DNA from: Candidatus Sumerlaeaceae bacterium
Lineage (GTDB): Bacteria > Sumerlaeota > Sumerlaeia > Sumerlaeales > Sumerlaeaceae
DNA length: 64,000 nucleotides
NCBI GenBank assembly: GCA_049968255.1
Contig: JBMFRB010000001.1
Location: 96,001-160,000 of the forward strand
Direction of reading: 5' to 3'
The notes under the pieces were generated by a model. The model was not told where the DNA came from. It saw only the letters and a program-made list of their open reading frames with translations, and did not search any database. Every line of letters begins with the position of its first letter. Positions within the stretch are counted from its first letter, which is position 1. The translations under genes were made by a program, and so were the position numbers. Positions 1-64,000 of this stretch are shown here, one piece after another.

Positions 1-3000
1 TTCCACGCATCTAAGTGCGAGGGGGCTGCCCGCGTAATGGCTTCAACGCATCCTATAGCTTCGGTATATTTTTTCTCAGCTACAAAGACCTCCGAAGCTA
101 ACCACCATTGCCGCACAGCTTCGTCGAGTTGCCCTAGCTCGGCAAGAGTCGCAGCCAAACGCTTGCGCACGTGGGCACGCTTGTCATCGAAAGCAAGGAC
201 GGTGAGAGCTGCCTCGCGAATACGAGCGGGGTTGCCTTCTTCAAGTTCGATTTCGAAAAGTCGCTGAGCGACGTCTGCGGCTTTCTTCGTTAATTTCACG
301 CTGGCACAACAGTCGAGCAGCATTTTCAGCGCTTCTTTGTCGTCTGGTCGTAGCGCAACAAGCTTGTCGAAGACCTCCACAGCGCGCGCAAAGTCAGAAT
401 TTTTTGCTGCCTGATATCCCAACGTGCGAAGTGCATGGACTTGCAGCCGCTCGTCGCCTGTCAGCTGGGCCATGGCTAGGAACTTTTCCCAGGCGGGTTC
501 ATAGTCAGGGTGGCGCTCAGCAAAGGATTTGAGAAATTCAGCTGCCGCCAGCGGCCCGTGCTGGTCTTTTTTCGTTTGCGCGATCTGGATCGCGCATTTC
601 AGTGCACGCCCGAGATCCTTGAGCTGCTCGGCGAGTTCCAATAGCGCCTGCAAAGCTTGCTCATTGTCCGGATCCACAACGCTGATCCGCTCATAAATGG
701 CGATGGCGCGGTCCGTGAATTTTAGCGTTTGGAGCATTTTCGCGAGCTCGAAAAGAGCCTTCACCGCCTCCTCGCCATTGCCAGCTTTGATAAGTTGCTC
801 GGCGAGCTTTTCGCGAAGCTCGATATTGCCGGGATCATACTGAAGATATTTTTTTATCCATTTAGCTGCCGCGGCAGGATCATTCTTTGCTAACGTGAGA
901 TCGACAAGTCGCTTGACCAGGTCAATGACATCCGGCTTGCGACGCTCGCGTTCGTAAAAGCTCACCAGAGTTTCCAGCGTTGGAATATCCTCGGGAAAAA
1001 CTTCCAAAACCTCGCGGTAGCAGTTTTCTTCCTCTGTGACTGCGCCGGCCTGAGCGAAGAGGCGCGCAGCTTGCAGCGATGCTTGCGCAGCCTTTGCCCC
1101 GTCGCCAAGTTTTCTGTGGATCTGGGCCGCGAGATACCAACTATCAGGGGCACTGCCCGCTAGTGAAAGGATCTTCTCGAGCACTAGTCGAGCGTCCTGG
1201 ACGCGCCCTTGTTCAATCAGCCAATCGAGGTAGATTCCGGCTAGAGCAACAAGAAATGCAGCTCCTGCCCTGTGGTTCACGCTTTCCAGGAGTTCGAACG
1301 CCGCGTCCATGGCTGCGAATTCAAGAAGTACCTTCCCCAGAACGAGGACACGTGTGCGGCTTCGCGCCACAAGGGCCGCGTCCAAGGCGCGCTTGGCAAG
1401 GTCATGCACAGCTATGTCGCCACCAGAAGCGCGGTAGAGCTTCGCGATCAAGGGAGCCGCAAGGGCTGCCGGATCGAGAGCCATAGCGCTCTCAAGTGCT
1501 TGCAGCGCAGTGCGCCATTCACCTACTGCAATGAGATCATCGGCGACCTGCGTGTAGCACTCGACGGCATGCTCTGTGTCGCCGGTGTTCGCCATGAGTT
1601 CTGCCAGTTTGAGGCTCAGCTCGGGGCTACGCGGCAGACTTTTGAGCTCGTCAATGGCCTCCTTGCGAATTTTGTTAGCATTTTTGCCAGTTGCAATTTC
1701 GCAAATACCAATGAGCTCAGCCGAGAGCTTTTGACGATCAGCTTGTTCGCGCCAAATGGCAGCCAATGCCTGGCGCACTTCGAGATTCTTCTGGGCAAGT
1801 CGTTTGGTTGTTTCGAGAATCCGTATGCGCTCATTTAGCCCGAGAGGTGCCCCGTGCTGCGCCAACCAATCGAGCGCACGCTTGGCGGCCACGTCCGCTG
1901 GCAGCATTTCCAGCAATTTGATAAGAAACTCGGTTTCCTGCGGTTCAAAGGCCAGAATGCGCTCGCACAAAGCAATGCGCTGATCGGTCTTGATCGCAGA
2001 AGAGTGCTCTGCATACTCGTATGCTTTTTTATAGGCTGAAAGGGCCTCGCGAGGCTGATTCGTTTTTTCGTACAGCTGGCCTAGCTTTTCCCAATCGAAG
2101 ACGTCGGCCACAGCAAGCTCGCAAACCTGTTTCTGCGCTACAAGCGCGCGATCCCAATGACCGGCCACCTCATAAAGGCGCGCCGTGTCGCGCCAGGAAC
2201 CGGCCGCGAAATCGATCTGCTTAGTGCGGAAATAGAGCTCTGCCAGTTCCTCGAACAATTCAGCATCATCGGGCGAAGGGGCAAGAGATGTTGCACGTCC
2301 GAAGAGTGGAATAGCGCGCAAGGGCTCATTAAGAGTATCGCGATAGTGACGCGCCACCTCCACGAACATCTGTTTCGCCTCGGCCTGAAATCCTTCTTTT
2401 TCGAGAAAATCTGCGAACTCCTCTCGAAGGGAAACTTCGTTGGGATAGCACTGGAGCAGCTCTTTGTAGAGCTCGACCGTAGCCTCGGCCTTGCCGGTGC
2501 GCTTATATGCTTCGAGAAGCTGTTCGTACAGGGGTAGCGCCGCTTGCGCACCGCGAGTGCGGTAAGTAGTCTCTGCGCGCTCTCGCAGAATTTGGAAATC
2601 CTCAGGGCGAATCTGTGCTAGCTGATCGAGCCATAAGAGGGCCTGATCTTCATCCCCTCTCGCGCGGGCGAGGTCAACCATCCGGCTTGCCACTTCTGCC
2701 GCTTGCTCAGCTCTGCCGTTGGCTAGCAGGAGCTTCAGCAGTTTTTCTTTTATGGCAATTTCTTCTGGCGCAAGGTTTTCAGCGCGGACCAATTTTTCAA
2801 GCGCAGCCTCAGGCGCCCCGGTTGCGGCGTAGTAGTCCGCCAACACTTGGAGATAGTGCACCGCAGCCTGAGCGTCGCCGCGCCGCTCGGCAACTACAGC
2901 GGCGGCTTCGAGCGCTTCCTGCGACTGTGGTTCGAGCTCTAACCATTTCGCAGCATAATGCTCGGCTGAATCTACTTTGCCTTCGCTCAGGGCAGCCGCC

Positions 3001-5675
3001 ACCTGTTCGCGGTAGAAAGAGATCAGAATGTCCAGCTGGCCCAATTGCGCAAGCTGAAGAGCCAGCTGCTCGATTCTTTCTAAGTCACCGCGCCGATGCG
3101 CAATCCTCACGCCGATCCGCAGGAGTCTTTCCTCGCGAGGCTGAAACTCCAAAGCCCTTGCGAAGGCCTTTTCAGCCAGCTCAGGGTCATCTTCGTCGAG
3201 AGCGCGTGTCGCAATTTCCTCATAGAGGTGGAGTGCCTCATCTTTCTCGCCCAGAAGTATGAGAACATCCGCCAACCCCAAACGCAGGTCGGGATCGTCG
3301 GGGGAAAGGCGAATCATTTGTTCGAGGATCCCGCGCTGCTGCGGCAAGTCCGCTTGCTGGCGCGCTGCTTGCAAAATCACTCGCAGCTCAGCCAGGGCAT
3401 CGGACGTTCGGCCTAACTGTTCGAGAGCAACGACAAGCTTTCGTCGGATTTCCAGTTCGTCGGGCCACTTTTCCAGGTAACGCCGAAATTCCTCTACGAG
3501 CTCGGCGTGGTTTCCACGTTTTTCTAGAAGCGCCAAGTAATCGCGATGCGCGGCTCGGGCTAGCTCTGGATCATCCAGGCGCTCGAGGATGTTTGCGCGC
3601 CGTTTGATAACATCCTCGCGCTCGGGCTCGATTTCGAGAGCCATGGCTAAATGGGCAAGAGCTTTGCGCAGATTACCGCTTTGTTCTGCAAGGTCAGCCA
3701 CACGCAAATGTGTCGCCAGGAGTTCTGCACGATTGCCTGCGCGCTGGTACCATACGGCGCTTTCTTCGAGAAGCTCAACATCATCCGGCAAGGCGGCAAC
3801 GCTCTTTGACAGCAGTTCTGCCATAGGAGCCGCGTCCTCTTGAGGCCAAACCGCAGCAAGGGCTTTGGCAAGTGAGCGAACCGACGTGAGGGACGTTGTG
3901 GCGAGAGCGATCTCGAGGAAATTTCGCAACAAGATGGGATCTTCGGGCGGATGTGCCGCAATGCGTGGCAGGAGCCGTTGCGCAAATTTGTCGCGGTCCT
4001 CGCGTTGCGCCTCATTGAGCAACTCCAGGCTTACCTGGGTAGCCAAGCGCGTCAGGTCTGATTCCCACAGTAGCTCTGCATATCGGAGTTTAGCCTGTGT
4101 GTCCGCGGGGTTGAGTTCCAAATAGCTCTGATAACAGGCCACTGCGCCAGCCGTGTCATCAATATCGTCGCATTCCTGCGCAGCCTCGAGGTAAAGGCGG
4201 GCCGCTGATTGCGCGCAGCCATGTTTTGCAAGAAGCGGCGCTAGTTCGAGGCGCGTTGCCGTGAGAGGTCGGATCTCGAGCGCCTGAAGCACCGCGCGCT
4301 CGCCGCCCTCCTTATCGCCCAAGGCAAAAAGAAAATCCGCGAGACTACATAGCTCTTCGAACGCCTGATCGAATTGCTCTGCCTGGCGCAAAAATGCGAT
4401 GAGATCCCAACGAAGCTCGACGCTCTCCGGCTCGTTGAAGCGTGCCTGACCGAGCAACTCGATGGCACGTTCGAGCTCTCCACGCTGGCGGGCCAAATGT
4501 GCGGCCTCCCAAAACTCTCGCGCTGCTTCCGGACCGTTTGCTTGCTCTTGCCAGATTAGGCCAAGCCACTCGTGCACTTCGGGCGAGTCGGGTTCAACGT
4601 CGAGCCAACGACGCGCTGCCTGCTGGGCTTCGAAAAACATGGTGTTTTCAATATAGAGCAGGACAAGTTCATGGAGCGCGGCCCGGGCTTGCTCGCGCTT
4701 GCCAAGTGCCACGAGCGAATCCACGTAGACAGATTGTACGCCGGCTTCGGGCCTGCGAATCGCAGCAGCTTTTTCGACAACGCGCACCACATCCGCATGC
4801 TGGCCTTGTTTCGCGTAATGAAAGGCAAGATTGTTAAGCGTGGAAATGGCGCGATCAAATTCTCGCCGCGCTAAGTGGATCTCAGCGAGTTTTTCCAGGT
4901 ATTCAAATTTATCGGGAAAGAGCGAGGAAAGCTTTTCATATACTCCAACGTTCTCTGCCTGTCGGCCCGATGCTTCACGGCGCGAGGCCAACTCAAGTAG
5001 GAGTGTTTCCGCCCGCTCGCGATTCCCCTGAAGTTCAGCGCTATGCACCTTCAGGAGCAGAAGGTCCTCATTTTCCGGAAAATCCATCGACGCGCGCTCG
5101 AGCACACGGTCCGCATCCTCGTACTTGCTCTGCCCGAGATAGTTCTCGGCAACTGCGATAAATTCGTCGCACGCTTGAGCCGACTCGCCTTTTGCGGCTA
5201 AAATATTTGCGAGGAGCAAACGTGCTTCCAAAAGGTCCGGACGAAATTTGATTGCTTCGCGTGCTGCAGCTTCAGCCTTCGCGTGATCGTAATCCACGAA
5301 AGCACGCTCCGCTTCGTCGAGAAAAGACAGAGCGACCTGGTCGAGTTGCGATGTATCTATTTCGAGCTGAAAAAGTCGAACAAGCTCGGTTGCCGCGGCC
5401 AATGGTGGAATTTCGCGGACATACGCGTAGAGTTCCACCAATGATCCGCCCTGATAGCCGGCGCATGTCTTTGTTGTGCACTTGAAGGTTTTCTTCTTTG
5501 CGTCGATGAGCAGCGAGCGAAACCGCGTGTCCTTGTGAATGGGACAGAAGGCTTTGACCGAGGCTCCAACGACCTGGATCTTGTCAGCAGCAAACCCGAT
5601 CTGCTCCAGCAAAGCGACGGGATCCAGCTGTTCGTTGACCTGCTCGATGAGACCTGTCGCTGCCTGAACGTTCAT
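1..5675 (-). CDS. Giant TPR-repeat protein with N-terminal CHC2-like (DnaG primase-type) zinc finger; 3'-partial, runs off the window
   Basis: Manual translation from the ATG at 5675 (RBS AAGGAG upstream) gives MNVQAATGLIEQVNEQLDPVALLEQIG...FCPIHKDTRFRSLLIDAKKKTFKCTTKTCAGYQGGSLVEL, followed by helical TPR-like repeats. The same frame still reads TPR-like (KYTEAIGCVEAITRAAPSHLDAW) at the window edge. It is absent from the ORF track, consistent with no in-frame stop inside the window. Confidence 0.85.
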   Translation of the reverse strand, partial: MNVQAATGLIEQVNEQLDPVALLEQIGFAADKIQVVGASVKAFCPIHKDTRFRSLLIDAKKKTFKCTTKTCAGYQGGSLVELYAYVREIPPLAAATELVRLFQLEIDTSQLDQVALSFLDEAERAFVDYDHAKAEAAAREAIKFRPDLLEARLLLANILAAKGESAQACDEFIAVAENYLGQSKYEDADRVLERASMDFPENEDLLLLKVHSAELQGNRERAETLLLELASRREASGRQAENVGVYEKLSSLFPDKFEYLEKLAEIHLARREFDRAISTLNNLAFHYAKQGQHADVVRVVEKAAAIRRPEAGVQSVYVDSLVALGKREQARAALHELVLLYIENTMFFEAQQAARRWLDVEPDSPEVHEWLGLIWQEQANGPEAAREFWEAAHLARQRGELERAIELLGQARFNEPESVELRWDLIAFLRQAEQFDQAFEELCSLADFLFALGDKEGGERAVLQALEIRPLTATRLELAPLLAKHGCAQSAARLYLEAAQECDDIDDTAGAVACYQSYLELNPADTQAKLRYAELLWESDLTRLATQVSLELLNEAQREDRDKFAQRLLPRIAAHPPEDPILLRNFLEIALATTSLTSVRSLAKALAAVWPQEDAAPMAELLSKSVAALPDDVELLEESAVWYQRAGNRAELLATHLRVADLAEQSGNLRKALAHLAMALEIEPEREDVIKRRANILERLDDPELARAAHRDYLALLEKRGNHAELVEEFRRYLEKWPDELEIRRKLVVALEQLGRTSDALAELRVILQAARQQADLPQQRGILEQMIRLSPDDPDLRLGLADVLILLGEKDEALHLYEEIATRALDEDDPELAEKAFARALEFQPREERLLRIGVRIAHRRGDLERIEQLALQLAQLGQLDILISFYREQVAAALSEGKVDSAEHYAAKWLELEPQSQEALEAAAVVAERRGDAQAAVHYLQVLADYYAATGAPEAALEKLVRAENLAPEEIAIKEKLLKLLLANGRAEQAAEVASRMVDLARARGDEDQALLWLDQLAQIRPEDFQILRERAETTYRTRGAQAALPLYEQLLEAYKRTGKAEATVELYKELLQCYPNEVSLREEFADFLEKEGFQAEAKQMFVEVARHYRDTLNEPLRAIPLFGRATSLAPSPDDAELFEELAELYFRTKQIDFAAGSWRDTARLYEVAGHWDRALVAQKQVCELAVADVFDWEKLGQLYEKTNQPREALSAYKKAYEYAEHSSAIKTDQRIALCERILAFEPQETEFLIKLLEMLPADVAAKRALDWLAQHGAPLGLNERIRILETTKRLAQKNLEVRQALAAIWREQADRQKLSAELIGICEIATGKNANKIRKEAIDELKSLPRSPELSLKLAELMANTGDTEHAVECYTQVADDLIAVGEWRTALQALESAMALDPAALAAPLIAKLYRASGGDIAVHDLAKRALDAALVARSRTRVLVLGKVLLEFAAMDAAFELLESVNHRAGAAFLVALAGIYLDWLIEQGRVQDARLVLEKILSLAGSAPDSWYLAAQIHRKLGDGAKAAQASLQAARLFAQAGAVTEEENCYREVLEVFPEDIPTLETLVSFYERERRKPDVIDLVKRLVDLTLAKNDPAAAAKWIKKYLQYDPGNIELREKLAEQLIKAGNGEEAVKALFELAKMLQTLKFTDRAIAIYERISVVDPDNEQALQALLELAEQLKDLGRALKCAIQIAQTKKDQHGPLAAAEFLKSFAERHPDYEPAWEKFLAMAQLTGDERLQVHALRTLGYQAAKNSDFARAVEVFDKLVALRPDDKEALKMLLDCCASVKLTKKAADVAQRLFEIELEEGNPARIREAALTVLAFDDKRAHVRKRLAATLAELGQLDEAVRQWWLASEVFVAEKKYTEAIGCVEAITRAAPSHLDAW

Positions 5676-5755
5676 GGGCTCCTTCTGTTATATCTTAGCG
5701 TCGCCACTGGGGCCACAATGCTTCGTCAAAACGCGCGTCGCCGAACTTGCAGCTC

Positions 5756-8452
5756 TCACGCCTGATAGACTTTAATGTTATCGAGATACAGCACACCAGT
5801 CGTGGCAAGATTGTCGCGGATCGACAACGTGTTGACGTAGCCATAATTGGAGGCCAGCTTCGCGTCGCGAATGACTTCCTGGCCGTCTACGTAGGCGGTC
5901 ACAGTCCCCGCCAGAAGGTTGAGCTCATACTTGACATGACGCCAAGTGCCCAGATCGTAAGGCAGCGGTTCGCCTTGCACGCGCAAGGTTGGCTGCGAGC
6001 GCGAATCGAGTCGATGGATAATCGTGTGGACCGATTGCTTGAAATCTTCGTCTTTTTCGATGTAAAAGCCAAGCAAGTACTTATTTTTCTCGTCGCAACG
6101 GATGTCGAATTCGACGACCACCAAGCCTGTGGCTTTCGGGAAATGACAAACGTAATGTGCGCTTCCCGACCCAGTGCGCTTCTCGAATTTGAGACACCCT
6201 TTCGAGCCAGGTGCGGGGGAACTTGAATCCACGGTAAGGCTGGCGTAGTCGTATTCGCCTTGCCATCCCCGCGGTTGTGCACCTGGCTCCTCGTCGTCAA
6301 ACGTTTGTTCGAAAATGATTTTCTTGCCTTCGGTGCCAGCAGGGCCAGACGCTGCTGGTCCAACAGCGGGCAGTTTGGTCGTGGGCTCGAAGGCCGGCGC
6401 TGACTCAGCAGGAGAAACTTGCGACGGAGAGGACTCCACCTGACGACTCTCCATCCCTGCAGAGCTTGCTTGCGACGGAATCTCGGTTGTCTCATCGTTG
6501 AGTGAGAGGCGTGGCATGGGCGCTTCGGCAACGGGGGGTGTAGTCGGTTGGGACTGCTCCTTGGGTTCTGCGCCGATTAGCACGTCAAGATTCACACTCG
6601 AAAGAGCATCGAGATTCAGCGGTGATGGCTCGTTTTCGCCGCGCGGAGGTGCCGTTTGGGTTTCTTCGAGTCCTGGCAAAGGAACCTCGAGATCTGGCAG
6701 CTTTAGTTCGGCTTCAGCCTCACCGGCCTTGGCCGAAGCCGGCGAAGCAGTTGTGCCGCTCCCGATGAGATCGTTTAGCACAAGCACGTCAGCTTCTCCG
6801 GCCGGTCGCTCCTGCTGAATGACTTCGCCTTCCGCCACCTCGGGCTTGAAAATCTCAGGCGCCGAGGTCTTCGCCGGTTCTTCTTCAGGCTCAGGCTGAG
6901 CTGTCGCCACCTGCTGCAAAATCGAACTTCCCAATGCGCCAGCACCCGCAAGCGCACTAGGGACGCTGCTGAGCGCGGGAGCGGGCGGAGCTTCGGGTTT
7001 GCGTTCAGCTGCGCGTTTGGGTTTCTCGGGAGCTGCTTTTGTCTCCTCGACCTTTTTCACCGCTGCTGCCCCCGACGGTGCGGACGCGCCTTCAGCAGCA
7101 AGGTGCTGTACTTCTTCCAGAATTTTCCGCTCGCGGCGAGTGGTGACAATAACGTAACCCGCCAGTGCCAGAACGCTGAGGACGAGCACCCCTCCCCCCA
7201 CATAGAACAACATGATTTGCTTACCTGCGGCACCGCCTGCTCCTGGCACTGGGGCAGGTTTTTGAAGCTTATCGTTGACCTCGCGCAGGAGTTTCTGCGC
7301 CTCAGGGTTTGCAGGATCAATGGTCTTGATGGAGATGAGCGCAACACGCGCATCTTCGAGACGATTCGCTGCGATGGAGGCCTTGGCCTCGTTGAGCAAC
7401 TGCTGGATGCGCTTACGTTCTTCGGTTTTCTGGCCTTCAGCAGAGGGACCGGCCCTAAGCGTGTTGAGCTGAGCAATGTAGAAAGCCAACGACGGATCGT
7501 TCGGATCAATGGACCGCAGTTCTTCGAGTGCGGCCTCGGCGGCTTGCAAATTCTTTGCAAGAAGCGCATTATTGAATTTTTCCTGAATGGGGCGGACTTT
7601 GCGCAGGCGCTCGCGGTTAGCCTGTTCGTTTGTGGTGACGAGCTTGACGACGTTTGCGACCTCACTGCGGAGCTTCTTCAGGTCTTCGCGCAATTGCACA
7701 ATTTCGTCTGCTGAAGCCAGGCCCGCGCTGGCACGCTCCCGCATGCGGATAAGTTCTTTCGCTTTTTCCTGTTCTTCGGGCGTAAGTTTCTGGGCTTCTG
7801 CCGGCAATGCTACCTCACGGCTTTCCACCGCCGCACGCGATGTGGGCGCTGTCTCACGCGTCTCGATTGTCTTGGCGAACGAATAACCATCGTTGCGCAA
7901 CTGATTGAGGAGTTTTTCCGCGTCGCGCTCTGTGGGGAATGCACCGATGACAACCTTGTACACGCCGCCGTCCTCGATAATGTCCACACCGGCATAGTCA
8001 TCGCTCAGAAGGGTTTGCTGAAGTCCTTCGGCCTGCCGCCGGTCCGGAAACTCGCCCACAGCAACGCGGTAGACACGGCCGGCCTCCGCACGGCTCACAA
8101 CTTTTTCCGTGGCGGATTCCGCCTGCACAATGCCCTCGGGTTGATAGCCAGATTCTTGAAGATCTTTGATGAGGGCATTTGCTTGGGCTTCGCTTTCGAG
8201 AGGGCCAATGAGGACACTATAGTTACCCTGCGCATCGACGGCCAACTCGATGGATGCGCCGGAACCATATCCGTCCGCCTGCAAATAGCGTTGGAGCTGG
8301 GTCGCATCCTTCTCTTTGAGATTCGAAGCTACGCGTACTTTGACTTCGCCTGCCCCCCCGCCAGGAACACCTTCGCTTTTGGGAGCGGCAAACAGGGCGG
8401 TAACAAACAACGCGACTATTCCTAGAACTTGAGCTCGAAGAAGCGGCTTCAA
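5756..8452 (-). CDS. SPOR-domain membrane protein: signal peptide, two SPOR-like domains, TPR/coiled coil, TM helix, acidic Pro/Ala linker, C-terminal beta-rich domain
   Basis: 898-aa ORF. SPOR-like segments (YSVLIGPLESEAQANALIKDLQESGY; YRVAVGEFPDRRQAEGLQQTL...YKVVIGAFPTERDAEKLLNQLRNDGY) and a TM helix (IMLFYVGGGVLVLSVLALAGYVIV). Confidence 0.75.
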   Translation of the reverse strand: MKPLLRAQVLGIVALFVTALFAAPKSEGVPGGGAGEVKVRVASNLKEKDATQLQRYLQADGYGSGASIELAVDAQGNYSVLIGPLESEAQANALIKDLQESGYQPEGIVQAESATEKVVSRAEAGRVYRVAVGEFPDRRQAEGLQQTLLSDDYAGVDIIEDGGVYKVVIGAFPTERDAEKLLNQLRNDGYSFAKTIETRETAPTSRAAVESREVALPAEAQKLTPEEQEKAKELIRMRERASAGLASADEIVQLREDLKKLRSEVANVVKLVTTNEQANRERLRKVRPIQEKFNNALLAKNLQAAEAALEELRSIDPNDPSLAFYIAQLNTLRAGPSAEGQKTEERKRIQQLLNEAKASIAANRLEDARVALISIKTIDPANPEAQKLLREVNDKLQKPAPVPGAGGAAGKQIMLFYVGGGVLVLSVLALAGYVIVTTRRERKILEEVQHLAAEGASAPSGAAAVKKVEETKAAPEKPKRAAERKPEAPPAPALSSVPSALAGAGALGSSILQQVATAQPEPEEEPAKTSAPEIFKPEVAEGEVIQQERPAGEADVLVLNDLIGSGTTASPASAKAGEAEAELKLPDLEVPLPGLEETQTAPPRGENEPSPLNLDALSSVNLDVLIGAEPKEQSQPTTPPVAEAPMPRLSLNDETTEIPSQASSAGMESRQVESSPSQVSPAESAPAFEPTTKLPAVGPAASGPAGTEGKKIIFEQTFDDEEPGAQPRGWQGEYDYASLTVDSSSPAPGSKGCLKFEKRTGSGSAHYVCHFPKATGLVVVEFDIRCDEKNKYLLGFYIEKDEDFKQSVHTIIHRLDSRSQPTLRVQGEPLPYDLGTWRHVKYELNLLAGTVTAYVDGQEVIRDAKLASNYGYVNTLSIRDNLATTGVLYLDNIKVYQA

Positions 8453-8664
8453 TGTCCCTCTCTCCTTAATAATTCAGCATTTACCCGCGGAAGGCGGCCC
8501 TTTCACGTTTTAGGCTCTTGAGCTAAACCATACGTGTCGCTGGTGCGAGGTCAACCATGAACCTACCGTCAAGCGCACCTTTGACGTCTGCTGGCTACAC
8601 CGTCACTAGAGCGCTGTAAACGAGAGCGCGTGTCCACAAAAAATTTCAAAATCTGTCCGTCAGC

Positions 8665-9504
8665 TCAGCGCTGATAAGCGACAGCTGCGTAGCCAACAAC
8701 GTAGTCTTCGCTCAGAGGGTGTGCCTCATAGCTGGTGGTGAGCGAAAGAACGGTGCCTCGCGTAGCTCCCAGGGTGCGAGCCATGAGCATCGCCGTGGTG
8801 ATAGGTCCAGCACCACATGCCATATACTCCCCGCTCTCAACGCCGGATGAAAATTCTATCGGTTCCAGCGCCGCGATCGCCCTCGCTGTGTGTTCACTCT
8901 CGCGATAAGCACGCTCGGCTCCTGGCCCATGATAAAGGTCCGAACTTGCCACGATGATCGTGGACTTGGGAAGCTTTTCCATGACGTTGAGCAGTGCCGT
9001 GGCTACCCGCTTGCAGTTCGAAAGCGAACGGTCGTAAATCACCACCGGCACTAGTTCGAAGTTCCTCAGTACATACTGGAGGAAGGGCAACTGCACTTCG
9101 AGTGAATGTTCGCGCCGCTCTGCGTCGGGATAGAAATCAAAGATATGGTGGTTCTCCAAAAGTTCAGCGACAAACTGGCGATCGAGCGGCACATTGCCGA
9201 ATGGCGTGGCAAAAGCCCTGCCGGGAAATACGCTCGCGCCGGGAAACGCAGCATAATGGCTGGGTGCTAACACAATAGCGCGTTCTATTGCGCGCTCTTC
9301 CAACAGCTTATAAGCGTGAGCCGCAGTCAGGCCACTGTAAATATATCCGGCGTGAGGCGACACGAGCGCGATAGGATCGATCTCGCGCGGCACCACGGCC
9401 GCACCAAAGAAACGATCGAGGAGCTGGCGCAACTCTGACGGATCAGAAGGGTAAAACCCGTAGTGCCCCGCGTTCACTGCAGGCCGAACTTCTGTGGTCC
9501 ACAT
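8665..9504 (-). CDS. AmmeMemoRadiSAM system protein B (MEMO1 family), cytoplasmic copy
   Basis: Motifs RPAVNAG..FYP, SPHAGYIYSG, EHSLEVQLPFLQ, VASSDLYH, ACG, VVGYAAV. Confidence 0.9.
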   Translation of the reverse strand: MWTTEVRPAVNAGHYGFYPSDPSELRQLLDRFFGAAVVPREIDPIALVSPHAGYIYSGLTAAHAYKLLEERAIERAIVLAPSHYAAFPGASVFPGRAFATPFGNVPLDRQFVAELLENHHIFDFYPDAERREHSLEVQLPFLQYVLRNFELVPVVIYDRSLSNCKRVATALLNVMEKLPKSTIIVASSDLYHGPGAERAYRESEHTARAIAALEPIEFSSGVESGEYMACGAGPITTAMLMARTLGATRGTVLSLTTSYEAHPLSEDYVVGYAAVAYQR

Positions 9505-9612
9505 CGTGGCACCTCCGTGCGCTCGTGCTGTCTCTTCCTAGTAATTACCGCGGGAACAGTTTTTTTTGCAATCAGGAATAACAGCACTTGCCCGTAAAAG
9601 GCCAGAGGACGC

Positions 9613-10845
9613 TTACGCCCTGCTTACACTTTTTCCTGCGAAGCTCTGCGACCCACGGGCTAACACATATGAACCTATAACAAGCAGAGCGAAGATACCC
9701 CACATGATCAGATGATTGCGCCAGAGGACCTCGAGCGTGGCGCCGAGCAAACACGCAACCGAGAAGGGAAGGAGAACCTTCAAGCAGGCGAACATTACCT
9801 GGTCAATGCGAACACGTGGCAAAGTCCAGCGCAGCCACAACATGACAAAGAGCAAAACAGAGGTCTTGGCCAAAAGCTGGAACAGTCCAAGGAAGGGCCG
9901 ACCTGCTGCATCAAAAGGGAAATTCCAACCACCGAGGAAAAGGATCGAGGCGACAGCACTGAGCAGCACCATGACAGCATACTCAGCCAGAAAGAAAAAC
10001 GCAAAGCGCATCCCGCTGTATTCCGTATGGAAACCGCTCACAAGCTCGCTTTCCGCCTCCGGCAGATCAAAGGGTGCACGCTTGGCGCTTGCTAAACTGG
10101 CAACGTAGAACAGGAAAAATGCGAGGAAAGCCCACGGGGAGATGAGGACAAACGGGAGAATTCGTTGCTGATTCGCGATTTCAGTAAAATTAAGCGATCC
10201 CGCCAGCGTGACGATGACAAGAGCGCTGAGGCCGAGTGGAATCTCGTAGCTCATCATCTGAGCCGCAAGGCGCATTCCACCATAAAGCGACCACTTAGAA
10301 TTCGGGGCCCAACCAGCCATAACCACACCGATCACCTCGATAGACGCGAAAGCGAGCACAAAAAACAGTGCCAAATCCATGTTGGCGACGACAAGCTTAT
10401 CGGCAAAAGGGAGCGCAACAAAAGGAACTATCGCGCCCACGAGCACCAAGGTGGGCGCAAGCGAGAATAGCAGTTTGTGCGCCTGGGCGGGAACAATGTC
10501 TTCCTTCAGGAAAAGCTTTAGGCCGTCGGCAATACTCTGCAAAATGCCGTGCCACCCCACACGCATGGGACCGAGTCGACTCTGGATGTGGCCTGCGACC
10601 TTGCGCTCCAAGTAAACGAGAATCATAACTGCAAGGCTCACAAATGCGAGGATGACGGCGAATCCAATAAGAATCGTAATCACCGCCGCAAGACTATCTG
10701 GGATTTGAGCTCCGGGCCAGATCCGAACTGAAAACACGCTGTGCGGCGTGGCGAGGAATTGTTGAATTGCCGCGGCAAGATCGAGTGCCGGGCTCGGCTG
10801 ATCGCTAAGCAAAGGTGCTTGCATTGCGGGACCTCGCACTAACAA
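9613..10845 (-). CDS. nuoH: NADH-quinone oxidoreductase subunit H (start uncertain)
   Basis: Motifs ERKVAGHIQSRLGPMRVG, ADGLKLFLKEDIVP, AAQMMSYEIP, RAPFDLPEAESELVSGFHTEYSG, WLRWTLPRVRIDQ. Confidence 0.93.
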   Translation of the reverse strand: MLVRGPAMQAPLLSDQPSPALDLAAAIQQFLATPHSVFSVRIWPGAQIPDSLAAVITILIGFAVILAFVSLAVMILVYLERKVAGHIQSRLGPMRVGWHGILQSIADGLKLFLKEDIVPAQAHKLLFSLAPTLVLVGAIVPFVALPFADKLVVANMDLALFFVLAFASIEVIGVVMAGWAPNSKWSLYGGMRLAAQMMSYEIPLGLSALVIVTLAGSLNFTEIANQQRILPFVLISPWAFLAFFLFYVASLASAKRAPFDLPEAESELVSGFHTEYSGMRFAFFFLAEYAVMVLLSAVASILFLGGWNFPFDAAGRPFLGLFQLLAKTSVLLFVMLWLRWTLPRVRIDQVMFACLKVLLPFSVACLLGATLEVLWRNHLIMWGIFALLVIGSYVLARGSQSFAGKSVSRA

Positions 10846-10918
10846 GTGATTAAGGTAAGCTTATTCATTCAGATTGCCCAACATTGGCAAAGCCTTAAGG
10901 AAAAGCTTTGTGCCAACG

Positions 10919-12049
10919 CTATCCGCGTACAAGCCCACGTTGCTCTAATTCGCGGTGTGCTTGTTCAACTTTGTCCACAGCTTCCACACTGGCTGACCAC
11001 GCCACAAGGTCGCGCAATCCTTCTTCAAGGGGAATTCGTGCAGCCCATCCAAGGGCGTTGATCTTGGCGGGGTCGCCATAGCAATGGCGGATGTCCCCGG
11101 CGCGGAAGCGGCGGGTAACAAGCGGCTCGAGATCCTCACGCCCATTGAGCTTGGCAAGCAGCCGAGCCAGATCGAGAATCGAAGTGGGACGGCCTGTGCA
11201 AATGTTGTAAGCATCGAGGTTCGCGTTGGGATTCTCGAGCAGGAACAATTTCGCTTCGACGATGTCGCGCACGCAGATGAAATCCCGAACCTGTTTGCCA
11301 TCTTCGTAAATCAGAGGAGGGTTGCCATTTTTGATTCGTGAAAGGAAAATGGCGGCAGCGCCCGTGTAGGGATTCGACAGCGACTGCCGTGGGCCATAAA
11401 CGTTGAAGTAACGGCAAGCCACCACAGACAGGCGATGAGCTCGCCCCACAACAATGGTGTACTCTTCTTGATCCTTCTTGTTGAGCGCGTAAACAGAGGT
11501 GCAATAAAGGGGTTTTGTTTCGGGAGTGGGCACAGCCTGCAAAATCTCGCCGGTCTCGGGGTCGTGAACTTCGAAATCGTGGCGCTCAAGCTGCTCTTCA
11601 GGGCGAAGCATGGGGTAAACAATTTTGCCGTCAGAGGGTCGCCGATAGGCGCCCTCGCCATAGATACTCATCGAACTGGCGACGAGTAGGCGCTCGACAT
11701 GCTGGCATTCGTTGATGATGAGATCTAACAAGTTTGCTGTTCCGGTTGTGTTGACATCGGTGTAGCGAAGGATCTGATATTGAGATTGTCCCACTCCCAC
11801 CATCGCTGCATCGTGAATGACGGCGTCCACGCCATCGAGCGCCTTTTTCAGCACATCCCGGTCGCGCACGTCGCCGCGGATGAACTCGGCCTCTTTATTC
11901 AGGTAGTCGGGGGGCGTGTCGCGGTGCCCATGCACCTGCGGCTCAAGATTGTCGAGCACACGAACTTTATAGCCTCGTTCGACGAGTAAATCCACCATAT
12001 GTGAGCCGATGAAGCCAGCCCCACCTGTCACCAAAACACGGTTGAACAT
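10919..12049 (-). CDS. NAD-dependent epimerase/dehydratase (extended SDR, nucleotide-sugar)
   Basis: VLVTGGAGFIGSH, YALNK (YxxxK), RYFNVYGPRQ. Start trimmed to MFNRVL. Confidence 0.9.
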   Translation of the reverse strand: MFNRVLVTGGAGFIGSHMVDLLVERGYKVRVLDNLEPQVHGHRDTPPDYLNKEAEFIRGDVRDRDVLKKALDGVDAVIHDAAMVGVGQSQYQILRYTDVNTTGTANLLDLIINECQHVERLLVASSMSIYGEGAYRRPSDGKIVYPMLRPEEQLERHDFEVHDPETGEILQAVPTPETKPLYCTSVYALNKKDQEEYTIVVGRAHRLSVVACRYFNVYGPRQSLSNPYTGAAAIFLSRIKNGNPPLIYEDGKQVRDFICVRDIVEAKLFLLENPNANLDAYNICTGRPTSILDLARLLAKLNGREDLEPLVTRRFRAGDIRHCYGDPAKINALGWAARIPLEEGLRDLVAWSASVEAVDKVEQAHRELEQRGLVRG

Positions 12050-12190
12050 AGTTTCCAACTCCTCACGCTGGATGCGCGGCATTGTGCGCGCGCTTACACA
12101 TTCCATGCTGCACGCTATCGGGTGATAAGCGCACGGCAAGAGAGAAGTTTTATAGCGCCGGGTAGATCTCCTTGGCAGACACGGGAAGGC

Positions 12191-13504
12191 TTACCCTTTC
12201 CACACACCTGGGATCGGCGTCAGGCAATACTCGCAACGGCCATCGCGCAGGTGCATCGCCGTGACAGCAAAAATATCGCGTTCGACGATTGCTTTTTTGC
12301 AGTGGGGGCAAAACGTGGTTCCAGCGTCAGGAATCTCCATGACATTCCCAATATAGACGTAGCGCAAGCCTGCGGCACGTGCTTCATCGCGAGCGCGTTC
12401 GAGGATGGTGACGGGGGTCGGGGGTAAATGCGTGAGCCGATGCGCAGGATGAAAACGTGAAAAGTGCAGGGGAACATCCGGGCTAACCTCGTGGGCTAGC
12501 CACTCGCACATGCGACGGATGGTGGTAAGATTATCAGTGTACGTCGGCACAATAAGGTTGATGATCTCAACCCACACACCTTCCTCTCGCAGCGTTCGTA
12601 TGGCATCGAGCACCGGCTGAAGATGACCGGAGTTGAGCTTCATGTAGGTTGCCTCGTCGAAGCCTTTGAGGTCCACATGGGCTGCATCGAGATAACGCGC
12701 TAACTCGCGCAGTGGCTCGGTGCGAATGTATCCGCTTGTGACGAGGATATTTTTCACACCGGCGCTCCGAGCTTTTTGAGCGGTATCGTAGGTGTATTCG
12801 TACCATGCGACGGGCTCTGAATAGGTGTAGGATATAGAGGGGGAACCACTGGCCTTTGCCAAGGCGACGACGTCGTCGGGCGTCATTGTAAGCCTGGCTA
12901 ATTCTTCCAAGCTTGCCGGTGGGGGCGCGCCGGGACGAAAACGAAACTCTGGGCCGTCGGCTTTCTTTGTCTCCTCAGGGCGTTTTTGCGAGATCTCCCA
13001 ATTTTGGCAATTCATGCAACGCAGGACACAGCCAGCAATGGCGAGCGAGAACGTGCGGCTTCCTGGCAAAAAATGAAACAGCGGTTTTTTCTCCACAGGG
13101 TCTAAGTGGAACGAGCACGGGTTGCTGTAGGCGAGCGTATAGAGCGTGCCGCCGCGATTGATGCGCGTCCGGCAATGGCTGCGGTCGCCTGGTTCAAGCG
13201 CGCACCGATTGGGACAGATCGTGCATTGGACGTTCGCACCATCCTTACGGTAAAACATTGCCTCCCGAATCCACCCACGACGTTGCCACATTTCGAATGT
13301 GTTGTCGTCGGGCGCGCCCTTTTTGAAGACGCCCGGATTGTCCTGCGTGGCGTCTGTGATTGCTGACGAGCTGAAAAGCCATCCCCACGACGCGCTGGCC
13401 CAGCATGCCATTCCCCCAGCGATTCCAAGACGGAGCAGATCACGACGCGAAAGTAGAAGCTGTTCCCATCGCCTGTCGTCGCTTATGTTCTGGCGATCCT
13501 TCAT
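12191..13504 (-). CDS. AmmeMemoRadiSAM system radical SAM enzyme with N-terminal twin-arginine-like signal
   Basis: CxxxCxxC motif (GCVLRCMNCQNWEISQ), DPVEKKPLFHFLPG, SISYTYSEP, C-terminal CPHC...CEYC. The N-terminus reads SRRDLLRLGIAGGMACWASA. Confidence 0.9.
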   Translation of the reverse strand: MKDRQNISDDRRWEQLLLSRRDLLRLGIAGGMACWASASWGWLFSSSAITDATQDNPGVFKKGAPDDNTFEMWQRRGWIREAMFYRKDGANVQCTICPNRCALEPGDRSHCRTRINRGGTLYTLAYSNPCSFHLDPVEKKPLFHFLPGSRTFSLAIAGCVLRCMNCQNWEISQKRPEETKKADGPEFRFRPGAPPPASLEELARLTMTPDDVVALAKASGSPSISYTYSEPVAWYEYTYDTAQKARSAGVKNILVTSGYIRTEPLRELARYLDAAHVDLKGFDEATYMKLNSGHLQPVLDAIRTLREEGVWVEIINLIVPTYTDNLTTIRRMCEWLAHEVSPDVPLHFSRFHPAHRLTHLPPTPVTILERARDEARAAGLRYVYIGNVMEIPDAGTTFCPHCKKAIVERDIFAVTAMHLRDGRCEYCLTPIPGVWKG

Positions 13505-13546
13505 TGCCGGTTTCCCTTACTAAATTACCCATGGCTGCAGGATTTC

Positions 13547-15766
13547 TCACAGCGATTCCGAACTTCTCGCAACCTGTCGGGGTGCTGCGACGAAAAAAGC
13601 TGTGGAAGCGAGAAATAAGCCACAGACTGCTGCGGGAATCATCATTCCTAATGCGGGGACGAATAAGGTGGCGAAGAGGACCGCCCCCAGTGCTCCGCCA
13701 ACAAAATCTGCAGAATAGAGCTGTGAAGCGCGTGCTGTGAGCTCCTGCTCAGCTATCCTACTGCATAGTGCAAAGACCGCGCCAGTGGCGGCGCCGAGCG
13801 CCAAGAGTTCGCCGGCAAAGAGCCACTCAACTAGCCAGATTCTCAGCTGTGACAGGTGTGGACGAGAGGCCATGCTATTGCAAATGAAGGGGAGAGCAAC
13901 CACAATCACCGCATGTGCGGCGGCCAATGCCGCATTAGACAAAAGGGAAATCAATAAGGCACGGTGCAACGCATCTACCCGCCGCGTGGCTCGCACACCT
14001 ATCGCCAACCCTGCCATGAACAGCGTGATGAGGAGTGCCGAGAGGTAGTAGAGAGTTCCCGCGACGGTTTGCACCGCGGCAAGGGCAAGATATTCTAGGC
14101 CCGAGGCGCTGAAACCTGTGGCGAAAACTGGCCACTGCAGACGGCGCATTCTCCACGCGTACATGAAGAGGATGACAAGCAACCCTGCCTCAAGAAGACC
14201 GAACCGAAAGCCATACTCGCGCAGCCATCTCCGCAGCGCGAAATGATTTGCAATGGGGAAGAAGTCCGCATTTTCGGGCGCATGCGCTGATTGCGCGCGT
14301 TCGAGTGCGGCGATTCGGTCAGGAGCAGCAACCGTGGCAGCCAAGAAACTTGGCCGCACGTAAACCGTGCGAAGGTTACGCTGCGCGAATGCACCTGCTA
14401 AATCGGTAGCAAGCGGCCTGTCGGAGGCGAGGAGCAAGATTAGGTCCGAGGGCAATAGGCGGACATGGTGAAACTCTGCACCAAATGCGCGAGACACCGA
14501 GGCAATAAGCTGTGCGCGAGGAGCATCGAAGTACTCCGTGTATTCGCCTAATGGCAATGCAATGACCCCTCCCGATTTCAATGCATCCCGCGCTGTGCGT
14601 GCAAATTCCCTCGTGAAATAGCGATTGGCGAGAAGTGTGGTTGGCAATGCTTCGTCCACAAGAATGACATCTATCTCGCTTCGATATCTTGCTAAAAAAT
14701 TGCGCGCGTCGTCGAGCACGACATGGACATGCGTGCCGCTTGCAAAGTCACCTCGATCGCTTAAAGCAGCCTCAAGTGCAGGATCGGGCTGGACGAATGT
14801 CACGTCGGCGACGCCATGTTGCTGAATCGCGACCAACACATCGCGTCGGGGCGGGCCAATCACCAGAACATGCTTCGGCGCAGGATGTGCCAACAGGGGC
14901 AAATGAACGAACTGCTCAACCGACTCCGGAGTATCGGTCGAAAACATTGGCGCCCCATTTCGGAAATAAGTGCGCTGCCCCCCTAGCTCGCTGACAATAA
15001 TTTGTCCGTACGGCGAACGGCCTTCAAACACAAGTTTGCCTGCGGGAATCAGCCAAGAAAGAGAAGGTCGTTCCATAAACGCCCCGACCACGAGCGCCAA
15101 CACGGCTAACGCGATCCAAGCGAAGCGGACGTCCATGAGCTTGCGCAAAGCGGGCAGCGGATCTGCGAGAGCTGCACTTACAAGCGCCACCGCGACAAGA
15201 GCTGACGTCTGCAAATGCCCCAACCACCGAGAGAGAACAAAAGCAAAAAGTACACCTCCGATTAGGCTACCCACAGCATCCAAGAGGTAGCTCTGGCTAA
15301 TGCCAAATTCCCTCTCATTGAGGGCAAGCCGCTGCGTGTTGCGCACAAGGAAAAAAGCGCTCAGCGAACAAAAAGGTATTTGGGCAAGTGTGGCGACGGT
15401 GAGCTGCGCCGACAACCCTAAGCCGCCCCCCGCCAGGAAAAGAGTATGGCGGGCCGAGCGCAGCGCAAGAATCGTCAACAATGGGAAAACCGCCAGCAGT
15501 GCCCAGAGCCACCGCTCGCCAACGCTAAGGCGGCCGGCACGGGGCGGACACCATCGCGCCAAGGCGCTGGCTAAACCACCAAAAAGAAGCCAGCTGCCAA
15601 GAGCGAGCCCGATGAGATATTCGTTGCCTCCGTAGGAGCCCATGAGCTCACGAAGAAGCGCGAACTGCACCCAAGGCGCTGTCAGCCCCAGGGCTAAGAT
15701 TTTCAGCCGAAGCTGACGCCCGCAAAAGCTTCCCCTGGTCGACGATGATGCGCTCTCGAACGCCAT
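13547..15766 (-). CDS. Fused multi-pass membrane / spermidine synthase-like (class I SAM-binding fold) protein
   Basis: N- and C-terminal TM bundles (QFALLRELM...GGNE; LYSADFVGGALG) flank SPYGQIIV..HLPLLAHPAPKHVLVIG..DDARNFL..DVILVD. Confidence 0.8.
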   Translation of the reverse strand: MAFESASSSTRGSFCGRQLRLKILALGLTAPWVQFALLRELMGSYGGNEYLIGLALGSWLLFGGLASALARWCPPRAGRLSVGERWLWALLAVFPLLTILALRSARHTLFLAGGGLGLSAQLTVATLAQIPFCSLSAFFLVRNTQRLALNEREFGISQSYLLDAVGSLIGGVLFAFVLSRWLGHLQTSALVAVALVSAALADPLPALRKLMDVRFAWIALAVLALVVGAFMERPSLSWLIPAGKLVFEGRSPYGQIIVSELGGQRTYFRNGAPMFSTDTPESVEQFVHLPLLAHPAPKHVLVIGPPRRDVLVAIQQHGVADVTFVQPDPALEAALSDRGDFASGTHVHVVLDDARNFLARYRSEIDVILVDEALPTTLLANRYFTREFARTARDALKSGGVIALPLGEYTEYFDAPRAQLIASVSRAFGAEFHHVRLLPSDLILLLASDRPLATDLAGAFAQRNLRTVYVRPSFLAATVAAPDRIAALERAQSAHAPENADFFPIANHFALRRWLREYGFRFGLLEAGLLVILFMYAWRMRRLQWPVFATGFSASGLEYLALAAVQTVAGTLYYLSALLITLFMAGLAIGVRATRRVDALHRALLISLLSNAALAAAHAVIVVALPFICNSMASRPHLSQLRIWLVEWLFAGELLALGAATGAVFALCSRIAEQELTARASQLYSADFVGGALGAVLFATLFVPALGMMIPAAVCGLFLASTAFFVAAPRQVARSSESL

Positions 15767-15782
15767 GTTCCGAGCCGCAGCG

Positions 15783-17426
15783 CTAACGGTGCTCGCCCTC
15801 GTGGAACGCCTGCACCTCATAGGTCATCACGCTGACGTTTGGTCCACGCCAAGCATCGGGCAGACGTCCCGCCTTCCGGCTAAGATGCGCAAGAAACATC
15901 TCTTTATCCGGAAGCTGCTCCCACACTTGAGGTAGGAATGTCGCCATGGCGGAGCCAATTTTCAGAACCACGCCATCGCGGTACGGTCGCAACTTTGCCA
16001 ACAAATCCTGGGGCGAGGAGAATTGGAGCGGCTTGGGCACCGTGAGGACGCTCACTTCGACCTCGATGCTCGGCAGCTCATAGGGTGTCACGGGCGAAAA
16101 GCGTGGATCCTCGAGCGCGGCCGCCCAGGAATTGTCTATGACAGCCAGATAAAGGGGTTCTTGCGGAAAGATGTGACCGATACACCCACGGAGTTCACCG
16201 TGCTTGGTCAGTGTGACAAAACATCCCTTCGGGACCTTGAGCGAAGCGGGTAACGTGGTGGCGTCCACTTGCAGGCGCTTGTGGGAGCGGACAGCTTCTT
16301 CAAGCGCTGCTCGGGCCAATCGCACGACGATTGCACCCTCCTCGTGCGTCAATGTCCCTGTCGTTTCTGAGTTCTTTGCTGCGCCAATGTTCGGTTCAAA
16401 AGAGGGGCCTACCCCATCATGTCCGCCTCCTTTCGATTTTATCTCCCGAGCAGGTTGTGCAGAATTCATGCCAGCGTCCTCGTAGAATGCGACTGCGGCG
16501 TAACCAACGACGCGCGCCTTGTCTCCCGCCGTGTCGCCACTATTGCGGTAGTCGAGGAGCACTGGACTCCAGCCAAAGTGCTTGGCCAGCTCCATCACGA
16601 CCATGATAGGAATTTTTCCACAAGCTTGCTGATCAGCCATGCGGCGCGTATCAAGGGAACATATTGCAGTGACACAGCTCGAATCCAGCCGCTGAGCTAT
16701 GTCATAAGGGTAGTAATGACTCAAATCGGAACTTGCAACGACGAGGGTATGAGCGTCGATGTACGGCGCCAGGGCTTTCGCGATCTCTTGGGGATCTGCC
16801 TCGCCGCACAGCAGAGGAACAAGTGTGAATTGGCTAAGCACGCGCTGAAGAAAAGGCAACTGTACTTCGAGAGAATGCTCGAAGGTGTCGGGGCGTAGAT
16901 CGTGCGAGGCCCCCTTCTGCCATGCAGGCACATGCATGCGTGCTTGCGGATGATATGAGAACGGCGGGTGGGCTGCAAGTTTGTCGCACAGCGGATCGAG
17001 ATTCACTCGGCCCAGCGGCGTTTGATAGTGCGCCGGTGTGATAGCCACGCCGCAGAATTCGGCATAGTGGCTAGGCGCAAGAATCATAACGCGCGAGAAA
17101 GCAGTCCCTTTTGCTGCAGCATAGGCCGTGGCTGCAACAGGGCCCGAGTACGGATAGCCTGCATGCGGGGCCACTAGAGCTCGCAAGCGCGACGTGGTCG
17201 TCGCAACATTCGCTTGCGCAAGCAAGCGATCAACAGTGGCCGCGAGTTCTGCACGGTCGGCGGGATAAAATGCCCCTGCCACGGCGGCCGATCTTACCAC
17301 CTCAAGTGGGATGCTGCAAGCTGTGGGTTCACCGGCTGCGCCAGAGAAAGAATAGCGGAGAAAAATAATAGGCACAAGAATCGCGATTGCCGCGAAGATG
17401 GAATGTTTCTGCAATTGGTTGCACAT
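15783..17426 (-). CDS. Fused AmmeMemoRadiSAM protein B (MEMO1) and protein A (AMMECR1) with N-terminal hydrophobic export or anchor segment
   Basis: MEMO1 motifs (AVAGAFYP, PHAGYPYSG, EHSLEVQLPFLQ, SSDLSHY) are followed by AMMECR1 motifs (GCFVTLTKHGELRGCIG, DPRFSPV, ATFLPQVWEQ). Confidence 0.9.
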   Translation of the reverse strand: MCNQLQKHSIFAAIAILVPIIFLRYSFSGAAGEPTACSIPLEVVRSAAVAGAFYPADRAELAATVDRLLAQANVATTTSRLRALVAPHAGYPYSGPVAATAYAAAKGTAFSRVMILAPSHYAEFCGVAITPAHYQTPLGRVNLDPLCDKLAAHPPFSYHPQARMHVPAWQKGASHDLRPDTFEHSLEVQLPFLQRVLSQFTLVPLLCGEADPQEIAKALAPYIDAHTLVVASSDLSHYYPYDIAQRLDSSCVTAICSLDTRRMADQQACGKIPIMVVMELAKHFGWSPVLLDYRNSGDTAGDKARVVGYAAVAFYEDAGMNSAQPAREIKSKGGGHDGVGPSFEPNIGAAKNSETTGTLTHEEGAIVVRLARAALEEAVRSHKRLQVDATTLPASLKVPKGCFVTLTKHGELRGCIGHIFPQEPLYLAVIDNSWAAALEDPRFSPVTPYELPSIEVEVSVLTVPKPLQFSSPQDLLAKLRPYRDGVVLKIGSAMATFLPQVWEQLPDKEMFLAHLSRKAGRLPDAWRGPNVSVMTYEVQAFHEGEHR

Positions 17427-17516
17427 CGCACGTCACCCCTCGCAATGTATGTTCTAACATTCAGACGCTTCGGCAAGAGTTTTCAAAAAGCATGTCGAGA
17501 AAAAGGACGAAGAGAC

Positions 17517-17957
17517 GTGTCGGAGTTCGGTGTGCGTGATGAAAAAGAGGAAGCACTGCGGGCAAAGATGGCCCGGCTCGGTATTCGCGAAGAAGACCTA
17601 GTCGAGAAATTCGTGCGGTCTGGTGGCCATGGCGGGCAAAAGCTCAACAAAACAGCGACTTGCGTTTATCTTCGCCACGTACCAACCGGTATGGAGGTCA
17701 AGTGCCAGCGGGAGCGCTCCCAAGCACTGAATCGTTTCTTGGCGCGGCGTATCCTCGTCGAAAAAATCGAGGCAGAACTCCTCGGCAGGAAAAGTGCTCG
17801 AGTGCAGAAGATTGAGAAGGCCCAACGCCAAAAGCGCAAGCGTGCCAAGCGCGCTGCAAAGAAACATGCTGCAGAGAAACATAAGGTGTTGGCATACGAA
17901 CCAGCCCCCAACGAAGACAAAAAAGCACAGACACCTCGCGCGGAGCCTGAGCCATGA
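17517..17957 (+). CDS. Peptide chain release factor-like protein (ArfB/YaeJ-type ribosome rescue)
   Basis: FVRSGGHGGQKLNKT (GGQ motif), RSQALNR, basic C-terminal tail. GTG start chosen after an AAGGA RBS. Confidence 0.85.
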   Translation: MSEFGVRDEKEEALRAKMARLGIREEDLVEKFVRSGGHGGQKLNKTATCVYLRHVPTGMEVKCQRERSQALNRFLARRILVEKIEAELLGRKSARVQKIEKAQRQKRKRAKRAAKKHAAEKHKVLAYEPAPNEDKKAQTPRAEPEP

Positions 17958-18151
17958 TAGTTGAATAGTTCAAAATTTCTTTTCTGTCTCTCCCCTGCCG
18001 TTGCAGTGGACACCACACTTTTCCTGACGAGGGGAAGTGCCCTCTACCTCCGGCCCTTCTTGCCTCTTTATCTTAACCTGCCTGACCGCAGGCGATTGAC
18101 GAGCTGCAGCTCATTCAGATCATTCGCCTTCCATCGTTGCCGGAGCCGTCG

Positions 18152-19276
18152 TCAGAGTGATTTCGCCAGCGTGTTGAGGATTTCCAGGCCCTGGGCAAGT
18201 TTGTCGTCGGTGGTGGCGTAAGAAATTCGGAAATGCGTGTCGCGCTGCGAGAAAACGTTGCCGGGAATGACCAGGACATTGTTTTCAATGGCTTTTGTCA
18301 CAAAATCCGTGGCCGACATTGCCTTGGGAGCAGGCACGAAGGCGTAGAATGCGCCAGCTGGTTTTACAAGTTCAAACGAATCACGCAGCGCCTCGTAGAC
18401 CATATCGCGCTTGCGCTTATAGGCAGCCACCTGCTGCGACATGTCCGTCTGCAGAGCCACCGGACCGGCAGCCTGCGCCATGCTTGGCGCACAGACAAAG
18501 CTATATTGCTGCAAGGTCGTCATTTTTTCGATCACAGACTTAGGCCCAGTGACGTAAGCCATGCGCCAGCCTGTCATGGCGTAGCTTTTCGAAAAGCCGC
18601 GCATAAGGATTGTGTTCTCGTATATCTCGGCAAGGCTCACAAAAGGCGCATCGTAGCAGAAGAGATTGTAGATTTCATCCGAAATGACGAGGAGATTGTG
18701 GCGCCGCGCCATCTCGGCAATGTCTTCGAGTTCTTCGCGCGTGTAGATTGCCCCGCTCGGATTGCAGGGACTATTGACGACGAGAAGTTTCGTTCGCGGC
18801 GTGATGGCAGCCTCAATTTTGTCGAGTGGCGGACGAAAATCAGGATAGGTGTCAATGAGGACAGGCACGCCACCTGCGAGACGCACCTGGTGAAGATACA
18901 TAACAAAATAGGGATCAAGGATGATGACTTCGTCGCCGGGATTCACCAGCACGAAAAAGGCTAGCATCAGGGCACCTGAAACACCGCTAGTGACGAGGAT
19001 GGGCGGCACTTCGGACCAACCGAACTCTTTGCGCAAGTCGGCAGCGATGGCTTCCCGCAGTTCAGCAATGCCCTGCGTCTGAGTGTATTTGTTCTGCCCC
19101 CGGCGAATGGCCTCGATAGCAGCCTCCTTAATGGGATCAGGAACGTCAAAGTCCGGCTGGCCGATGGAGAGATTGATCGGATCCTTCATTGTGGCAGCTA
19201 AATCGAAGACTTTGCGTATGCCGCTGGCATCGAGATTGGCCACACGATCAGCAATCGGAGATTTCATTTCGGACAT
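18152..19276 (-). CDS. PLP-dependent aminotransferase class I/II
   Basis: INLSIGQPDFD, NSPCNPSG, ISDEIY, GFSKSYAMTGWRM. Confidence 0.92.
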   Translation of the reverse strand: MSEMKSPIADRVANLDASGIRKVFDLAATMKDPINLSIGQPDFDVPDPIKEAAIEAIRRGQNKYTQTQGIAELREAIAADLRKEFGWSEVPPILVTSGVSGALMLAFFVLVNPGDEVIILDPYFVMYLHQVRLAGGVPVLIDTYPDFRPPLDKIEAAITPRTKLLVVNSPCNPSGAIYTREELEDIAEMARRHNLLVISDEIYNLFCYDAPFVSLAEIYENTILMRGFSKSYAMTGWRMAYVTGPKSVIEKMTTLQQYSFVCAPSMAQAAGPVALQTDMSQQVAAYKRKRDMVYEALRDSFELVKPAGAFYAFVPAPKAMSATDFVTKAIENNVLVIPGNVFSQRDTHFRISYATTDDKLAQGLEILNTLAKSL

Positions 19277-19597
19277 GGTCTCACCCTATGAAAGCGATAA
19301 CTTTTGCGAAAGCTGAGGTGATGAAGAAACGGAACGCAAGAAGAAGGAGCGGGAAGCGAGTGCTATCGACAAAAAAAGCCAAGTGAATGTTAGGTCCGCC
19401 GCTGGCCGGCGCGCTGCCCGAAACCAACTTCTGGCTAAGCGGGAGCTGGTCAAGGCGTATGCGAGATGCCTCTAGGGGGAAGAAGGCGCATGAGGCGCCG
19501 AAGGGAAAGAGACGTCAGGAGAGAAAAACACCCGTTTGGTACGGACGAAAATTCGCCCTTGAAAGAAAAGATGCGGTAGGATGAGCTTGCACCTACT

Positions 19598-21025
19598 ATG
19601 TCTGACCCTACCGGCTCAAAACCACTCGCACGTTTTGCCGCGCTCGACGCGTTGCGCGGTTTTGCGATCCTGACAATGGTTTTGTCGGGAACGATCCCTG
19701 AAGGGATCCTTCCCTCGTGGATGTACCACTGCCAAGTCCCCCCACCGGATCACAAATTCAATCCTTCGATTCCAGGCATCACGTGGGTGGATTTGGTGTT
19801 TCCCTTTTTTCTTTTTTGTCTCGGCGCCGCCATCCCCTTTGCGCTGCAGCGGCGCATGGAGAAAGGGCTCAGCCAGGCACAGGCTGTGGGAGTGGTGATC
19901 AAGCGTGGTTTTCAACTTTTCGCGTTCGCTGTCTATCAGGCTCATTTTTCGCCATACAATTTGAAAACCGATCCCGACTGGCTCCGCTGGGTCTATGCGC
20001 TTATGGGTTTCGGCCTTCTCTTTCCCATGATGATGCGCCTTCCCCAATCGTTGCCTAAGGTGTGGCATTGGGCAATTCGCGCATTTGGTTGGGGCGCGGC
20101 GCTCTGGCTGGTGTCGCACTTTCAGTATCAAAACGAGCCGACAACTTTTAGTATCTATCGCTCGAACATCATCCTCATGCTCCTCACGGTGTCGGCAGTT
20201 TTTGGCTCGCTCGCATGGATCTTCACGCGATCAAGTCACCTGCTGCGGTTGGGAGTGCTCGGCATCCTTATGGCGCACCGCCTTTCTTACGGATCGGAGG
20301 GGTGGGTGAAATGGATCACGGATCTCGTGTCGGTCGCCAAGATATGGAACCTCAATTACACGCACTACCTGTTTATCGTGATTCCAGGAACCATAGCTGG
20401 CGATTTGATGCTGCAATGGATGCGGCATCGTCAGGAGGACGAGCAACTGAGCTGGCCAAGCTCTCGCTACGCTTTGCTGGCGTCGCTCGGCGTGGTGTTA
20501 ATGGTCGTCGAGCTTGTCGGACTCAAAGGACGTTGGATCGGAGCGACCGTGATCGTTAGTGCCGTGCTTGTGGGGATTGGTTTCTGGTTGGTACGCACCC
20601 CTGGCTGCGACACGGAGAGATTTCTGCGTCAGCTGGTGGGATGGGGAAGTTACTGCCTATTGCTGGGGTTAGCATTCGAGCCTTACGAGGGGGGAATAAA
20701 AAAGGACCCCAACACCATGAGCTACTTTTTTGTGACAACAGGTTTAGGGTTTTACCTTATCGTCACATTCACGATCGTTCTTGATTTGTGGAAGGTGCGC
20801 CTGGGAACGCATCTGCTGGTTGCCAACGGGCAGAATCCCATGATTGCTTATGTCGGAATGGGCAATCTCATCCATCCGGTGCTCAACCTCACCGGAATTG
20901 GCCCATTCCTAGAAAAGCTCACGCCAGGGCCATGGCTGGGAACGCTGCGTGGCTTTCTCCTCACTCTGCTGCTGGCCTGGATCGTAGCTCAGTTTACGCG
21001 ACTCAAAATTTACTGGCGGACGTGA
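19598..21025 (+). CDS. DUF5009 / HGSNAT-like membrane acyltransferase
   Basis: RFAALDALRGFAILTMVLSG, GITWVDLVFPFFLF, GGIKKDP, NGQNPMIAY; multiple TM helices. Confidence 0.8.
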   Translation: MSDPTGSKPLARFAALDALRGFAILTMVLSGTIPEGILPSWMYHCQVPPPDHKFNPSIPGITWVDLVFPFFLFCLGAAIPFALQRRMEKGLSQAQAVGVVIKRGFQLFAFAVYQAHFSPYNLKTDPDWLRWVYALMGFGLLFPMMMRLPQSLPKVWHWAIRAFGWGAALWLVSHFQYQNEPTTFSIYRSNIILMLLTVSAVFGSLAWIFTRSSHLLRLGVLGILMAHRLSYGSEGWVKWITDLVSVAKIWNLNYTHYLFIVIPGTIAGDLMLQWMRHRQEDEQLSWPSSRYALLASLGVVLMVVELVGLKGRWIGATVIVSAVLVGIGFWLVRTPGCDTERFLRQLVGWGSYCLLLGLAFEPYEGGIKKDPNTMSYFFVTTGLGFYLIVTFTIVLDLWKVRLGTHLLVANGQNPMIAYVGMGNLIHPVLNLTGIGPFLEKLTPGPWLGTLRGFLLTLLLAWIVAQFTRLKIYWRT

Positions 21026-21163
21026 GGAGCAGGCTGGCTTTGTGCCCCGAGCCCCGTAGTTGCGCGCGCCACGCATAAAATGCGGCCAGGCCTGTTACCC
21101 TAATACTCGAGCCACGTGAAGCTAAGTAAGAAGCTACGCGTGGGCATAATTGGAGACAGTTCA

Positions 21164-22144
21164 ATGTCGCACGACAAAGCACCTTGGATTACATACCGTC
21201 CGGAGATCAAAGTGCTCGATTGCACAATCCGCGACGGAGGTTTGATGAATAATCATCAGTTCGACGATGAGATGGTCCGCGCAGTCTACAAAGCGTGCCT
21301 CGAGGCCGGCATCGATTACATGGAGATCGGTTACAAGGCATCGAAGAGCATTTTTGCACGCGACACTTATGGAGATTGGAAGTACTGTGACGAGGACGAC
21401 ATCCGACGAATTGTTGGAGAAAACAATACGCCGCTGAAGTTGGCAGCTATGGCCGACGCTGGAAAAACCGACTACAAGACCGACATACTGCCGAAAGAAA
21501 AAAGCGTTCTCGACATGATCCGCGTGGCCTGCTACGTCCACCAGCTCGCAGAAGCTGTAGATATGATCAAGGACGCGCATGATAAAGGTTACGAAACGAC
21601 GTGCAACATCATGGCGATTTCCGTCGTAAAAGACGCAGAGATCGAGCAGGCACTCGAGATTCTAGCAGAAACGCCGGTCTCAACCGTGGTTGTCGTGGAT
21701 AGCTATGGGTCGCTCTACACCGAGCAGGTCCGCATGCTCGTTCAGCGCTACAAAAAGGCCCTCGATGGGACGGGGAAAGAAGTTGGCATCCATGCCCACA
21801 ACAATCAGCAATTGGCTTTCGCCAACACAATTGAGGCAATCATTGCTGGAGCAAACCGCCTCGACGCCACAATGGCCGGATTGGGCCGCGGCGCAGGCAA
21901 TTGCCCGATGGAACTGTTGCTCGGTTTCCTCCGCAATCCAAAATTCAAGATACGGCCGATCTGGGAGCTTCTGGAAAAGTACTTTGTGCCACTTGCGAAG
22001 GAGCTTGATTGGGGGCCATCGCCTCCTTACATGATTACTGGCCAGTTTAACCAACATCCGCGCGCCGCTATCGCCTGGCGTGCTGGCGAGCAAAGAGATC
22101 GGATCGTGGAATTCTACGACAAATGCATCGGAGACGTCGAATAG
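21164..22144 (+). CDS. DRE-TIM (HMGL-like) aldolase, 4-hydroxy-2-oxovalerate aldolase-like
   Basis: VLDCTIRDGG, GIHAHNNQQLAFAN, GLGRGAGNCPME. Confidence 0.85.
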   Translation: MSHDKAPWITYRPEIKVLDCTIRDGGLMNNHQFDDEMVRAVYKACLEAGIDYMEIGYKASKSIFARDTYGDWKYCDEDDIRRIVGENNTPLKLAAMADAGKTDYKTDILPKEKSVLDMIRVACYVHQLAEAVDMIKDAHDKGYETTCNIMAISVVKDAEIEQALEILAETPVSTVVVVDSYGSLYTEQVRMLVQRYKKALDGTGKEVGIHAHNNQQLAFANTIEAIIAGANRLDATMAGLGRGAGNCPMELLLGFLRNPKFKIRPIWELLEKYFVPLAKELDWGPSPPYMITGQFNQHPRAAIAWRAGEQRDRIVEFYDKCIGDVE

Positions 22145-22385
22145 GGAAGCGAATGCTTTTGCGTTGAGCAGAACCCTACAGCACAGCGATCTGCTCGGCG
22201 CGAGGAGCGAGGCAACAAAAAATCCACGTGGCATGTCGGCATCATTCGGCCGCGGGAATAACACCACTCGGCACGTGGCGCTCTTCGTCAACCAATCGGC
22301 GAAAACGCGCACAGGTCTTTGCTGCAAACGACGGCGAGCTCACAACGGCCTGACAACCAACAGCACAAGAGCCATGCCCGCTACC

Positions 22386-24881
22386 TTACTCGAGTTCCCA
22401 GGAACTGACGCGTGTGGGGACCTCGATGAAGACTGTTTTGACTGCGTCAGCAACGACCAGCTTTGATGTGTCGCTGATGGCATTGCTCAGCACAACCTTG
22501 TCCGTGCCGTCGCCACGGAAACGAAACTGCCCCAGCAGGAGCCATTGGCCACCATTAATCTGCTGGTTGATGCGAATCGTCGTCGTGCCTTGAGCGTGAT
22601 AAACCGTAAAGGGCGAATCGGTGGCCCGATTCGAGGACTCTGGATACCAGACGTAGAGCTCATAAATCCCCGGGGTGGGGATGTAAAGCTTCCAAGTGGC
22701 TGTGCTCGGGGGATTGGTGCCCCAGGAGTAGCGGTAAGACGTGCCATACTTATTGGGCTGAGCCGTGCCCGTTGTCCAAGACCCCGTGAGGCTGAAACGC
22801 TGCGAATCACTATCGTCTACGATGGAAAAGTCCGTCGAGTCTGGGCCAAGAACTAACGTGTCGAGCAAATTGCCCTGGGCATCGTAGCAATAAGCGATGA
22901 ACGAGACGGTCGACGAAGGTGCCAGAACATTAGACAAAACGAGGCGCCCATTAGCCTTTGTGGTGGTTTCGCCAAGAAAACTCCCGTCGGCAAAGACGCG
23001 TGTACGGACAGCACGATGATGATAGACTTCCACGCGGAAGGGAACGCCATCTTGGATGGGCTTGAGGTCGTTGACGATCAAGTCGCCATTGTTGCGCGGG
23101 TAGGGATTCGAGTCGAAAGCGGCCCAATGAATCGGCGAGTTGGTGCGCACATTTGCCTGCAATTGACGCAGCGTAGGCGTGTCGAGGAGATCGAGGTTTG
23201 AGAGCCCTTGGGCGCTCATCATAGCAGCGGCAGTTCCGCCAGCACTGCCAATCACCCACTCAATGGGGTGCACACGGTAGCATGCGTTTGTGATATAGGT
23301 GGTGGCGATTCCTTTGCCACCGGCGAGAAGATTCCGCACATTTGCAGAGCCAAGCGCACGATAGGGAACATAAAAGGGAGCGGCTTTGCTAAAGGGCGGC
23401 ACGATGCCCGTGCTGCTTTTGGTGGGATGGACGTCTACCGCATAATTGCCGATGCCGACAGAGTCATAAAAACGCCAGGATGTGCCCCCATTGTAGTTCG
23501 TCGCGGCAGTATTAACAAGATATCGGCTCGTAAGGCGGAAATTATCGAGACCGATGATCCGGCGACAGCAACGGATGTAAGGGAATTTCGCGAGGCCGTG
23601 CCCCGTCCCCATCATGTTGAGCGGATCAGTCGTGCCATGGGGCATGCGGGTGTCCCAAGTGGTGGTGCGGCGCTCCTTCATGTAAAAATACCACGCCACC
23701 GCGTGCTTCTCGGCCTCCGCGACGTAGGCGAGATTGAGGCCCCCATGCCAATCGGCAGCTTCGGCTGCACATTGGCTCTTGGTCTTATAGATCGAGGCGT
23801 AGGGGTAATCGTTTCCGGGATACCAGTTCTGCATGGAAACATCGCCGACATTCACACTGTCGAAGCTGAAAAGCGGGCCTGTGTTCTTCAGTCGGCGATA
23901 GGTCCAAATACGATTGTAGGTGTACGAGCCAAACGAAAAATACGTCGCGCTCTGCGTGGCGTAATAGCTATCGAAATCTGGCCAAGGAGTCTTGAGCTCG
24001 TCCTCGGTGTGGGTTGTAGGATTATCGGTCATGCAGAAGGGGAAAACAGTCGCCTGGCTACCGCTCTCATTGCAGGCTGGAGGTGTCCCATCTTCAGACA
24101 TTTCTTCGGTTGTTAGCTCACGTCCCACAGTGTAGTTTGCGCCGGAAAGAACAATCACGTCGCCTGTCTCGGATGCATCAATGACGACAAAACCTTTCGA
24201 TGGGTTGCGGGGAACGACGTCGTAGAGTATCTTCGTAAAATCTGAAGAATCGTTTGGCGAATACCAATCCGTCATTTCCTCGGAGAGAAACTTGGTGTGG
24301 GGAACATAGCCAGGCTTCGGGGTGCGCTGGATGAGAGTAAGGCTAGTGATTTTCAAGGCATTGCCGAAATCGTCGGATACAGGAATCGTCCGGACACGTT
24401 TGACAACGGTCATGCGCATGACCGTCACGTTTGTTGTTTCGGATAACATTTGGTCGAGCACCCACACTGCCGTGCGGGGATCGAAAGCCTCGCGGGAGAC
24501 CCAGCACGAGCCGTTGGGAGCGAACCCTTCGCCCGGGGCGGACGGAGGCGCATTCTTGAGACGGTTGAGAAAATCGAGATAATCGGCAGGATAGTAGAGC
24601 GTGGGCTGAGTGCGCATGAGCGTGGCACCAGGATCATGCCACGCGTTGTCAATGGCGGCAACCCCCTGCGAGGTGGTTTGGCCACCGAGCCAATCGGTGG
24701 GTTCGACCAGCAAGATTTGCGCGTTGGGATTTGTGCGTGAAGCAGCCAACGCAGCTGCCGGAGCACTAAATGATCCGCCAACAATCACTATGTCGTACGC
24801 AAGCTGCTGCGCCGCCCCGTTCATCGCAACGACTCCCCACATGAGAATGGCTAAGCAAAGGATGACGAGAACACGCCGCAT
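22386..24881 (-). CDS. Secreted FAD-dependent oxidoreductase with C-terminal golvesin/xanthan-lyase-type CBM-like domain and C-terminal W-tail
   Basis: Signal peptide MRRVLVILCLAILMWGVVAMNGAAQ; YDIVIVGG..EPTDWLGGQTTSQGV; YRVHPIEW; C-domain ATW..PTPGIYELYVWY..QQINGGQWLLLGQF..VVADAVK. Ends RVSSWELE. Confidence 0.8.
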   Translation of the reverse strand: MRRVLVILCLAILMWGVVAMNGAAQQLAYDIVIVGGSFSAPAAALAASRTNPNAQILLVEPTDWLGGQTTSQGVAAIDNAWHDPGATLMRTQPTLYYPADYLDFLNRLKNAPPSAPGEGFAPNGSCWVSREAFDPRTAVWVLDQMLSETTNVTVMRMTVVKRVRTIPVSDDFGNALKITSLTLIQRTPKPGYVPHTKFLSEEMTDWYSPNDSSDFTKILYDVVPRNPSKGFVVIDASETGDVIVLSGANYTVGRELTTEEMSEDGTPPACNESGSQATVFPFCMTDNPTTHTEDELKTPWPDFDSYYATQSATYFSFGSYTYNRIWTYRRLKNTGPLFSFDSVNVGDVSMQNWYPGNDYPYASIYKTKSQCAAEAADWHGGLNLAYVAEAEKHAVAWYFYMKERRTTTWDTRMPHGTTDPLNMMGTGHGLAKFPYIRCCRRIIGLDNFRLTSRYLVNTAATNYNGGTSWRFYDSVGIGNYAVDVHPTKSSTGIVPPFSKAAPFYVPYRALGSANVRNLLAGGKGIATTYITNACYRVHPIEWVIGSAGGTAAAMMSAQGLSNLDLLDTPTLRQLQANVRTNSPIHWAAFDSNPYPRNNGDLIVNDLKPIQDGVPFRVEVYHHRAVRTRVFADGSFLGETTTKANGRLVLSNVLAPSSTVSFIAYCYDAQGNLLDTLVLGPDSTDFSIVDDSDSQRFSLTGSWTTGTAQPNKYGTSYRYSWGTNPPSTATWKLYIPTPGIYELYVWYPESSNRATDSPFTVYHAQGTTTIRINQQINGGQWLLLGQFRFRGDGTDKVVLSNAISDTSKLVVADAVKTVFIEVPTRVSSWELE

Positions 24882-25103
24882 GCTGGTGCGGTCATGTTTT
24901 TTCGGGTGGAGTGAAAAGTTCCCTTCCCGTTCTTGGAGTAACACAGTGGCAACTCCTACACGCGCATTTATTTACTCTTATATTGATTTTGCAGAAAAAG
25001 TCACGAGTCAATCCTTGTTTGGCAGAAAGCGTGGGTAAGCTCGCTTGATGACAAGCATGTTATTGTTACCGAAGCCCCGCCGAACCGTTGGCAGGTAGGT
25101 ACT

Positions 25104-25150
25104 AAAAAAAGCTCCGATCCCCCACTCGGGGATCGGAGCTCGCTTTTTTT
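25104..25150. terminator. Intrinsic terminator downstream of groEL, probably bidirectional
   Basis: 13-bp perfect stem AGCTCCGATCCCC/GGGGATCGGAGCT with a 5-nt loop, flanked by A7 and T7 tracts. Confidence 0.85.
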
Positions 25151-25189
25151 CGCTTAGGAAAAGGAGCGACGCGCCCTTGCAGCCTGCGA

Positions 25190-26815
<1,626 letters not shown>

Positions 26816-26871
26816 TCATTTCCTCCACTTCGATTTATTTGGTTTGTTAGCAGGCGCACGAGAAGCTGCTT

Positions 26872-27177
26872 TTACTTCTTCTCGCTCTTTTCGATCACGG
26901 CGAGAATGTCGCTCTCGTGCATGATCAGGTATTCTTCGCCATCAATTTTGACCTCGGTTCCGGCATATTTGCCGAACAGAACCTCGTCGCCGACTTTCAC
27001 ATCGAGGGGGATCCGCTTGCCGCTCTCGTCTTTTTTCCCTTCGCCGACAGCGACAACAGTACCCCGCTGCGGTTTCTCTTTGGCCGTGTCGGGAATGATG
27101 ATTCCCGCGGCTGATTTCTGTTCTACTTCCTCCGCGCGCTTTACCAGCACACGGTCATGCAGCGGACGAACCGGCAT
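26872..27177 (-). CDS. groES: Co-chaperonin GroES
   Basis: [41 protein letters not shown]; RBS AAGGAGG. Confidence 0.97.
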
Positions 27178-27229
27178 GTGAGTGAACCTCCTTAACGATA
27201 GTTTGCTCGCAATTTCTGGCACAGCCTCA

Positions 27230-27245
27230 TGCAAAGCAGGTGCCG
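27230..27245 (-). promoter_or_regulatory. Sigma-54-type (-24/-12) promoter of groESL
   Basis: The minus strand reads CGGCAC-CTGCT-TTGCA, which has the exact GG-N10-GC spacing of the TGGCAC-N5-TTGCW consensus. It lies about 53 bp upstream of the groES ATG. Confidence 0.7.
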
Positions 27246-27658
27246 ATTGTAATGATGGCTAATAACAATTGCATTATCAGTGATCTATAAAGATAACGCT
27301 TTGCCATCGCCTGCCGGACTGTTCCCATTTGAAACATGTGCAAGGCGACGTGTTGAATTAGTGCGTCATTTGCGCAGGAAAACCCGGGAATCAGGCCTGA
27401 ATGCGGGCCCAGAATTGCGCCAGCGTGCGGTGGCGGCTCTCGCGAAATGAACTATGAGCATGCGAGTCGGCGCAGATTCGTGGGCAAGCCTCTTGATGAT
27501 TGTGAGGGCGCAGCTGCCTAGGACGGATACGGCCGAAAAACGAATAACCTGCACCGCTGAAACGTAGTTGGCCACGGCCTGCGTTCAGCTTTGGGCGAGC
27601 AATGTAAGAGCTCGGCCGGCTGAAACAACAGGCACATTTTGCGACAAGAGGCATAACG

Positions 27659-28321
27659 ATGGAACGCGTAGCAATCAAGTTCGAGCCGCGCGCAGCGACA
27701 GGTAAAGGGCCCAACCGCAAATTGCGTGCGAAGGGAAAAATTCCTGCTGTCATTTACGGTTCAGGCATCGAGCCACAAAAAGTCGCCCTCGATGCGCATG
27801 AGTTTGGTATTGTTCTCCAAAAGGCAGGGAGCAGCGCCATGTTCGCGCTCGTCGCTAACGAGGGACCAAGCAAAGAAGAGCGGCTAGCTGTGATCCGCGA
27901 AATTCAGCGCGATCCTGTGACGCGCCGCATTCTCCACGTGGACCTGTATCAAGTCCGAATGGATGTTGAGGCAGACTTCGAGGTGCCTGTGCATCACGTA
28001 GGGGTGCCCGTTGGCGTGCGCGAGGGAGGCATCCTCGAAACGCATCGCCACGTCGTCGAAGTGCGCTGCCGGCCTGACATGCTTCCAAAGTTCATCGAGG
28101 CTGATCTGACCAACTTGAAGATCAACCATGCTTTCCATGCGGGGGAACTGAAGCTGCCCGAAGGGCTGAAACTTGTCACGGATCCAGAAGAGGTGCTCTT
28201 CAGCATTCTTCCGCCGAAGGATTATGTCGAGCCGACGCCTGCGGCACCTGGTGAAGAGGAGATGGCTCAGCCGGAGGTTATTGGACGTAAGAAGGCCGAA
28301 GAAGAGGAAGCTGAGGAATAA
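27659..28321 (+). CDS. rplY: 50S ribosomal protein L25 / general stress protein Ctc
   Basis: GKGPNRKLRAKGKIPAVIYG, REIQRDPVTRRILHVDL, GVREGGIL, acidic tail. Confidence 0.93.
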   Translation: MERVAIKFEPRAATGKGPNRKLRAKGKIPAVIYGSGIEPQKVALDAHEFGIVLQKAGSSAMFALVANEGPSKEERLAVIREIQRDPVTRRILHVDLYQVRMDVEADFEVPVHHVGVPVGVREGGILETHRHVVEVRCRPDMLPKFIEADLTNLKINHAFHAGELKLPEGLKLVTDPEEVLFSILPPKDYVEPTPAAPGEEEMAQPEVIGRKKAEEEEAEE

Positions 28322-28626
28322 CGGTCGCTATGGCAATCTTGGCGCCGGTCGGGGTGCGTGCAGTACTCCGACCGGCGTTGTGTTTGTTGCCAACACAAAC
28401 AGCGTCGCCGTTGCAGTGCACCTCGTGAAGGTTGCAGCTTTTTAGCCAGCCTGAGTACACTCAATTGCCAATGGCAGGAGAAGGAGTTCCCCACTGCTCA
28501 TTACCGCTGGAGCAGATCAACGCGTGTGGGCTTGAAGGAAGGCACGGGGCCGCACAGCAAACCACAATGACCAGAGAGCGGGTAGCGCAAACTTCATCAT
28601 GGATAAACGCGACCGAATTTGCTGGG

Positions 28627-29103
28627 TCAGTAGGGACGCGCTGCGCTGGGCTTGAGCACGACATCGCTGCGCGCCGGTGCGCTTGGCACATACACGGACG
28701 GATCGGCCACCTGGGGCGATGACTGGAAAGAATACGCGGGGATTCGCCACTCGAAGCTACTGGCGTAGCGAGGGCCGACGTACTGTGGAGTGCCAACGTA
28801 AGCGCGAGGCCCATAGGCCGCGTACATCGGATCGCCATACTGGTTCTTCTGCGGGCCAATGAGACTTATCTGTCGCTGCATGGCCTCGCGGCGCTGATTT
28901 TCAATATCGGCTGCTTTGGCATAGGCGTCATGCACCACTTGCTGGCCTTTTTGCATGTATTTGCGCCATGCCTTGGGGGTCCAGTGTAATTCTTCCGGCT
29001 CACAGGGATTCGACCCGCCACCGCCAGCCAAGACATTGCAACATAGGGCGAGAAGAGCGAGCGCCAGGGATATCGCTCGACTAAAGCTTTGTTTGCCAGA
29101 CAT
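28627..29103 (-). CDS. Hypothetical secreted protein with Tyr/Gly/Pro-rich C-half
   Basis: Signal-peptide-like N-terminus and a purine-rich RBS; follows the 29120 gene on the same strand. Confidence 0.6.
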   Translation of the reverse strand: MSGKQSFSRAISLALALLALCCNVLAGGGGSNPCEPEELHWTPKAWRKYMQKGQQVVHDAYAKAADIENQRREAMQRQISLIGPQKNQYGDPMYAAYGPRAYVGTPQYVGPRYASSFEWRIPAYSFQSSPQVADPSVYVPSAPARSDVVLKPSAARPY

Positions 29104-29119
29104 TGCGTCTCTTTCTCCC

Positions 29120-29392
29120 TTACGGCAAATCGTGAATTTTTCGCAGCCGATAGATTGCCTCGTTTACTTCGCACGGGAGCCACTGGTCTTGCTCGCGCAA
29201 GTACCGCGCCACGAGGTCCAGCGAGCCCATTTGACTATAAAGCTGGTCGGCGTGCACCACCTGTTCCTTTTCAATAAAGCAGCGGTCGCCGCTGCCGACG
29301 GTCATAGGGTCTACTGGCATTTTAGCACGCCATGCGCAGCCAGAAAAAATGAAAGCCGCAACTATCATTGCGGCTAAAGTGACACACGTCAT
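29120..29392 (-). CDS. Small putative lipoprotein
   Basis: Hydrophobic N-terminus ending in a lipobox-like FSGC; lies directly downstream of rpsT. Confidence 0.55.
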   Translation of the reverse strand: MTCVTLAAMIVAAFIFSGCAWRAKMPVDPMTVGSGDRCFIEKEQVVHADQLYSQMGSLDLVARYLREQDQWLPCEVNEAIYRLRKIHDLP

Positions 29393-29454
29393 TTGTTTCC
29401 GTGATTTCAGCACGGCCTTATTGCGTGAACAACAGCAGAGAAAAGCAAGAGCAA

Positions 29455-29730
29455 TCACGCCGACGCTTTTTGCGCTGCGCTGAGTTTTTTCAACAGCTTG
29501 GATTGCAGGCGGCGCATTTTGTTCTTGTGAATAATGCCGCGTTTCCAAAGGCGGCCGATGAGGCTTTGAGTCTCCCGCACCATTTTGGTGGCAACATCGG
29601 CTTCTCCTGAGGAGATGAGCGTGACGCTTTTTTTGATGCATGTCTTCATCGTGGATTTTGCGGCGCGGTTGCGAGCCTCACGCTTGAGGTTTTGGCGCAT
29701 ACGCTTCTTTGCAGATTTCTTGTTCGGCAA
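29455..29730 (-). CDS. rpsT: 30S ribosomal protein S20
   Basis: PNKKSAKKRMRQ..RNRAAKSTMKTCIKK..KRGIIHKNK.RLQSKL; TTG start. Confidence 0.95.
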   Translation of the reverse strand: MPNKKSAKKRMRQNLKREARNRAAKSTMKTCIKKSVTLISSGEADVATKMVRETQSLIGRLWKRGIIHKNKMRRLQSKLLKKLSAAQKASA

Positions 29731-29886
29731 GGCAGTCCACCTTCACAGTTATTGCGTTTGTGTTTCTCCAGGAAACGGTCCCCGCACGCGCCTTCGCGTG
29801 TGCCGGGTGCCGTAATCCGGCGCTAGATACCACAGGCTACTGAAATTGTTCGCCAGGCGCGGTGTCAGAATTTGCGGTGCAGTGAA

Positions 29887-31764
29887 TCATCCCGTCCAAC
29901 CAAGGAGTTCTTCCTCCGATTTCACGAGCGGAAGCTGGACGTTGACGATCGTTCCGCACCCTTCACGGCTCCGGATGAAGATTCGTCCGCGGTGGTCATC
30001 CACGATGCGTTGCACTAGCGCAAGCCCAAGGCCGGTGCCGTGAGTTTTTGTGGTGAAAAAGGGCGACCAAATCTTTGGCAACACGTCACGCGGGATGCCA
30101 TGGCCGTTGTCCACGATCCGAATTCGGACGTACTTGCCCGTGTTTTGGGTGCGTACAATGACCATGCCGCCTCGCGGCACTGCCGATCGTGCATTTTGTA
30201 AGAGATTGAGCAGCATTTGCCGCATTTGCATGCGGTCGCAAACCGTTGGGGGGAGATCCGGCGCAAGATCGTGAACAACGGTGATTTCTTTGCGACGGAA
30301 TTCGTCCTGAACGAACGTAAGCGCTTCGGCCACGACAGTGTTGAGGTTGACCAGCTCGTAGGTGGGTTTGGCATGGCGGGCAAAGTCGAGCACATCTTTG
30401 ATGAACTTATTGAGCCGGTCCACCTCTTCCATAATAATTGCCGTGTACTCGGCTATCTTGGGATCGGCCAGATCGGCCGCGCGGCGTTGGATGCGCTGAG
30501 CAAATCCTCGCACGCTCGTCAGGGGATTGCGAATTTCGTGAGCGACAGTGGCAGCCATTTCGCCGAGCGCGGCAAGCCGTTCTTTGCGCAGCAGCTCCTT
30601 CTGAGTGCGGCGAAGAGCTTCGTAAGACTCAAGCAGCTGCCGGTTCTGTTCCTCGATCTGTCGATATAGACGCGCATTTTCAATGGCCTGGGCGGCCATT
30701 CCCGCGATGGCGAGCAAAATTTTCCGTTCCGAAAGATCAAACTCACGACGCTCGGCGGTGTAGAGGCGGATGGTGCCAATCGTGCGGCGGCGCGCGACGA
30801 GTGGCGCGCAGATCATTGAGACGACTCCCGCTCGCGTGGCTTCGTCGCGCCAGCGAAACTGCGAATCTACACGCACATCTTCCATATAAATCATCTCGCC
30901 GCCAATGACGGGATGGTCCACGTGGCTTTCCTCGAACGGGACCTCTTGGGGCCCGATAAATCGCTCGCCGCTCGATGCCACGACACGAATAAAAAGGCGA
31001 CCGTCGCGCTCCTCCAGAAGGCGAATTGTGCACTCAGCCGCATCAAAAATTTGTTTTGTGCGATGGACGATCAGCTTGAGTACGCTTTGGTAATCGAGCG
31101 TCGACGCCATCTCTTGCTGGATCTCGTAGAGAAGCGAGATTTCGCGATAGTGCTGCTCGAGCTCCTCGTGCGTGACAGCATTACGCAACACTTGTGCGGC
31201 AAGCGAGGCTAGTGTGGAAAGAAATTCTCGGGTGTCGGCATCAAACAGCCGTTGGCGGCGCGCAAAAATGTCGATGACACCCAACGCTTCATCGCCGGCA
31301 ACCAGCGGTATGGTGAGGCGGCAAGACTTGTCGCCCGCCAGCGAATCACTGCCGCGAATGTCTTCCCCGTATTGGTGCAACTGCCCCGTGCGCACAACTT
31401 CGACAAGCACGTTTGCGCTCTCAAGCAGATCAATTCGTTCCAGTCGCGGCATGGTCCCGCGCCAAAGTTTTGGCACTAACAAATTCGATGCGGAATCGAG
31501 AATATAAAGCACCGCACCGTCGGCAGCGGTCCAGCGCACGACTTCATCGAGCACAAGGCGCATGATTTCGGTGGGCTTCATCGTGGAGGTCATGGCCACT
31601 GTGACGCGATAAAGCGCCTGAAGCTGCAGCATCCGGTGATTGAGCTGCTGCGTTGTTGAGCTGTCGGCTAAGTTGTGGGCGGATGGCGAAGGGTCTCGCT
31701 GCTGCGCAGCAGCACAGCTTTCCTCGAGATGAGCGTACTTATTGGTTTTTGAGCGCTTCTTCAT
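29887..31764 (-). CDS. Cytoplasmic sensor histidine kinase with two GAF domains (NtrB-like)
   Basis: Two GAF-like repeats; H-box ERLAALGEMAATVAHEIRNPL; N/G boxes NLLQNA, DNGHGI, PFFTTKTHGTGLGL. Confidence 0.9.
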   Translation of the reverse strand: MKKRSKTNKYAHLEESCAAAQQRDPSPSAHNLADSSTTQQLNHRMLQLQALYRVTVAMTSTMKPTEIMRLVLDEVVRWTAADGAVLYILDSASNLLVPKLWRGTMPRLERIDLLESANVLVEVVRTGQLHQYGEDIRGSDSLAGDKSCRLTIPLVAGDEALGVIDIFARRQRLFDADTREFLSTLASLAAQVLRNAVTHEELEQHYREISLLYEIQQEMASTLDYQSVLKLIVHRTKQIFDAAECTIRLLEERDGRLFIRVVASSGERFIGPQEVPFEESHVDHPVIGGEMIYMEDVRVDSQFRWRDEATRAGVVSMICAPLVARRRTIGTIRLYTAERREFDLSERKILLAIAGMAAQAIENARLYRQIEEQNRQLLESYEALRRTQKELLRKERLAALGEMAATVAHEIRNPLTSVRGFAQRIQRRAADLADPKIAEYTAIIMEEVDRLNKFIKDVLDFARHAKPTYELVNLNTVVAEALTFVQDEFRRKEITVVHDLAPDLPPTVCDRMQMRQMLLNLLQNARSAVPRGGMVIVRTQNTGKYVRIRIVDNGHGIPRDVLPKIWSPFFTTKTHGTGLGLALVQRIVDDHRGRIFIRSREGCGTIVNVQLPLVKSEEELLGWTG

Positions 31765-32884
31765 AGACGCCGAGAGTCTCGCGGACGGTGCGACGCCAAG
31801 TCAAGGCAGCAGCCGCCTGGCGGGCACGAGCCACACGCTCGGCGCGCAGTGTGTCGTCGCTAAGCAGACAGGCCACAGCCGCAGCGAGCGCACGCGGCGT
31901 CGGCTCAGCCAGAACATAAGCGCTCTCTGCCCCGGTGAAATCGAACACGCCACAATTGGCCGAAGAAACTACGGGGACACCCGCAGCCATTGCCTCGAGG
32001 ATCGGCATGCCGAAGCCTTCCATGTGAGGGGCCGCCACGTAAACCGTGGCATTGCGAAGAACAATCCCTAGCTCGCGACGCGAAAGATAGGGCAAGCAAT
32101 AGACCGAACTTCGCGCCCCTGCCGCCTCGCCGCGGTGGTTAGGCGCCGCTCCAATGCAGACAAGTGGAATGTCGATGGTAAACTCGTCGCGAAGCAAACG
32201 ATGCGCGGCAAGAAGAGCTGGGAAATTCTTCCGCCGCGAGCTCCCCCCTACCGTCAGCAGGTAAGAACTGTCTAGGCCGAGCTGCCGCAGAAATTGCTTA
32301 TCCGAGGGAAATTTCCGCAGAAAGAACCGCGAAGCTACGCCCCAGGGAATCACATGGAGCCGCTGCGAGAGCTCAGGAATAAGTGAACCGAAATGACGAC
32401 GGACTTGCTCGGCGGTTCGCCTCGACGGCACAATGATGCGCGAAACGTGGGGCATGCGCCGTGGAAGGCTCCTCTGAAAATAAGCATCGCCCCACGGCAA
32501 GTGCTCCGCTTGCTCCGGGGCGTCGAGAAAGAACAAATCGTGAATGGTGGCCACGAGCGGCATGCGGTGCGTCGGCGGGATGAACATTGCAGGGGCATGA
32601 AAAAGCTCGGCGTGCGGCGCCAACATCTCCGCACAAGGAAAATCAAAGCGTTGCCACACCTGAAGCAGGAGCGGCCCGGGCAAGCGCCTGCGCAGAATGC
32701 GGACGCGACGACGACTCAGCAGGGGTAAACGTGGCAGCCGTTGACGAAAGGAATGAAAAACATAAAGGAAGTCGAAATCCGACGACAGGAACGGCAAACG
32801 CGCAGCCAGTTCGAACGTTGCCGTCCCGATGCCCGTACGCACGGGTGTAGCGGTGCTCATGTCGAATGCGATTGTTGGGGCCAA
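31739..32884 (-). CDS. Glycosyltransferase family 4
   Basis: VATIHDL, RRKNFPALL, EGFGMPILEAMAAGVPVVSS. Confidence 0.9.
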   Translation of the reverse strand: MAPTIAFDMSTATPVRTGIGTATFELAARLPFLSSDFDFLYVFHSFRQRLPRLPLLSRRRVRILRRRLPGPLLLQVWQRFDFPCAEMLAPHAELFHAPAMFIPPTHRMPLVATIHDLFFLDAPEQAEHLPWGDAYFQRSLPRRMPHVSRIIVPSRRTAEQVRRHFGSLIPELSQRLHVIPWGVASRFFLRKFPSDKQFLRQLGLDSSYLLTVGGSSRRKNFPALLAAHRLLRDEFTIDIPLVCIGAAPNHRGEAAGARSSVYCLPYLSRRELGIVLRNATVYVAAPHMEGFGMPILEAMAAGVPVVSSANCGVFDFTGAESAYVLAEPTPRALAAAVACLLSDDTLRAERVARARQAAAALTWRRTVRETLGVYEEALKNQ

Positions 32885-33051
32885 TGTGTTCTGCTCCAGC
32901 TCGTAGCGGGATGTAGTGCCGTCATGGCCATGGGGGCAATGCTTTTCTCACCTCGGTGTGGCGAGCTAGATCCGTTCGAGATGTGACGCGACTTGCCACG
33001 GGGTAGCCCGATGAAGAGTGCCACGAACGTAGGTGAAGACAGGCTCCGCCT

Positions 33052-33885
33052 TCAGTAGAGGAACCACTCCCCGACGGCGGAAGATAAAGCTGGGGTGACA
33101 TCTTGCCACGCTGTGCCAACGCGGAGTTCGTCGAGCTCAAGCGAGAGCAAACTATTACCTGCTCCCTGGCGCACGCCAACACGTCCTAGCGCCGTCAGGT
33201 CCTGAAGGGCAGCTTTGGTCACGTCCGGTGTGGGCGATGCGGATTGGCCCAGAGGCGGATTGACCCAGAGATAGGTCATATCGTCGTTTACATCGCCATT
33301 GAACGCGTAGGCGACGACGACGAAGACGGGGACTTCCACATCGAACTGTGAACTTCCCCACTGCGGCGTGTCGGTGTTTGCATTTGCGAGACCGAGCTGA
33401 AATTTCGATGCGCTGCTCCCCTGGCGGACGTAAAGACGTGCGCGAAAATCTTGAGCTCCTGCGCCGGCGCTTGAAAAGTGAAAGATATAGTCCCCGGTGG
33501 TATTGCCAGGATTGCTGACTTTGAGCACAAACGATGCGTAAACGCTAGCGCTGCTTTGATTCGTCACGTCATGGCCGGCATCCTGATAATTGCTTCCGTT
33601 GCCAAATGTGATTTTTCCACCGGACGAAGGCGGCAGTCCGAAATAGCTTAGCGAACTTGTGGCGACCTGGATCGGGGAACTCGTGCCTGTGCCAGTTTGA
33701 GTCCAGTCTCCTTGGCCAACAAGGTTGCCGCTGCCGTAGGCAAATGGCTCGTGCCAAGGCAGGGATTGTTGGGCGAAAGCACTGGCCGTGGCAAGAATGG
33801 CTACAGAAAAAAGCGAGCCCAGCCATATAGTGCCAAAATTGCAGTTTTGCTTCTTATCACGCACTGCGTCACCTCCGAGAAACAC
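33052..33885 (-). CDS. Secreted beta-sandwich (LamG/jelly-roll-like) protein, paralog 1, with C-terminal W-tail (start uncertain)
   Basis: Signal peptide ..AILATASAFA|QQSLP. Shares GNLVG, VYASF, FSSAG, W.NP, RQG and LDELR motifs with two neighbours. Ends SAVGEWFLY. Confidence 0.8.
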   Translation of the reverse strand: MFLGGDAVRDKKQNCNFGTIWLGSLFSVAILATASAFAQQSLPWHEPFAYGSGNLVGQGDWTQTGTGTSSPIQVATSSLSYFGLPPSSGGKITFGNGSNYQDAGHDVTNQSSASVYASFVLKVSNPGNTTGDYIFHFSSAGAGAQDFRARLYVRQGSSASKFQLGLANANTDTPQWGSSQFDVEVPVFVVVAYAFNGDVNDDMTYLWVNPPLGQSASPTPDVTKAALQDLTALGRVGVRQGAGNSLLSLELDELRVGTAWQDVTPALSSAVGEWFLY

Positions 33886-34145
33886 CGTTCCCGTGCATCA
33901 GAAGATGAAGACGCACTCGCGGCGCCTAACTTTGCCGACCTCGTCGCTCACCTTATCGTCAGCGAGGGCTGGGCTTAGCAACCTTTGCTAGATAATCGCA
34001 GGGCACAAAGCAAGGAAAATAGACAGGAAACTTCGTCACATGACATGAGGCAACCACGTAACCAACAAAACGAGATGCGCCCCGCGCCACACGCTATTCG
34101 CCTTTGCGCTGCGAACCCGCGACATGCCCCAACGCCTGCGCCACG

Positions 34146-34769
34146 CTAAAACCCAAGAAAAAGCTTGGCGCGATTCCAAAATGTATTGGGGACGGGGAAG
34201 TACTTCCCAGACTCTCGACAAATCGTGTCGGTCAATAAAGGCTTGAGCCGTTGAAGATCGCGCGCGTTTTTCTCCAGCATTTCTGATTTTTTATTCACGC
34301 GATTGGCAATCTCAGCATATAGGGCACCTATGCCGACCACTGGTATCGAGCGGCCATGCAGAAGGGCACGCGTTTCTCCGAGCACGTGCGGCTCCCACCG
34401 AACGATGATGCGAGGGGTCACCGTTGCAAGCACTCCATTCCACAGCCGCCGGAAAAACGTAACCTCCACCGATGCACCGCGAAACAGGAATTCAAGTTTG
34501 TGGGAGGTTTCTTTGATGAGGGCGTGGCCAAACTGTTCGCGCACCCAAGGACGATCTTTCTCGTCCGCGAGAAGATCGATATCCTTGTGGGACCGGCTGG
34601 TGCCCGTCAATGCATCAATGGCCCAGCCCCCATGAACCCACACTCTTACGCCTCCTTGCTCCATTCGGTCAAGAAGGGCAAAGAGTACTTCTACGAGAAC
34701 GCCTTGCGCCTCGGTCGCTGTAGCCTGCGGCAATCTCTCTGCTTGCTCTGATGGAGTGGAATAATCCAT
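34146..34769 (-). CDS. Nucleotidyltransferase, ANT(2'')/lincosamide-NTase-like
   Basis: VWVHGGWAIDALTG..RSHKDIDL matches the GGWxxD...RxHxDxD signature. Confidence 0.75.
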   Translation of the reverse strand: MDYSTPSEQAERLPQATATEAQGVLVEVLFALLDRMEQGGVRVWVHGGWAIDALTGTSRSHKDIDLLADEKDRPWVREQFGHALIKETSHKLEFLFRGASVEVTFFRRLWNGVLATVTPRIIVRWEPHVLGETRALLHGRSIPVVGIGALYAEIANRVNKKSEMLEKNARDLQRLKPLLTDTICRESGKYFPVPNTFWNRAKLFLGF

Positions 34770-34925
34770 AAAATGATAATTTGTTCTGCTCTCCTGAAGC
34801 TTGCTATGCCGAATCTTCTGCCGACATCGTATTCACAAGCTACCTACAGTAGACCAAGGAAAAATGCTCCTAAGTTCTGTAAGCGAAAACAAACAGGTGA
34901 TCTCAAAGGCTGCCCAAAAGTGGAA

Positions 34926-35753
34926 TTATTCCACGGTCCAAGCAGCTAGCACAATCGGCAACGTGACCTCTGACCATGACGTCGACAGGCGCAACTCGTC
35001 AAGCTGAAGGCTCAGTCCTGTGCTCGATTGTCCCTGACGCAGGCCGATGCGGCCGACGTACGACAGCTCGGAATTTGTTGTCGCCTGGAGAGTCGCTGGC
35101 GGGGGAGTCTCTTGCTTAAGGGCCGGGTTGATCCACAATGCCGCGACATCGTCGTTCGTCGCGGGATTAAACGTGTAACCGACCACAAGAAGAAGTGGCG
35201 TGCCCACATTATACTCCACAGAATCGTAGACTGTTGAGTCTGTGGCGGCGTTGCGTACGCCAAAGATGACTTTACTAGCGCTCGAGCCACGCTTTGCGTA
35301 GACTATAGCATGAAAATCTGTTGCGCTGGTTCCTGCGCTGGAGAAGTGCAGAAAAGCATCGCCCGTTGTTGTTCCCGGATTGACGACGTTGACAACGAAC
35401 GACGCGTAAACACTCCCAGAGACCTGCGGTGTCAGATCGAGGCCGACATCTTCATAATTTGAACCATTGCCGAGACTCACTTTTCCGCCCGTCGCGCCTG
35501 GCAGTCCTGCATAGGACAGTGATCCGGTGCTCACTTGCACGGGCGAGACACTTTGTGAGCCCGTTCGCGTCCAAATCGCTGTTCCATTGCTCTGCCCCAC
35601 TAGGTTTCCCGTTGCGTAAGCAAAGCCTTCGTAAAAGGGCAACGACGCTTGCGAAAACACATTGGCGTAGGAAAGAGAAAGTAAGATCATAAAGCTCGCT
35701 ATTACACAACGGCTGGGTCGTGCTGAGGACGAAGAGATAAGTTTTGCACTCAT
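34926..35753 (-). CDS. Secreted beta-sandwich protein, paralog 2, with C-terminal W-tail
   Basis: Signal peptide ..SLSYANVFS|QASLP; same motifs as paralogs 1 and 3. Ends PIVLAAWTVE. Confidence 0.8.
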   Translation of the reverse strand: MSAKLISSSSARPSRCVIASFMILLSLSYANVFSQASLPFYEGFAYATGNLVGQSNGTAIWTRTGSQSVSPVQVSTGSLSYAGLPGATGGKVSLGNGSNYEDVGLDLTPQVSGSVYASFVVNVVNPGTTTGDAFLHFSSAGTSATDFHAIVYAKRGSSASKVIFGVRNAATDSTVYDSVEYNVGTPLLLVVGYTFNPATNDDVAALWINPALKQETPPPATLQATTNSELSYVGRIGLRQGQSSTGLSLQLDELRLSTSWSEVTLPIVLAAWTVE

Positions 35754-36084
35754 ATGCCACCTTCCGCTATAAGCTCTGCGAGCGCGAAGGTGACGCGAAC
35801 CATCGAGACAAGGCACAGACATTGTCGCTGGGCGTGTGCCAAGCTCTGGCGAGCTCTTCACATCCGCGCAGATTTGTGAAGCAGGAAACAAAATCGAGAG
35901 TTTTACATGCAAACAAAATATACAGGGGACAAATCCCCCCTCTACAAAGGTTACGCGGTGGGCCACTGAGCGCAAATTCCTAGAAGCTCAGACGAGCACC
36001 GTCATTACGACAAAGGGTATGTGAAATGCGATCGCGGACGCGAGTTGTCTGCCGTGGCCCACGGCACCTCAGGCGGGTGTGATT

Positions 36085-36714
36085 CTAGTTGCGTACCCGT
36101 TCACGAGCGCGCTGCATAATTTCGGCGTCGAGCAGTTTCACGGACTCTGAAAGTTGACGGTACTTTTCTCGCAGCTCGTCTGGTGAACTCGCCGCAAGCA
36201 GCTCTTCGGCCATTTTCGATAGACTTTCGAGTTTTTCTTGAAGTTCGGCCTGCTCGCGGTCGCTGGCGAGCAGGCGCGCCCCCATGTACTTGTCTTCCAG
36301 GGCCAAGATCGCGGCCTGAACGGACTCCACCTGCTGGGTCGTCACGCGGTCGGTGATGGTTACCGGGATTTTGTCGAGCGCATCAAGCACATCCTGAATG
36401 GGAGAGGGCGCGGCCGTCGTTGTCGCCACAACACCCGCTGAAGTCTCTTGCGTTTCCCCATGCTTGGTTTGTGCAGCTCCACTCAGGCGAGCAGTGGCTC
36501 GAGTGTCCGCCTGAGGGCTCTGCATCTTTTCCACGTGTGCTGGCTTGGCTTTCGATTTCTCGAAGTGTTCTTGCGAGGATGCGGACTGGCCCACACCGCT
36601 TTGTTTACCTTCCCCACAACCGCCTAGAAACAGAGCGGTGATAAATATTCCGCACAACAACTCGCCTGGCGCCGAAAGGCGGTACATCCACACCATAAGG
36701 ATCAAAACCTCCAC
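36085..36714 (-). CDS. Putative lipoprotein with helical C-terminal region
   Basis: Hydrophobic stretch with lipobox LGGC, a low-complexity linker and a coiled-coil-like C-terminus. Confidence 0.6.
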   Translation of the reverse strand: MEVLILMVWMYRLSAPGELLCGIFITALFLGGCGEGKQSGVGQSASSQEHFEKSKAKPAHVEKMQSPQADTRATARLSGAAQTKHGETQETSAGVVATTTAAPSPIQDVLDALDKIPVTITDRVTTQQVESVQAAILALEDKYMGARLLASDREQAELQEKLESLSKMAEELLAASSPDELREKYRQLSESVKLLDAEIMQRARERVRN

Positions 36715-37089
36715 GGGGAAAGTGTCCGCGTGCTACTTTCACTTTGGACTCTGGCGGGGGTGGGTGGACGCTGCAAGAGAATTGTGCGCCGGATGCCCTG
36801 GCCGGCGGAGCGCAAAGGACTTTGTCACTGCAATCAAAACCGGACTTGTCACGTCTCCGGAAGGTGCAGTCTTTCGCAGAGGTCCCTAAGCTTGGCATTG
36901 GTCAAAGGCTGCCAATACAGACTGTAGAGCTGGAACACAAAAAAGTGCGTGCGGGGAAATGCCCGCACGCACAGTAATGTCTTCTTGTCTCTTCCCTCAA
37001 CGACCGGCGTGGCCGTTGCGCCGGTCGAACTTCCTACGCGACGAGTGAGCCCACCGAAACGTCCGACGGCCCTGCTCGTCGGCGGACTC

Positions 37090-37890
37090 TTAGTACAAGG
37101 TCCAGTCGTCCACGCCGGCATTCGTAGGCGTGACATCAGTCCAGGACGTGGAAACCCGCAATTCATCCAACTCAATCACCTGAGAGGTAGAGGAGCCCCC
37201 TTGGCGCAGATTGACGCGTCCCACTGCTGCGAGATCCTGCGATGCTGTTGCAGTCAGATCCGCAGAGGGGGGCGAAGTCTGCCCCAGCACGGGATTGATC
37301 CACATCGAGCTGCTGTCATCGCCAGGAGCGAAGTTGTAAGCCACAACGACGAACACGGGCGTGCCCACAGGGAGATCGTTGCTCTGCTGGATCGTGTCGG
37401 AACTTCCGTGGCGTAGTCCGAGCTTGAAGTTCCCCGATGTAGTACCAAGCTGAACATAAACGCGAGTCCGGTAATCTGATGAGCCTGTTCCCGCTGAGGA
37501 GAAATTGAAGATATAGTCGCCGGTTGTAACCGTTCCCGGATTCACTACATTGAGAATAAACGAGGCGTAAACGGTTTGGGTGGTCGAGGCGACATCAATT
37601 CCTGGGTCTTCATAGCCGCTACCATTGAGCAGTTGGACTTTGTTCCCCTGGGAAGCAGGGAGCCCGCTATAGGCGAGGGAGCCGCTGAGGACCTGCACGG
37701 TCGACGATGTATTTGTCCCCGTCCGTTGCCACGTGCCGCCAGCAATTGTGTTGCCCACGAGATTGCCTGTAGGATAGTTGAAATGTTCCACGAGGGGAAG
37801 CGACGCTTGCGCCGAGGCGAGAGAAGCGCCCGCGACAAAGGTCGCGACAGCAACTACACTTTTCCACACGGAGGCGAGATGTGCTTTCAT
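37090..37890 (-). CDS. Secreted beta-sandwich protein, paralog 3, with C-terminal W-tail
   Basis: Signal peptide MKAHLASVWKSVVAVATFVAGASLASA|QASLP; RBS AAGGAG. Ends AGVDDWTLY. Confidence 0.85.
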   Translation of the reverse strand: MKAHLASVWKSVVAVATFVAGASLASAQASLPLVEHFNYPTGNLVGNTIAGGTWQRTGTNTSSTVQVLSGSLAYSGLPASQGNKVQLLNGSGYEDPGIDVASTTQTVYASFILNVVNPGTVTTGDYIFNFSSAGTGSSDYRTRVYVQLGTTSGNFKLGLRHGSSDTIQQSNDLPVGTPVFVVVAYNFAPGDDSSSMWINPVLGQTSPPSADLTATASQDLAAVGRVNLRQGGSSTSQVIELDELRVSTSWTDVTPTNAGVDDWTLY

Positions 37891-39019
37891 CAGAGTTTCT
37901 CCTTATCGTGATTTGCGAAAGCAGGGACGGTTATCTTACCATTTTCCGCGGTTCTGCACCGGAGTACGGCCACTCTCCGGAGCACTTGCGCACGAAAAAG
38001 AACGCCGTCCTCTGCTTTCAAAACCCTGCAGTAATTCTTACGCCATTTGCATATATTCAAGTCAAAATGCCAGATTCGCTCTCTTGGATGGCTTTCACCA
38101 TCGTGTCACAACAAAATACGGGGCGGTGCGCAATGCCCTTCCATATAGGTTTTTCAGCAGTGTATCAGCCCAAAACCTCCGCGCCGAGCGTGCTGTGAAG
38201 TCGGTGAGCGTCGCAGCGATCAATGCGCGCGAGGCCCGCCTTGGTGCAAAAGCGAGTTCTCCGCGCACGCAAAACACGTACTGGCCGCGGCTGTGGTGAT
38301 TATCATGTTATCAAGATTATTAGATATGTGTGGATGAGAAGACGAGTAAGGATTACCTAGCACGGGTTGGGGATGCGGCGCAGATTCCCACCAGACATGT
38401 CATGCAAGCACAAAGAGACACCATAAGCGAACAACAAGCTATGCGCACGGATGCCCATCGCCTGGGGGAATAACTTGGAAAAGCTAATGAAAATTCTCGG
38501 GGGGTAGTGGATGCACTATGGCATGAGGGCAAGATCTCCAAGATCTCTGTGACTTTTTATGATGAGGAGCAAGGTAGCTGAAAAAGTGACACAGGGGTGA
38601 CATCCAGGAGCTCGAATACCAATGAGCCTAGGCCGTAGCGAGATTGACGGAAAAACGGAGGGGACGGCGCTTATTCGCTTCGCCGGTCAATTTTTTTCGA
38701 TTTTTGTCCGGTTAGCATAGACAGGCGTGAGGGCAGCAAGGGAAAAAACAGACCGGCGACAGGGCAGACCATACGAATCATGCATTGCCAAACTGCGATT
38801 TAGCTGGAGTCGGAGCGAGCTGCTGTGCTGCGCTTCATTTTTTTTGTCATTAGTGCAAAATTGGGTTGACTGACGCCGTAAGTTTGACATAAGGATACCT
38901 GTTGCGTTGAAGGAAGAAGCAACAAATTTTCGCAGCGTTTGCCCACGGGCGTTGCGCGTCTGCTTCTTCTTAGCCACGCGATGATTACACAACAAAACCA
39001 TGAGAAAGGAGTACGCCTC

Positions 39020-40684
39020 ATGAAAAAGCAATTCCTGGCGATGGCGGGTGCGCTCGCAGCCACCGCTTCCTTGTCATTCGCCATACCTTTCGACAACTCA
39101 GCTGGCGGCCCAGTCGTGGCCACGGTCGGCCCAAATGCTGGTGACGACTACACGTCGCTTTCGGCGGCTGCAGCGGCATTCAGCGCGGTGTCGGGCGGCA
39201 TCAACCGCGAATGGACGCTCCAAATCACGGGCGACCTGACCGAGACGACAGCCAGCTACTTCGGCAACACGTTCGGGCCAGGTGCGAAGCTGATCATCAA
39301 GCCCGCACCAAGCACACAACCGACGATCACGTTCAGAATTCCAAGCACCCCTTCGGGCATTTATGGTGACGTGGTGTTTGGTGTCAGCGACGGGAACGTT
39401 CCTACCGCCGCAAACGACAGGCCGTCCGATGGCAACTACGTGATTGACGGCTCGAACACGCCGGGGGGCACCACGCGCGACCTAACCTTCCAGATTCCCT
39501 CCACGCAAAATGATCCGATGCTGCGTGTGATTCGCATCTGGGGCGACACCAAGAACATGGTGATCAAGAATATGAAGATCATCACGCGTGATAGCAGTGG
39601 TAACTCCCATTGCATCGGGCTGGCTAGCGGGCAAACGAGTGATGCCACGCCAGTTCCTCGACGCGTCCAAGGATTGCTCATTGAGAACTGCTATCTCGAG
39701 GCTATTCCTGCGGGCACGAGTGGCTTCGGTGTCGACTCGAGCCTCACAGGAAACAGCACACTGCCGGCTGGACAGTGCCAGGAGAACATCATTGTACGCA
39801 ATTGCGACATCGTAGGCAAGCAGCGCGGCATTTTCCTGCACATGGCGTCGGGGACCCTGGAAAACAACAGGATCTCGGTGGAGCAGGGAACTGGGGCAGG
39901 AGTCTCTTATGCTGGCATCTTCCCGTTCCAGAACAACACGACGCCTGGTGGGAGTGTGATCATTCGCAACAACGTGGTAAAGGTCACATGCCCTTCGACA
40001 TCGGCTGGGCAGGGGGCTTACGGGATTCTTTACGACAGCGGCATGAATGGAACTGCGGTGGATATTTACAACAATATCCTCAAGGATTTCAGTTTCACCT
40101 CTGCGTCAGCAGTTGACCTGATCTACCGCGGCATCAGCGTTGGCACAGCCGGCTCGACCGCAACAGTAGAGCATAACTCGTTAGATCTGGCGGCCAACAA
40201 CACCGCAGTGAGCGCTGCCACGGCGGGTCGAGTGGCAGGAATTGCGATCCCGGTGACGATGACGACAGCAACGGCTGCCGTGCGGAACAACATCGTGCGC
40301 ATGGGCAATACGGGTGCGACGGCAACCTGCATCTACCTGGCGGCAACAACGAACGTGATCAGCGAGGGTAACGACCTTGTTCCTAATGGTTCGCCAAATA
40401 CAGGGCGAGTTGGGGCCACAGCCTATGCCAGCTTGGGGGATTGGCAAGGTGCTGGATTCGATCTGCCGGCATCGGGTGCTCAGAGTGTGGATCCGTCGTC
40501 GGTGGTTCCGGCGTGGGATGCCAATCTGCACTTCTCGCTGAAGCCGGTCGGGCTTGGCACAGTGGCCAGCTCGACGGTTCTTACGGACGTTGACGGGGAT
40601 GCTCGTCCGGCTACAGGTGCGTATCCTGGTGCGGATGAGCCACCTGGTCCGGCAGCAGGCGTGGCTGACTGGGCGCTCTTCTAA
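39020..40684 (+). CDS. Secreted parallel beta-helix (pectin-lyase-fold) protein with choice-of-anchor-Q-like end and C-terminal W-tail
   Basis: RBS AAAGGAG; signal peptide MKKQFLAMAGALAATASLSFA. Repeated I-x-N-N/C beta-helix rungs (IENC, VRNC, LENN, IRNN, IYNN, VEHN, VRNN); DVDGDARP..YPGADE. Ends AGVADWALF. Confidence 0.8.
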   Translation: MKKQFLAMAGALAATASLSFAIPFDNSAGGPVVATVGPNAGDDYTSLSAAAAAFSAVSGGINREWTLQITGDLTETTASYFGNTFGPGAKLIIKPAPSTQPTITFRIPSTPSGIYGDVVFGVSDGNVPTAANDRPSDGNYVIDGSNTPGGTTRDLTFQIPSTQNDPMLRVIRIWGDTKNMVIKNMKIITRDSSGNSHCIGLASGQTSDATPVPRRVQGLLIENCYLEAIPAGTSGFGVDSSLTGNSTLPAGQCQENIIVRNCDIVGKQRGIFLHMASGTLENNRISVEQGTGAGVSYAGIFPFQNNTTPGGSVIIRNNVVKVTCPSTSAGQGAYGILYDSGMNGTAVDIYNNILKDFSFTSASAVDLIYRGISVGTAGSTATVEHNSLDLAANNTAVSAATAGRVAGIAIPVTMTTATAAVRNNIVRMGNTGATATCIYLAATTNVISEGNDLVPNGSPNTGRVGATAYASLGDWQGAGFDLPASGAQSVDPSSVVPAWDANLHFSLKPVGLGTVASSTVLTDVDGDARPATGAYPGADEPPGPAAGVADWALF

Positions 40685-40752
40685 GAGCGGCTGGCGCTGG
40701 GCGCCAAGCGCACCGAACGCCTTTTCGGCCGTGGGCGAAAAGGAGTGTCTGG

Positions 40753-40789
40753 AGAGGGCGGTTCGCAAGTGCCGCCCTCTTTCTTTCTT
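40753..40789 (+). terminator. Intrinsic terminator after the beta-helix gene
   Basis: Stem AGAGGGCGGT/GCCGCCCTCT followed by TTCTTTCTT. Confidence 0.75.
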
Positions 40790-41076
40790 GGGTGCTATTT
40801 CTCCTTGGTGATGTCGGAAAATCCTTGAGGCAAGTGCGAGGAGAAGAAGATGCTGGTAAACAGGAGAACCACGAAACAGACTTAACGGCTTTTCTTACGT
40901 TCCTCGTTTGCTCTCTCCGCTTATTCCCTCCTCCCTTTCGCGCCCTTTGATCTGCGGAAGGCTATCTATTGTTCATGAGGCTAAAAGAGAGAGAGTTTTA
41001 TATGGCGAGGGTGTTCGGAGGGATTTCGTTTTTTTCTGCTGGGTGTGAGGAAAATTTGGTGGTGGCTGTAGAGTTT

Positions 41077-41096
41077 TATAGAACAAATGTTCTATA
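41077..41096. promoter_or_regulatory. LexA (SOS) box, GAAC-N4-GTTC type
   Basis: Palindrome TATAGAAC-AAAT-GTTCTATA about 60 bp upstream of the dinB/imuB-dnaE2 cassette. Confidence 0.75.
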
Positions 41097-41158
41097 TATT
41101 TCCGGGCAACTGTCTCCAATGAGACAGCGAGAGGATTTGAGCTGCGGAGGACAAGGAG

Positions 41159-42451
41159 ATGAGCAGGGTGAATTGGATCGTTCATCTGGATGGGGATGCT
41201 TTCGCAGTGGCTGTGGAACGGCGGCGTGGGCGGGCACCGGCGGAGGGCGTTGCTGTGTTGGTGGGCAACGAAGCCGACGGGCGCGGCACGGTAAATTGCG
41301 CCTCCTATGAGGCAAGAGCGAGGGGGGTGAGCAATGGGGCTCCGCTGCGCTGGGCGATGTGGCGTTTGGGGAACAAGGCCGTGGTGGTGCCGCGCGATCT
41401 GCTCGCGTACGAGCAGGCTGCGCGGGAGGTGTTCGAGTGGCTACGCGGTACGGCACCTGTCGTGGAGATGATTGGCCTCGATGACTTCTTTCTTGATCTC
41501 ACGGGCTGCGATCGCTGGTGCGGCGGCGATGTGGCGCGATGGGTGACGAATCTTCTTTTGCGCATGCAGAGGAAACTAGGCCTGCCATTTTCGGGGGGCG
41601 TCGGCACAAACAAGATTGTGGCGAAGCTGGCAAGTCGTGTGGCCAAGCCGGCAGGAGTGACGACGGTTCCGCCGGGAGCGGAAGCGGAATTTTTGCGTCC
41701 GATGGCGGTAGGGACTGTGCCCCAACTCGAGCCGCAGGTCGTGCGCCAGCTTGAAGAACTCGGATGCAGGCGCGTGGAGGAGGCGTTGGCGTTGGGACGC
41801 GAACGGCTGTGCCTGCTTTTTGGCGACTCGCGTGGAGAACGGCTGTGGAGTATTCTTGAGGGCAAGTGGCACGAGCCTGTGCGCTCAACACATTTGGCTC
41901 CCCGCGTGGAGGCGGAATATCTTTTCGAGCCGGATACATGCATGCCGTCGCTGCTGGCAGCGGCTTTACGGTGGATGGTGGAAAAGGTAGCGTGGGAATT
42001 GCGCCAAGGTGGCCAGCGTTGTGCGGCACTGGTTTTCACAGGAATTTATTGCGACGGAGGAACGGTGCGTCGGTGCATGCGGCTAGCTTATCCCACGGAC
42101 CGCTCCCATGAGCTTGCGGACGTGGCGCGGCCGTGGGTGGAATTGATGCTCAAGCGGCGTGTGCGCGTGCGGCGCCTTCATCTCGAGGCCCGAGCGGAGG
42201 GTGGCGTCGTGATGGACGATTTCTTCGAGGAGCAGCGACTGAGGCGCACAAAACACCTTTACGAAGCAGCGGATCGCGTGCGGGAGCGCTATGGACTGGC
42301 CAGCCTTGTGAGTGCGGCTGCGTTGCCGGTGGTGTGGGAACTGAAAAAACAGGGCACCGCTTCAGGGCGCAGGAAAAAAGAAACCCCACGACAACGATGG
42401 GCGGTCAAAGGGGCAGAGGGAAAGGCGTCGGGCAAAAGGGAGACCCCATGA
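41159..42451 (+). CDS. Y-family DNA polymerase-like protein (DinB/ImuB type)
   Basis: IVHLDGDAFAVAVE, ASYEARARGV, EMIGLDDFFLD, GTNKIVAKLASRVAKPAG, DRVRERYG. Confidence 0.88.
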   Translation: MSRVNWIVHLDGDAFAVAVERRRGRAPAEGVAVLVGNEADGRGTVNCASYEARARGVSNGAPLRWAMWRLGNKAVVVPRDLLAYEQAAREVFEWLRGTAPVVEMIGLDDFFLDLTGCDRWCGGDVARWVTNLLLRMQRKLGLPFSGGVGTNKIVAKLASRVAKPAGVTTVPPGAEAEFLRPMAVGTVPQLEPQVVRQLEELGCRRVEEALALGRERLCLLFGDSRGERLWSILEGKWHEPVRSTHLAPRVEAEYLFEPDTCMPSLLAAALRWMVEKVAWELRQGGQRCAALVFTGIYCDGGTVRRCMRLAYPTDRSHELADVARPWVELMLKRRVRVRRLHLEARAEGGVVMDDFFEEQRLRRTKHLYEAADRVRERYGLASLVSAAALPVVWELKKQGTASGRRKKETPRQRWAVKGAEGKASGKRETP

Positions 42452-45400
42452 ACAGGAGCCAGGGAGAACGATTTGCGTTCGTCCATCTCCACGTCCACAG
42501 CTACTACAGCTTTTTTGCTTCTACCCTTTCGCCAGCGGACATTGTAGCGTGGGCGGCTGGCAAGAAACCGGTGTCGCCCCCTTGCACATCCTCCGAGGAG
42601 CCGATCGGAGATGTTCTTCCTCCGCCACGAAACAGGATTTTTGCTGCGGCTGAAGCTGAACAAGAGGAGGGCAAAGGTCGGACGGCAGTGGGAGGAGGGG
42701 CTATCGCGCTGACGGATACCAATGCAATGACTGGGGCCGTCGAGTTTTACCAGGCGGCACTGGCGGCTGGGATAAAACCTCTTCTTGGTGTGGAGCTCAC
42801 TCAGCCTTTGGCGCAGGAACGGGAACTTTTCCGTCGGCGTGTTGGCAGCGCGCTGCGGGTGCCTACCCAAGAATATGTGGCCGAAGAAGCAAGCGACGAG
42901 AACGACGGGAGTGGCTCGCAATCGCCGGCGCTGTGTCATGGCGACCTTGGCCGGCGCATTGTGGCTCTGGCACGCAATCTCGAGGGCTACCATGAGTTGT
43001 GCGAGCTGACCACTCAGCGGATGCTGGATCCTGACTTCGATTTGCTCCGCCACGCCGAGACCTTTAGCGGCAACGTGGTGGTGCTGAGCGATTGGCCAGA
43101 AGCTTTGGCGGCAATGCGTGAGCGGGAGGCTGGCACGACGTTTGGCCTCTTGGTTCCGGCACGGAGCCGACGCATACGCAACAGAAGTGTTTACGAGCAG
43201 TGCCGGCGGTTTGGTCTGCCTTGCGCGATGGGTGGCGACGTGCGCATGGCAAGGCCAGAGGATGCCCGGCTGCTGGCGCTGTTGCAAGCGATGCGTGAGC
43301 TGACGACGTTGGCACAAATCGAAGAACGCGGCGCCGTGCCCAGAGAAGAGGGTTTTTTGCAAACTGGCGAGCGGATTGCCGAGTTTTTTAGGCTGGGGCG
43401 TGGACACGCGCTGGAAAGGGATTTGCGCGAGGCGATGGCGAACACTGTGCGCATCGCAGAGATGTGCGATTGCCGGTTGCCGCTTCGCGAGTGGAAATTT
43501 CCGAAATTTGCTGAAGGCGCCACGAGCGGGATCGAGCGGCTGCGGGCGCTGGCAAACACCGGACTGCACCGACGCTATGGAACTCCTCCCCCACCGGAGG
43601 CGGTGCAGCGGCTGGCCCACGAACTGGAAATCATCGAGCGCCTTGGCTTCAGCGATTACTTTTTGCTCGTGCATCGCATTGTGGAGGAGGCGCGGCGTCG
43701 CGGATTTTTCACACTGGGGCGCGGGAGCGCGGCGAACTCGATCGTCACTTATGCGTTGGGGATTTCGCATGTGTGCCCGCTGCGCCACCGGCTGCACTTT
43801 GAACGTTTTCTGAATCCTGAGCGGAGTTCGCCCCCGGACATTGATCTGGATTTCTCGTGGCGCGAGCGCGACGAGATTCTGGAATGGTGCTTTGATTTTT
43901 TTGGGGCAGAGAAAGTGGCGCTGATTTCCACGATCCAGACGCTGCGCTTGCGGCAGGCGGTGCGCGAGGTAGGCAAAGCTTTGGGTCTGGCGTCGGAGGA
44001 ACTCAAGGGATTCAACCGGCTGAAAAGCGTAGGCTACGTGCTGGAGGAAAGGGAGAGTGAAGGAAAAGCCAGTGTACGTCGGCGAGAACTCGCAAGAGAG
44101 GAACCATGGCGGAGTATCTTGGCGTTGGCCCAACGCCTGACTGGATGGCCACGGCATCTTTCCATTCATTGCGGCGGTGTCGTCATTGCACCAGAGCCGG
44201 TGAGCCGATGGGTGCCCCTCACCCACAGTGCGAAAGGGTTTGTGATCACGCAAATGGACATGGTGGCAGTGGAGGAGCTGGGGCTGGTGAAAATGGACTT
44301 GTTGAGTAATCGCTCGCTGGGGGTGCTGAAGGACGCCCTGATGGCCGTGCAAGTGCGCGAGGAAGAATTTTCAAGAAGGCGCGCACGCGAGGGAAACGTG
44401 GAAAATGCCGTGGCGCAACCGGGCGGGGACGAGTGGGGAGGAAAAATTGGATGCGGCCAAGCGAGGAATTGCGAAAGCGGCGACGAGAGCTGCAAAGCGG
44501 TGGAGCAAACGAACGAGAAGCGGGCGGCCGTGCTAGCGCATGAAGCAGCTCGGATGAAACTGGCTGGCACACGCCGCGGCACAAGTGTGGCGCTAGCAGG
44601 ATTGCTTGAGCAATTCGAGGAAGAATTGCCCGCCACGCAACGAACTCCTGCTATCGACGGGAAAAGAGTGCGAGAGATTGTGTTCGATCTCGAGGCTATC
44701 AGCGGTGATCCCGCGACGCGCGCGCTCATCCACGAAGGAAGAACCATGGGGTGCTTTTATATCGAGTCGCCTGGGATGCGTGCGCTTTTCGAACGGCTGC
44801 GTTGCAAGGAGTTCGCAGAAGTGGTGGCGGCAAGCTCAATCATTCGGCCTGGGGTGGCGGAGAGCGGGATGATGGAAGAATATATTGCGCGACATCGGGG
44901 CGAGGCTCGAGGTTCGTCGGTACATTTTCCACGCGTGCAGGCCCTGCTGAGGCAGCTTCTGCCCGAAACGTATGGTGTGATGGTCTATCAGGAGGATGTG
45001 CTGCTCGTGGCCCATGAAGTGGCGGGAATGACGTACGGTGAGGCGGATTTGCTGCGGCGGGCAATGAGCGGAAAAACGCGCTCAGGCGAGGCAATGGAGG
45101 CTGCACGGGAGCGCTTCGTGCACGGAGCCAGGAAACGCCACGGGCTCACACGCGAGGAAGCGAACGAAATCTGGCGTCAGGTGGCGAGTTTCGCAGGATA
45201 TTCTTTTTGCAAAGGGCATTCGGCAGCTTTTGCAGTGCTGAGTTATCAAGTGGCTTACCTGAAAGCGCATCATCCGGCGGAGTTTTTTGCAGCCGTGCTG
45301 GACAATGGCGGAGGTTTTTATGGGCCGCAGGCGTATTTAGAGGAGGCGCGACGGTGGGGCTTGAGGACGCTAGGCCCTTGCGTGAACGAGGGCGATGTCC

Positions 45401-46221
45401 ACTTCCGCGGGTGCACGGAGCGCGTGAGGAACTTGAGGGCAGAAGGATGGGTGCGCGTGGGGTTGAGCGCTGTGAGCGAAGTGAGCCGGGAGACGTGTCG
45501 GCGCATCGTGGCAGAGTGCAAGCGGGGCGGTCGATTCACGTCGCTCCAGGATTTTCTCACACGCGTGAGGCTTGAGCCTCAGGAGGCGCGTCAACTGATT
45601 CGGGCAGGCGCGCTCGACAGCCTGCAGGCGATCGCCCCTCCATTTCTCTCGGCGCGCCAACGCTGCCAACTGCGCCAGGACTTTCTCATCGAACTGGAAA
45701 TTCTTTTACGCGATTATGCTCCACGGCGGACAGAGGAAAAATGTCTTGCACTTGGAATGGAGCAAGACTTCGAGCGACACAACATAGCAAAGATGCGCCC
45801 GCGAGCAGGCATGCCCCTGAGCGAGTTCGAGGCTCACGGACGCTTGTGCCAGTGGGAAATGGAAACATTGGGCTTTATGGTGAGCGGACATCCCCTGGAT
45901 TTCGTGACTACTCCGCGTGGCACGATCGCTGCACGCGAGATTCGGCGCTATGCGGGACAACGCGTGCAGATGGTGGGGTGGGCCATCGCAGCTAAAGAAC
46001 TCGCGGCATCGAATTCGGGCCGGCCAATGAAGATGCTCACCCTCGAGGATCGTACAGATACGTTCGAAGCTGTGCTGTTTCCCCCGGTATATGCGAGGCT
46101 GGCCCCACGAACGCTGAGCTGCGGCCCCTATCTCGTGCGGGGACGTGTGGACATGCGCCTAGGCTCTCCCACCCTCGAGGTCGAGAATCTCGAAATCCTA
46201 CCGATGCTGCTGAGGCAATGA
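42448..46221 (+). CDS. dnaE2: Error-prone DNA polymerase III alpha subunit (DnaE2/ImuC type)
   Basis: PHP motif FVHLHVHSYYSF, GRGSAANS, PPDIDLDF, RHLSIHCGG, LVKMDLL, YSFCKGHSAAF, C-terminal OB fold. The start overlaps the upstream stop (ATGA). Confidence 0.9.
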   Translation: MNRSQGERFAFVHLHVHSYYSFFASTLSPADIVAWAAGKKPVSPPCTSSEEPIGDVLPPPRNRIFAAAEAEQEEGKGRTAVGGGAIALTDTNAMTGAVEFYQAALAAGIKPLLGVELTQPLAQERELFRRRVGSALRVPTQEYVAEEASDENDGSGSQSPALCHGDLGRRIVALARNLEGYHELCELTTQRMLDPDFDLLRHAETFSGNVVVLSDWPEALAAMREREAGTTFGLLVPARSRRIRNRSVYEQCRRFGLPCAMGGDVRMARPEDARLLALLQAMRELTTLAQIEERGAVPREEGFLQTGERIAEFFRLGRGHALERDLREAMANTVRIAEMCDCRLPLREWKFPKFAEGATSGIERLRALANTGLHRRYGTPPPPEAVQRLAHELEIIERLGFSDYFLLVHRIVEEARRRGFFTLGRGSAANSIVTYALGISHVCPLRHRLHFERFLNPERSSPPDIDLDFSWRERDEILEWCFDFFGAEKVALISTIQTLRLRQAVREVGKALGLASEELKGFNRLKSVGYVLEERESEGKASVRRRELAREEPWRSILALAQRLTGWPRHLSIHCGGVVIAPEPVSRWVPLTHSAKGFVITQMDMVAVEELGLVKMDLLSNRSLGVLKDALMAVQVREEEFSRRRAREGNVENAVAQPGGDEWGGKIGCGQARNCESGDESCKAVEQTNEKRAAVLAHEAARMKLAGTRRGTSVALAGLLEQFEEELPATQRTPAIDGKRVREIVFDLEAISGDPATRALIHEGRTMGCFYIESPGMRALFERLRCKEFAEVVAASSIIRPGVAESGMMEEYIARHRGEARGSSVHFPRVQALLRQLLPETYGVMVYQEDVLLVAHEVAGMTYGEADLLRRAMSGKTRSGEAMEAARERFVHGARKRHGLTREEANEIWRQVASFAGYSFCKGHSAAFAVLSYQVAYLKAHHPAEFFAAVLDNGGGFYGPQAYLEEARRWGLRTLGPCVNEGDVHFRGCTERVRNLRAEGWVRVGLSAVSEVSRETCRRIVAECKRGGRFTSLQDFLTRVRLEPQEARQLIRAGALDSLQAIAPPFLSARQRCQLRQDFLIELEILLRDYAPRRTEEKCLALGMEQDFERHNIAKMRPRAGMPLSEFEAHGRLCQWEMETLGFMVSGHPLDFVTTPRGTIAAREIRRYAGQRVQMVGWAIAAKELAASNSGRPMKMLTLEDRTDTFEAVLFPPVYARLAPRTLSCGPYLVRGRVDMRLGSPTLEVENLEILPMLLRQ

Positions 46222-46267
46222 GAATGGGCCAAGCGGAGCCGAAACTTTCGCGCCACGACAGCACGCA

Positions 46268-46293
46268 GGACAAGAACTTTGGACAAGAACTTT
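46268..46293 (+). repeat. 13-bp tandem duplication (GGACAAGAACTTT x2) in the dnaE2-comM spacer
   Basis: Read directly from the sequence. Confidence 0.6.
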
Positions 46294-46575
46294 GCAAGAT
46301 GCAAAAAATGCGCGTGTGCAGAGCAACTCAACTAAGTACCAGCTCGGAAAGGGTTCACGAACACTCGCTGCAAAGGTTTTGGCTCATCACGTGACTAAAT
46401 TGCCTTCAACAGCACCTTCTGCTCGCGACACAATCATCACCGCCGTTACTGGCCTCTGCAGCGGATCAACACCCGAAAGCGAGCGCGCAAGTCCATAGCG
46501 TTTTTGCTTGTCAAAAGGCTGAACGAGCGCGGATTGATTCTGTCACAAACGCAGGAGAAGGACTTCCCGACTCGC

Positions 46576-48111
46576 ATGCTCGCCAAAGCTTTCAGCCAAG
46601 CGGTGTACGGCATCGACGCATTCCTCGTGGAAGTGGAGGTAGACGTCACACCAGGCGAGTATGCCTTCAACATCGTAGGACTGCCGGACGCCGCGGTCAA
46701 GGAGAGCAAAGATCGGGTGCGGGCAGCGCTGCAGAATTCCAATTTTTTCTGTCCGGTGCGACGCATCACGGTGAATCTTGCGCCGGCCGACATGCGCAAG
46801 GAGGGGCCATCGCTTGATTTGCCTATTGCGCTGGCACTGCTGGGCGCACTCGAGCGAGTGAACACAGAGCGACTGAGCGAAGTCTGCGTGGTGGGCGAGC
46901 TGTCGCTCGATGGCGCGGTGAAGGGAGTCGCAGGAATTCTACCAATCACGCTGGGCGCTCGGGCGTCGGGCTATCGCGCGATCCTCGTGCCCGAGGATAA
47001 CGCGGCCGAAGCGGCCGTGGTCGACGGGATTAATGTGTACCCAGTGGGCTCGCTGAGTGCGGCTGTGAATTTTCTCAATGGCCACAACATGTTGGCGCCA
47101 TTTCGGGTGAATTTGAATGAGGTGTTTCGACGTAGCGCGCGCTACAGCGCGGACTTTGCCGACGTGAAAGGTCAGGAAGGAGCGAAGCGTGCGCTCGAGA
47201 TCGCGGCCGCTGGTGGACACAACGTGCTGATGATTGGCCCGCCAGGCAGCGGTAAGACAATGCTGGCCAAGCGCTTGCCCTCGATCCTGCCCGACATGAC
47301 ACTGGACGAAAGCATCGAGACGACGAAAATCCATTCGATTGCCGGTCTCGTAAATGTACGCGAGTCGCTTGTCGCGACTCGGCCGTTTCGCTCGCCACAT
47401 CACACAATCAGTAACATTGCGATGATTGGTGGCGGGGCGGTGCCGCGCCCGGGTGAGGTGTCGCTAGCACATAATGGAGTGCTGTTTCTTGACGAAATGC
47501 CTGAATTTCAGCGAACGGTGCTGGAAGTGCTGCGTCAGCCGCTGGAGGACGGTGTGGTGAATATCTCGCGCGCGTCCATGAGCCTGAGTTTCCCCGCGCG
47601 CTTCATCCTTTGCGGAAGCATGAATCCGTGTCCGTGCGGATACTCGACCGATCCTATCCGCGTATGCAAATGTTCACCGCAGCAAATCCAGAAATATCGA
47701 GCCAAACTGAGCGGGCCGTTGCTCGACCGTATTGATCTGCACATTGAAGTACCGGCCGTGAGCGTGGCAGAGCTGGCCCGGCGCGATCGCGCGGGCGAAC
47801 CGAGTGAAGCAATACGCATGCGAGTGAACGAAGCGCGCAAGCGCCAGCAAGAACGCTACAGAGATCTGCCACACATCCATTGCAACGCGCACTTGGGGGC
47901 GCGCGAACTGAAGAAATTTTGCGTGCTTAGCGATAAGGCCCAGGACATGTTGGTGACGGCGCTCAAGACCCTCGGCCTAAGCGCACGAGCGTACGACCGG
48001 ATTATCAAAGTGGCGCGGACAATCGCAGATCTGGGAGGAGCCGACACCATCGACACCCTTCACGTGGCAGAGGCCATCGGCTATCGATCGCTCGACCGTT
48101 CCGTTGTGTAG
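46576..48111 (+). CDS. comM: YifB/ComM family Mg-chelatase-like AAA+ ATPase
   Basis: IVGLPDAAVKESKDRV, ITVNLAPAD, GPPGSGKT, RPFRSPHH, GEVSLAHNGVLFLDE, MNPCPCG. Confidence 0.93.
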   Translation: MLAKAFSQAVYGIDAFLVEVEVDVTPGEYAFNIVGLPDAAVKESKDRVRAALQNSNFFCPVRRITVNLAPADMRKEGPSLDLPIALALLGALERVNTERLSEVCVVGELSLDGAVKGVAGILPITLGARASGYRAILVPEDNAAEAAVVDGINVYPVGSLSAAVNFLNGHNMLAPFRVNLNEVFRRSARYSADFADVKGQEGAKRALEIAAAGGHNVLMIGPPGSGKTMLAKRLPSILPDMTLDESIETTKIHSIAGLVNVRESLVATRPFRSPHHTISNIAMIGGGAVPRPGEVSLAHNGVLFLDEMPEFQRTVLEVLRQPLEDGVVNISRASMSLSFPARFILCGSMNPCPCGYSTDPIRVCKCSPQQIQKYRAKLSGPLLDRIDLHIEVPAVSVAELARRDRAGEPSEAIRMRVNEARKRQQERYRDLPHIHCNAHLGARELKKFCVLSDKAQDMLVTALKTLGLSARAYDRIIKVARTIADLGGADTIDTLHVAEAIGYRSLDRSVV

Positions 48112-48292
48112 ACTCAACTGCCCTGGCCGCGGGACTTTTCGATTCTTGCGAAGCCGAGCCCCGTTTCGCAGAATCTTGCCGAATGCACCCACCATGACCG
48201 GTATAAGAGGCTGCCCCCCGTTCATCATCTCAGCATTGTCTCGACCACAACCACATCCCACGGACTTAGTTGAACGTGGAATATGCGCAAAA

Positions 48293-48694
48293 TCACAACC
48301 AGCGACGCGTCAGCCCGATTCCAACATGCACCGCGATAAGCCCGGCGAACAAGCTGCCAAAGATATTCATTAGCCCCAAGAGCCAGCTGCCTTCGTTAAA
48401 AAGGCTATGCGTTTCGTACTCGAAGGTGGAAAATGTGGTGTAGGAACCGATGAAACCTATGCAGATGAGAAAGATCATGGGGCGGCTGTGAGGCACAAGT
48501 CCTGCTTGAAGGATAGGGAGCAAAAAGCCGAGGACGAAGCTGCCCGTGATATTTACCCAGAAGGTGCCGTAGGGGAAAATTGGGCCAAAGAGCTGGTTCA
48601 TCCATGATGCGAAAACGAATCGGGCATTAGCACCGAGAAAGCCACCCAATCCAACAAGGAAGTAAGGCATGAGAGCTTTCATCATTTTCTCCAT
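48293..48694 (-). CDS. crcB: Fluoride efflux channel CrcB/FluC
   Basis: LVGLGGFLGANAR, FPYGTFWVNITGSF, GFIGSYTTFSTF. Confidence 0.95.
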   Translation of the reverse strand: MEKMMKALMPYFLVGLGGFLGANARFVFASWMNQLFGPIFPYGTFWVNITGSFVLGFLLPILQAGLVPHSRPMIFLICIGFIGSYTTFSTFEYETHSLFNEGSWLLGLMNIFGSLFAGLIAVHVGIGLTRRWL

Positions 48695-48719
48695 GAGTGT
48701 TTTTCAGAAGTGATCAGGG

Positions 48720-49070
48720 CTATTTGGGGTCGGATTCCGCCACGTATTTGACGACTTGAACAGCCTCAAGGGTGACAAGGCCGTTGGTGATCATTTCATC
48801 GATAATTGGCAGGAAGGACTCGATCTTGTCCTTGCTGTCAATAATCTCGACAACGATGGGTAGGTCAGGCGAGAGCTCGACGAATTTCGCCGCGCGCAGT
48901 CGACTATTCTTGCCAAACCCCATGATGCCTTTGAAAACGGTGGCTCCAGCAAGCCGCATCTCACGCGCCTTGTAGACAATGGCCTCGTGCAAAGCGTGGT
49001 TGCCGTAGCTATCGGAATCGCCAATGTAGATGCGCAGCAGTATTCCTTCTTCTGGCAGCTTGTGGGTCAT
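48720..49070 (-). CDS. DUF190 (PII-like) protein
   Basis: LLRIYIGDSD..AGATVFKGIMGFG..LSPDLPIVVEIIDS. Confidence 0.9.
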   Translation of the reverse strand: MTHKLPEEGILLRIYIGDSDSYGNHALHEAIVYKAREMRLAGATVFKGIMGFGKNSRLRAAKFVELSPDLPIVVEIIDSKDKIESFLPIIDEMITNGLVTLEAVQVVKYVAESDPK

Positions 49071-49417
49071 ATTTTGTTTCCTTTCTGGTCGCGGCGATAG
49101 ATGAGCACGTGTGCCCTCTCCGTCGTCACGATGACGTTGCGAAGCATGGGTTCGATTTCGGCGAGGAATGCCTCAATATTTTCGCGTGTATCCACGATTT
49201 CCACGGTGACCTCGTGATCGTTGACAAGGGCCCAGCGACGTTCTTTGAGAATAATGCCGCTCATGCCGAATCCCTCAAGGGCACGCAACACGGTGGCGCC
49301 GGCAAGGCCACGCTGCCGTGCCTTGTCTACTATCACTTCGAAGAGTGGCCGGAAATGCCACTTCTGAAACGAATCTATGAAGATCCGCAACAGGACCTGT
49401 TCACCCTCGAGTTTCAT
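49067..49417 (-). CDS. DUF190 (PII-like) protein, second copy
   Basis: MKLEGEQVLLRIFID..GLAGATVLRALEGFG..VEIVDT. Confidence 0.88.
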   Translation of the reverse strand: MKLEGEQVLLRIFIDSFQKWHFRPLFEVIVDKARQRGLAGATVLRALEGFGMSGIILKERRWALVNDHEVTVEIVDTRENIEAFLAEIEPMLRNVIVTTERAHVLIYRRDQKGNKI

Positions 49418-49440
49418 TGTTCGCCCATTCTTTAAAGTTT

Positions 49441-50270
49441 CTATGGCAAATGTAAAAGGAACGTGATTCGGTTCTGCAAGAGCTGTGCACGCGCCTCGCA
49501 CCCTTGCTGTTCGATGCGAGGTGCGGACTCGATGGTCTCGCGCCCGTAACCGGATAGAGATGAACGTTTTTCCTCTTGAAGAATTTGCGCGGGCAGGCGG
49601 CGGTTGTAATCAATAATCTGCGATAGCTCGAAACGAGGCAGAACCACTTTGGCTAGCATCGCGATGCGGCGCAGCACAATTGCGGCAACCCTCCGCAAAA
49701 ACGTTTCTTCCATTCTCTTCTTAAGAAGTGGGTCCGGGGAAAGCACGAAGAGGGCGGCGTCGCAGTGCGATAAGACATTCACAGGGGAGGCGGTGTGGTG
49801 CAGAAGAACAGAACTGGGGCCGGGGTAGCAATGAGACAGCCCACGGGAGGAAGGATATCGAACTGAAGAAACATTTCAACATGCCCCGAGGCCGAGACAA
49901 TCCTCGTTTTTTCGACCTTAGCCATATGGTGGGCAATCTCTAAAATGCCGTGTTGTTCCGTGTGGCCATTGAGGCATTGCAGAAAAAGTCGCTCTGGCGT
50001 CCCTTGGCAAAGAAAGGTGGTAACCACGGTGAGGGGCACCCGAGGCCTCGGAAGGATGGCACGCCCATCAGGAGCATTTACGAGGCTACTTTTGCCGCGC
50101 TTGAATTGGCCGAGAATCGCTAGATAACATGCTCGTGTGCACCGGCGCTGTAGGAGAGTTTGTCACCTCTTTCGATCAGCATCGGAGAGGAGCAAGTCGC
50201 AGAACTTCGCGAAGACCGCCAGTTCGTCCTCTGGCAAACATTCTGGTCGGCCGGAGATAGCTTTCTGCAT
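49441..50270 (-). pseudogene. Degraded dynamin-family GTPase
   Basis: Manual translation from the ATG at 50270 hits an in-frame TGA at 50163-50165, then continues LAILGQFKRGKSSLVNA (G1 P-loop), LPRPRVPLT (G2) and LIATP (decayed DTPG). After a frameshift near 49820 it reads CDAALFVLSPDP. The helical C-terminal half is absent. Confidence 0.8.
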
Positions 50271-50272
50271 CT

Positions 50273-50929
50273 TTAGGGCTGCGCTACGTCGGAAATATCT
50301 GTTCCAGTGAAGAAATCAAGGCATTCAGCCCAGACGGGATCTTTGGCACTGCTAGACTGCTCGTGCTCCAAAGTTGCATTCTGTGCCTCGGCAAAAGCTC
50401 TCACTCGCTGGTGCAGACTCTCCAACCGGGCTCGGACTATGCTCGCGAGGACGCGGCGGACTTCTTTGTTTTTTCGTCCCATCGCGAGCTGGGCCAGCTG
50501 CCGATAATGCGGGAAGCAAATTGTCGGCGCTTGCTGCAAATACTCCTGAATCTCAGGCTCATCGAAATTGTCGAGGAACGTGCCCATGCTCGTGGCTAGG
50601 CTCTGCGCGACATAACGACACGCAGGACAGTCCTCCTTGGGCATCGCGAACAAATCACGCTCGTCGGCTTTGATGAGCTCGTCGAGAAGCGTTTCGTGGA
50701 GCAGAGCCACGCCGAGAGGATCTCCTAAACGCCGCACGAGGCGTGTATGCTCACGGCAGAATCCGCGCGCGGATGCCACCTGACGACGCACTGATGGATC
50801 GTTGACGAATTCATAGAATGTCGTTTCGAGGTAGCGTTGGCCCGCTCCTGTTGCTATGCGGCAAAACGGACAACCGGTGCGGCGCAGCGTGTCTAAAAGA
50901 TTGTAAAAAGGCGTGTGGCGAAATCCCAT
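50273..50929 (-). CDS. DUF6062-like Cys-rich protein
   Basis: GCPFCR..YEFVNDPSVR..RGFCREH..CPAC..ICFPH (duplicated CPxC / CxxH pattern). Confidence 0.7.
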   Translation of the reverse strand: MGFRHTPFYNLLDTLRRTGCPFCRIATGAGQRYLETTFYEFVNDPSVRRQVASARGFCREHTRLVRRLGDPLGVALLHETLLDELIKADERDLFAMPKEDCPACRYVAQSLATSMGTFLDNFDEPEIQEYLQQAPTICFPHYRQLAQLAMGRKNKEVRRVLASIVRARLESLHQRVRAFAEAQNATLEHEQSSSAKDPVWAECLDFFTGTDISDVAQP

Positions 50930-50931
50930 CG

Positions 50932-52146
50932 TTATGCCTTTCCAATCGCTTGACGAAATGAATCTGCTCGAGCGGAGAGCGCCACAATGATGATGCCGGC
51001 GAGCATCACGGCCATAGCTGTTGCGAAGGCAACTGAGGGGCCGACAGTAGCCCAAAGCGCCCCAACAGCAAGGCTGCTGACGAGATCGCCCGTGCCCGTG
51101 GTGATGGCCAACGCGCCGTAGGCACTACCGCGGCGCGCGTCGCCGACGAGGTCTGCCACAATCGTATCCTCAACTGTCTCGTAGAGCCCGACCGCTATAC
51201 CGCCTAAGGCAAAGAGAGTCACGAGGGCAGGCAAACCGGTGAAGTGAACGACCATGATTCCTGCTGCGGCGGCAGCACACAAATAACCGATGACGAGGAG
51301 AATTCGCCGATTGATGTGATCGGACAGCCATCCACCTCCGTAAGACATGGCCGCATAGGTGACGTTATGGAGCGTGTAGAGCACGACGCTTAGCTCAGCG
51401 GCTTTCTGCGCGCCTAGCGACGGTTTGAGCACTGATACGGCGTAGAGGATATAGAATGTGTCCGCGAAGTCTCCTAATCCGAAGATGCCGACGCCAACGA
51501 GAAAGCGATAAAAACGAGCAGGAAGTCCTCCGAGACTCGTCAGCAATGGGCGCCGTACGGGCTCCTTCTCTGGTCGTTCGCGCACCAAAACCGTGATGCA
51601 CAAGGCAGCCAATAAGCCGGGAATCATGCTGAGAGCGATAATGTGGCGATGGGCTAATCCGAGATCTAAAAGGCCGAGGACGATGAGGGGGGCCACAATC
51701 GCTCCCGTGGTGTCCATGGCGCGTTCGAGGCCGAAGGCGCGCCCGTAAAATTCCGGGGCGACTGCGTCGGCGAGCAGCGCTTTGCGCGCTGGCGTACGCA
51801 AACCGCGGCTCACCCAGGCGAGAGTACGGCCGACGATCACCCAAAGGGGAGAGAGAGCAGCCGCGATAACGAGCGGGGAAAACCCCATGACCGCATAGCC
51901 GGTGGCACACAGTGGTTTGCGACGGCGAAGACGATCCGCCAACCATCCACCATAAAACTTCGCCACCATCGAGGCGCCGTCGGCGATCCCCTCGACGGCG
52001 CCTAGCACTGCTGCCGCAGCGCCAAAAGTGGCGAGGTAAGCGGGGAGAACACTTGTAACCGTTTCGTGGCTAAGATCGCTGAAAAAAGAGGCCAGACCAA
52101 TGCCGAGAACGGTCGAATTAAGCCAACGCTGGGTTTTGCCACTCAT
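50932..52146 (-). CDS. MFS transporter
   Basis: Multi-TM protein; GWLADRLRRRK, RGLRTPARKALLAD, GRAFGLERAMDT. Confidence 0.9.
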   Translation of the reverse strand: MSGKTQRWLNSTVLGIGLASFFSDLSHETVTSVLPAYLATFGAAAAVLGAVEGIADGASMVAKFYGGWLADRLRRRKPLCATGYAVMGFSPLVIAAALSPLWVIVGRTLAWVSRGLRTPARKALLADAVAPEFYGRAFGLERAMDTTGAIVAPLIVLGLLDLGLAHRHIIALSMIPGLLAALCITVLVRERPEKEPVRRPLLTSLGGLPARFYRFLVGVGIFGLGDFADTFYILYAVSVLKPSLGAQKAAELSVVLYTLHNVTYAAMSYGGGWLSDHINRRILLVIGYLCAAAAAGIMVVHFTGLPALVTLFALGGIAVGLYETVEDTIVADLVGDARRGSAYGALAITTGTGDLVSSLAVGALWATVGPSVAFATAMAVMLAGIIIVALSARADSFRQAIGKA

Positions 52147-52365
52147 AGCCCAAAACATCCTTTTTTGTTGTGTGATGTGGCTAGATGGAACAAACAGCAG
52201 TTCTTCTGCAATTCCTGATTCCAGGCATGCGCACAACAGACGTGGTTTGCTAAAACATTCTTGGTAGAAAACAGCCAAACAGTCCTGTGAACTCCGTTGG
52301 ATCTGCTAAGAGTGGTTGTTGGAGGAAACACCTTCTCCTACTCACACAGCTTTGTTCTACGAGGA

Positions 52366-52479
52366 GAAGTCATCAGTTCCCACGCGCGGGGCTATTCTAT
52401 AAAGCCATTCGTCTTTTTCTGCTGCGCAATACATCAGTCCCGACGCGCGGGGCGATTCTACGGCAGACTTCATTGGCGT
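52366..52479 (-). ncRNA. Fluoride (crcB) riboswitch-like element with an internal duplication, possibly degenerate
   Basis: The minus strand reads ACGCCA-ATGAAGTC-TGCCGT (P1 with one C-C mismatch) and then CTGATGACTTCT. This gives the GAAGTC/GACTTC pseudoknot pairing typical of the fluoride aptamer. It sits at the head of an operon ending in crcB. Confidence 0.65.
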
Positions 52480-52641
52480 TGAGCGCCTAAATCTAGCAGC
52501 TGGTTGGGAACTACTCAAAACTATGGAAAGCGATGCGGCGTGTCGTTGAGGCTTGAACAGCGGCGTAGCGAGCGCCAGGAATAACCCAGCAGGCGAAGAG
52601 AAACCACTGCTTGCTAACTAAAAATCAAGGAGGGGCAGCAG

Positions 52642-53844
52642 ATGCAGGACGACGTTCAGAAAGCGTTTGAACAGCAGGTCCAGGCGAGCGGCGGCGCCCC
52701 CTCGGGAACGCCAGGTGGTGGGCTCACTGGCATGCAACTGCTGGAAAAACTGGTGCAGGTGTTAGAACTCAAGGGGGGATCCGATGTCCATCTGGTGGAG
52801 GGTGAAGCTCCGCGGGTGCGCATTCACGGCGATCTGATTCCCATCGTTTCCAAGGAACATCCGGTGGTAACACGCGAGGACATCATGGATATCCTCAATC
52901 GGTCGCTGGCGCCAGATCAACGCCGACAATTCGAGGAAACATCGGACGTCGATTTTTCGCTTGCCTTTCGCAACGCCACGGGACGCGTAAATGTGGGCTA
53001 CGCGAACGGGCGGCGCCTACATCTCGTCATGCGTTATTTGCCGAGCAAGATCATTCCTCTCGACGAGTTGGGAATTGATCCAGTCATGCTGCGAAAACTT
53101 GCAGACACAGAGCGCGGCATTGTCCTGGTAGCCGGCCAAACCAGCTCGGGAAAAACAACCACGATTGCGGCGATGCTCGATTACATCAACCGCACTCGCT
53201 ATGGTTCAATCTCCACGATTGAGAATCCTGTGGAATACATGATCCCGAGCCAAAAGTGCTTGGTGACACGCCGCGAAATCGGACGCGATACGCCAGATTT
53301 TTTCCACGCGTTGCGCGCCAGCGTGCGAAAGAATCCTGATGTCTTGCTCATCGGCGAAATTCGCGATGCGGAAACCGCGGAAATTGCTCTAAGTGCAGCT
53401 GAAACCGGTATCCATACTTTTGGGACAATCCATGCCGTCGGTGCCGTGCCTGCGATCACGCGTCTGCAGCACGTAGTAGGAGCCACCGGAAGAGAGGAAG
53501 AAGAATTCTATAACCGCTTGGCGCAAACCTTGCGTGGCATCATCAGCCAGCAATTGGTCAAAGCTGCGGATAGCACGGGACTTGTGCCCATTTATGAGAT
53601 TCTCAACATCACCTACACAGAGAAAATGTACCTTATCCAGCGCGACTTGGCGCGATTGGAGCAGAGCCTGGAAGCCGATCACAATATCTCGATGGGTCAT
53701 TGCATTTATAAACTCTGGCACCAAAAGCCGCGTCGCATTGACGAGGAAACTATCCGCAGACTATATCCAGATCAGTTCAGCCTCATGATGAACCGTTTGT
53801 CGGATGCGCGGGGATGGAAACCTCTGGTAAGCACAGTCGGCTGA
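52642..53844 (+). CDS. PilT/PilU-family secretion ATPase (divergent)
   Basis: GSDVHL..PRVRIHG, GQTSSGKTTT, TIENPVE, PDVLLIGEIRD, AAETG..GTIH. Confidence 0.85.
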   Translation: MQDDVQKAFEQQVQASGGAPSGTPGGGLTGMQLLEKLVQVLELKGGSDVHLVEGEAPRVRIHGDLIPIVSKEHPVVTREDIMDILNRSLAPDQRRQFEETSDVDFSLAFRNATGRVNVGYANGRRLHLVMRYLPSKIIPLDELGIDPVMLRKLADTERGIVLVAGQTSSGKTTTIAAMLDYINRTRYGSISTIENPVEYMIPSQKCLVTRREIGRDTPDFFHALRASVRKNPDVLLIGEIRDAETAEIALSAAETGIHTFGTIHAVGAVPAITRLQHVVGATGREEEEFYNRLAQTLRGIISQQLVKAADSTGLVPIYEILNITYTEKMYLIQRDLARLEQSLEADHNISMGHCIYKLWHQKPRRIDEETIRRLYPDQFSLMMNRLSDARGWKPLVSTVG

Positions 53845-53958
53845 GTCATCGAGCTCGCCAAAAACCCGAGGTCGGCAACTTGAGGAGCAGCTTGTCGTGA
53901 GCCCAATAAGGCTTCGCATGTTCTACGAGTGATCAGAGCAAGGCCTCAAACCTAGGGC

Positions 53959-55590
53959 TTAGGCTCTCCTTGTGTTTGGGCGCGGGGTTTTAATTCCGTG
54001 AAAGCACAACTCGAGATGAAAGCGCGCAGGAGGGCGCGTGACAAGTGAAACGACCACCGCAGTGATGGCAGAAAGGGGCAGGGCGATGATTTGCGCATCC
54101 ATACCGCTCCAGGGAAGGCCCAGTAATGTCTCCTTGCCGAACAGGAGTGTGCATAGCCCTAGCCCTGCTGCACTCTTTTCCTGCACAAAGGTGAGCCATG
54201 CAAGCGACACAAGCGAGCCGACCAGCATGCTGGCAATGGCACCGGCTCGCGTCATCCGATGCCAGAACAACGCACCCACATAGGCCGGGAGAAAGGTCGC
54301 TCCGCACAAACCAAAAAATACCGCTGTCGCCTGCGCAATGATGCTGCCTGGCAGTATGAATGCCAACACCACCGTGATAAGCAGCGCCACCACAATGCCC
54401 AACCGCGTGACCAAAACCGTTCGCTGATGCCCAGCGGGCGAAAGTTTAAGTGTTTGCTCCCACAGATCACGTCCGATGGCTGTGCCAATCGTGTGAAACT
54501 GTGACGACATCGTGGACATCGCCGCCGATAAGAGTGTCAGCAAGAAGATGATCAAAAACCAGTCTGGCATGAACATCGTAATGAACAACGGTATGATAGC
54601 GTCAATGTTTCCATTGGGAGCCGCCGCGATGGCTACCTTGCCGATCTTGTTCATGAAGTACACGTTGGACAACGCACCTACGATGTACGCTACGCCAGCG
54701 GTCATGAAAATGAAAAATGCTCCCACACCTACGCCGCGGTTGAGCTCGCGGTTGGAATTCACGGTCATGAAACGCACGGCAAGTTGTGGCTGGGCAAGCA
54801 CGCCAATACCTACGCCCATGACGATGGTTGTGATAACGAGATACCAGAGCTTGGATCCGAACACAGGCATCGCTGTCCAACTGACAATGCCGCCAGCCTT
54901 GAGCTTCTCAGGGATGTGAGGAGCCAAATCTGTAAGCGCTTGATGCGCGGGAACAATTCCTCCGAGCCCTGCATAGACAGAAACAAGAAGAATGCCCATT
55001 CCCACGAGCATGATGGCCCCCTGAAAAGCGTCCGTGTACATCACACCTTTCAGCCCACCAGCAATGACATATGCAGCCACGACTAGCGAGAAGATGGTGA
55101 CCGCAACTTCATAAGAAATGTGGAAAGACTGCTCGATGAAGCGCGCGCCACCGATCAGGACAGCAGCCGCATAGAGAGGCATGAAAAGAAAGATGAGCAA
55201 TGCCGAGTACGCATGAATAAAGCGCGACTGGTAGCGCCGGCCGAGCAGCTCGGGAAAAGTATGGACACCAAGGTTATGGCTGAGAGGCCGGACTCTTTTG
55301 CCGAAAATGAGAAACGCCACGGCAATCCCTAGGAAGATATTGAGAAAAGGAAGCCAGAGGAGACTGAGGCCGAATGCAGCCGCAGCGCCGCCGAATCCGA
55401 CAATGGCTGACGTGGAGATGAAGGTCGAGCCGTAGCTAAGAGCCATGATGAGAGGATGGGTCTTACGGCCCGCCACGAGAAAATCGGTGGCGGTATGAGT
55501 TTCGAGATAAGCTTTTATACCGAGATAGACTGTTGCCGAAAGATAGACAAGAGCCGCCAGCGTTAGGAGAACGATGTTCGAGTGATCCAT
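53959..55590 (-). CDS. Sodium:solute symporter family protein
   Basis: DFLVAGR, ALSYGSTFISTSAIVGFGG, GGLKGVMYTD, QPQLAVRF, SAAMST. Confidence 0.92.
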   Translation of the reverse strand: MDHSNIVLLTLAALVYLSATVYLGIKAYLETHTATDFLVAGRKTHPLIMALSYGSTFISTSAIVGFGGAAAAFGLSLLWLPFLNIFLGIAVAFLIFGKRVRPLSHNLGVHTFPELLGRRYQSRFIHAYSALLIFLFMPLYAAAVLIGGARFIEQSFHISYEVAVTIFSLVVAAYVIAGGLKGVMYTDAFQGAIMLVGMGILLVSVYAGLGGIVPAHQALTDLAPHIPEKLKAGGIVSWTAMPVFGSKLWYLVITTIVMGVGIGVLAQPQLAVRFMTVNSNRELNRGVGVGAFFIFMTAGVAYIVGALSNVYFMNKIGKVAIAAAPNGNIDAIIPLFITMFMPDWFLIIFLLTLLSAAMSTMSSQFHTIGTAIGRDLWEQTLKLSPAGHQRTVLVTRLGIVVALLITVVLAFILPGSIIAQATAVFFGLCGATFLPAYVGALFWHRMTRAGAIASMLVGSLVSLAWLTFVQEKSAAGLGLCTLLFGKETLLGLPWSGMDAQIIALPLSAITAVVVSLVTRPPARFHLELCFHGIKTPRPNTRRA

Positions 55591-55606
55591 TGGTTTGCTT
55601 TCTCCC

Positions 55607-55786
55607 TCACCCCAAACTCTCTTCGATTTTTTCTTCTTCCTCAGCCCAGGCAAACTCCTCTTGGGGCGGAGGAAAAAGCTCCCCATCGCGATCCCAGTTG
55701 AGCCAACCGTAAATGAGACAGCCGATCGTCACAAGAATCGTCAAAACGTACGCGAGGAAAACCCAAAGATCCGCAAAACCAAGCAT
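55607..55786 (-). CDS. Small single-TM symporter accessory protein
   Basis: MLGFADLWVFLAYVLTILVTIGCLIYGWLNW, immediately upstream of the SSS gene. Confidence 0.8.
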   Translation of the reverse strand: MLGFADLWVFLAYVLTILVTIGCLIYGWLNWDRDGELFPPPQEEFAWAEEEEKIEESLG

Positions 55787-56004
55787 AGCACGTCTCCCGT
55801 ACCTCCACAAGGGAGGAAAATCGAAGCTAAGTTCGTAATGTGTGAACTTGCGGGAGTCAAATCAAATACTCATAGAGGAATGAACTCACACAAGGCGAGA
55901 GCACTCGCGATGAGATGACGGCTTGGCTAATGACGGCTGTGCGGAGCGGTAGCAATAGTGCCACAGCTCATCCCCACATGAGAATGAGGAAATACAGTTG
56001 GAAG

Positions 56005-56057
56005 AAATAATAGAAGAGCGGAGATGCAGCCGGCTTTTGCTGAGCTGCTCCTCCGCT
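56005..56057 (-). terminator. Putative terminator after rpsG
   Basis: Minus-strand stem AGCGGAG..GCAGC/GCTGC..CTCCGCT followed by CTTCTATTATTT. Confidence 0.55.
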
Positions 56058-56090
56058 ATAATTGCGCAGTGGGTTTGCCTTCGGTCTATA

Positions 56091-56567
56091 TTACCAACGA
56101 TAGTGAGCAAAGGCTTTGTTGGCTTCCGCCATGCGGTGCGTATCTTCCTTTTTCTTAATCGCAACGCCAGTGTTATTGAATGCGTCGAACAGTTCGTTGG
56201 CCAGTCGCTCCCGCATGGTTTTTTCGCTGCGATTTCGCGCCGCTTCAATGATCCATCGGATTGCAAGCGACACGCGACGCTCGGGTCGCACTTCAACCGG
56301 CACCTGATAGTTCGCACCACCGACTCGGCGCGATTTCACTTCAAGCACGGGTTTGACGTTCTCAACAGCTTGTGTGAAAAACTCCAACTCGTCCTGATTT
56401 TCACCCACGCGCTTCGCGCCTGCCTCGATGGCGCCATAGACAATTTTCTGGGCCACAGACTTCTTGCCGCGCTGCATAACGCAATTGATAAATTTGGACA
56501 CCAGCTCGCTGTTGTACTTGACGTCTGGCGGAATCACTCTTTTGACGGCTACGCGCTTGCGCGCCAT
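56091..56567 (-). CDS. rpsG: 30S ribosomal protein S7
   Basis: [56 protein letters not shown]. Confidence 0.97.
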
Positions 56568-56615
56568 GGGCAACCAATCCTCCAGTGAAATTCTGCAGAA
56601 AAAACCGCTTTCGTG

Positions 56616-56643
56616 TTTATAGGGTTAGCGGCAGTTTATTCAA
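56616..56643 (-). promoter_or_regulatory. Possible sigma-70 promoter of rpsG
   Basis: TTGAAT-N16-TATAAA about 50 bp upstream of the ATG. Confidence 0.4.
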
Positions 56644-56740
56644 GCTGCGTTGCTAGCGAATTGTTGGCCTGTCGCCGAGGGGAAGGCTTAGCGATCCGTG
56701 GCAGCGCACACCGAGCTGCTTGCATGAGCAAGAAAACGTG

Positions 56741-57952
56741 ATGGAAGATCTAACAACAAGCAACAAAGCGGCGAGGGTGAGATGGTTCCGCCTTGCGGCA
56801 ATTGGGCTTTCTCTGGTCTTTTCGCTTCTGGTTCTTGAGATCACTGTTCGTGTCACCCTGGCAGCACGTCCCAACGACATTGAAGCACTCCGACGCTTCG
56901 AGCACGCCAAACGTACGGCCGGCGAACTGAAAATGATTCACTTTGTTCGGCTTAGCAAAAACCCGCGAATGATTTACGAAATGGTGCCCAATGTGAACGG
57001 CACATTCCACGAGGCACCGTTACGCACCAATTCGGCCGGCTTTGCCGACCGGGAGCGCCCGCTTAAAAAACCGAGGGACACTTTCCGGATCGCGGTCGTG
57101 GGCGATTCGATCGCCTTCGGCTGGGGCGTGGCACAGGAAGATCGTTACTCGGACCTTCTCGAACGTTTTCTCAACGAATCGACCACCACCGCCACACACT
57201 ATGAAGTTCTTAACTTTGGTATTCCCGGCTACAATACTGTTATGGAAGCAGCTCTGCTGCGCGACCGAGTGTTGGCCTATGATCCGGATTTGCTTGTGCT
57301 GGGCTATTGTGCCGACAACGACACAAGTTTGCCGAATTTCATCGTGAAACCGCGGCCGCTTCTCACGTTGACCCATTCCTATTTGTGGGATGTGATAAAG
57401 TCACGGTCGGTGAAGCCCGCGAAGATGGCGCTGGAAGGGGGGGTCGAGTACAGCGACCCGGCAAACATTCCACCAGAATACGAGTTTTTGGTTGGCTGGG
57501 CACATGCGGCGAACGCGCTGCGGGACATCGCCGAAGTCGCACGCCAGCGAAACATGCCGGTCGTGTTTCTGCGCGACTATTACTATCTTGAACCCTATCG
57601 GCAGGAAACCAGCGCGACGGTGGCGGACATTGGAGCTCCTGCCGACGCATTGGCACGCCAACTCGGGTTCGTTGTGGTGCGGCCGATCGAAGCCATGGTG
57701 AGGTTCCTAGACGCGCACAGCCTGCATTCGTTTGCCCTGAGCGTGGCTCCGGATAAGGGCGATGCCCATCCGAATCCCGTGCGACATGCTTTGTTGGCAC
57801 GTGAGCTTTATCAAGCTCTCGTGGAGAACCGCCTGCTGCCCGATGCGCAACAGCGCGATAAAAATAAGGAGGTGGACAAAGCACGCTGGGAGGCGATCGT
57901 CGAAGCTGCGTTGAAAAAAACTCGTATTGAGGCGGAAAACAGGCGGCGATGA
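56741..57952 (+). CDS. Membrane-anchored SGNH/GDSL hydrolase
   Basis: N-terminal TM helix; RIAVVGDSIAFGWG, NFGIPGYN, DAHPNPVRH. Confidence 0.85.
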   Translation: MEDLTTSNKAARVRWFRLAAIGLSLVFSLLVLEITVRVTLAARPNDIEALRRFEHAKRTAGELKMIHFVRLSKNPRMIYEMVPNVNGTFHEAPLRTNSAGFADRERPLKKPRDTFRIAVVGDSIAFGWGVAQEDRYSDLLERFLNESTTTATHYEVLNFGIPGYNTVMEAALLRDRVLAYDPDLLVLGYCADNDTSLPNFIVKPRPLLTLTHSYLWDVIKSRSVKPAKMALEGGVEYSDPANIPPEYEFLVGWAHAANALRDIAEVARQRNMPVVFLRDYYYLEPYRQETSATVADIGAPADALARQLGFVVVRPIEAMVRFLDAHSLHSFALSVAPDKGDAHPNPVRHALLARELYQALVENRLLPDAQQRDKNKEVDKARWEAIVEAALKKTRIEAENRRR

Positions 57953-58220
57953 GATGCGGCAAGGCCACCGCCTAGCATCGAAAGCCACTCAGTCCGGCGC
58001 ATTTCGGTTACAAGGCTGGCAGAGCCTGGAGAAATCGGGCTCTACATCGCGAAAACGACGGCTGGGTGGGCGAATTCCTTGCACGGTAAAGTCTTAGAGC
58101 AAGCGGAAGAAATTACTTGGCAGGCATGTTTTTTAGACATGTGATAGGGACAACCGTAAGGCAAGACTCTAGAGCTCGGTCCTGCACAGGGCCGCAGCGT
58201 AAAAGGAGTGCAACTGAGAG

Positions 58221-60047
58221 ATGGCAGCAAAGAATGCCCGGGTGATCGTAGTAGGCGGCGGCTTGGCCGGACTCATGACCACAATCAAACTGGCGGAAGC
58301 CGGAATGCCGGTGGATTTATTCTCTATTGTGCCGGTGAAGCGTTCGCATTCCGTGTGCGCCCAAGGTGGAATAAACGGAGCGAAGAATCTGAAGGGCGAG
58401 GGTGATTCGCCGGAGATTCATTTCGACGATACTGTGTACGGCGGGGATTTTTTGGCAAATCAGCCTCCTGTCCGCGGCATGTGCTACGCAGCGCCCGCTA
58501 TCATTGACCTGTTCGACCGTATGGGAGTGATGTTCAACCGCACTCCTGAGGGGTTGTTGGACTTCCGACGCTTTGGCGGCACGCTCTACCACCGCACAGC
58601 ATTTGCTGGCGCCACAACGGGACAACAGTTACTCTACGCTCTCGACGAGCAGGTTCGCCGCTGGGAAGATGCTGGCCTTGTGAAAAAATACGAGATGTGG
58701 GAGTTCCTGCGCGTTGTCGTTGACGACAGTGGGCGATGCCGCGGAATCGTGGCGGTGGACATCCGCAACTTGGAAGTTCGGCCATTTCGCGCCGATGCGG
58801 TAGTGCTGGCCACAGGCGGCCCTGGGCTGATTTTCGGTCGCTCGACCAATTCGATGATCAACACCGGCGCGGCGAATTCTCGCGCATATCAGCAAGGGGC
58901 GATCTATGCAAACGGCGAGTTTATTCAGGTTCACCCCACAGCGATCCCGGGCGAGGACAAGCTGCGCCTCATGAGTGAGTCGGCCCGTGGCGAAGGAGGC
59001 CGCGTCTGGGTTTGGGGCGACTCGAACAAAGTCTACCGCAATCCGTTCATTCGCGACGCGCATGGCAATCCTAAAGAATTCCGATGTGGCGAGACTGGCA
59101 AACCTTGGTATTTCCTGGAGGACATGTATCCGAAATACGGCAACCTCGTGCCGCGCGATGTGGCCACGCGCGAAATTTTCATGGTCTGCGTGCACCTCAA
59201 GATGGGGATTGACGGCCAGAACAAAGTTTATCTGGACCTCACGCACATTGACCGCGAAGAACTAGAGCGCAAGCTGGGGGGAATTCTTGAAATCTATCGT
59301 AAATTCGTGGGGGTCGACCCCGCAGAGAAACCGATGGAGATTTTCCCCGCTGTGCACTACTCGATGGGTGGGTTGTGGTGCGACTACAACCAAATGACGA
59401 ATATCCCCGGCCTTTACGTGTGCGGGGAGGCAGACTTTCAGTATCATGGCGCAAACCGCTTAGGCGCAAATTCGTTGCTGTCATGCATCTACGCCGGAAT
59501 GGTCGCAGGCCCGCACATCGTCAGCTATGTGAAGTCGCTGAGCAAAGGAGCGCAAGACGTCCCATCGAGCGTATTCGAGGCTGAGCAGCGCAAAGAGGAG
59601 CAAGACATTGCTGCAATCCTAAAGATGAGCGGAAGTGAGAACGCGTTTGCGCTGTGGCGGGAAATGGGGCAATGGATGAACGAAAATGTCACGATCGTGC
59701 GCTACAACGAGAAACTTGAGGAGACCGACAAGAAGCTTTGCGAATTGCTTGATCGTTGGAAACATGTTGATGTGAACGACACCAACCGCACGTTGAACAC
59801 AAGCGTGCTTTTCACAAAGCAATTGCGCGACATGCTGCACTTGGCTCGCTGCATCACGCTTGGAGCCTTGGCACGCAACGAGAGCCGCGGGGCACACTAC
59901 AAGCCTGAATTCCCAGATCGCGACGACAAAAACTGGCTCAAGACGACTAAGGCGACATTCACTCCTGATGGGCCTAAGTTTGATTACGAGCCCGTGGATG
60001 TTAGCCTGATCCCGCCGCGCCCGCGTGTGTACGCCAACGCTAGTTGA
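58221..60047 (+). CDS. sdhA: Succinate dehydrogenase flavoprotein subunit
   Basis: VVGGGLAGL, RSHSVCAQGGIN (FAD-binding His), FIQVHPT, SESARGEGG, HGANRLGANSL, ESRGAH. Confidence 0.95.
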   Translation: MAAKNARVIVVGGGLAGLMTTIKLAEAGMPVDLFSIVPVKRSHSVCAQGGINGAKNLKGEGDSPEIHFDDTVYGGDFLANQPPVRGMCYAAPAIIDLFDRMGVMFNRTPEGLLDFRRFGGTLYHRTAFAGATTGQQLLYALDEQVRRWEDAGLVKKYEMWEFLRVVVDDSGRCRGIVAVDIRNLEVRPFRADAVVLATGGPGLIFGRSTNSMINTGAANSRAYQQGAIYANGEFIQVHPTAIPGEDKLRLMSESARGEGGRVWVWGDSNKVYRNPFIRDAHGNPKEFRCGETGKPWYFLEDMYPKYGNLVPRDVATREIFMVCVHLKMGIDGQNKVYLDLTHIDREELERKLGGILEIYRKFVGVDPAEKPMEIFPAVHYSMGGLWCDYNQMTNIPGLYVCGEADFQYHGANRLGANSLLSCIYAGMVAGPHIVSYVKSLSKGAQDVPSSVFEAEQRKEEQDIAAILKMSGSENAFALWREMGQWMNENVTIVRYNEKLEETDKKLCELLDRWKHVDVNDTNRTLNTSVLFTKQLRDMLHLARCITLGALARNESRGAHYKPEFPDRDDKNWLKTTKATFTPDGPKFDYEPVDVSLIPPRPRVYANAS

Positions 60048-60108
60048 ATCCGTCTTGGGGTGAGACTCGCTTCGGAAACAACGCCGCGATTGAGCTGGTG
60101 TAAAACAT

Positions 60109-60150
60109 TCCCCTCCCTGGTCTGGCAAAGACCATGGAGGGGATTTCTCT
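60109..60150. terminator. Hairpin between convergent sdhA and the isocitrate/isopropylmalate dehydrogenase gene
   Basis: TCCCCTCC.TGGTCT/AGACCA.GGAGGGGA stem followed by TTTCTCT. Confidence 0.55.
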
Positions 60151-60193
60151 GAGGGCAGAAGGAAGTGAATACGCTGCTTCAGGCACTGAGGCA

Positions 60194-61204
60194 CTATTTG
60201 AGCCGCGCCACCACAGCATCTGTAAACTGTGTCGTTGTAGCGTTTCCGCCTAGGTCTGGTGTGAGACAGCTTTTGTCGCTCAACGCGTCGTAAACGGCCT
60301 TTTCAACACGGGAGGCAGCTTCATGCTCGCCTAGCCAACGCAGCATCAGCACGCCACTGAGGATGAGAGCTGTAGGATTTGCAATGTTGCGTCCCGCAAT
60401 GTCAGGGGCACTGCCATGGACCGCCTCAAATACGGCGACATCTGCACCTATGTTTGCGGCGGGCACGACCCCCAGTCCGCCGACAAGTCCGGCGCACAGG
60501 TCGCTTACAATGTCACCGTAGAGATTCTCGAGCAGCAGCAAATCGAATTGTGAGGGATCACGGACAAGCTGCATGCACAGGTTGTCCACGATGATTTCCG
60601 TATATTGAATGTCGGGAAAGTCTTTAGCGGCACGTCTGCAGCACTCGAGGAAAAGCCCATCGCTGAGTTTCATGATATTGGCTTTGTGAACAGCGGTGAC
60701 TTTTTTGCAGCTGTTTTTTCTGGCATATTCGAAAGCAAAGCGTGCAATGCGTAGCGAGGCTGCCTCGGTAATGACCTTTAGGCTTTCGACGACACCTGGC
60801 ACAACGATGTGCTCGAGACCAGAGTAAAGGTCTTCTGTATTCTCGCGAATGACCACGAGGTCCACATTCTCATACCGTGTCTTTATCGCGGGAATAGATT
60901 TTGCCGGCCGCACATTTGCGTAAAGATTGAGTTTCTGGCGAATCGCGACATTTGCGCTGGCAAAGCCGCCACCAACAGGCGTGGTGATCGGCCCTTTGAG
61001 CGCCACACCGTTTCGGCGAATTGAGTGGAACACGTGCTCCGGAACTGGCGTCCCGTATTTGACCATGACTTCTCCACCCGCTTCGACCTCCTCCCACTCG
61101 AATGGCAGCCCCGTGGCTTCTAGTACGCGTACTGCAGCCGTTGTGACTTCCGGGCCAATGCCATCACCTGGAACTAGCGTAACACGATAGGATTTAGAGC
61201 TCAC
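60194..61204 (-). CDS. Isocitrate/isopropylmalate dehydrogenase family enzyme (NAD-IDH-like)
   Basis: VTLVPGDGIGPEV, LKGPITTP, RENTEDLY, VHKANIMK, NLYGDIVSDL, FEAVHGSAPDIAG; GTG start after AAGGAG. Confidence 0.92.
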   Translation of the reverse strand: MSSKSYRVTLVPGDGIGPEVTTAAVRVLEATGLPFEWEEVEAGGEVMVKYGTPVPEHVFHSIRRNGVALKGPITTPVGGGFASANVAIRQKLNLYANVRPAKSIPAIKTRYENVDLVVIRENTEDLYSGLEHIVVPGVVESLKVITEAASLRIARFAFEYARKNSCKKVTAVHKANIMKLSDGLFLECCRRAAKDFPDIQYTEIIVDNLCMQLVRDPSQFDLLLLENLYGDIVSDLCAGLVGGLGVVPAANIGADVAVFEAVHGSAPDIAGRNIANPTALILSGVLMLRWLGEHEAASRVEKAVYDALSDKSCLTPDLGGNATTTQFTDAVVARLK

Positions 61205-61289
61205 CGTGATGTTCTCCTTGTGAACGGTTTTGAAATTGACTGCCAAGTCATTGCGGCGCCAGAACTGTGCCGCGAAAGCAGTAGTATCC

Positions 61290-62978
61290 ATGGCTGGCCG
61301 GAAAAAGCGCAAGGGGGAAGTACTAGCAAACGCCTCAGCACAGCAGTTCTGCTCGAAATGGCCGAGGCGCACGATTCTGGCGTTCTTTCTCTTTTTGCTG
61401 ATCGTTGTGTATCTGTATCGCTGGGCAACGCACCCCCCGGCGGTCAAGCAGGCCGAAGGACAAGTCAAACGCGACAGACTTCGCTACGCCATGGGTGAAA
61501 CTCTCGCCTTCAGCGAACCCGCGCTCGCACAGACGACAGAAAACGCACTCTGGCTAGCGCAAGTGTGCGAGGGGCTCGTACGGTTTCATGCTGACTCAGT
61601 GGAGGTTGAACCAGCACTCGCGGAAAGCTACAGTGTGTCGCCCGACGGCAAGGAATGGACATTTCGCTTGCGACAAAACGTGCAATTTCATGATGGCACA
61701 CTGCTCGATGCAAGCGCCGTGCGCTTTGGCTTCATGCGCCTTGTTGACCCGAACCACCCTTATCATCTGCCCGCAGCGCTGCCGGTGGCCCGAGCAATCT
61801 TCGGCGATGAACGCAACCCGCACAGTTGTTACCTGCGTGATATTCGCACGCCGGACGACCACACAGTCGTCTTGGTGTTTTCACAACCCGACGCAGGACT
61901 TCTCCGACGCCTGGCCCGCGTGGAGGCAGCGCTCAATAGCCCAAGGGCTGTGCAGACAGCTGCGGCAGAAGGTCAAACGACAGTCGTCGGGACCGGTCCG
62001 ATGCGAGTGAAATTTATACGCCAGGGGTTCTCCGTGACACTTGAGCGAAACGAAGCCTATTGGGGAAAACTCGCTTCGATCCGCGAGCTTGAATTCCGCA
62101 GCGTGCCGGAGACCAATGATCGCGAACGGGCGCTGCGCGAGGGCCAATGCGATATCGCACAGAGATTTCCGCCCGCACGGTCTTGGGAGCTGCGACAAAC
62201 CAAAAACCTAAAGGTATACGACGGGCCAGCGATGCATCAATGCGTGCTGTGGTTGAATCTCAACTCGGCACCCCTGAACGAAGTAGCTGTTCGCAGTGCG
62301 ATCGCTGTGGCGCTCGACCGCAAGGCTGCCACAGACTCCATGCTTAGGCGTTTTGCTACACCTGCCTATTCCTTTTTCCCCGTGTCAGTGGGCGACGGCC
62401 CGACGACGGAGGTCTTGCCTCGTGGCGCAGAACGGGCGCGGGCAAAACTTCTTCTCGAGCAGGTGGGATTCAACGAAGGCTTCACCCTGAAATTGTTGAC
62501 CCCCAGCGAGGAAAAGATTTGGAACCCCGTTGGGAAAGCGTTGGGCGTTTGGCTTGCAGATCAGCTCCGAGATCTCAAGATCAATCTCGTGTGTGAGACA
62601 CTCCCAACCGATGAAGTTCGTCGGCGAATCATGGCGGGCGATTTTCAGGCGGCTCTGTGGGGACTCGCAACGCCGGCGGGCGATGCTGTTGATTTTGTGC
62701 GCCAACTCATGCCTCTTGCAGAAGTAAGTGGAGCGGCCCGTCTTCTTTCTCAGCCACCTGCAGCAGAGTTGCTCGGTGATGCGACACGCGCTGCGACAGC
62801 GCTGGATCGCCAGTCAGCTATGACGCGATTGAATGCGTGGCTTGCGAAAAACCTTCCCTGGGTTCCACTGTTTCAAGCCCATCAAGCGATCGTCTGCCGA
62901 CGTGAGATTGGCGGGTTCATCCTCAATCCTCTGGGCCAACATCGCCTCTGGGAGCTCTGGTGGGACATAAGGAGGTAA
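61290..62978 (+). CDS. ABC transporter substrate-binding protein, family 5 (DppA/OppA-like)
   Basis: EGLV..VEPALAESYSVSPDGKEWTFRLRQNVQFHDGT, VGTGP, ERNEAYWG. Confidence 0.9.
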   Translation: MAGRKKRKGEVLANASAQQFCSKWPRRTILAFFLFLLIVVYLYRWATHPPAVKQAEGQVKRDRLRYAMGETLAFSEPALAQTTENALWLAQVCEGLVRFHADSVEVEPALAESYSVSPDGKEWTFRLRQNVQFHDGTLLDASAVRFGFMRLVDPNHPYHLPAALPVARAIFGDERNPHSCYLRDIRTPDDHTVVLVFSQPDAGLLRRLARVEAALNSPRAVQTAAAEGQTTVVGTGPMRVKFIRQGFSVTLERNEAYWGKLASIRELEFRSVPETNDRERALREGQCDIAQRFPPARSWELRQTKNLKVYDGPAMHQCVLWLNLNSAPLNEVAVRSAIAVALDRKAATDSMLRRFATPAYSFFPVSVGDGPTTEVLPRGAERARAKLLLEQVGFNEGFTLKLLTPSEEKIWNPVGKALGVWLADQLRDLKINLVCETLPTDEVRRRIMAGDFQAALWGLATPAGDAVDFVRQLMPLAEVSGAARLLSQPPAAELLGDATRAATALDRQSAMTRLNAWLAKNLPWVPLFQAHQAIVCRREIGGFILNPLGQHRLWELWWDIRR

Positions 62979-62981
62979 GGC

Positions 62982-64000
62982 ATGGAGTCGTCGGCGAGGC
63001 ACAGGAAAGAGGGAAACGCCTCCTCCTCGGATCACAAGCGAGGGGAACTGTCGCCAGAACAAAAGAAGGCGATTGATCGGCGTGGTCATGCCGTGGTCCT
63101 GGCCGGCGCGGGGTCGGGAAAAACAAGCGTCATCGTCCAATGGTATTGTCGTGCGCTTCTTGACTACTTCCCGACGGCAAGCGTCGAAGACGTGATTGCG
63201 GTGACCTTCACGGAAAAGGCTGCGTCCGAGCTCAAGGCGCGCATCCGCAAACAATTGAAAAACCTTCGTTCAGAATTTGCGAAGGGCACCGACTCCCAAA
63301 GCAGAGATCGCATCGAGCGAATCAATCACGTAAACAGCTTCCTGATGCTGGCACCAATCGGCACAATTCACGCTCTTTGCGCGCGTTTGCTCCGGCGGTT
63401 CTGGCGCGAAGCAGGAGTCGACCCTTACTTTGTCATCGTGGAGGAAGTCCAGCAGTTTGACCTTATCCAGCAAGCCGTAGAGCGAGCAATCGACCTGTGG
63501 GAAAGTGCAGGCACCGAGCAGCCGGGGAAACTGGCCGTGCTTTTTGCCGCATTTGGCTCGCCTAAGCGACTTCGGGCTGAAATGGCAGAGATGCTGAGGC
63601 GGCGCGCGGAATTTCTAAAGCCATGCGAGAACTTCTGCCAGAAGTCTAGCGAGCAGTTGCACAAGGAGTGGCTAGCCACAGCACGGGAAAATGCGTTTCT
63701 CATCACAGCCCCCGCGAAGGAGAAGTTGGAGAAGGCAGCGCAGCAGATTCGCAGCAAGCTTTGCCCTGAGAAGATCCCCTTTGTCGTGGATCAACTCTTG
63801 CCGCGAATCGAGGAGTTCGAATCGCGACCTGACGACGACGGGGAGAAATGGCGGTTCGCCTCTGAGTGGCTCTCGTTGATGTTTCCTGCCGATGGGACTC
63901 TGACCGAAGAGCTGCTGGCTGCCCTAGGCGGGCAAAAGCGTCTTTCTGGCTTGAACGAGCTCAGAGAAATTCATGAGCTGCTAAGAGCCTTGTTTGACCC
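62982..64000 (+). CDS. UvrD/AddA(RecB)-type helicase, 3'-partial
   Basis: Manual translation gives LSPEQKKAI..VVLAGAGSGKTSV..VIAVTFTEKAASELKARIR..IGTIHALCARLLR. It is absent from the ORF track, consistent with running off the window. Confidence 0.88.
   Translation, partial: MESSARHRKEGNASSSDHKRGELSPEQKKAIDRRGHAVVLAGAGSGKTSVIVQWYCRALLDYFPTASVEDVIAVTFTEKAASELKARIRKQLKNLRSEFAKGTDSQSRDRIERINHVNSFLMLAPIGTIHALCARLLRRFWREAGVDPYFVIVEEVQQFDLIQQAVERAIDLWESAGTEQPGKLAVLFAAFGSPKRLRAEMAEMLRRRAEFLKPCENFCQKSSEQLHKEWLATARENAFLITAPAKEKLEKAAQQIRSKLCPEKIPFVVDQLLPRIEEFESRPDDDGEKWRFASEWLSLMFPADGTLTEELLAALGGQKRLSGLNELREIHELLRALFD

Follow-up and report, generated by a model that had tools for sequence, protein, structure and literature searches.

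The question raised by this locus is why five secreted proteins encoded near each other end in almost the same few residues, and what such an ending may be for. The window analysed here is a stretch of 64,000 nucleotides of a Candidatus Sumerlaeaceae bacterium (contig JBMFRB010000001.1). The preliminary description had brought the five endings together under a single motif, [VL]-x-x-W-x-[LV]-[YFE]-COOH, and proposed that this is a sorting signal shared by secreted proteins of three unrelated families. All five endings were found as given, and in each of the five proteins a hydrophobic, signal-like N-terminal segment with an AxA-type site could be read from the sequence. The motif matches all five termini, but it merges two distinct tail classes, a Y class ([VI]-x-[DE]-W-[STA]-[LVIM]-[YF]-COOH) and an E class ((L)P[VI]-x-[LI]-x-x-[WF]-x-[LVIM]-[ED]-COOH). 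The tails comprise 7-11 residues and are placed on a short Pro/Ala/Ser/Gly linker. The genes and tails are the following:

22386..24881, minus strand: secreted protein with FAD_oxidored and Golvesin_C domains, 831 aa, E-class tail
22389..22421, minus strand: tail VPTRVSSWELE of the FAD/Golvesin_C protein, beyond the end of Golvesin_C
33052..33885, minus strand: ConA-like beta-sandwich paralogue 1, Y-class tail, 277 aa counted from an uncertain GTG start
33055..33075, minus strand: tail VGEWFLY of sandwich paralogue 1
34926..35753, minus strand: ConA-like beta-sandwich paralogue 2, 275 aa, E-class tail
34929..34961, minus strand: tail LPIVLAAWTVE of sandwich paralogue 2, E class (LPV-x-L-x-x-W-x-[LV]-E)
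37090..37890, minus strand: ConA-like beta-sandwich paralogue 3 (P0001), 266 aa, Y-class tail
37093..37113, minus strand: tail VDDWTLY of sandwich paralogue 3
39020..40684, plus strand: right-handed beta-helix secreted protein, 554 aa, Y-class tail
40661..40681, plus strand: tail VADWALF of the beta-helix protein, preceded by a PPGPAAG linker

Start positions were corrected to 24881 for the FAD protein and to 35753 for the E-class sandwich paralogue. In the Pfam scan the FAD protein matched PF12831 (E 3.4e-55), and Golvesin_C (PF25275) covered residues 688-817 of the 832 scanned; the beta-helix protein gave a weak match to TIGR03804 (para_beta_helix). Four of the five genes terminate with TAA and one with TGA (FAD stop at 22386-22388, beta-helix stop at 40682-40684), and downstream of the five stops no reading frame leads on to another domain. 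Since the three sandwich proteins are paralogues (pairwise identity 47-52%) and the other two folds are distinct, the carriers represent three independent families, as had been proposed. All of them fall within 18 kb of the window. The gene neighbourhood of the carriers recurs in two further loci, L001 and L003, the latter encoding orthologues of sandwich paralogue 1 (1988-2812, ending in ..VCDWAPY) and of sandwich paralogue 2 (155-979, ending in TLPVALTSWVLE).

Among 475 window ORFs (at least 50 aa, six frames) the expression [VL]..W.[LV][YFE]$ matched five, exactly the five long ORFs listed above, and within the window the motif was found only on proteins with signal peptides. A tryptophan at position -4 in any context occurred in 13 of the 475. 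Using a greedy set of non-overlapping ORFs, 5/49 matched in the window versus 0/1083 in a control set taken from 75 non-Sumerlaeota loci (1.35 Mb), two of whose ORFs matched a relaxed expression. The analysis covered about 91 kb of Sumerlaeota DNA, made up of the window together with loci L001-L003.

The tail is kept across Sumerlaeota-type homologues in all three carrier families. Tryptophan stands at -4 in 40 of 51 homologues of the sandwich proteins, in 31 of 53 of the beta-helix protein and in 52 of 120 of the FAD/Golvesin protein, the homologues of which bear Sumerlaeota names. The names of close homologues likewise place the window in Candidatus Sumerlaeota. Conservation extends through dozens of homologues, down to approximately 36% identity. 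Residues D262, W263 and Y266 of the VDDWTLY tail of sandwich paralogue 3, which served as query of the main homologue searches, were invariant in 14 close homologues (alignment A2). Within the tail, codons underwent synonymous changes while the residues were retained; the last 22 residues of the beta-helix protein, for instance, do not differ between the window, L001 and L002, although their codons show synonymous differences. In one further protein (P0195) the tail follows a domain different from those of the three main families. The 89 FAD/Golvesin homologues in which Golvesin_C ends within the last 50 aa comprised 49 with W at -4, seven with F or Y at this position, 18 in which the W motif is followed by 2-25 extra residues, 12 with other ends and three with none. 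A fixed free C-terminus is therefore not universal, as 18 of these 89 W motifs are not terminal. A crude signal-peptide score was passed by 93/99 tail-positive and 118/125 tail-negative homologues and hence did not discriminate between them.

In a tree built without the tails, the class changed between Y and E at least four to five times on well-supported branches. P0017 and P0020 (..DWSLY), for example, adjoin P0022 and P0028 (..LSHFTME). On this tree the tail classes are swapped between close relatives like cassettes. The attachment of the tail to unrelated domains, its conservation at the protein level in spite of synonymous codon changes and this swapping all agree with the preliminary interpretation.

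The position of the tail could be compared with what relatives in other phyla carry there. Behind the common end of the domain, DELRVxTSWxDVT, the T9SS type A CTD (TIGR04183) is present in 50 of 78 sandwich homologues, and eight match PEP-CTERM models at the same slot. The three Sumerlaeota homologues have the tail there. The CTD-bearing proteins belong to Bacteroidota and Ignavibacteriota, those with PEP-CTERM to Verrucomicrobiota and Planctomycetota; in P0049-P0051 PEP-CTERM follows straight after the sandwich domain. Distant relatives of the beta-helix protein also carry a T9SS CTD (P0101 over the cut-off, P0102-P0104 just below it). Thus, the prediction that homologues elsewhere would have T9SS or PEP-CTERM signals at the tail position was borne out for the sandwich family and, by P0101, for the helix. 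Golvesin_C has 8719 representatives; of the best 149, at least 64 are tailless, their C-terminus lying at most 12 aa past the end of the domain, and one of these 149 has the tail. Golvesin_C thus appears normally to end without any tail. On the evidence of these comparisons, the tail is a modular addition behind otherwise complete domains, and since it occupies the exact place of surface-sorting signals in other phyla, it probably represents a tag for sorting or anchoring that has not been described before.

The AlphaFold2 model of sandwich paralogue 3 reached a mean pLDDT of 91.5, that of the beta-helix protein, which consists of stacked strands, 93.2. In both models the C-terminus fell below 50 (residues 261-266 and 546-554, respectively). 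The tail is accordingly predicted to be flexible, exposed and located outside the protein's own fold, a low terminal pLDDT being weak evidence of exposure, and for these two families the models agree with the view that it is not an integral strand of the domain. Foldseek related sandwich paralogue 3 to jelly-roll lyases and lectins (TMq up to 0.53).

Known systems were compared with the tail. No Pfam or NCBIfam model matched it, neither with the five full proteins (E<=1) nor with their last 40 aa (E<=10), confirming that it lies outside the defined sorting HMMs. At these thresholds TIGR04183 and PF18962, the models of the T9SS type A CTD, gave no match either. According to PMC10994853, the T9SS CTD is a folded seven-stranded beta-sandwich of approximately 70-90 aa; PorV and SprA recognise it in its entirety, and near its end it has a Lys that is almost invariant. 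The tail, by contrast, has only 7-11 aa, and none of the five contains a Lys. Like the CTD, it ends Sec-exported proteins with signal peptides, after a short linker and on the same passenger domains. Genes of the T9SS machinery (SprA/Sov, PorV, PorU and others) were absent from the window ORFs scanned, and a literature search on type IX secretion and BRC1 yielded nothing relevant.

Tripartite signals, as described in the literature, consist of a signature motif with a transmembrane helix and then a basic cluster behind it. The five proteins stop three residues past the Trp without a hydrophobic helix or Arg/Lys cluster, and no NCBIfam sorting model matched, so that PEP-CTERM, LPXTG, GlyGly-CTERM, MYXO-CTERM and PGF-CTERM were rejected, the first three in line with the preliminary description. 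Nevertheless, the tail resembles PEP-CTERM and other tripartite signals in being lineage-restricted, in occurring on unrelated passengers and in taking the same slot after the sandwich. The WxL domain of Gram-positives is a fold of more than 100 aa with two WxL motifs that holds surface proteins non-covalently. It shares with the tail a Trp-x-Leu near the C-terminus of secreted surface proteins, a likeness of three letters only, and the Pfam WxL models did not match the five proteins at E<=1. Short C-terminal aromatic/aliphatic motifs that are read in trans, often via beta-strand addition, are known from the beta-signal of outer membrane proteins and YxF, from PDZ ligands and from the donor strands of chaperone-usher and type V pili. 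The carriers of the tail are not barrels or pilins but a soluble sandwich and a beta-helix, and the E class has an acidic end; the beta-signal, which is a terminal aromatic residue on the last strand of a transmembrane beta-barrel, was discarded as the models were a soluble jelly roll and a beta-helix and Glu is the last residue of two of the five tails. A resemblance of the beta-helix protein to choice-of-anchor Q, suggested earlier, found no HMM support. NF041518 did not match this protein (E<=1), its last 40 aa (E<=10) or P0052 (E<=0.01); the one sub-threshold match was in L075, in a PelN-like protein of Verrucomicrobiota (18.8 bits against a cut-off of 25).

We assign a probability of roughly 0.5 to the reading in which the tail serves specifically Candidatus Sumerlaeota as a C-terminal tag for sorting or anchoring, read in trans by a putative receptor. 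The carriers, Sec-exported proteins of the signal-peptidase-I type, have carbohydrate-binding or lyase-like folds (ConA-like jelly roll, beta-helix, FAD oxidoreductase with Golvesin_C). The exposed tail might then be bound in trans by an envelope receptor, most simply as an added beta-strand or via the Trp and aliphatic anchor residues, and the receptor would send the carrier across the outer envelope or keep it on the surface. By directing or holding the carrier in this way, it would let the tail functionally replace a CTD or PEP-CTERM. The preliminary interpretation is thereby supported in part: each of its predictions that was examined came out in its favour, but the window genes included no candidate for a receptor or for a machine of export or attachment at the outer membrane. 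As only three families and P0195 carry the tail, within 18 kb in the window, it may serve one shared function instead of general sorting. Short C-terminal sorting tags such as LPXTG, PEP-CTERM and the T9SS CTD have each led to a dedicated machine and to the listing of surface proteomes from sequence. If the reading is true, the Sumerlaeota, an uncultured and widespread phylum, export or anchor polysaccharide-acting proteins by an undescribed route, with a tag that has neither a transmembrane helix nor a folded domain. A simple regular expression or HMM would then give access to the exoproteome of the phylum, and phylogenetic profiling could be used to search for the machine.

Alternatively, the tail may be an assembly tag, a mini-dockerin or donor strand that joins secreted carbohydrate-active proteins to one another or to a scaffold outside the cell or in the periplasm and has no role in crossing a membrane. 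This would suit the functionally related lectin- and lyase-like carriers with their clustering within 18 kb and their conserved neighbourhood, the predicted flexibility and exposure of the tail, and the few extra residues tolerated after the motif, as a docking strand would permit; moreover, the two classes have the appearance of strand 1 of an Ig-like module. However, the slot is taken in other phyla by export and anchoring signals and not by assembly modules, and the window harbors no scaffold gene with repeated receptor domains. We regard this alternative as rather unlikely.

The likeness to first strands concerns two modules of T9SS cargo. In 46 of 50 CTD-bearing homologues a sequence close to I-[DE]-G-F-x-[VI]-Y precedes the PNP turn of the CTD, and at the spacing of the tail these pre-turn residues include F at -4 (30 homologues), V, I or L at -2 (38) and Y or F at -1 (44). 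The spacing of the E class equals that of LPVELxxF, which opens a module located 170-211 aa from the C-terminal end of T9SS cargo in L012, L018 and L071; in five proteins of these loci LPV.L..[FW] opens the pre-CTD module. The Y class thus seems similar to strand 1 of the T9SS CTD and the E class to strand 1 of the LPVEL pre-CTD module, although the likeness comprises four positions and is without HMM support. It connects the tail with the evolution of T9SS signals in a way that can be tested. The tail could therefore be a vestige, the first beta-strand that remained after loss of the CTD (Y class) or of the LPVEL Fn3-like module (E class) and was kept solely because it lends stability to the linker or to the end of the passenger domain. 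Yet an identical cut point would be needed in at least three unrelated families, the low-pLDDT tail is not packed on the domain, and it is W rather than F that is near-invariant and under purifying selection. Swapping of classes between close relatives is not expected of vestiges either, and we consider this origin distinctly unlikely. Returning to a tag read in trans, a specific and still less probable version is that both classes are single donor beta-strands (CTD strand 1 and LPVEL Fn3-like strand 1) docking into a strand-deficient Ig-like envelope receptor, which would make up a new kind of machine, a split-domain system for export or anchoring that derives from cargo modules of the T9SS. 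Receptors would in this case be CTD-like or Fn3-like domains without strand 1.

Aromatic C-termini such as YxF activate DegS. The tail might be a C-terminal motif read by a periplasmic protease of the PDZ type or by a protein of quality control or regulation (Prc/Ctp/DegS-like), and would then influence how stable the carrier is or how it is processed, but not where it is located. Tails of the Y class frequently agree with the class I pattern [ST]-x-hydrophobic-COOH: among the 51 sandwich homologues, position -3 is occupied by S (16) or T (14) in 30, and position -1 by Y (25) or F (5) likewise in 30. The E class does not fit it, its terminal Glu/Asp being poorly suited to a reader with a carboxylate and hydrophobic pocket, e.g., a canonical PDZ domain. 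With 18/89 FAD/Golvesin tails not terminal, and a degradation or processing tag not being expected precisely at the slot of the relatives' export signals, this explanation is highly improbable. Chance or shared ancestry, through paralogous genes or repeated DNA where the genes end, has in its favour that three of the five window proteins are paralogues but is effectively refuted by the three unrelated folds, the 1083 control ORFs without a match, the synonymous DNA differences, the lack of a tandem repeat overlapping the gene ends and the conservation over dozens of homologues to about 36% identity. Across the 224 homologues retrieved, whose rows are related and not independent, the motif lay at the terminus 81 times, at most 30 residues from the end four times, and internally once in 138,644 positions.

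The five protein ends for which the preliminary description had proposed a common signal proved to be exact. The genes concerned are:
22386..24881, minus strand, FAD_oxidored plus Golvesin_C protein ending with VSSWELE, start placed at 24881
33052..33885, minus strand, sandwich paralogue ending with VGEWFLY
34926..35753, minus strand, sandwich paralogue (E class, see below) ending with LAAWTVE, start placed at 35753
37090..37890, minus strand, sandwich paralogue ending with VDDWTLY
39020..40684, plus strand, beta-helix protein ending with VADWALF

Four of these genes stop with TAA and one with TGA. The stop codons were judged genuine, and read-through or frameshifting beyond them was ruled out, no frame running on into a domain. 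A DNA repeat as the source of the tail was likewise rejected, since tandem repeats are absent at the gene ends and the tail codons vary synonymously; Rfam gave no match on the whole window. All five carriers possess N-terminal signal-like segments with AxA-type ends. Among 475 window ORFs (at least 50 aa, six frames), the expression [VL]..W.[LV][YFE]$ matched only these five long signal-peptide ORFs, and Trp at -4 occurred in only 13. With a greedy non-overlapping ORF set, the expression was found in 5 of 49 window ORFs versus none of 1083 ORFs from 75 loci of other phyla (1.35 Mb), two of which matched a relaxed version. The tail is absent from the other exported proteins of the window (a SPOR protein, an SBP_bac_5 protein and two small lipoprotein-like ORFs).

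The carriers represent three families, a ConA-like jelly roll with three paralogues (mutual identity 47-52%), a right-handed beta-helix, and FAD_oxidored joined to Golvesin_C. AF2 models of the jelly roll and the beta-helix reached pLDDT values of 91.5 and 93.2, respectively, and Foldseek related the jelly roll to PL-type lyases, lectins and X122 domains (TMq up to 0.53). As expected for a signal that is no integral strand of the domains, pLDDT dropped below 50 for sandwich residues 261-266 and beta-helix residues 546-554, the remainder of both models being confident. The models thus give a weak but consistent indication that the tail is a flexible, exposed peptide outside the fold. A complex prediction for two sandwich copies (residues 29-266) with alignment A1 scored 0.00, which is evidence in neither direction. 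Close homologues belonged to Candidatus Sumerlaea, Sumerlaeaceae or Sumerlaeota in every named case, and the ESM Atlas cluster of sandwich paralogue 3 (P0001) consisted mostly of Sumerlaeota (27 of the members with known phylum). A genome-contig search with a 14-sequence sandwich alignment (A2) recovered three Sumerlaeota loci (L001-L003), all syntenic with the window and residing on contigs of Sumerlaeota MAGs.

In the sandwich family, 40 of 51 homologues have W at -4 and 38 match [VLI]..W.[LVIM][YFE]$. Low-GC-style homologues of the P0025-P0043 type have the tails ..DWTVF and ..YYWEFE; with them, the tag may reach beyond Sumerlaeota. For the beta-helix family, W at -4 was detected in 31 of 53 homologues and an aromatic residue in 37, and the last 22 residues are identical across the window, L001 and L002. 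Of 548 FAD/Golvesin homologues 120 were listed, and the tail was counted in the 89 whose Golvesin_C domain ends within the last 50 aa. Among these listed matches, 49 have W and seven F or Y at -4 (one of the latter, P0144, really being a bare domain end), 18 show the W motif followed by 2-25 extra residues, 12 end otherwise and three lack the tail. One homologue (P0195) has the tail without Golvesin_C. Between genomes, tail codons differ synonymously and the residues are kept. By a crude hydrophobicity test, an N-terminal segment was found in 93 of 99 tail-positive and 118 of 125 tail-negative homologues; being equally common in both groups, it shows that the carriers are exported, and nothing more.

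Homologous domains elsewhere do bear known sorting signals, as had been suspected. The sandwich domain has the conserved end 'DELRVxTSWxDVT', and within the last 130 aa of 78 homologous ORFs from genome contigs, the T9SS type A CTD model matched 50, PEP-CTERM-type models matched eight and one showed a PelN-like end. Among the 19 ORFs without a match, three were the tail-bearing ones of Sumerlaeota, L005 was a run-off and L066 a broken match, and eight from Verrucomicrobiota carried a domain of roughly 80 aa that has no assignment; the end of L026 is PEP-CTERM-like by eye, without a model match. In P0049-P0051, sandwich homologues, the PEP-CTERM motif begins immediately after '..SWADVT'. Among distant beta-helix relatives, P0101 reached the T9SS CTD cut-off, while P0102-P0104 remained slightly under it. 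At E<=1e-3, Golvesin_C proved widespread, with 8719 representatives. In the top 149 of these, the protein stops no more than 12 residues past the domain end in at least 64 cases, and the tail was seen only in P0236 (a fragment, 83% identical). Since Golvesin_C usually ends bare, the tail has been added to domains that are complete without it. The tail is a modular, lineage-restricted and conserved C-terminal peptide, predicted to be exposed, on Sec-exported proteins, situated in the slot that holds the T9SS CTD or PEP-CTERM in other phyla.

Two Golvesin_C proteins with different N-terminal parts, P0342 (serine-hydrolase/PBP4B-like) and P0294, have the tail-like ends '..SSGCMFY' and '..SSISFELY', respectively, and are possible further carrier families.

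The single expression proposed for the tail covers all five ends but lumps two distinct classes, a Y class ([VI]-x-[DE]-W-[STA]-[LVIM]-[YF]) and an E class ((L)P[VI]-x-[LI]-x-x-[WF]-x-[LVIM]-[ED]). Both are present in the beta-helix and FAD/Golvesin families. A maximum-likelihood tree was calculated for 50 sandwich homologues, for which the last 12 residues of tail-bearing rows were cut, PEP and T9SS rows were trimmed to 270 aa and P0044 (182 aa) was omitted. The Y label requires eight changes on this tree and the E label six, with at least five and at least four changes, respectively, forced by well-supported branches; P0017 and P0020 (..DWSLY), for instance, adjoin P0022 and P0028 (..LSHFTME). 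The exchange of the two classes is cassette-like, the way sorting signals behave.

The tail falls outside the defining features of the T9SS CTD, tripartite signals, WxL, the OMP beta-signal and choice-of-anchor Q. NCBIfam and Pfam returned no sorting model on the whole proteins or on the last 40 aa, and the tail has neither a transmembrane helix nor a basic cluster, so that the earlier exclusion of tripartite signals held. From the T9SS CTD it differs in size and fold, in lacking the Lys and in matching no HMM. The CTD is bound by the T9SS translocon in its entirety, as a folded seven-stranded domain (PMC10994853), and therefore a single strand cannot be a canonical T9SS signal. The carriers gave no Pfam match to the WxL domain, and the OMP beta-signal is excluded as they are soluble folds. 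The suggested resemblance to choice-of-anchor Q was not borne out by any model match. A description of the tail was found neither in the openly accessible literature searched on Sumerlaeota, C-terminal sorting signals and type IX secretion nor in the passages of PMC8092238 that a term search retrieved.

We estimate the probability at roughly 0.5 that the tail is read in trans by a component of the Sumerlaeota envelope, which would serve export across the outer envelope or retention on it. Against this reading stand the facts that the carriers are all of one functional type and clustered, that about one-fifth of the FAD/Golvesin tails (18/89, among the matches listed) are not strictly terminal, and that the last residue of the E class is acidic. 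Less probably, the tail may instead dock its carriers into a multi-protein complex.

Rather doubtful is the explanation that the tail is what remained when CTD or Fn3 modules were lost. In 46 of 50 CTD-bearing homologues, the eight residues preceding the PNP turn of the CTD approximate I-[DE]-G-F-x-[VI]-Y (F at -4 in 30, V/I/L at -2 in 38, Y/F at -1 in 44), a spacing equal to that of the Y-class tail. The E-class tail shares the pattern LPV.L..[FW], which was encountered five times in non-Sumerlaeota loci (L012, one; L018, three; L071, one). In each case it opens a module ahead of the T9SS CTD, at a distance of 170-211 aa from the C-end. This module, which begins with LPVELxSF[ST]A..V.L.W.T, precedes the CTD in:
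L012, 271-2730
L018, 3797-4906, 7231-8448 and 8894-11368
L071, 9944-11218
P0046-P0048, homologous proteins

On L018 (8894-11368), L071 and P0046, Pfam matched the CTD only and nothing on the module, which appears to be of an Fn3-like, pre-CTD kind not yet described. The likeness of the tail to T9SS cargo modules comprises 4-6 positions, without HMM support. That such modules gave rise to a split-domain sorting system in which the tail acts as donor strand appears unlikely. A PDZ-protease or quality-control motif is improbable; the class I PDZ ligand pattern fits in part, and for the Y class only. The probability of chance likeness is negligible. Across 224 homologues, which are related and not independent rows, the motif was terminal in 81 cases and near-terminal in four, with a single internal occurrence in 138,644 positions.

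For the envelope component that would read the tail in trans, no receptor or reading machine was found in the approximately 91 kb of Sumerlaeota DNA examined. Candidates considered were:
3..5675, minus strand, TPR-repeat ORF of at least 1891 aa, running past the window start
36085-36714, minus strand, lipoprotein-like ORF with a LGGCGE lipobox-like site and no family match (L001, 11094-11810, plus strand)
52642-53844, T2SSE-family ATPase

The TPR protein was rejected as receptor because of its cytoplasmic-looking N-terminus, which is Cys-rich and devoid of a signal peptide; a weak TPR_Slam match stayed below threshold. For the coiled-coil lipoprotein, neither a family match nor a peptide-binding fold was evident. 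This ORF has a low-complexity middle and a predicted helical C-terminal part, and its position directly downstream of a Y-class sandwich gene is kept in the window and L001. The ATPase was too distant and unspecific.

Other genes of the window are:
8665-9504, minus strand, Memo-like protein
12191-13504, minus strand, radical SAM protein with a twin-arginine-like N-terminus
15783-17426, minus strand, fused Memo and AMMECR1
41159-42451, plus strand, Y-family polymerase-like gene (IMS/IMS_C)
42133-46221, plus strand, second DNA polymerase III alpha-type gene
48293-49501, minus strand, CrcB-like fluoride channel gene followed by two tandem DUF190 genes

The first three lie close together and look like an AmmeMemoRadiSam-type set; encoded between them is a membrane protein of 757 aa that has a spermine-synthase-like domain. 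We take the polymerase genes to be an imuB/dnaE2-like mutagenesis pair; their region (41159-46221) has the window maximum of GC content (0.59-0.60) and GC skew (0.13-0.17).

Finally, eight loci of other phyla (L031, L046, L054, L056, L064, L074, L076 and L078), seven labelled Verrucomicrobiota-type and L054 Candidatus Sulfotelmatobacter, encode a C-terminal domain of about 80-90 aa ending with '..[FY][FY]R[LV]xxx' (e.g., ..KFYRLQQVP, ..RFFRVVSP). NCBIfam gave no match to it at E<=0.01. As the domain lies in the T9SS CTD/PEP-CTERM slot, it may be another sorting or anchoring domain.
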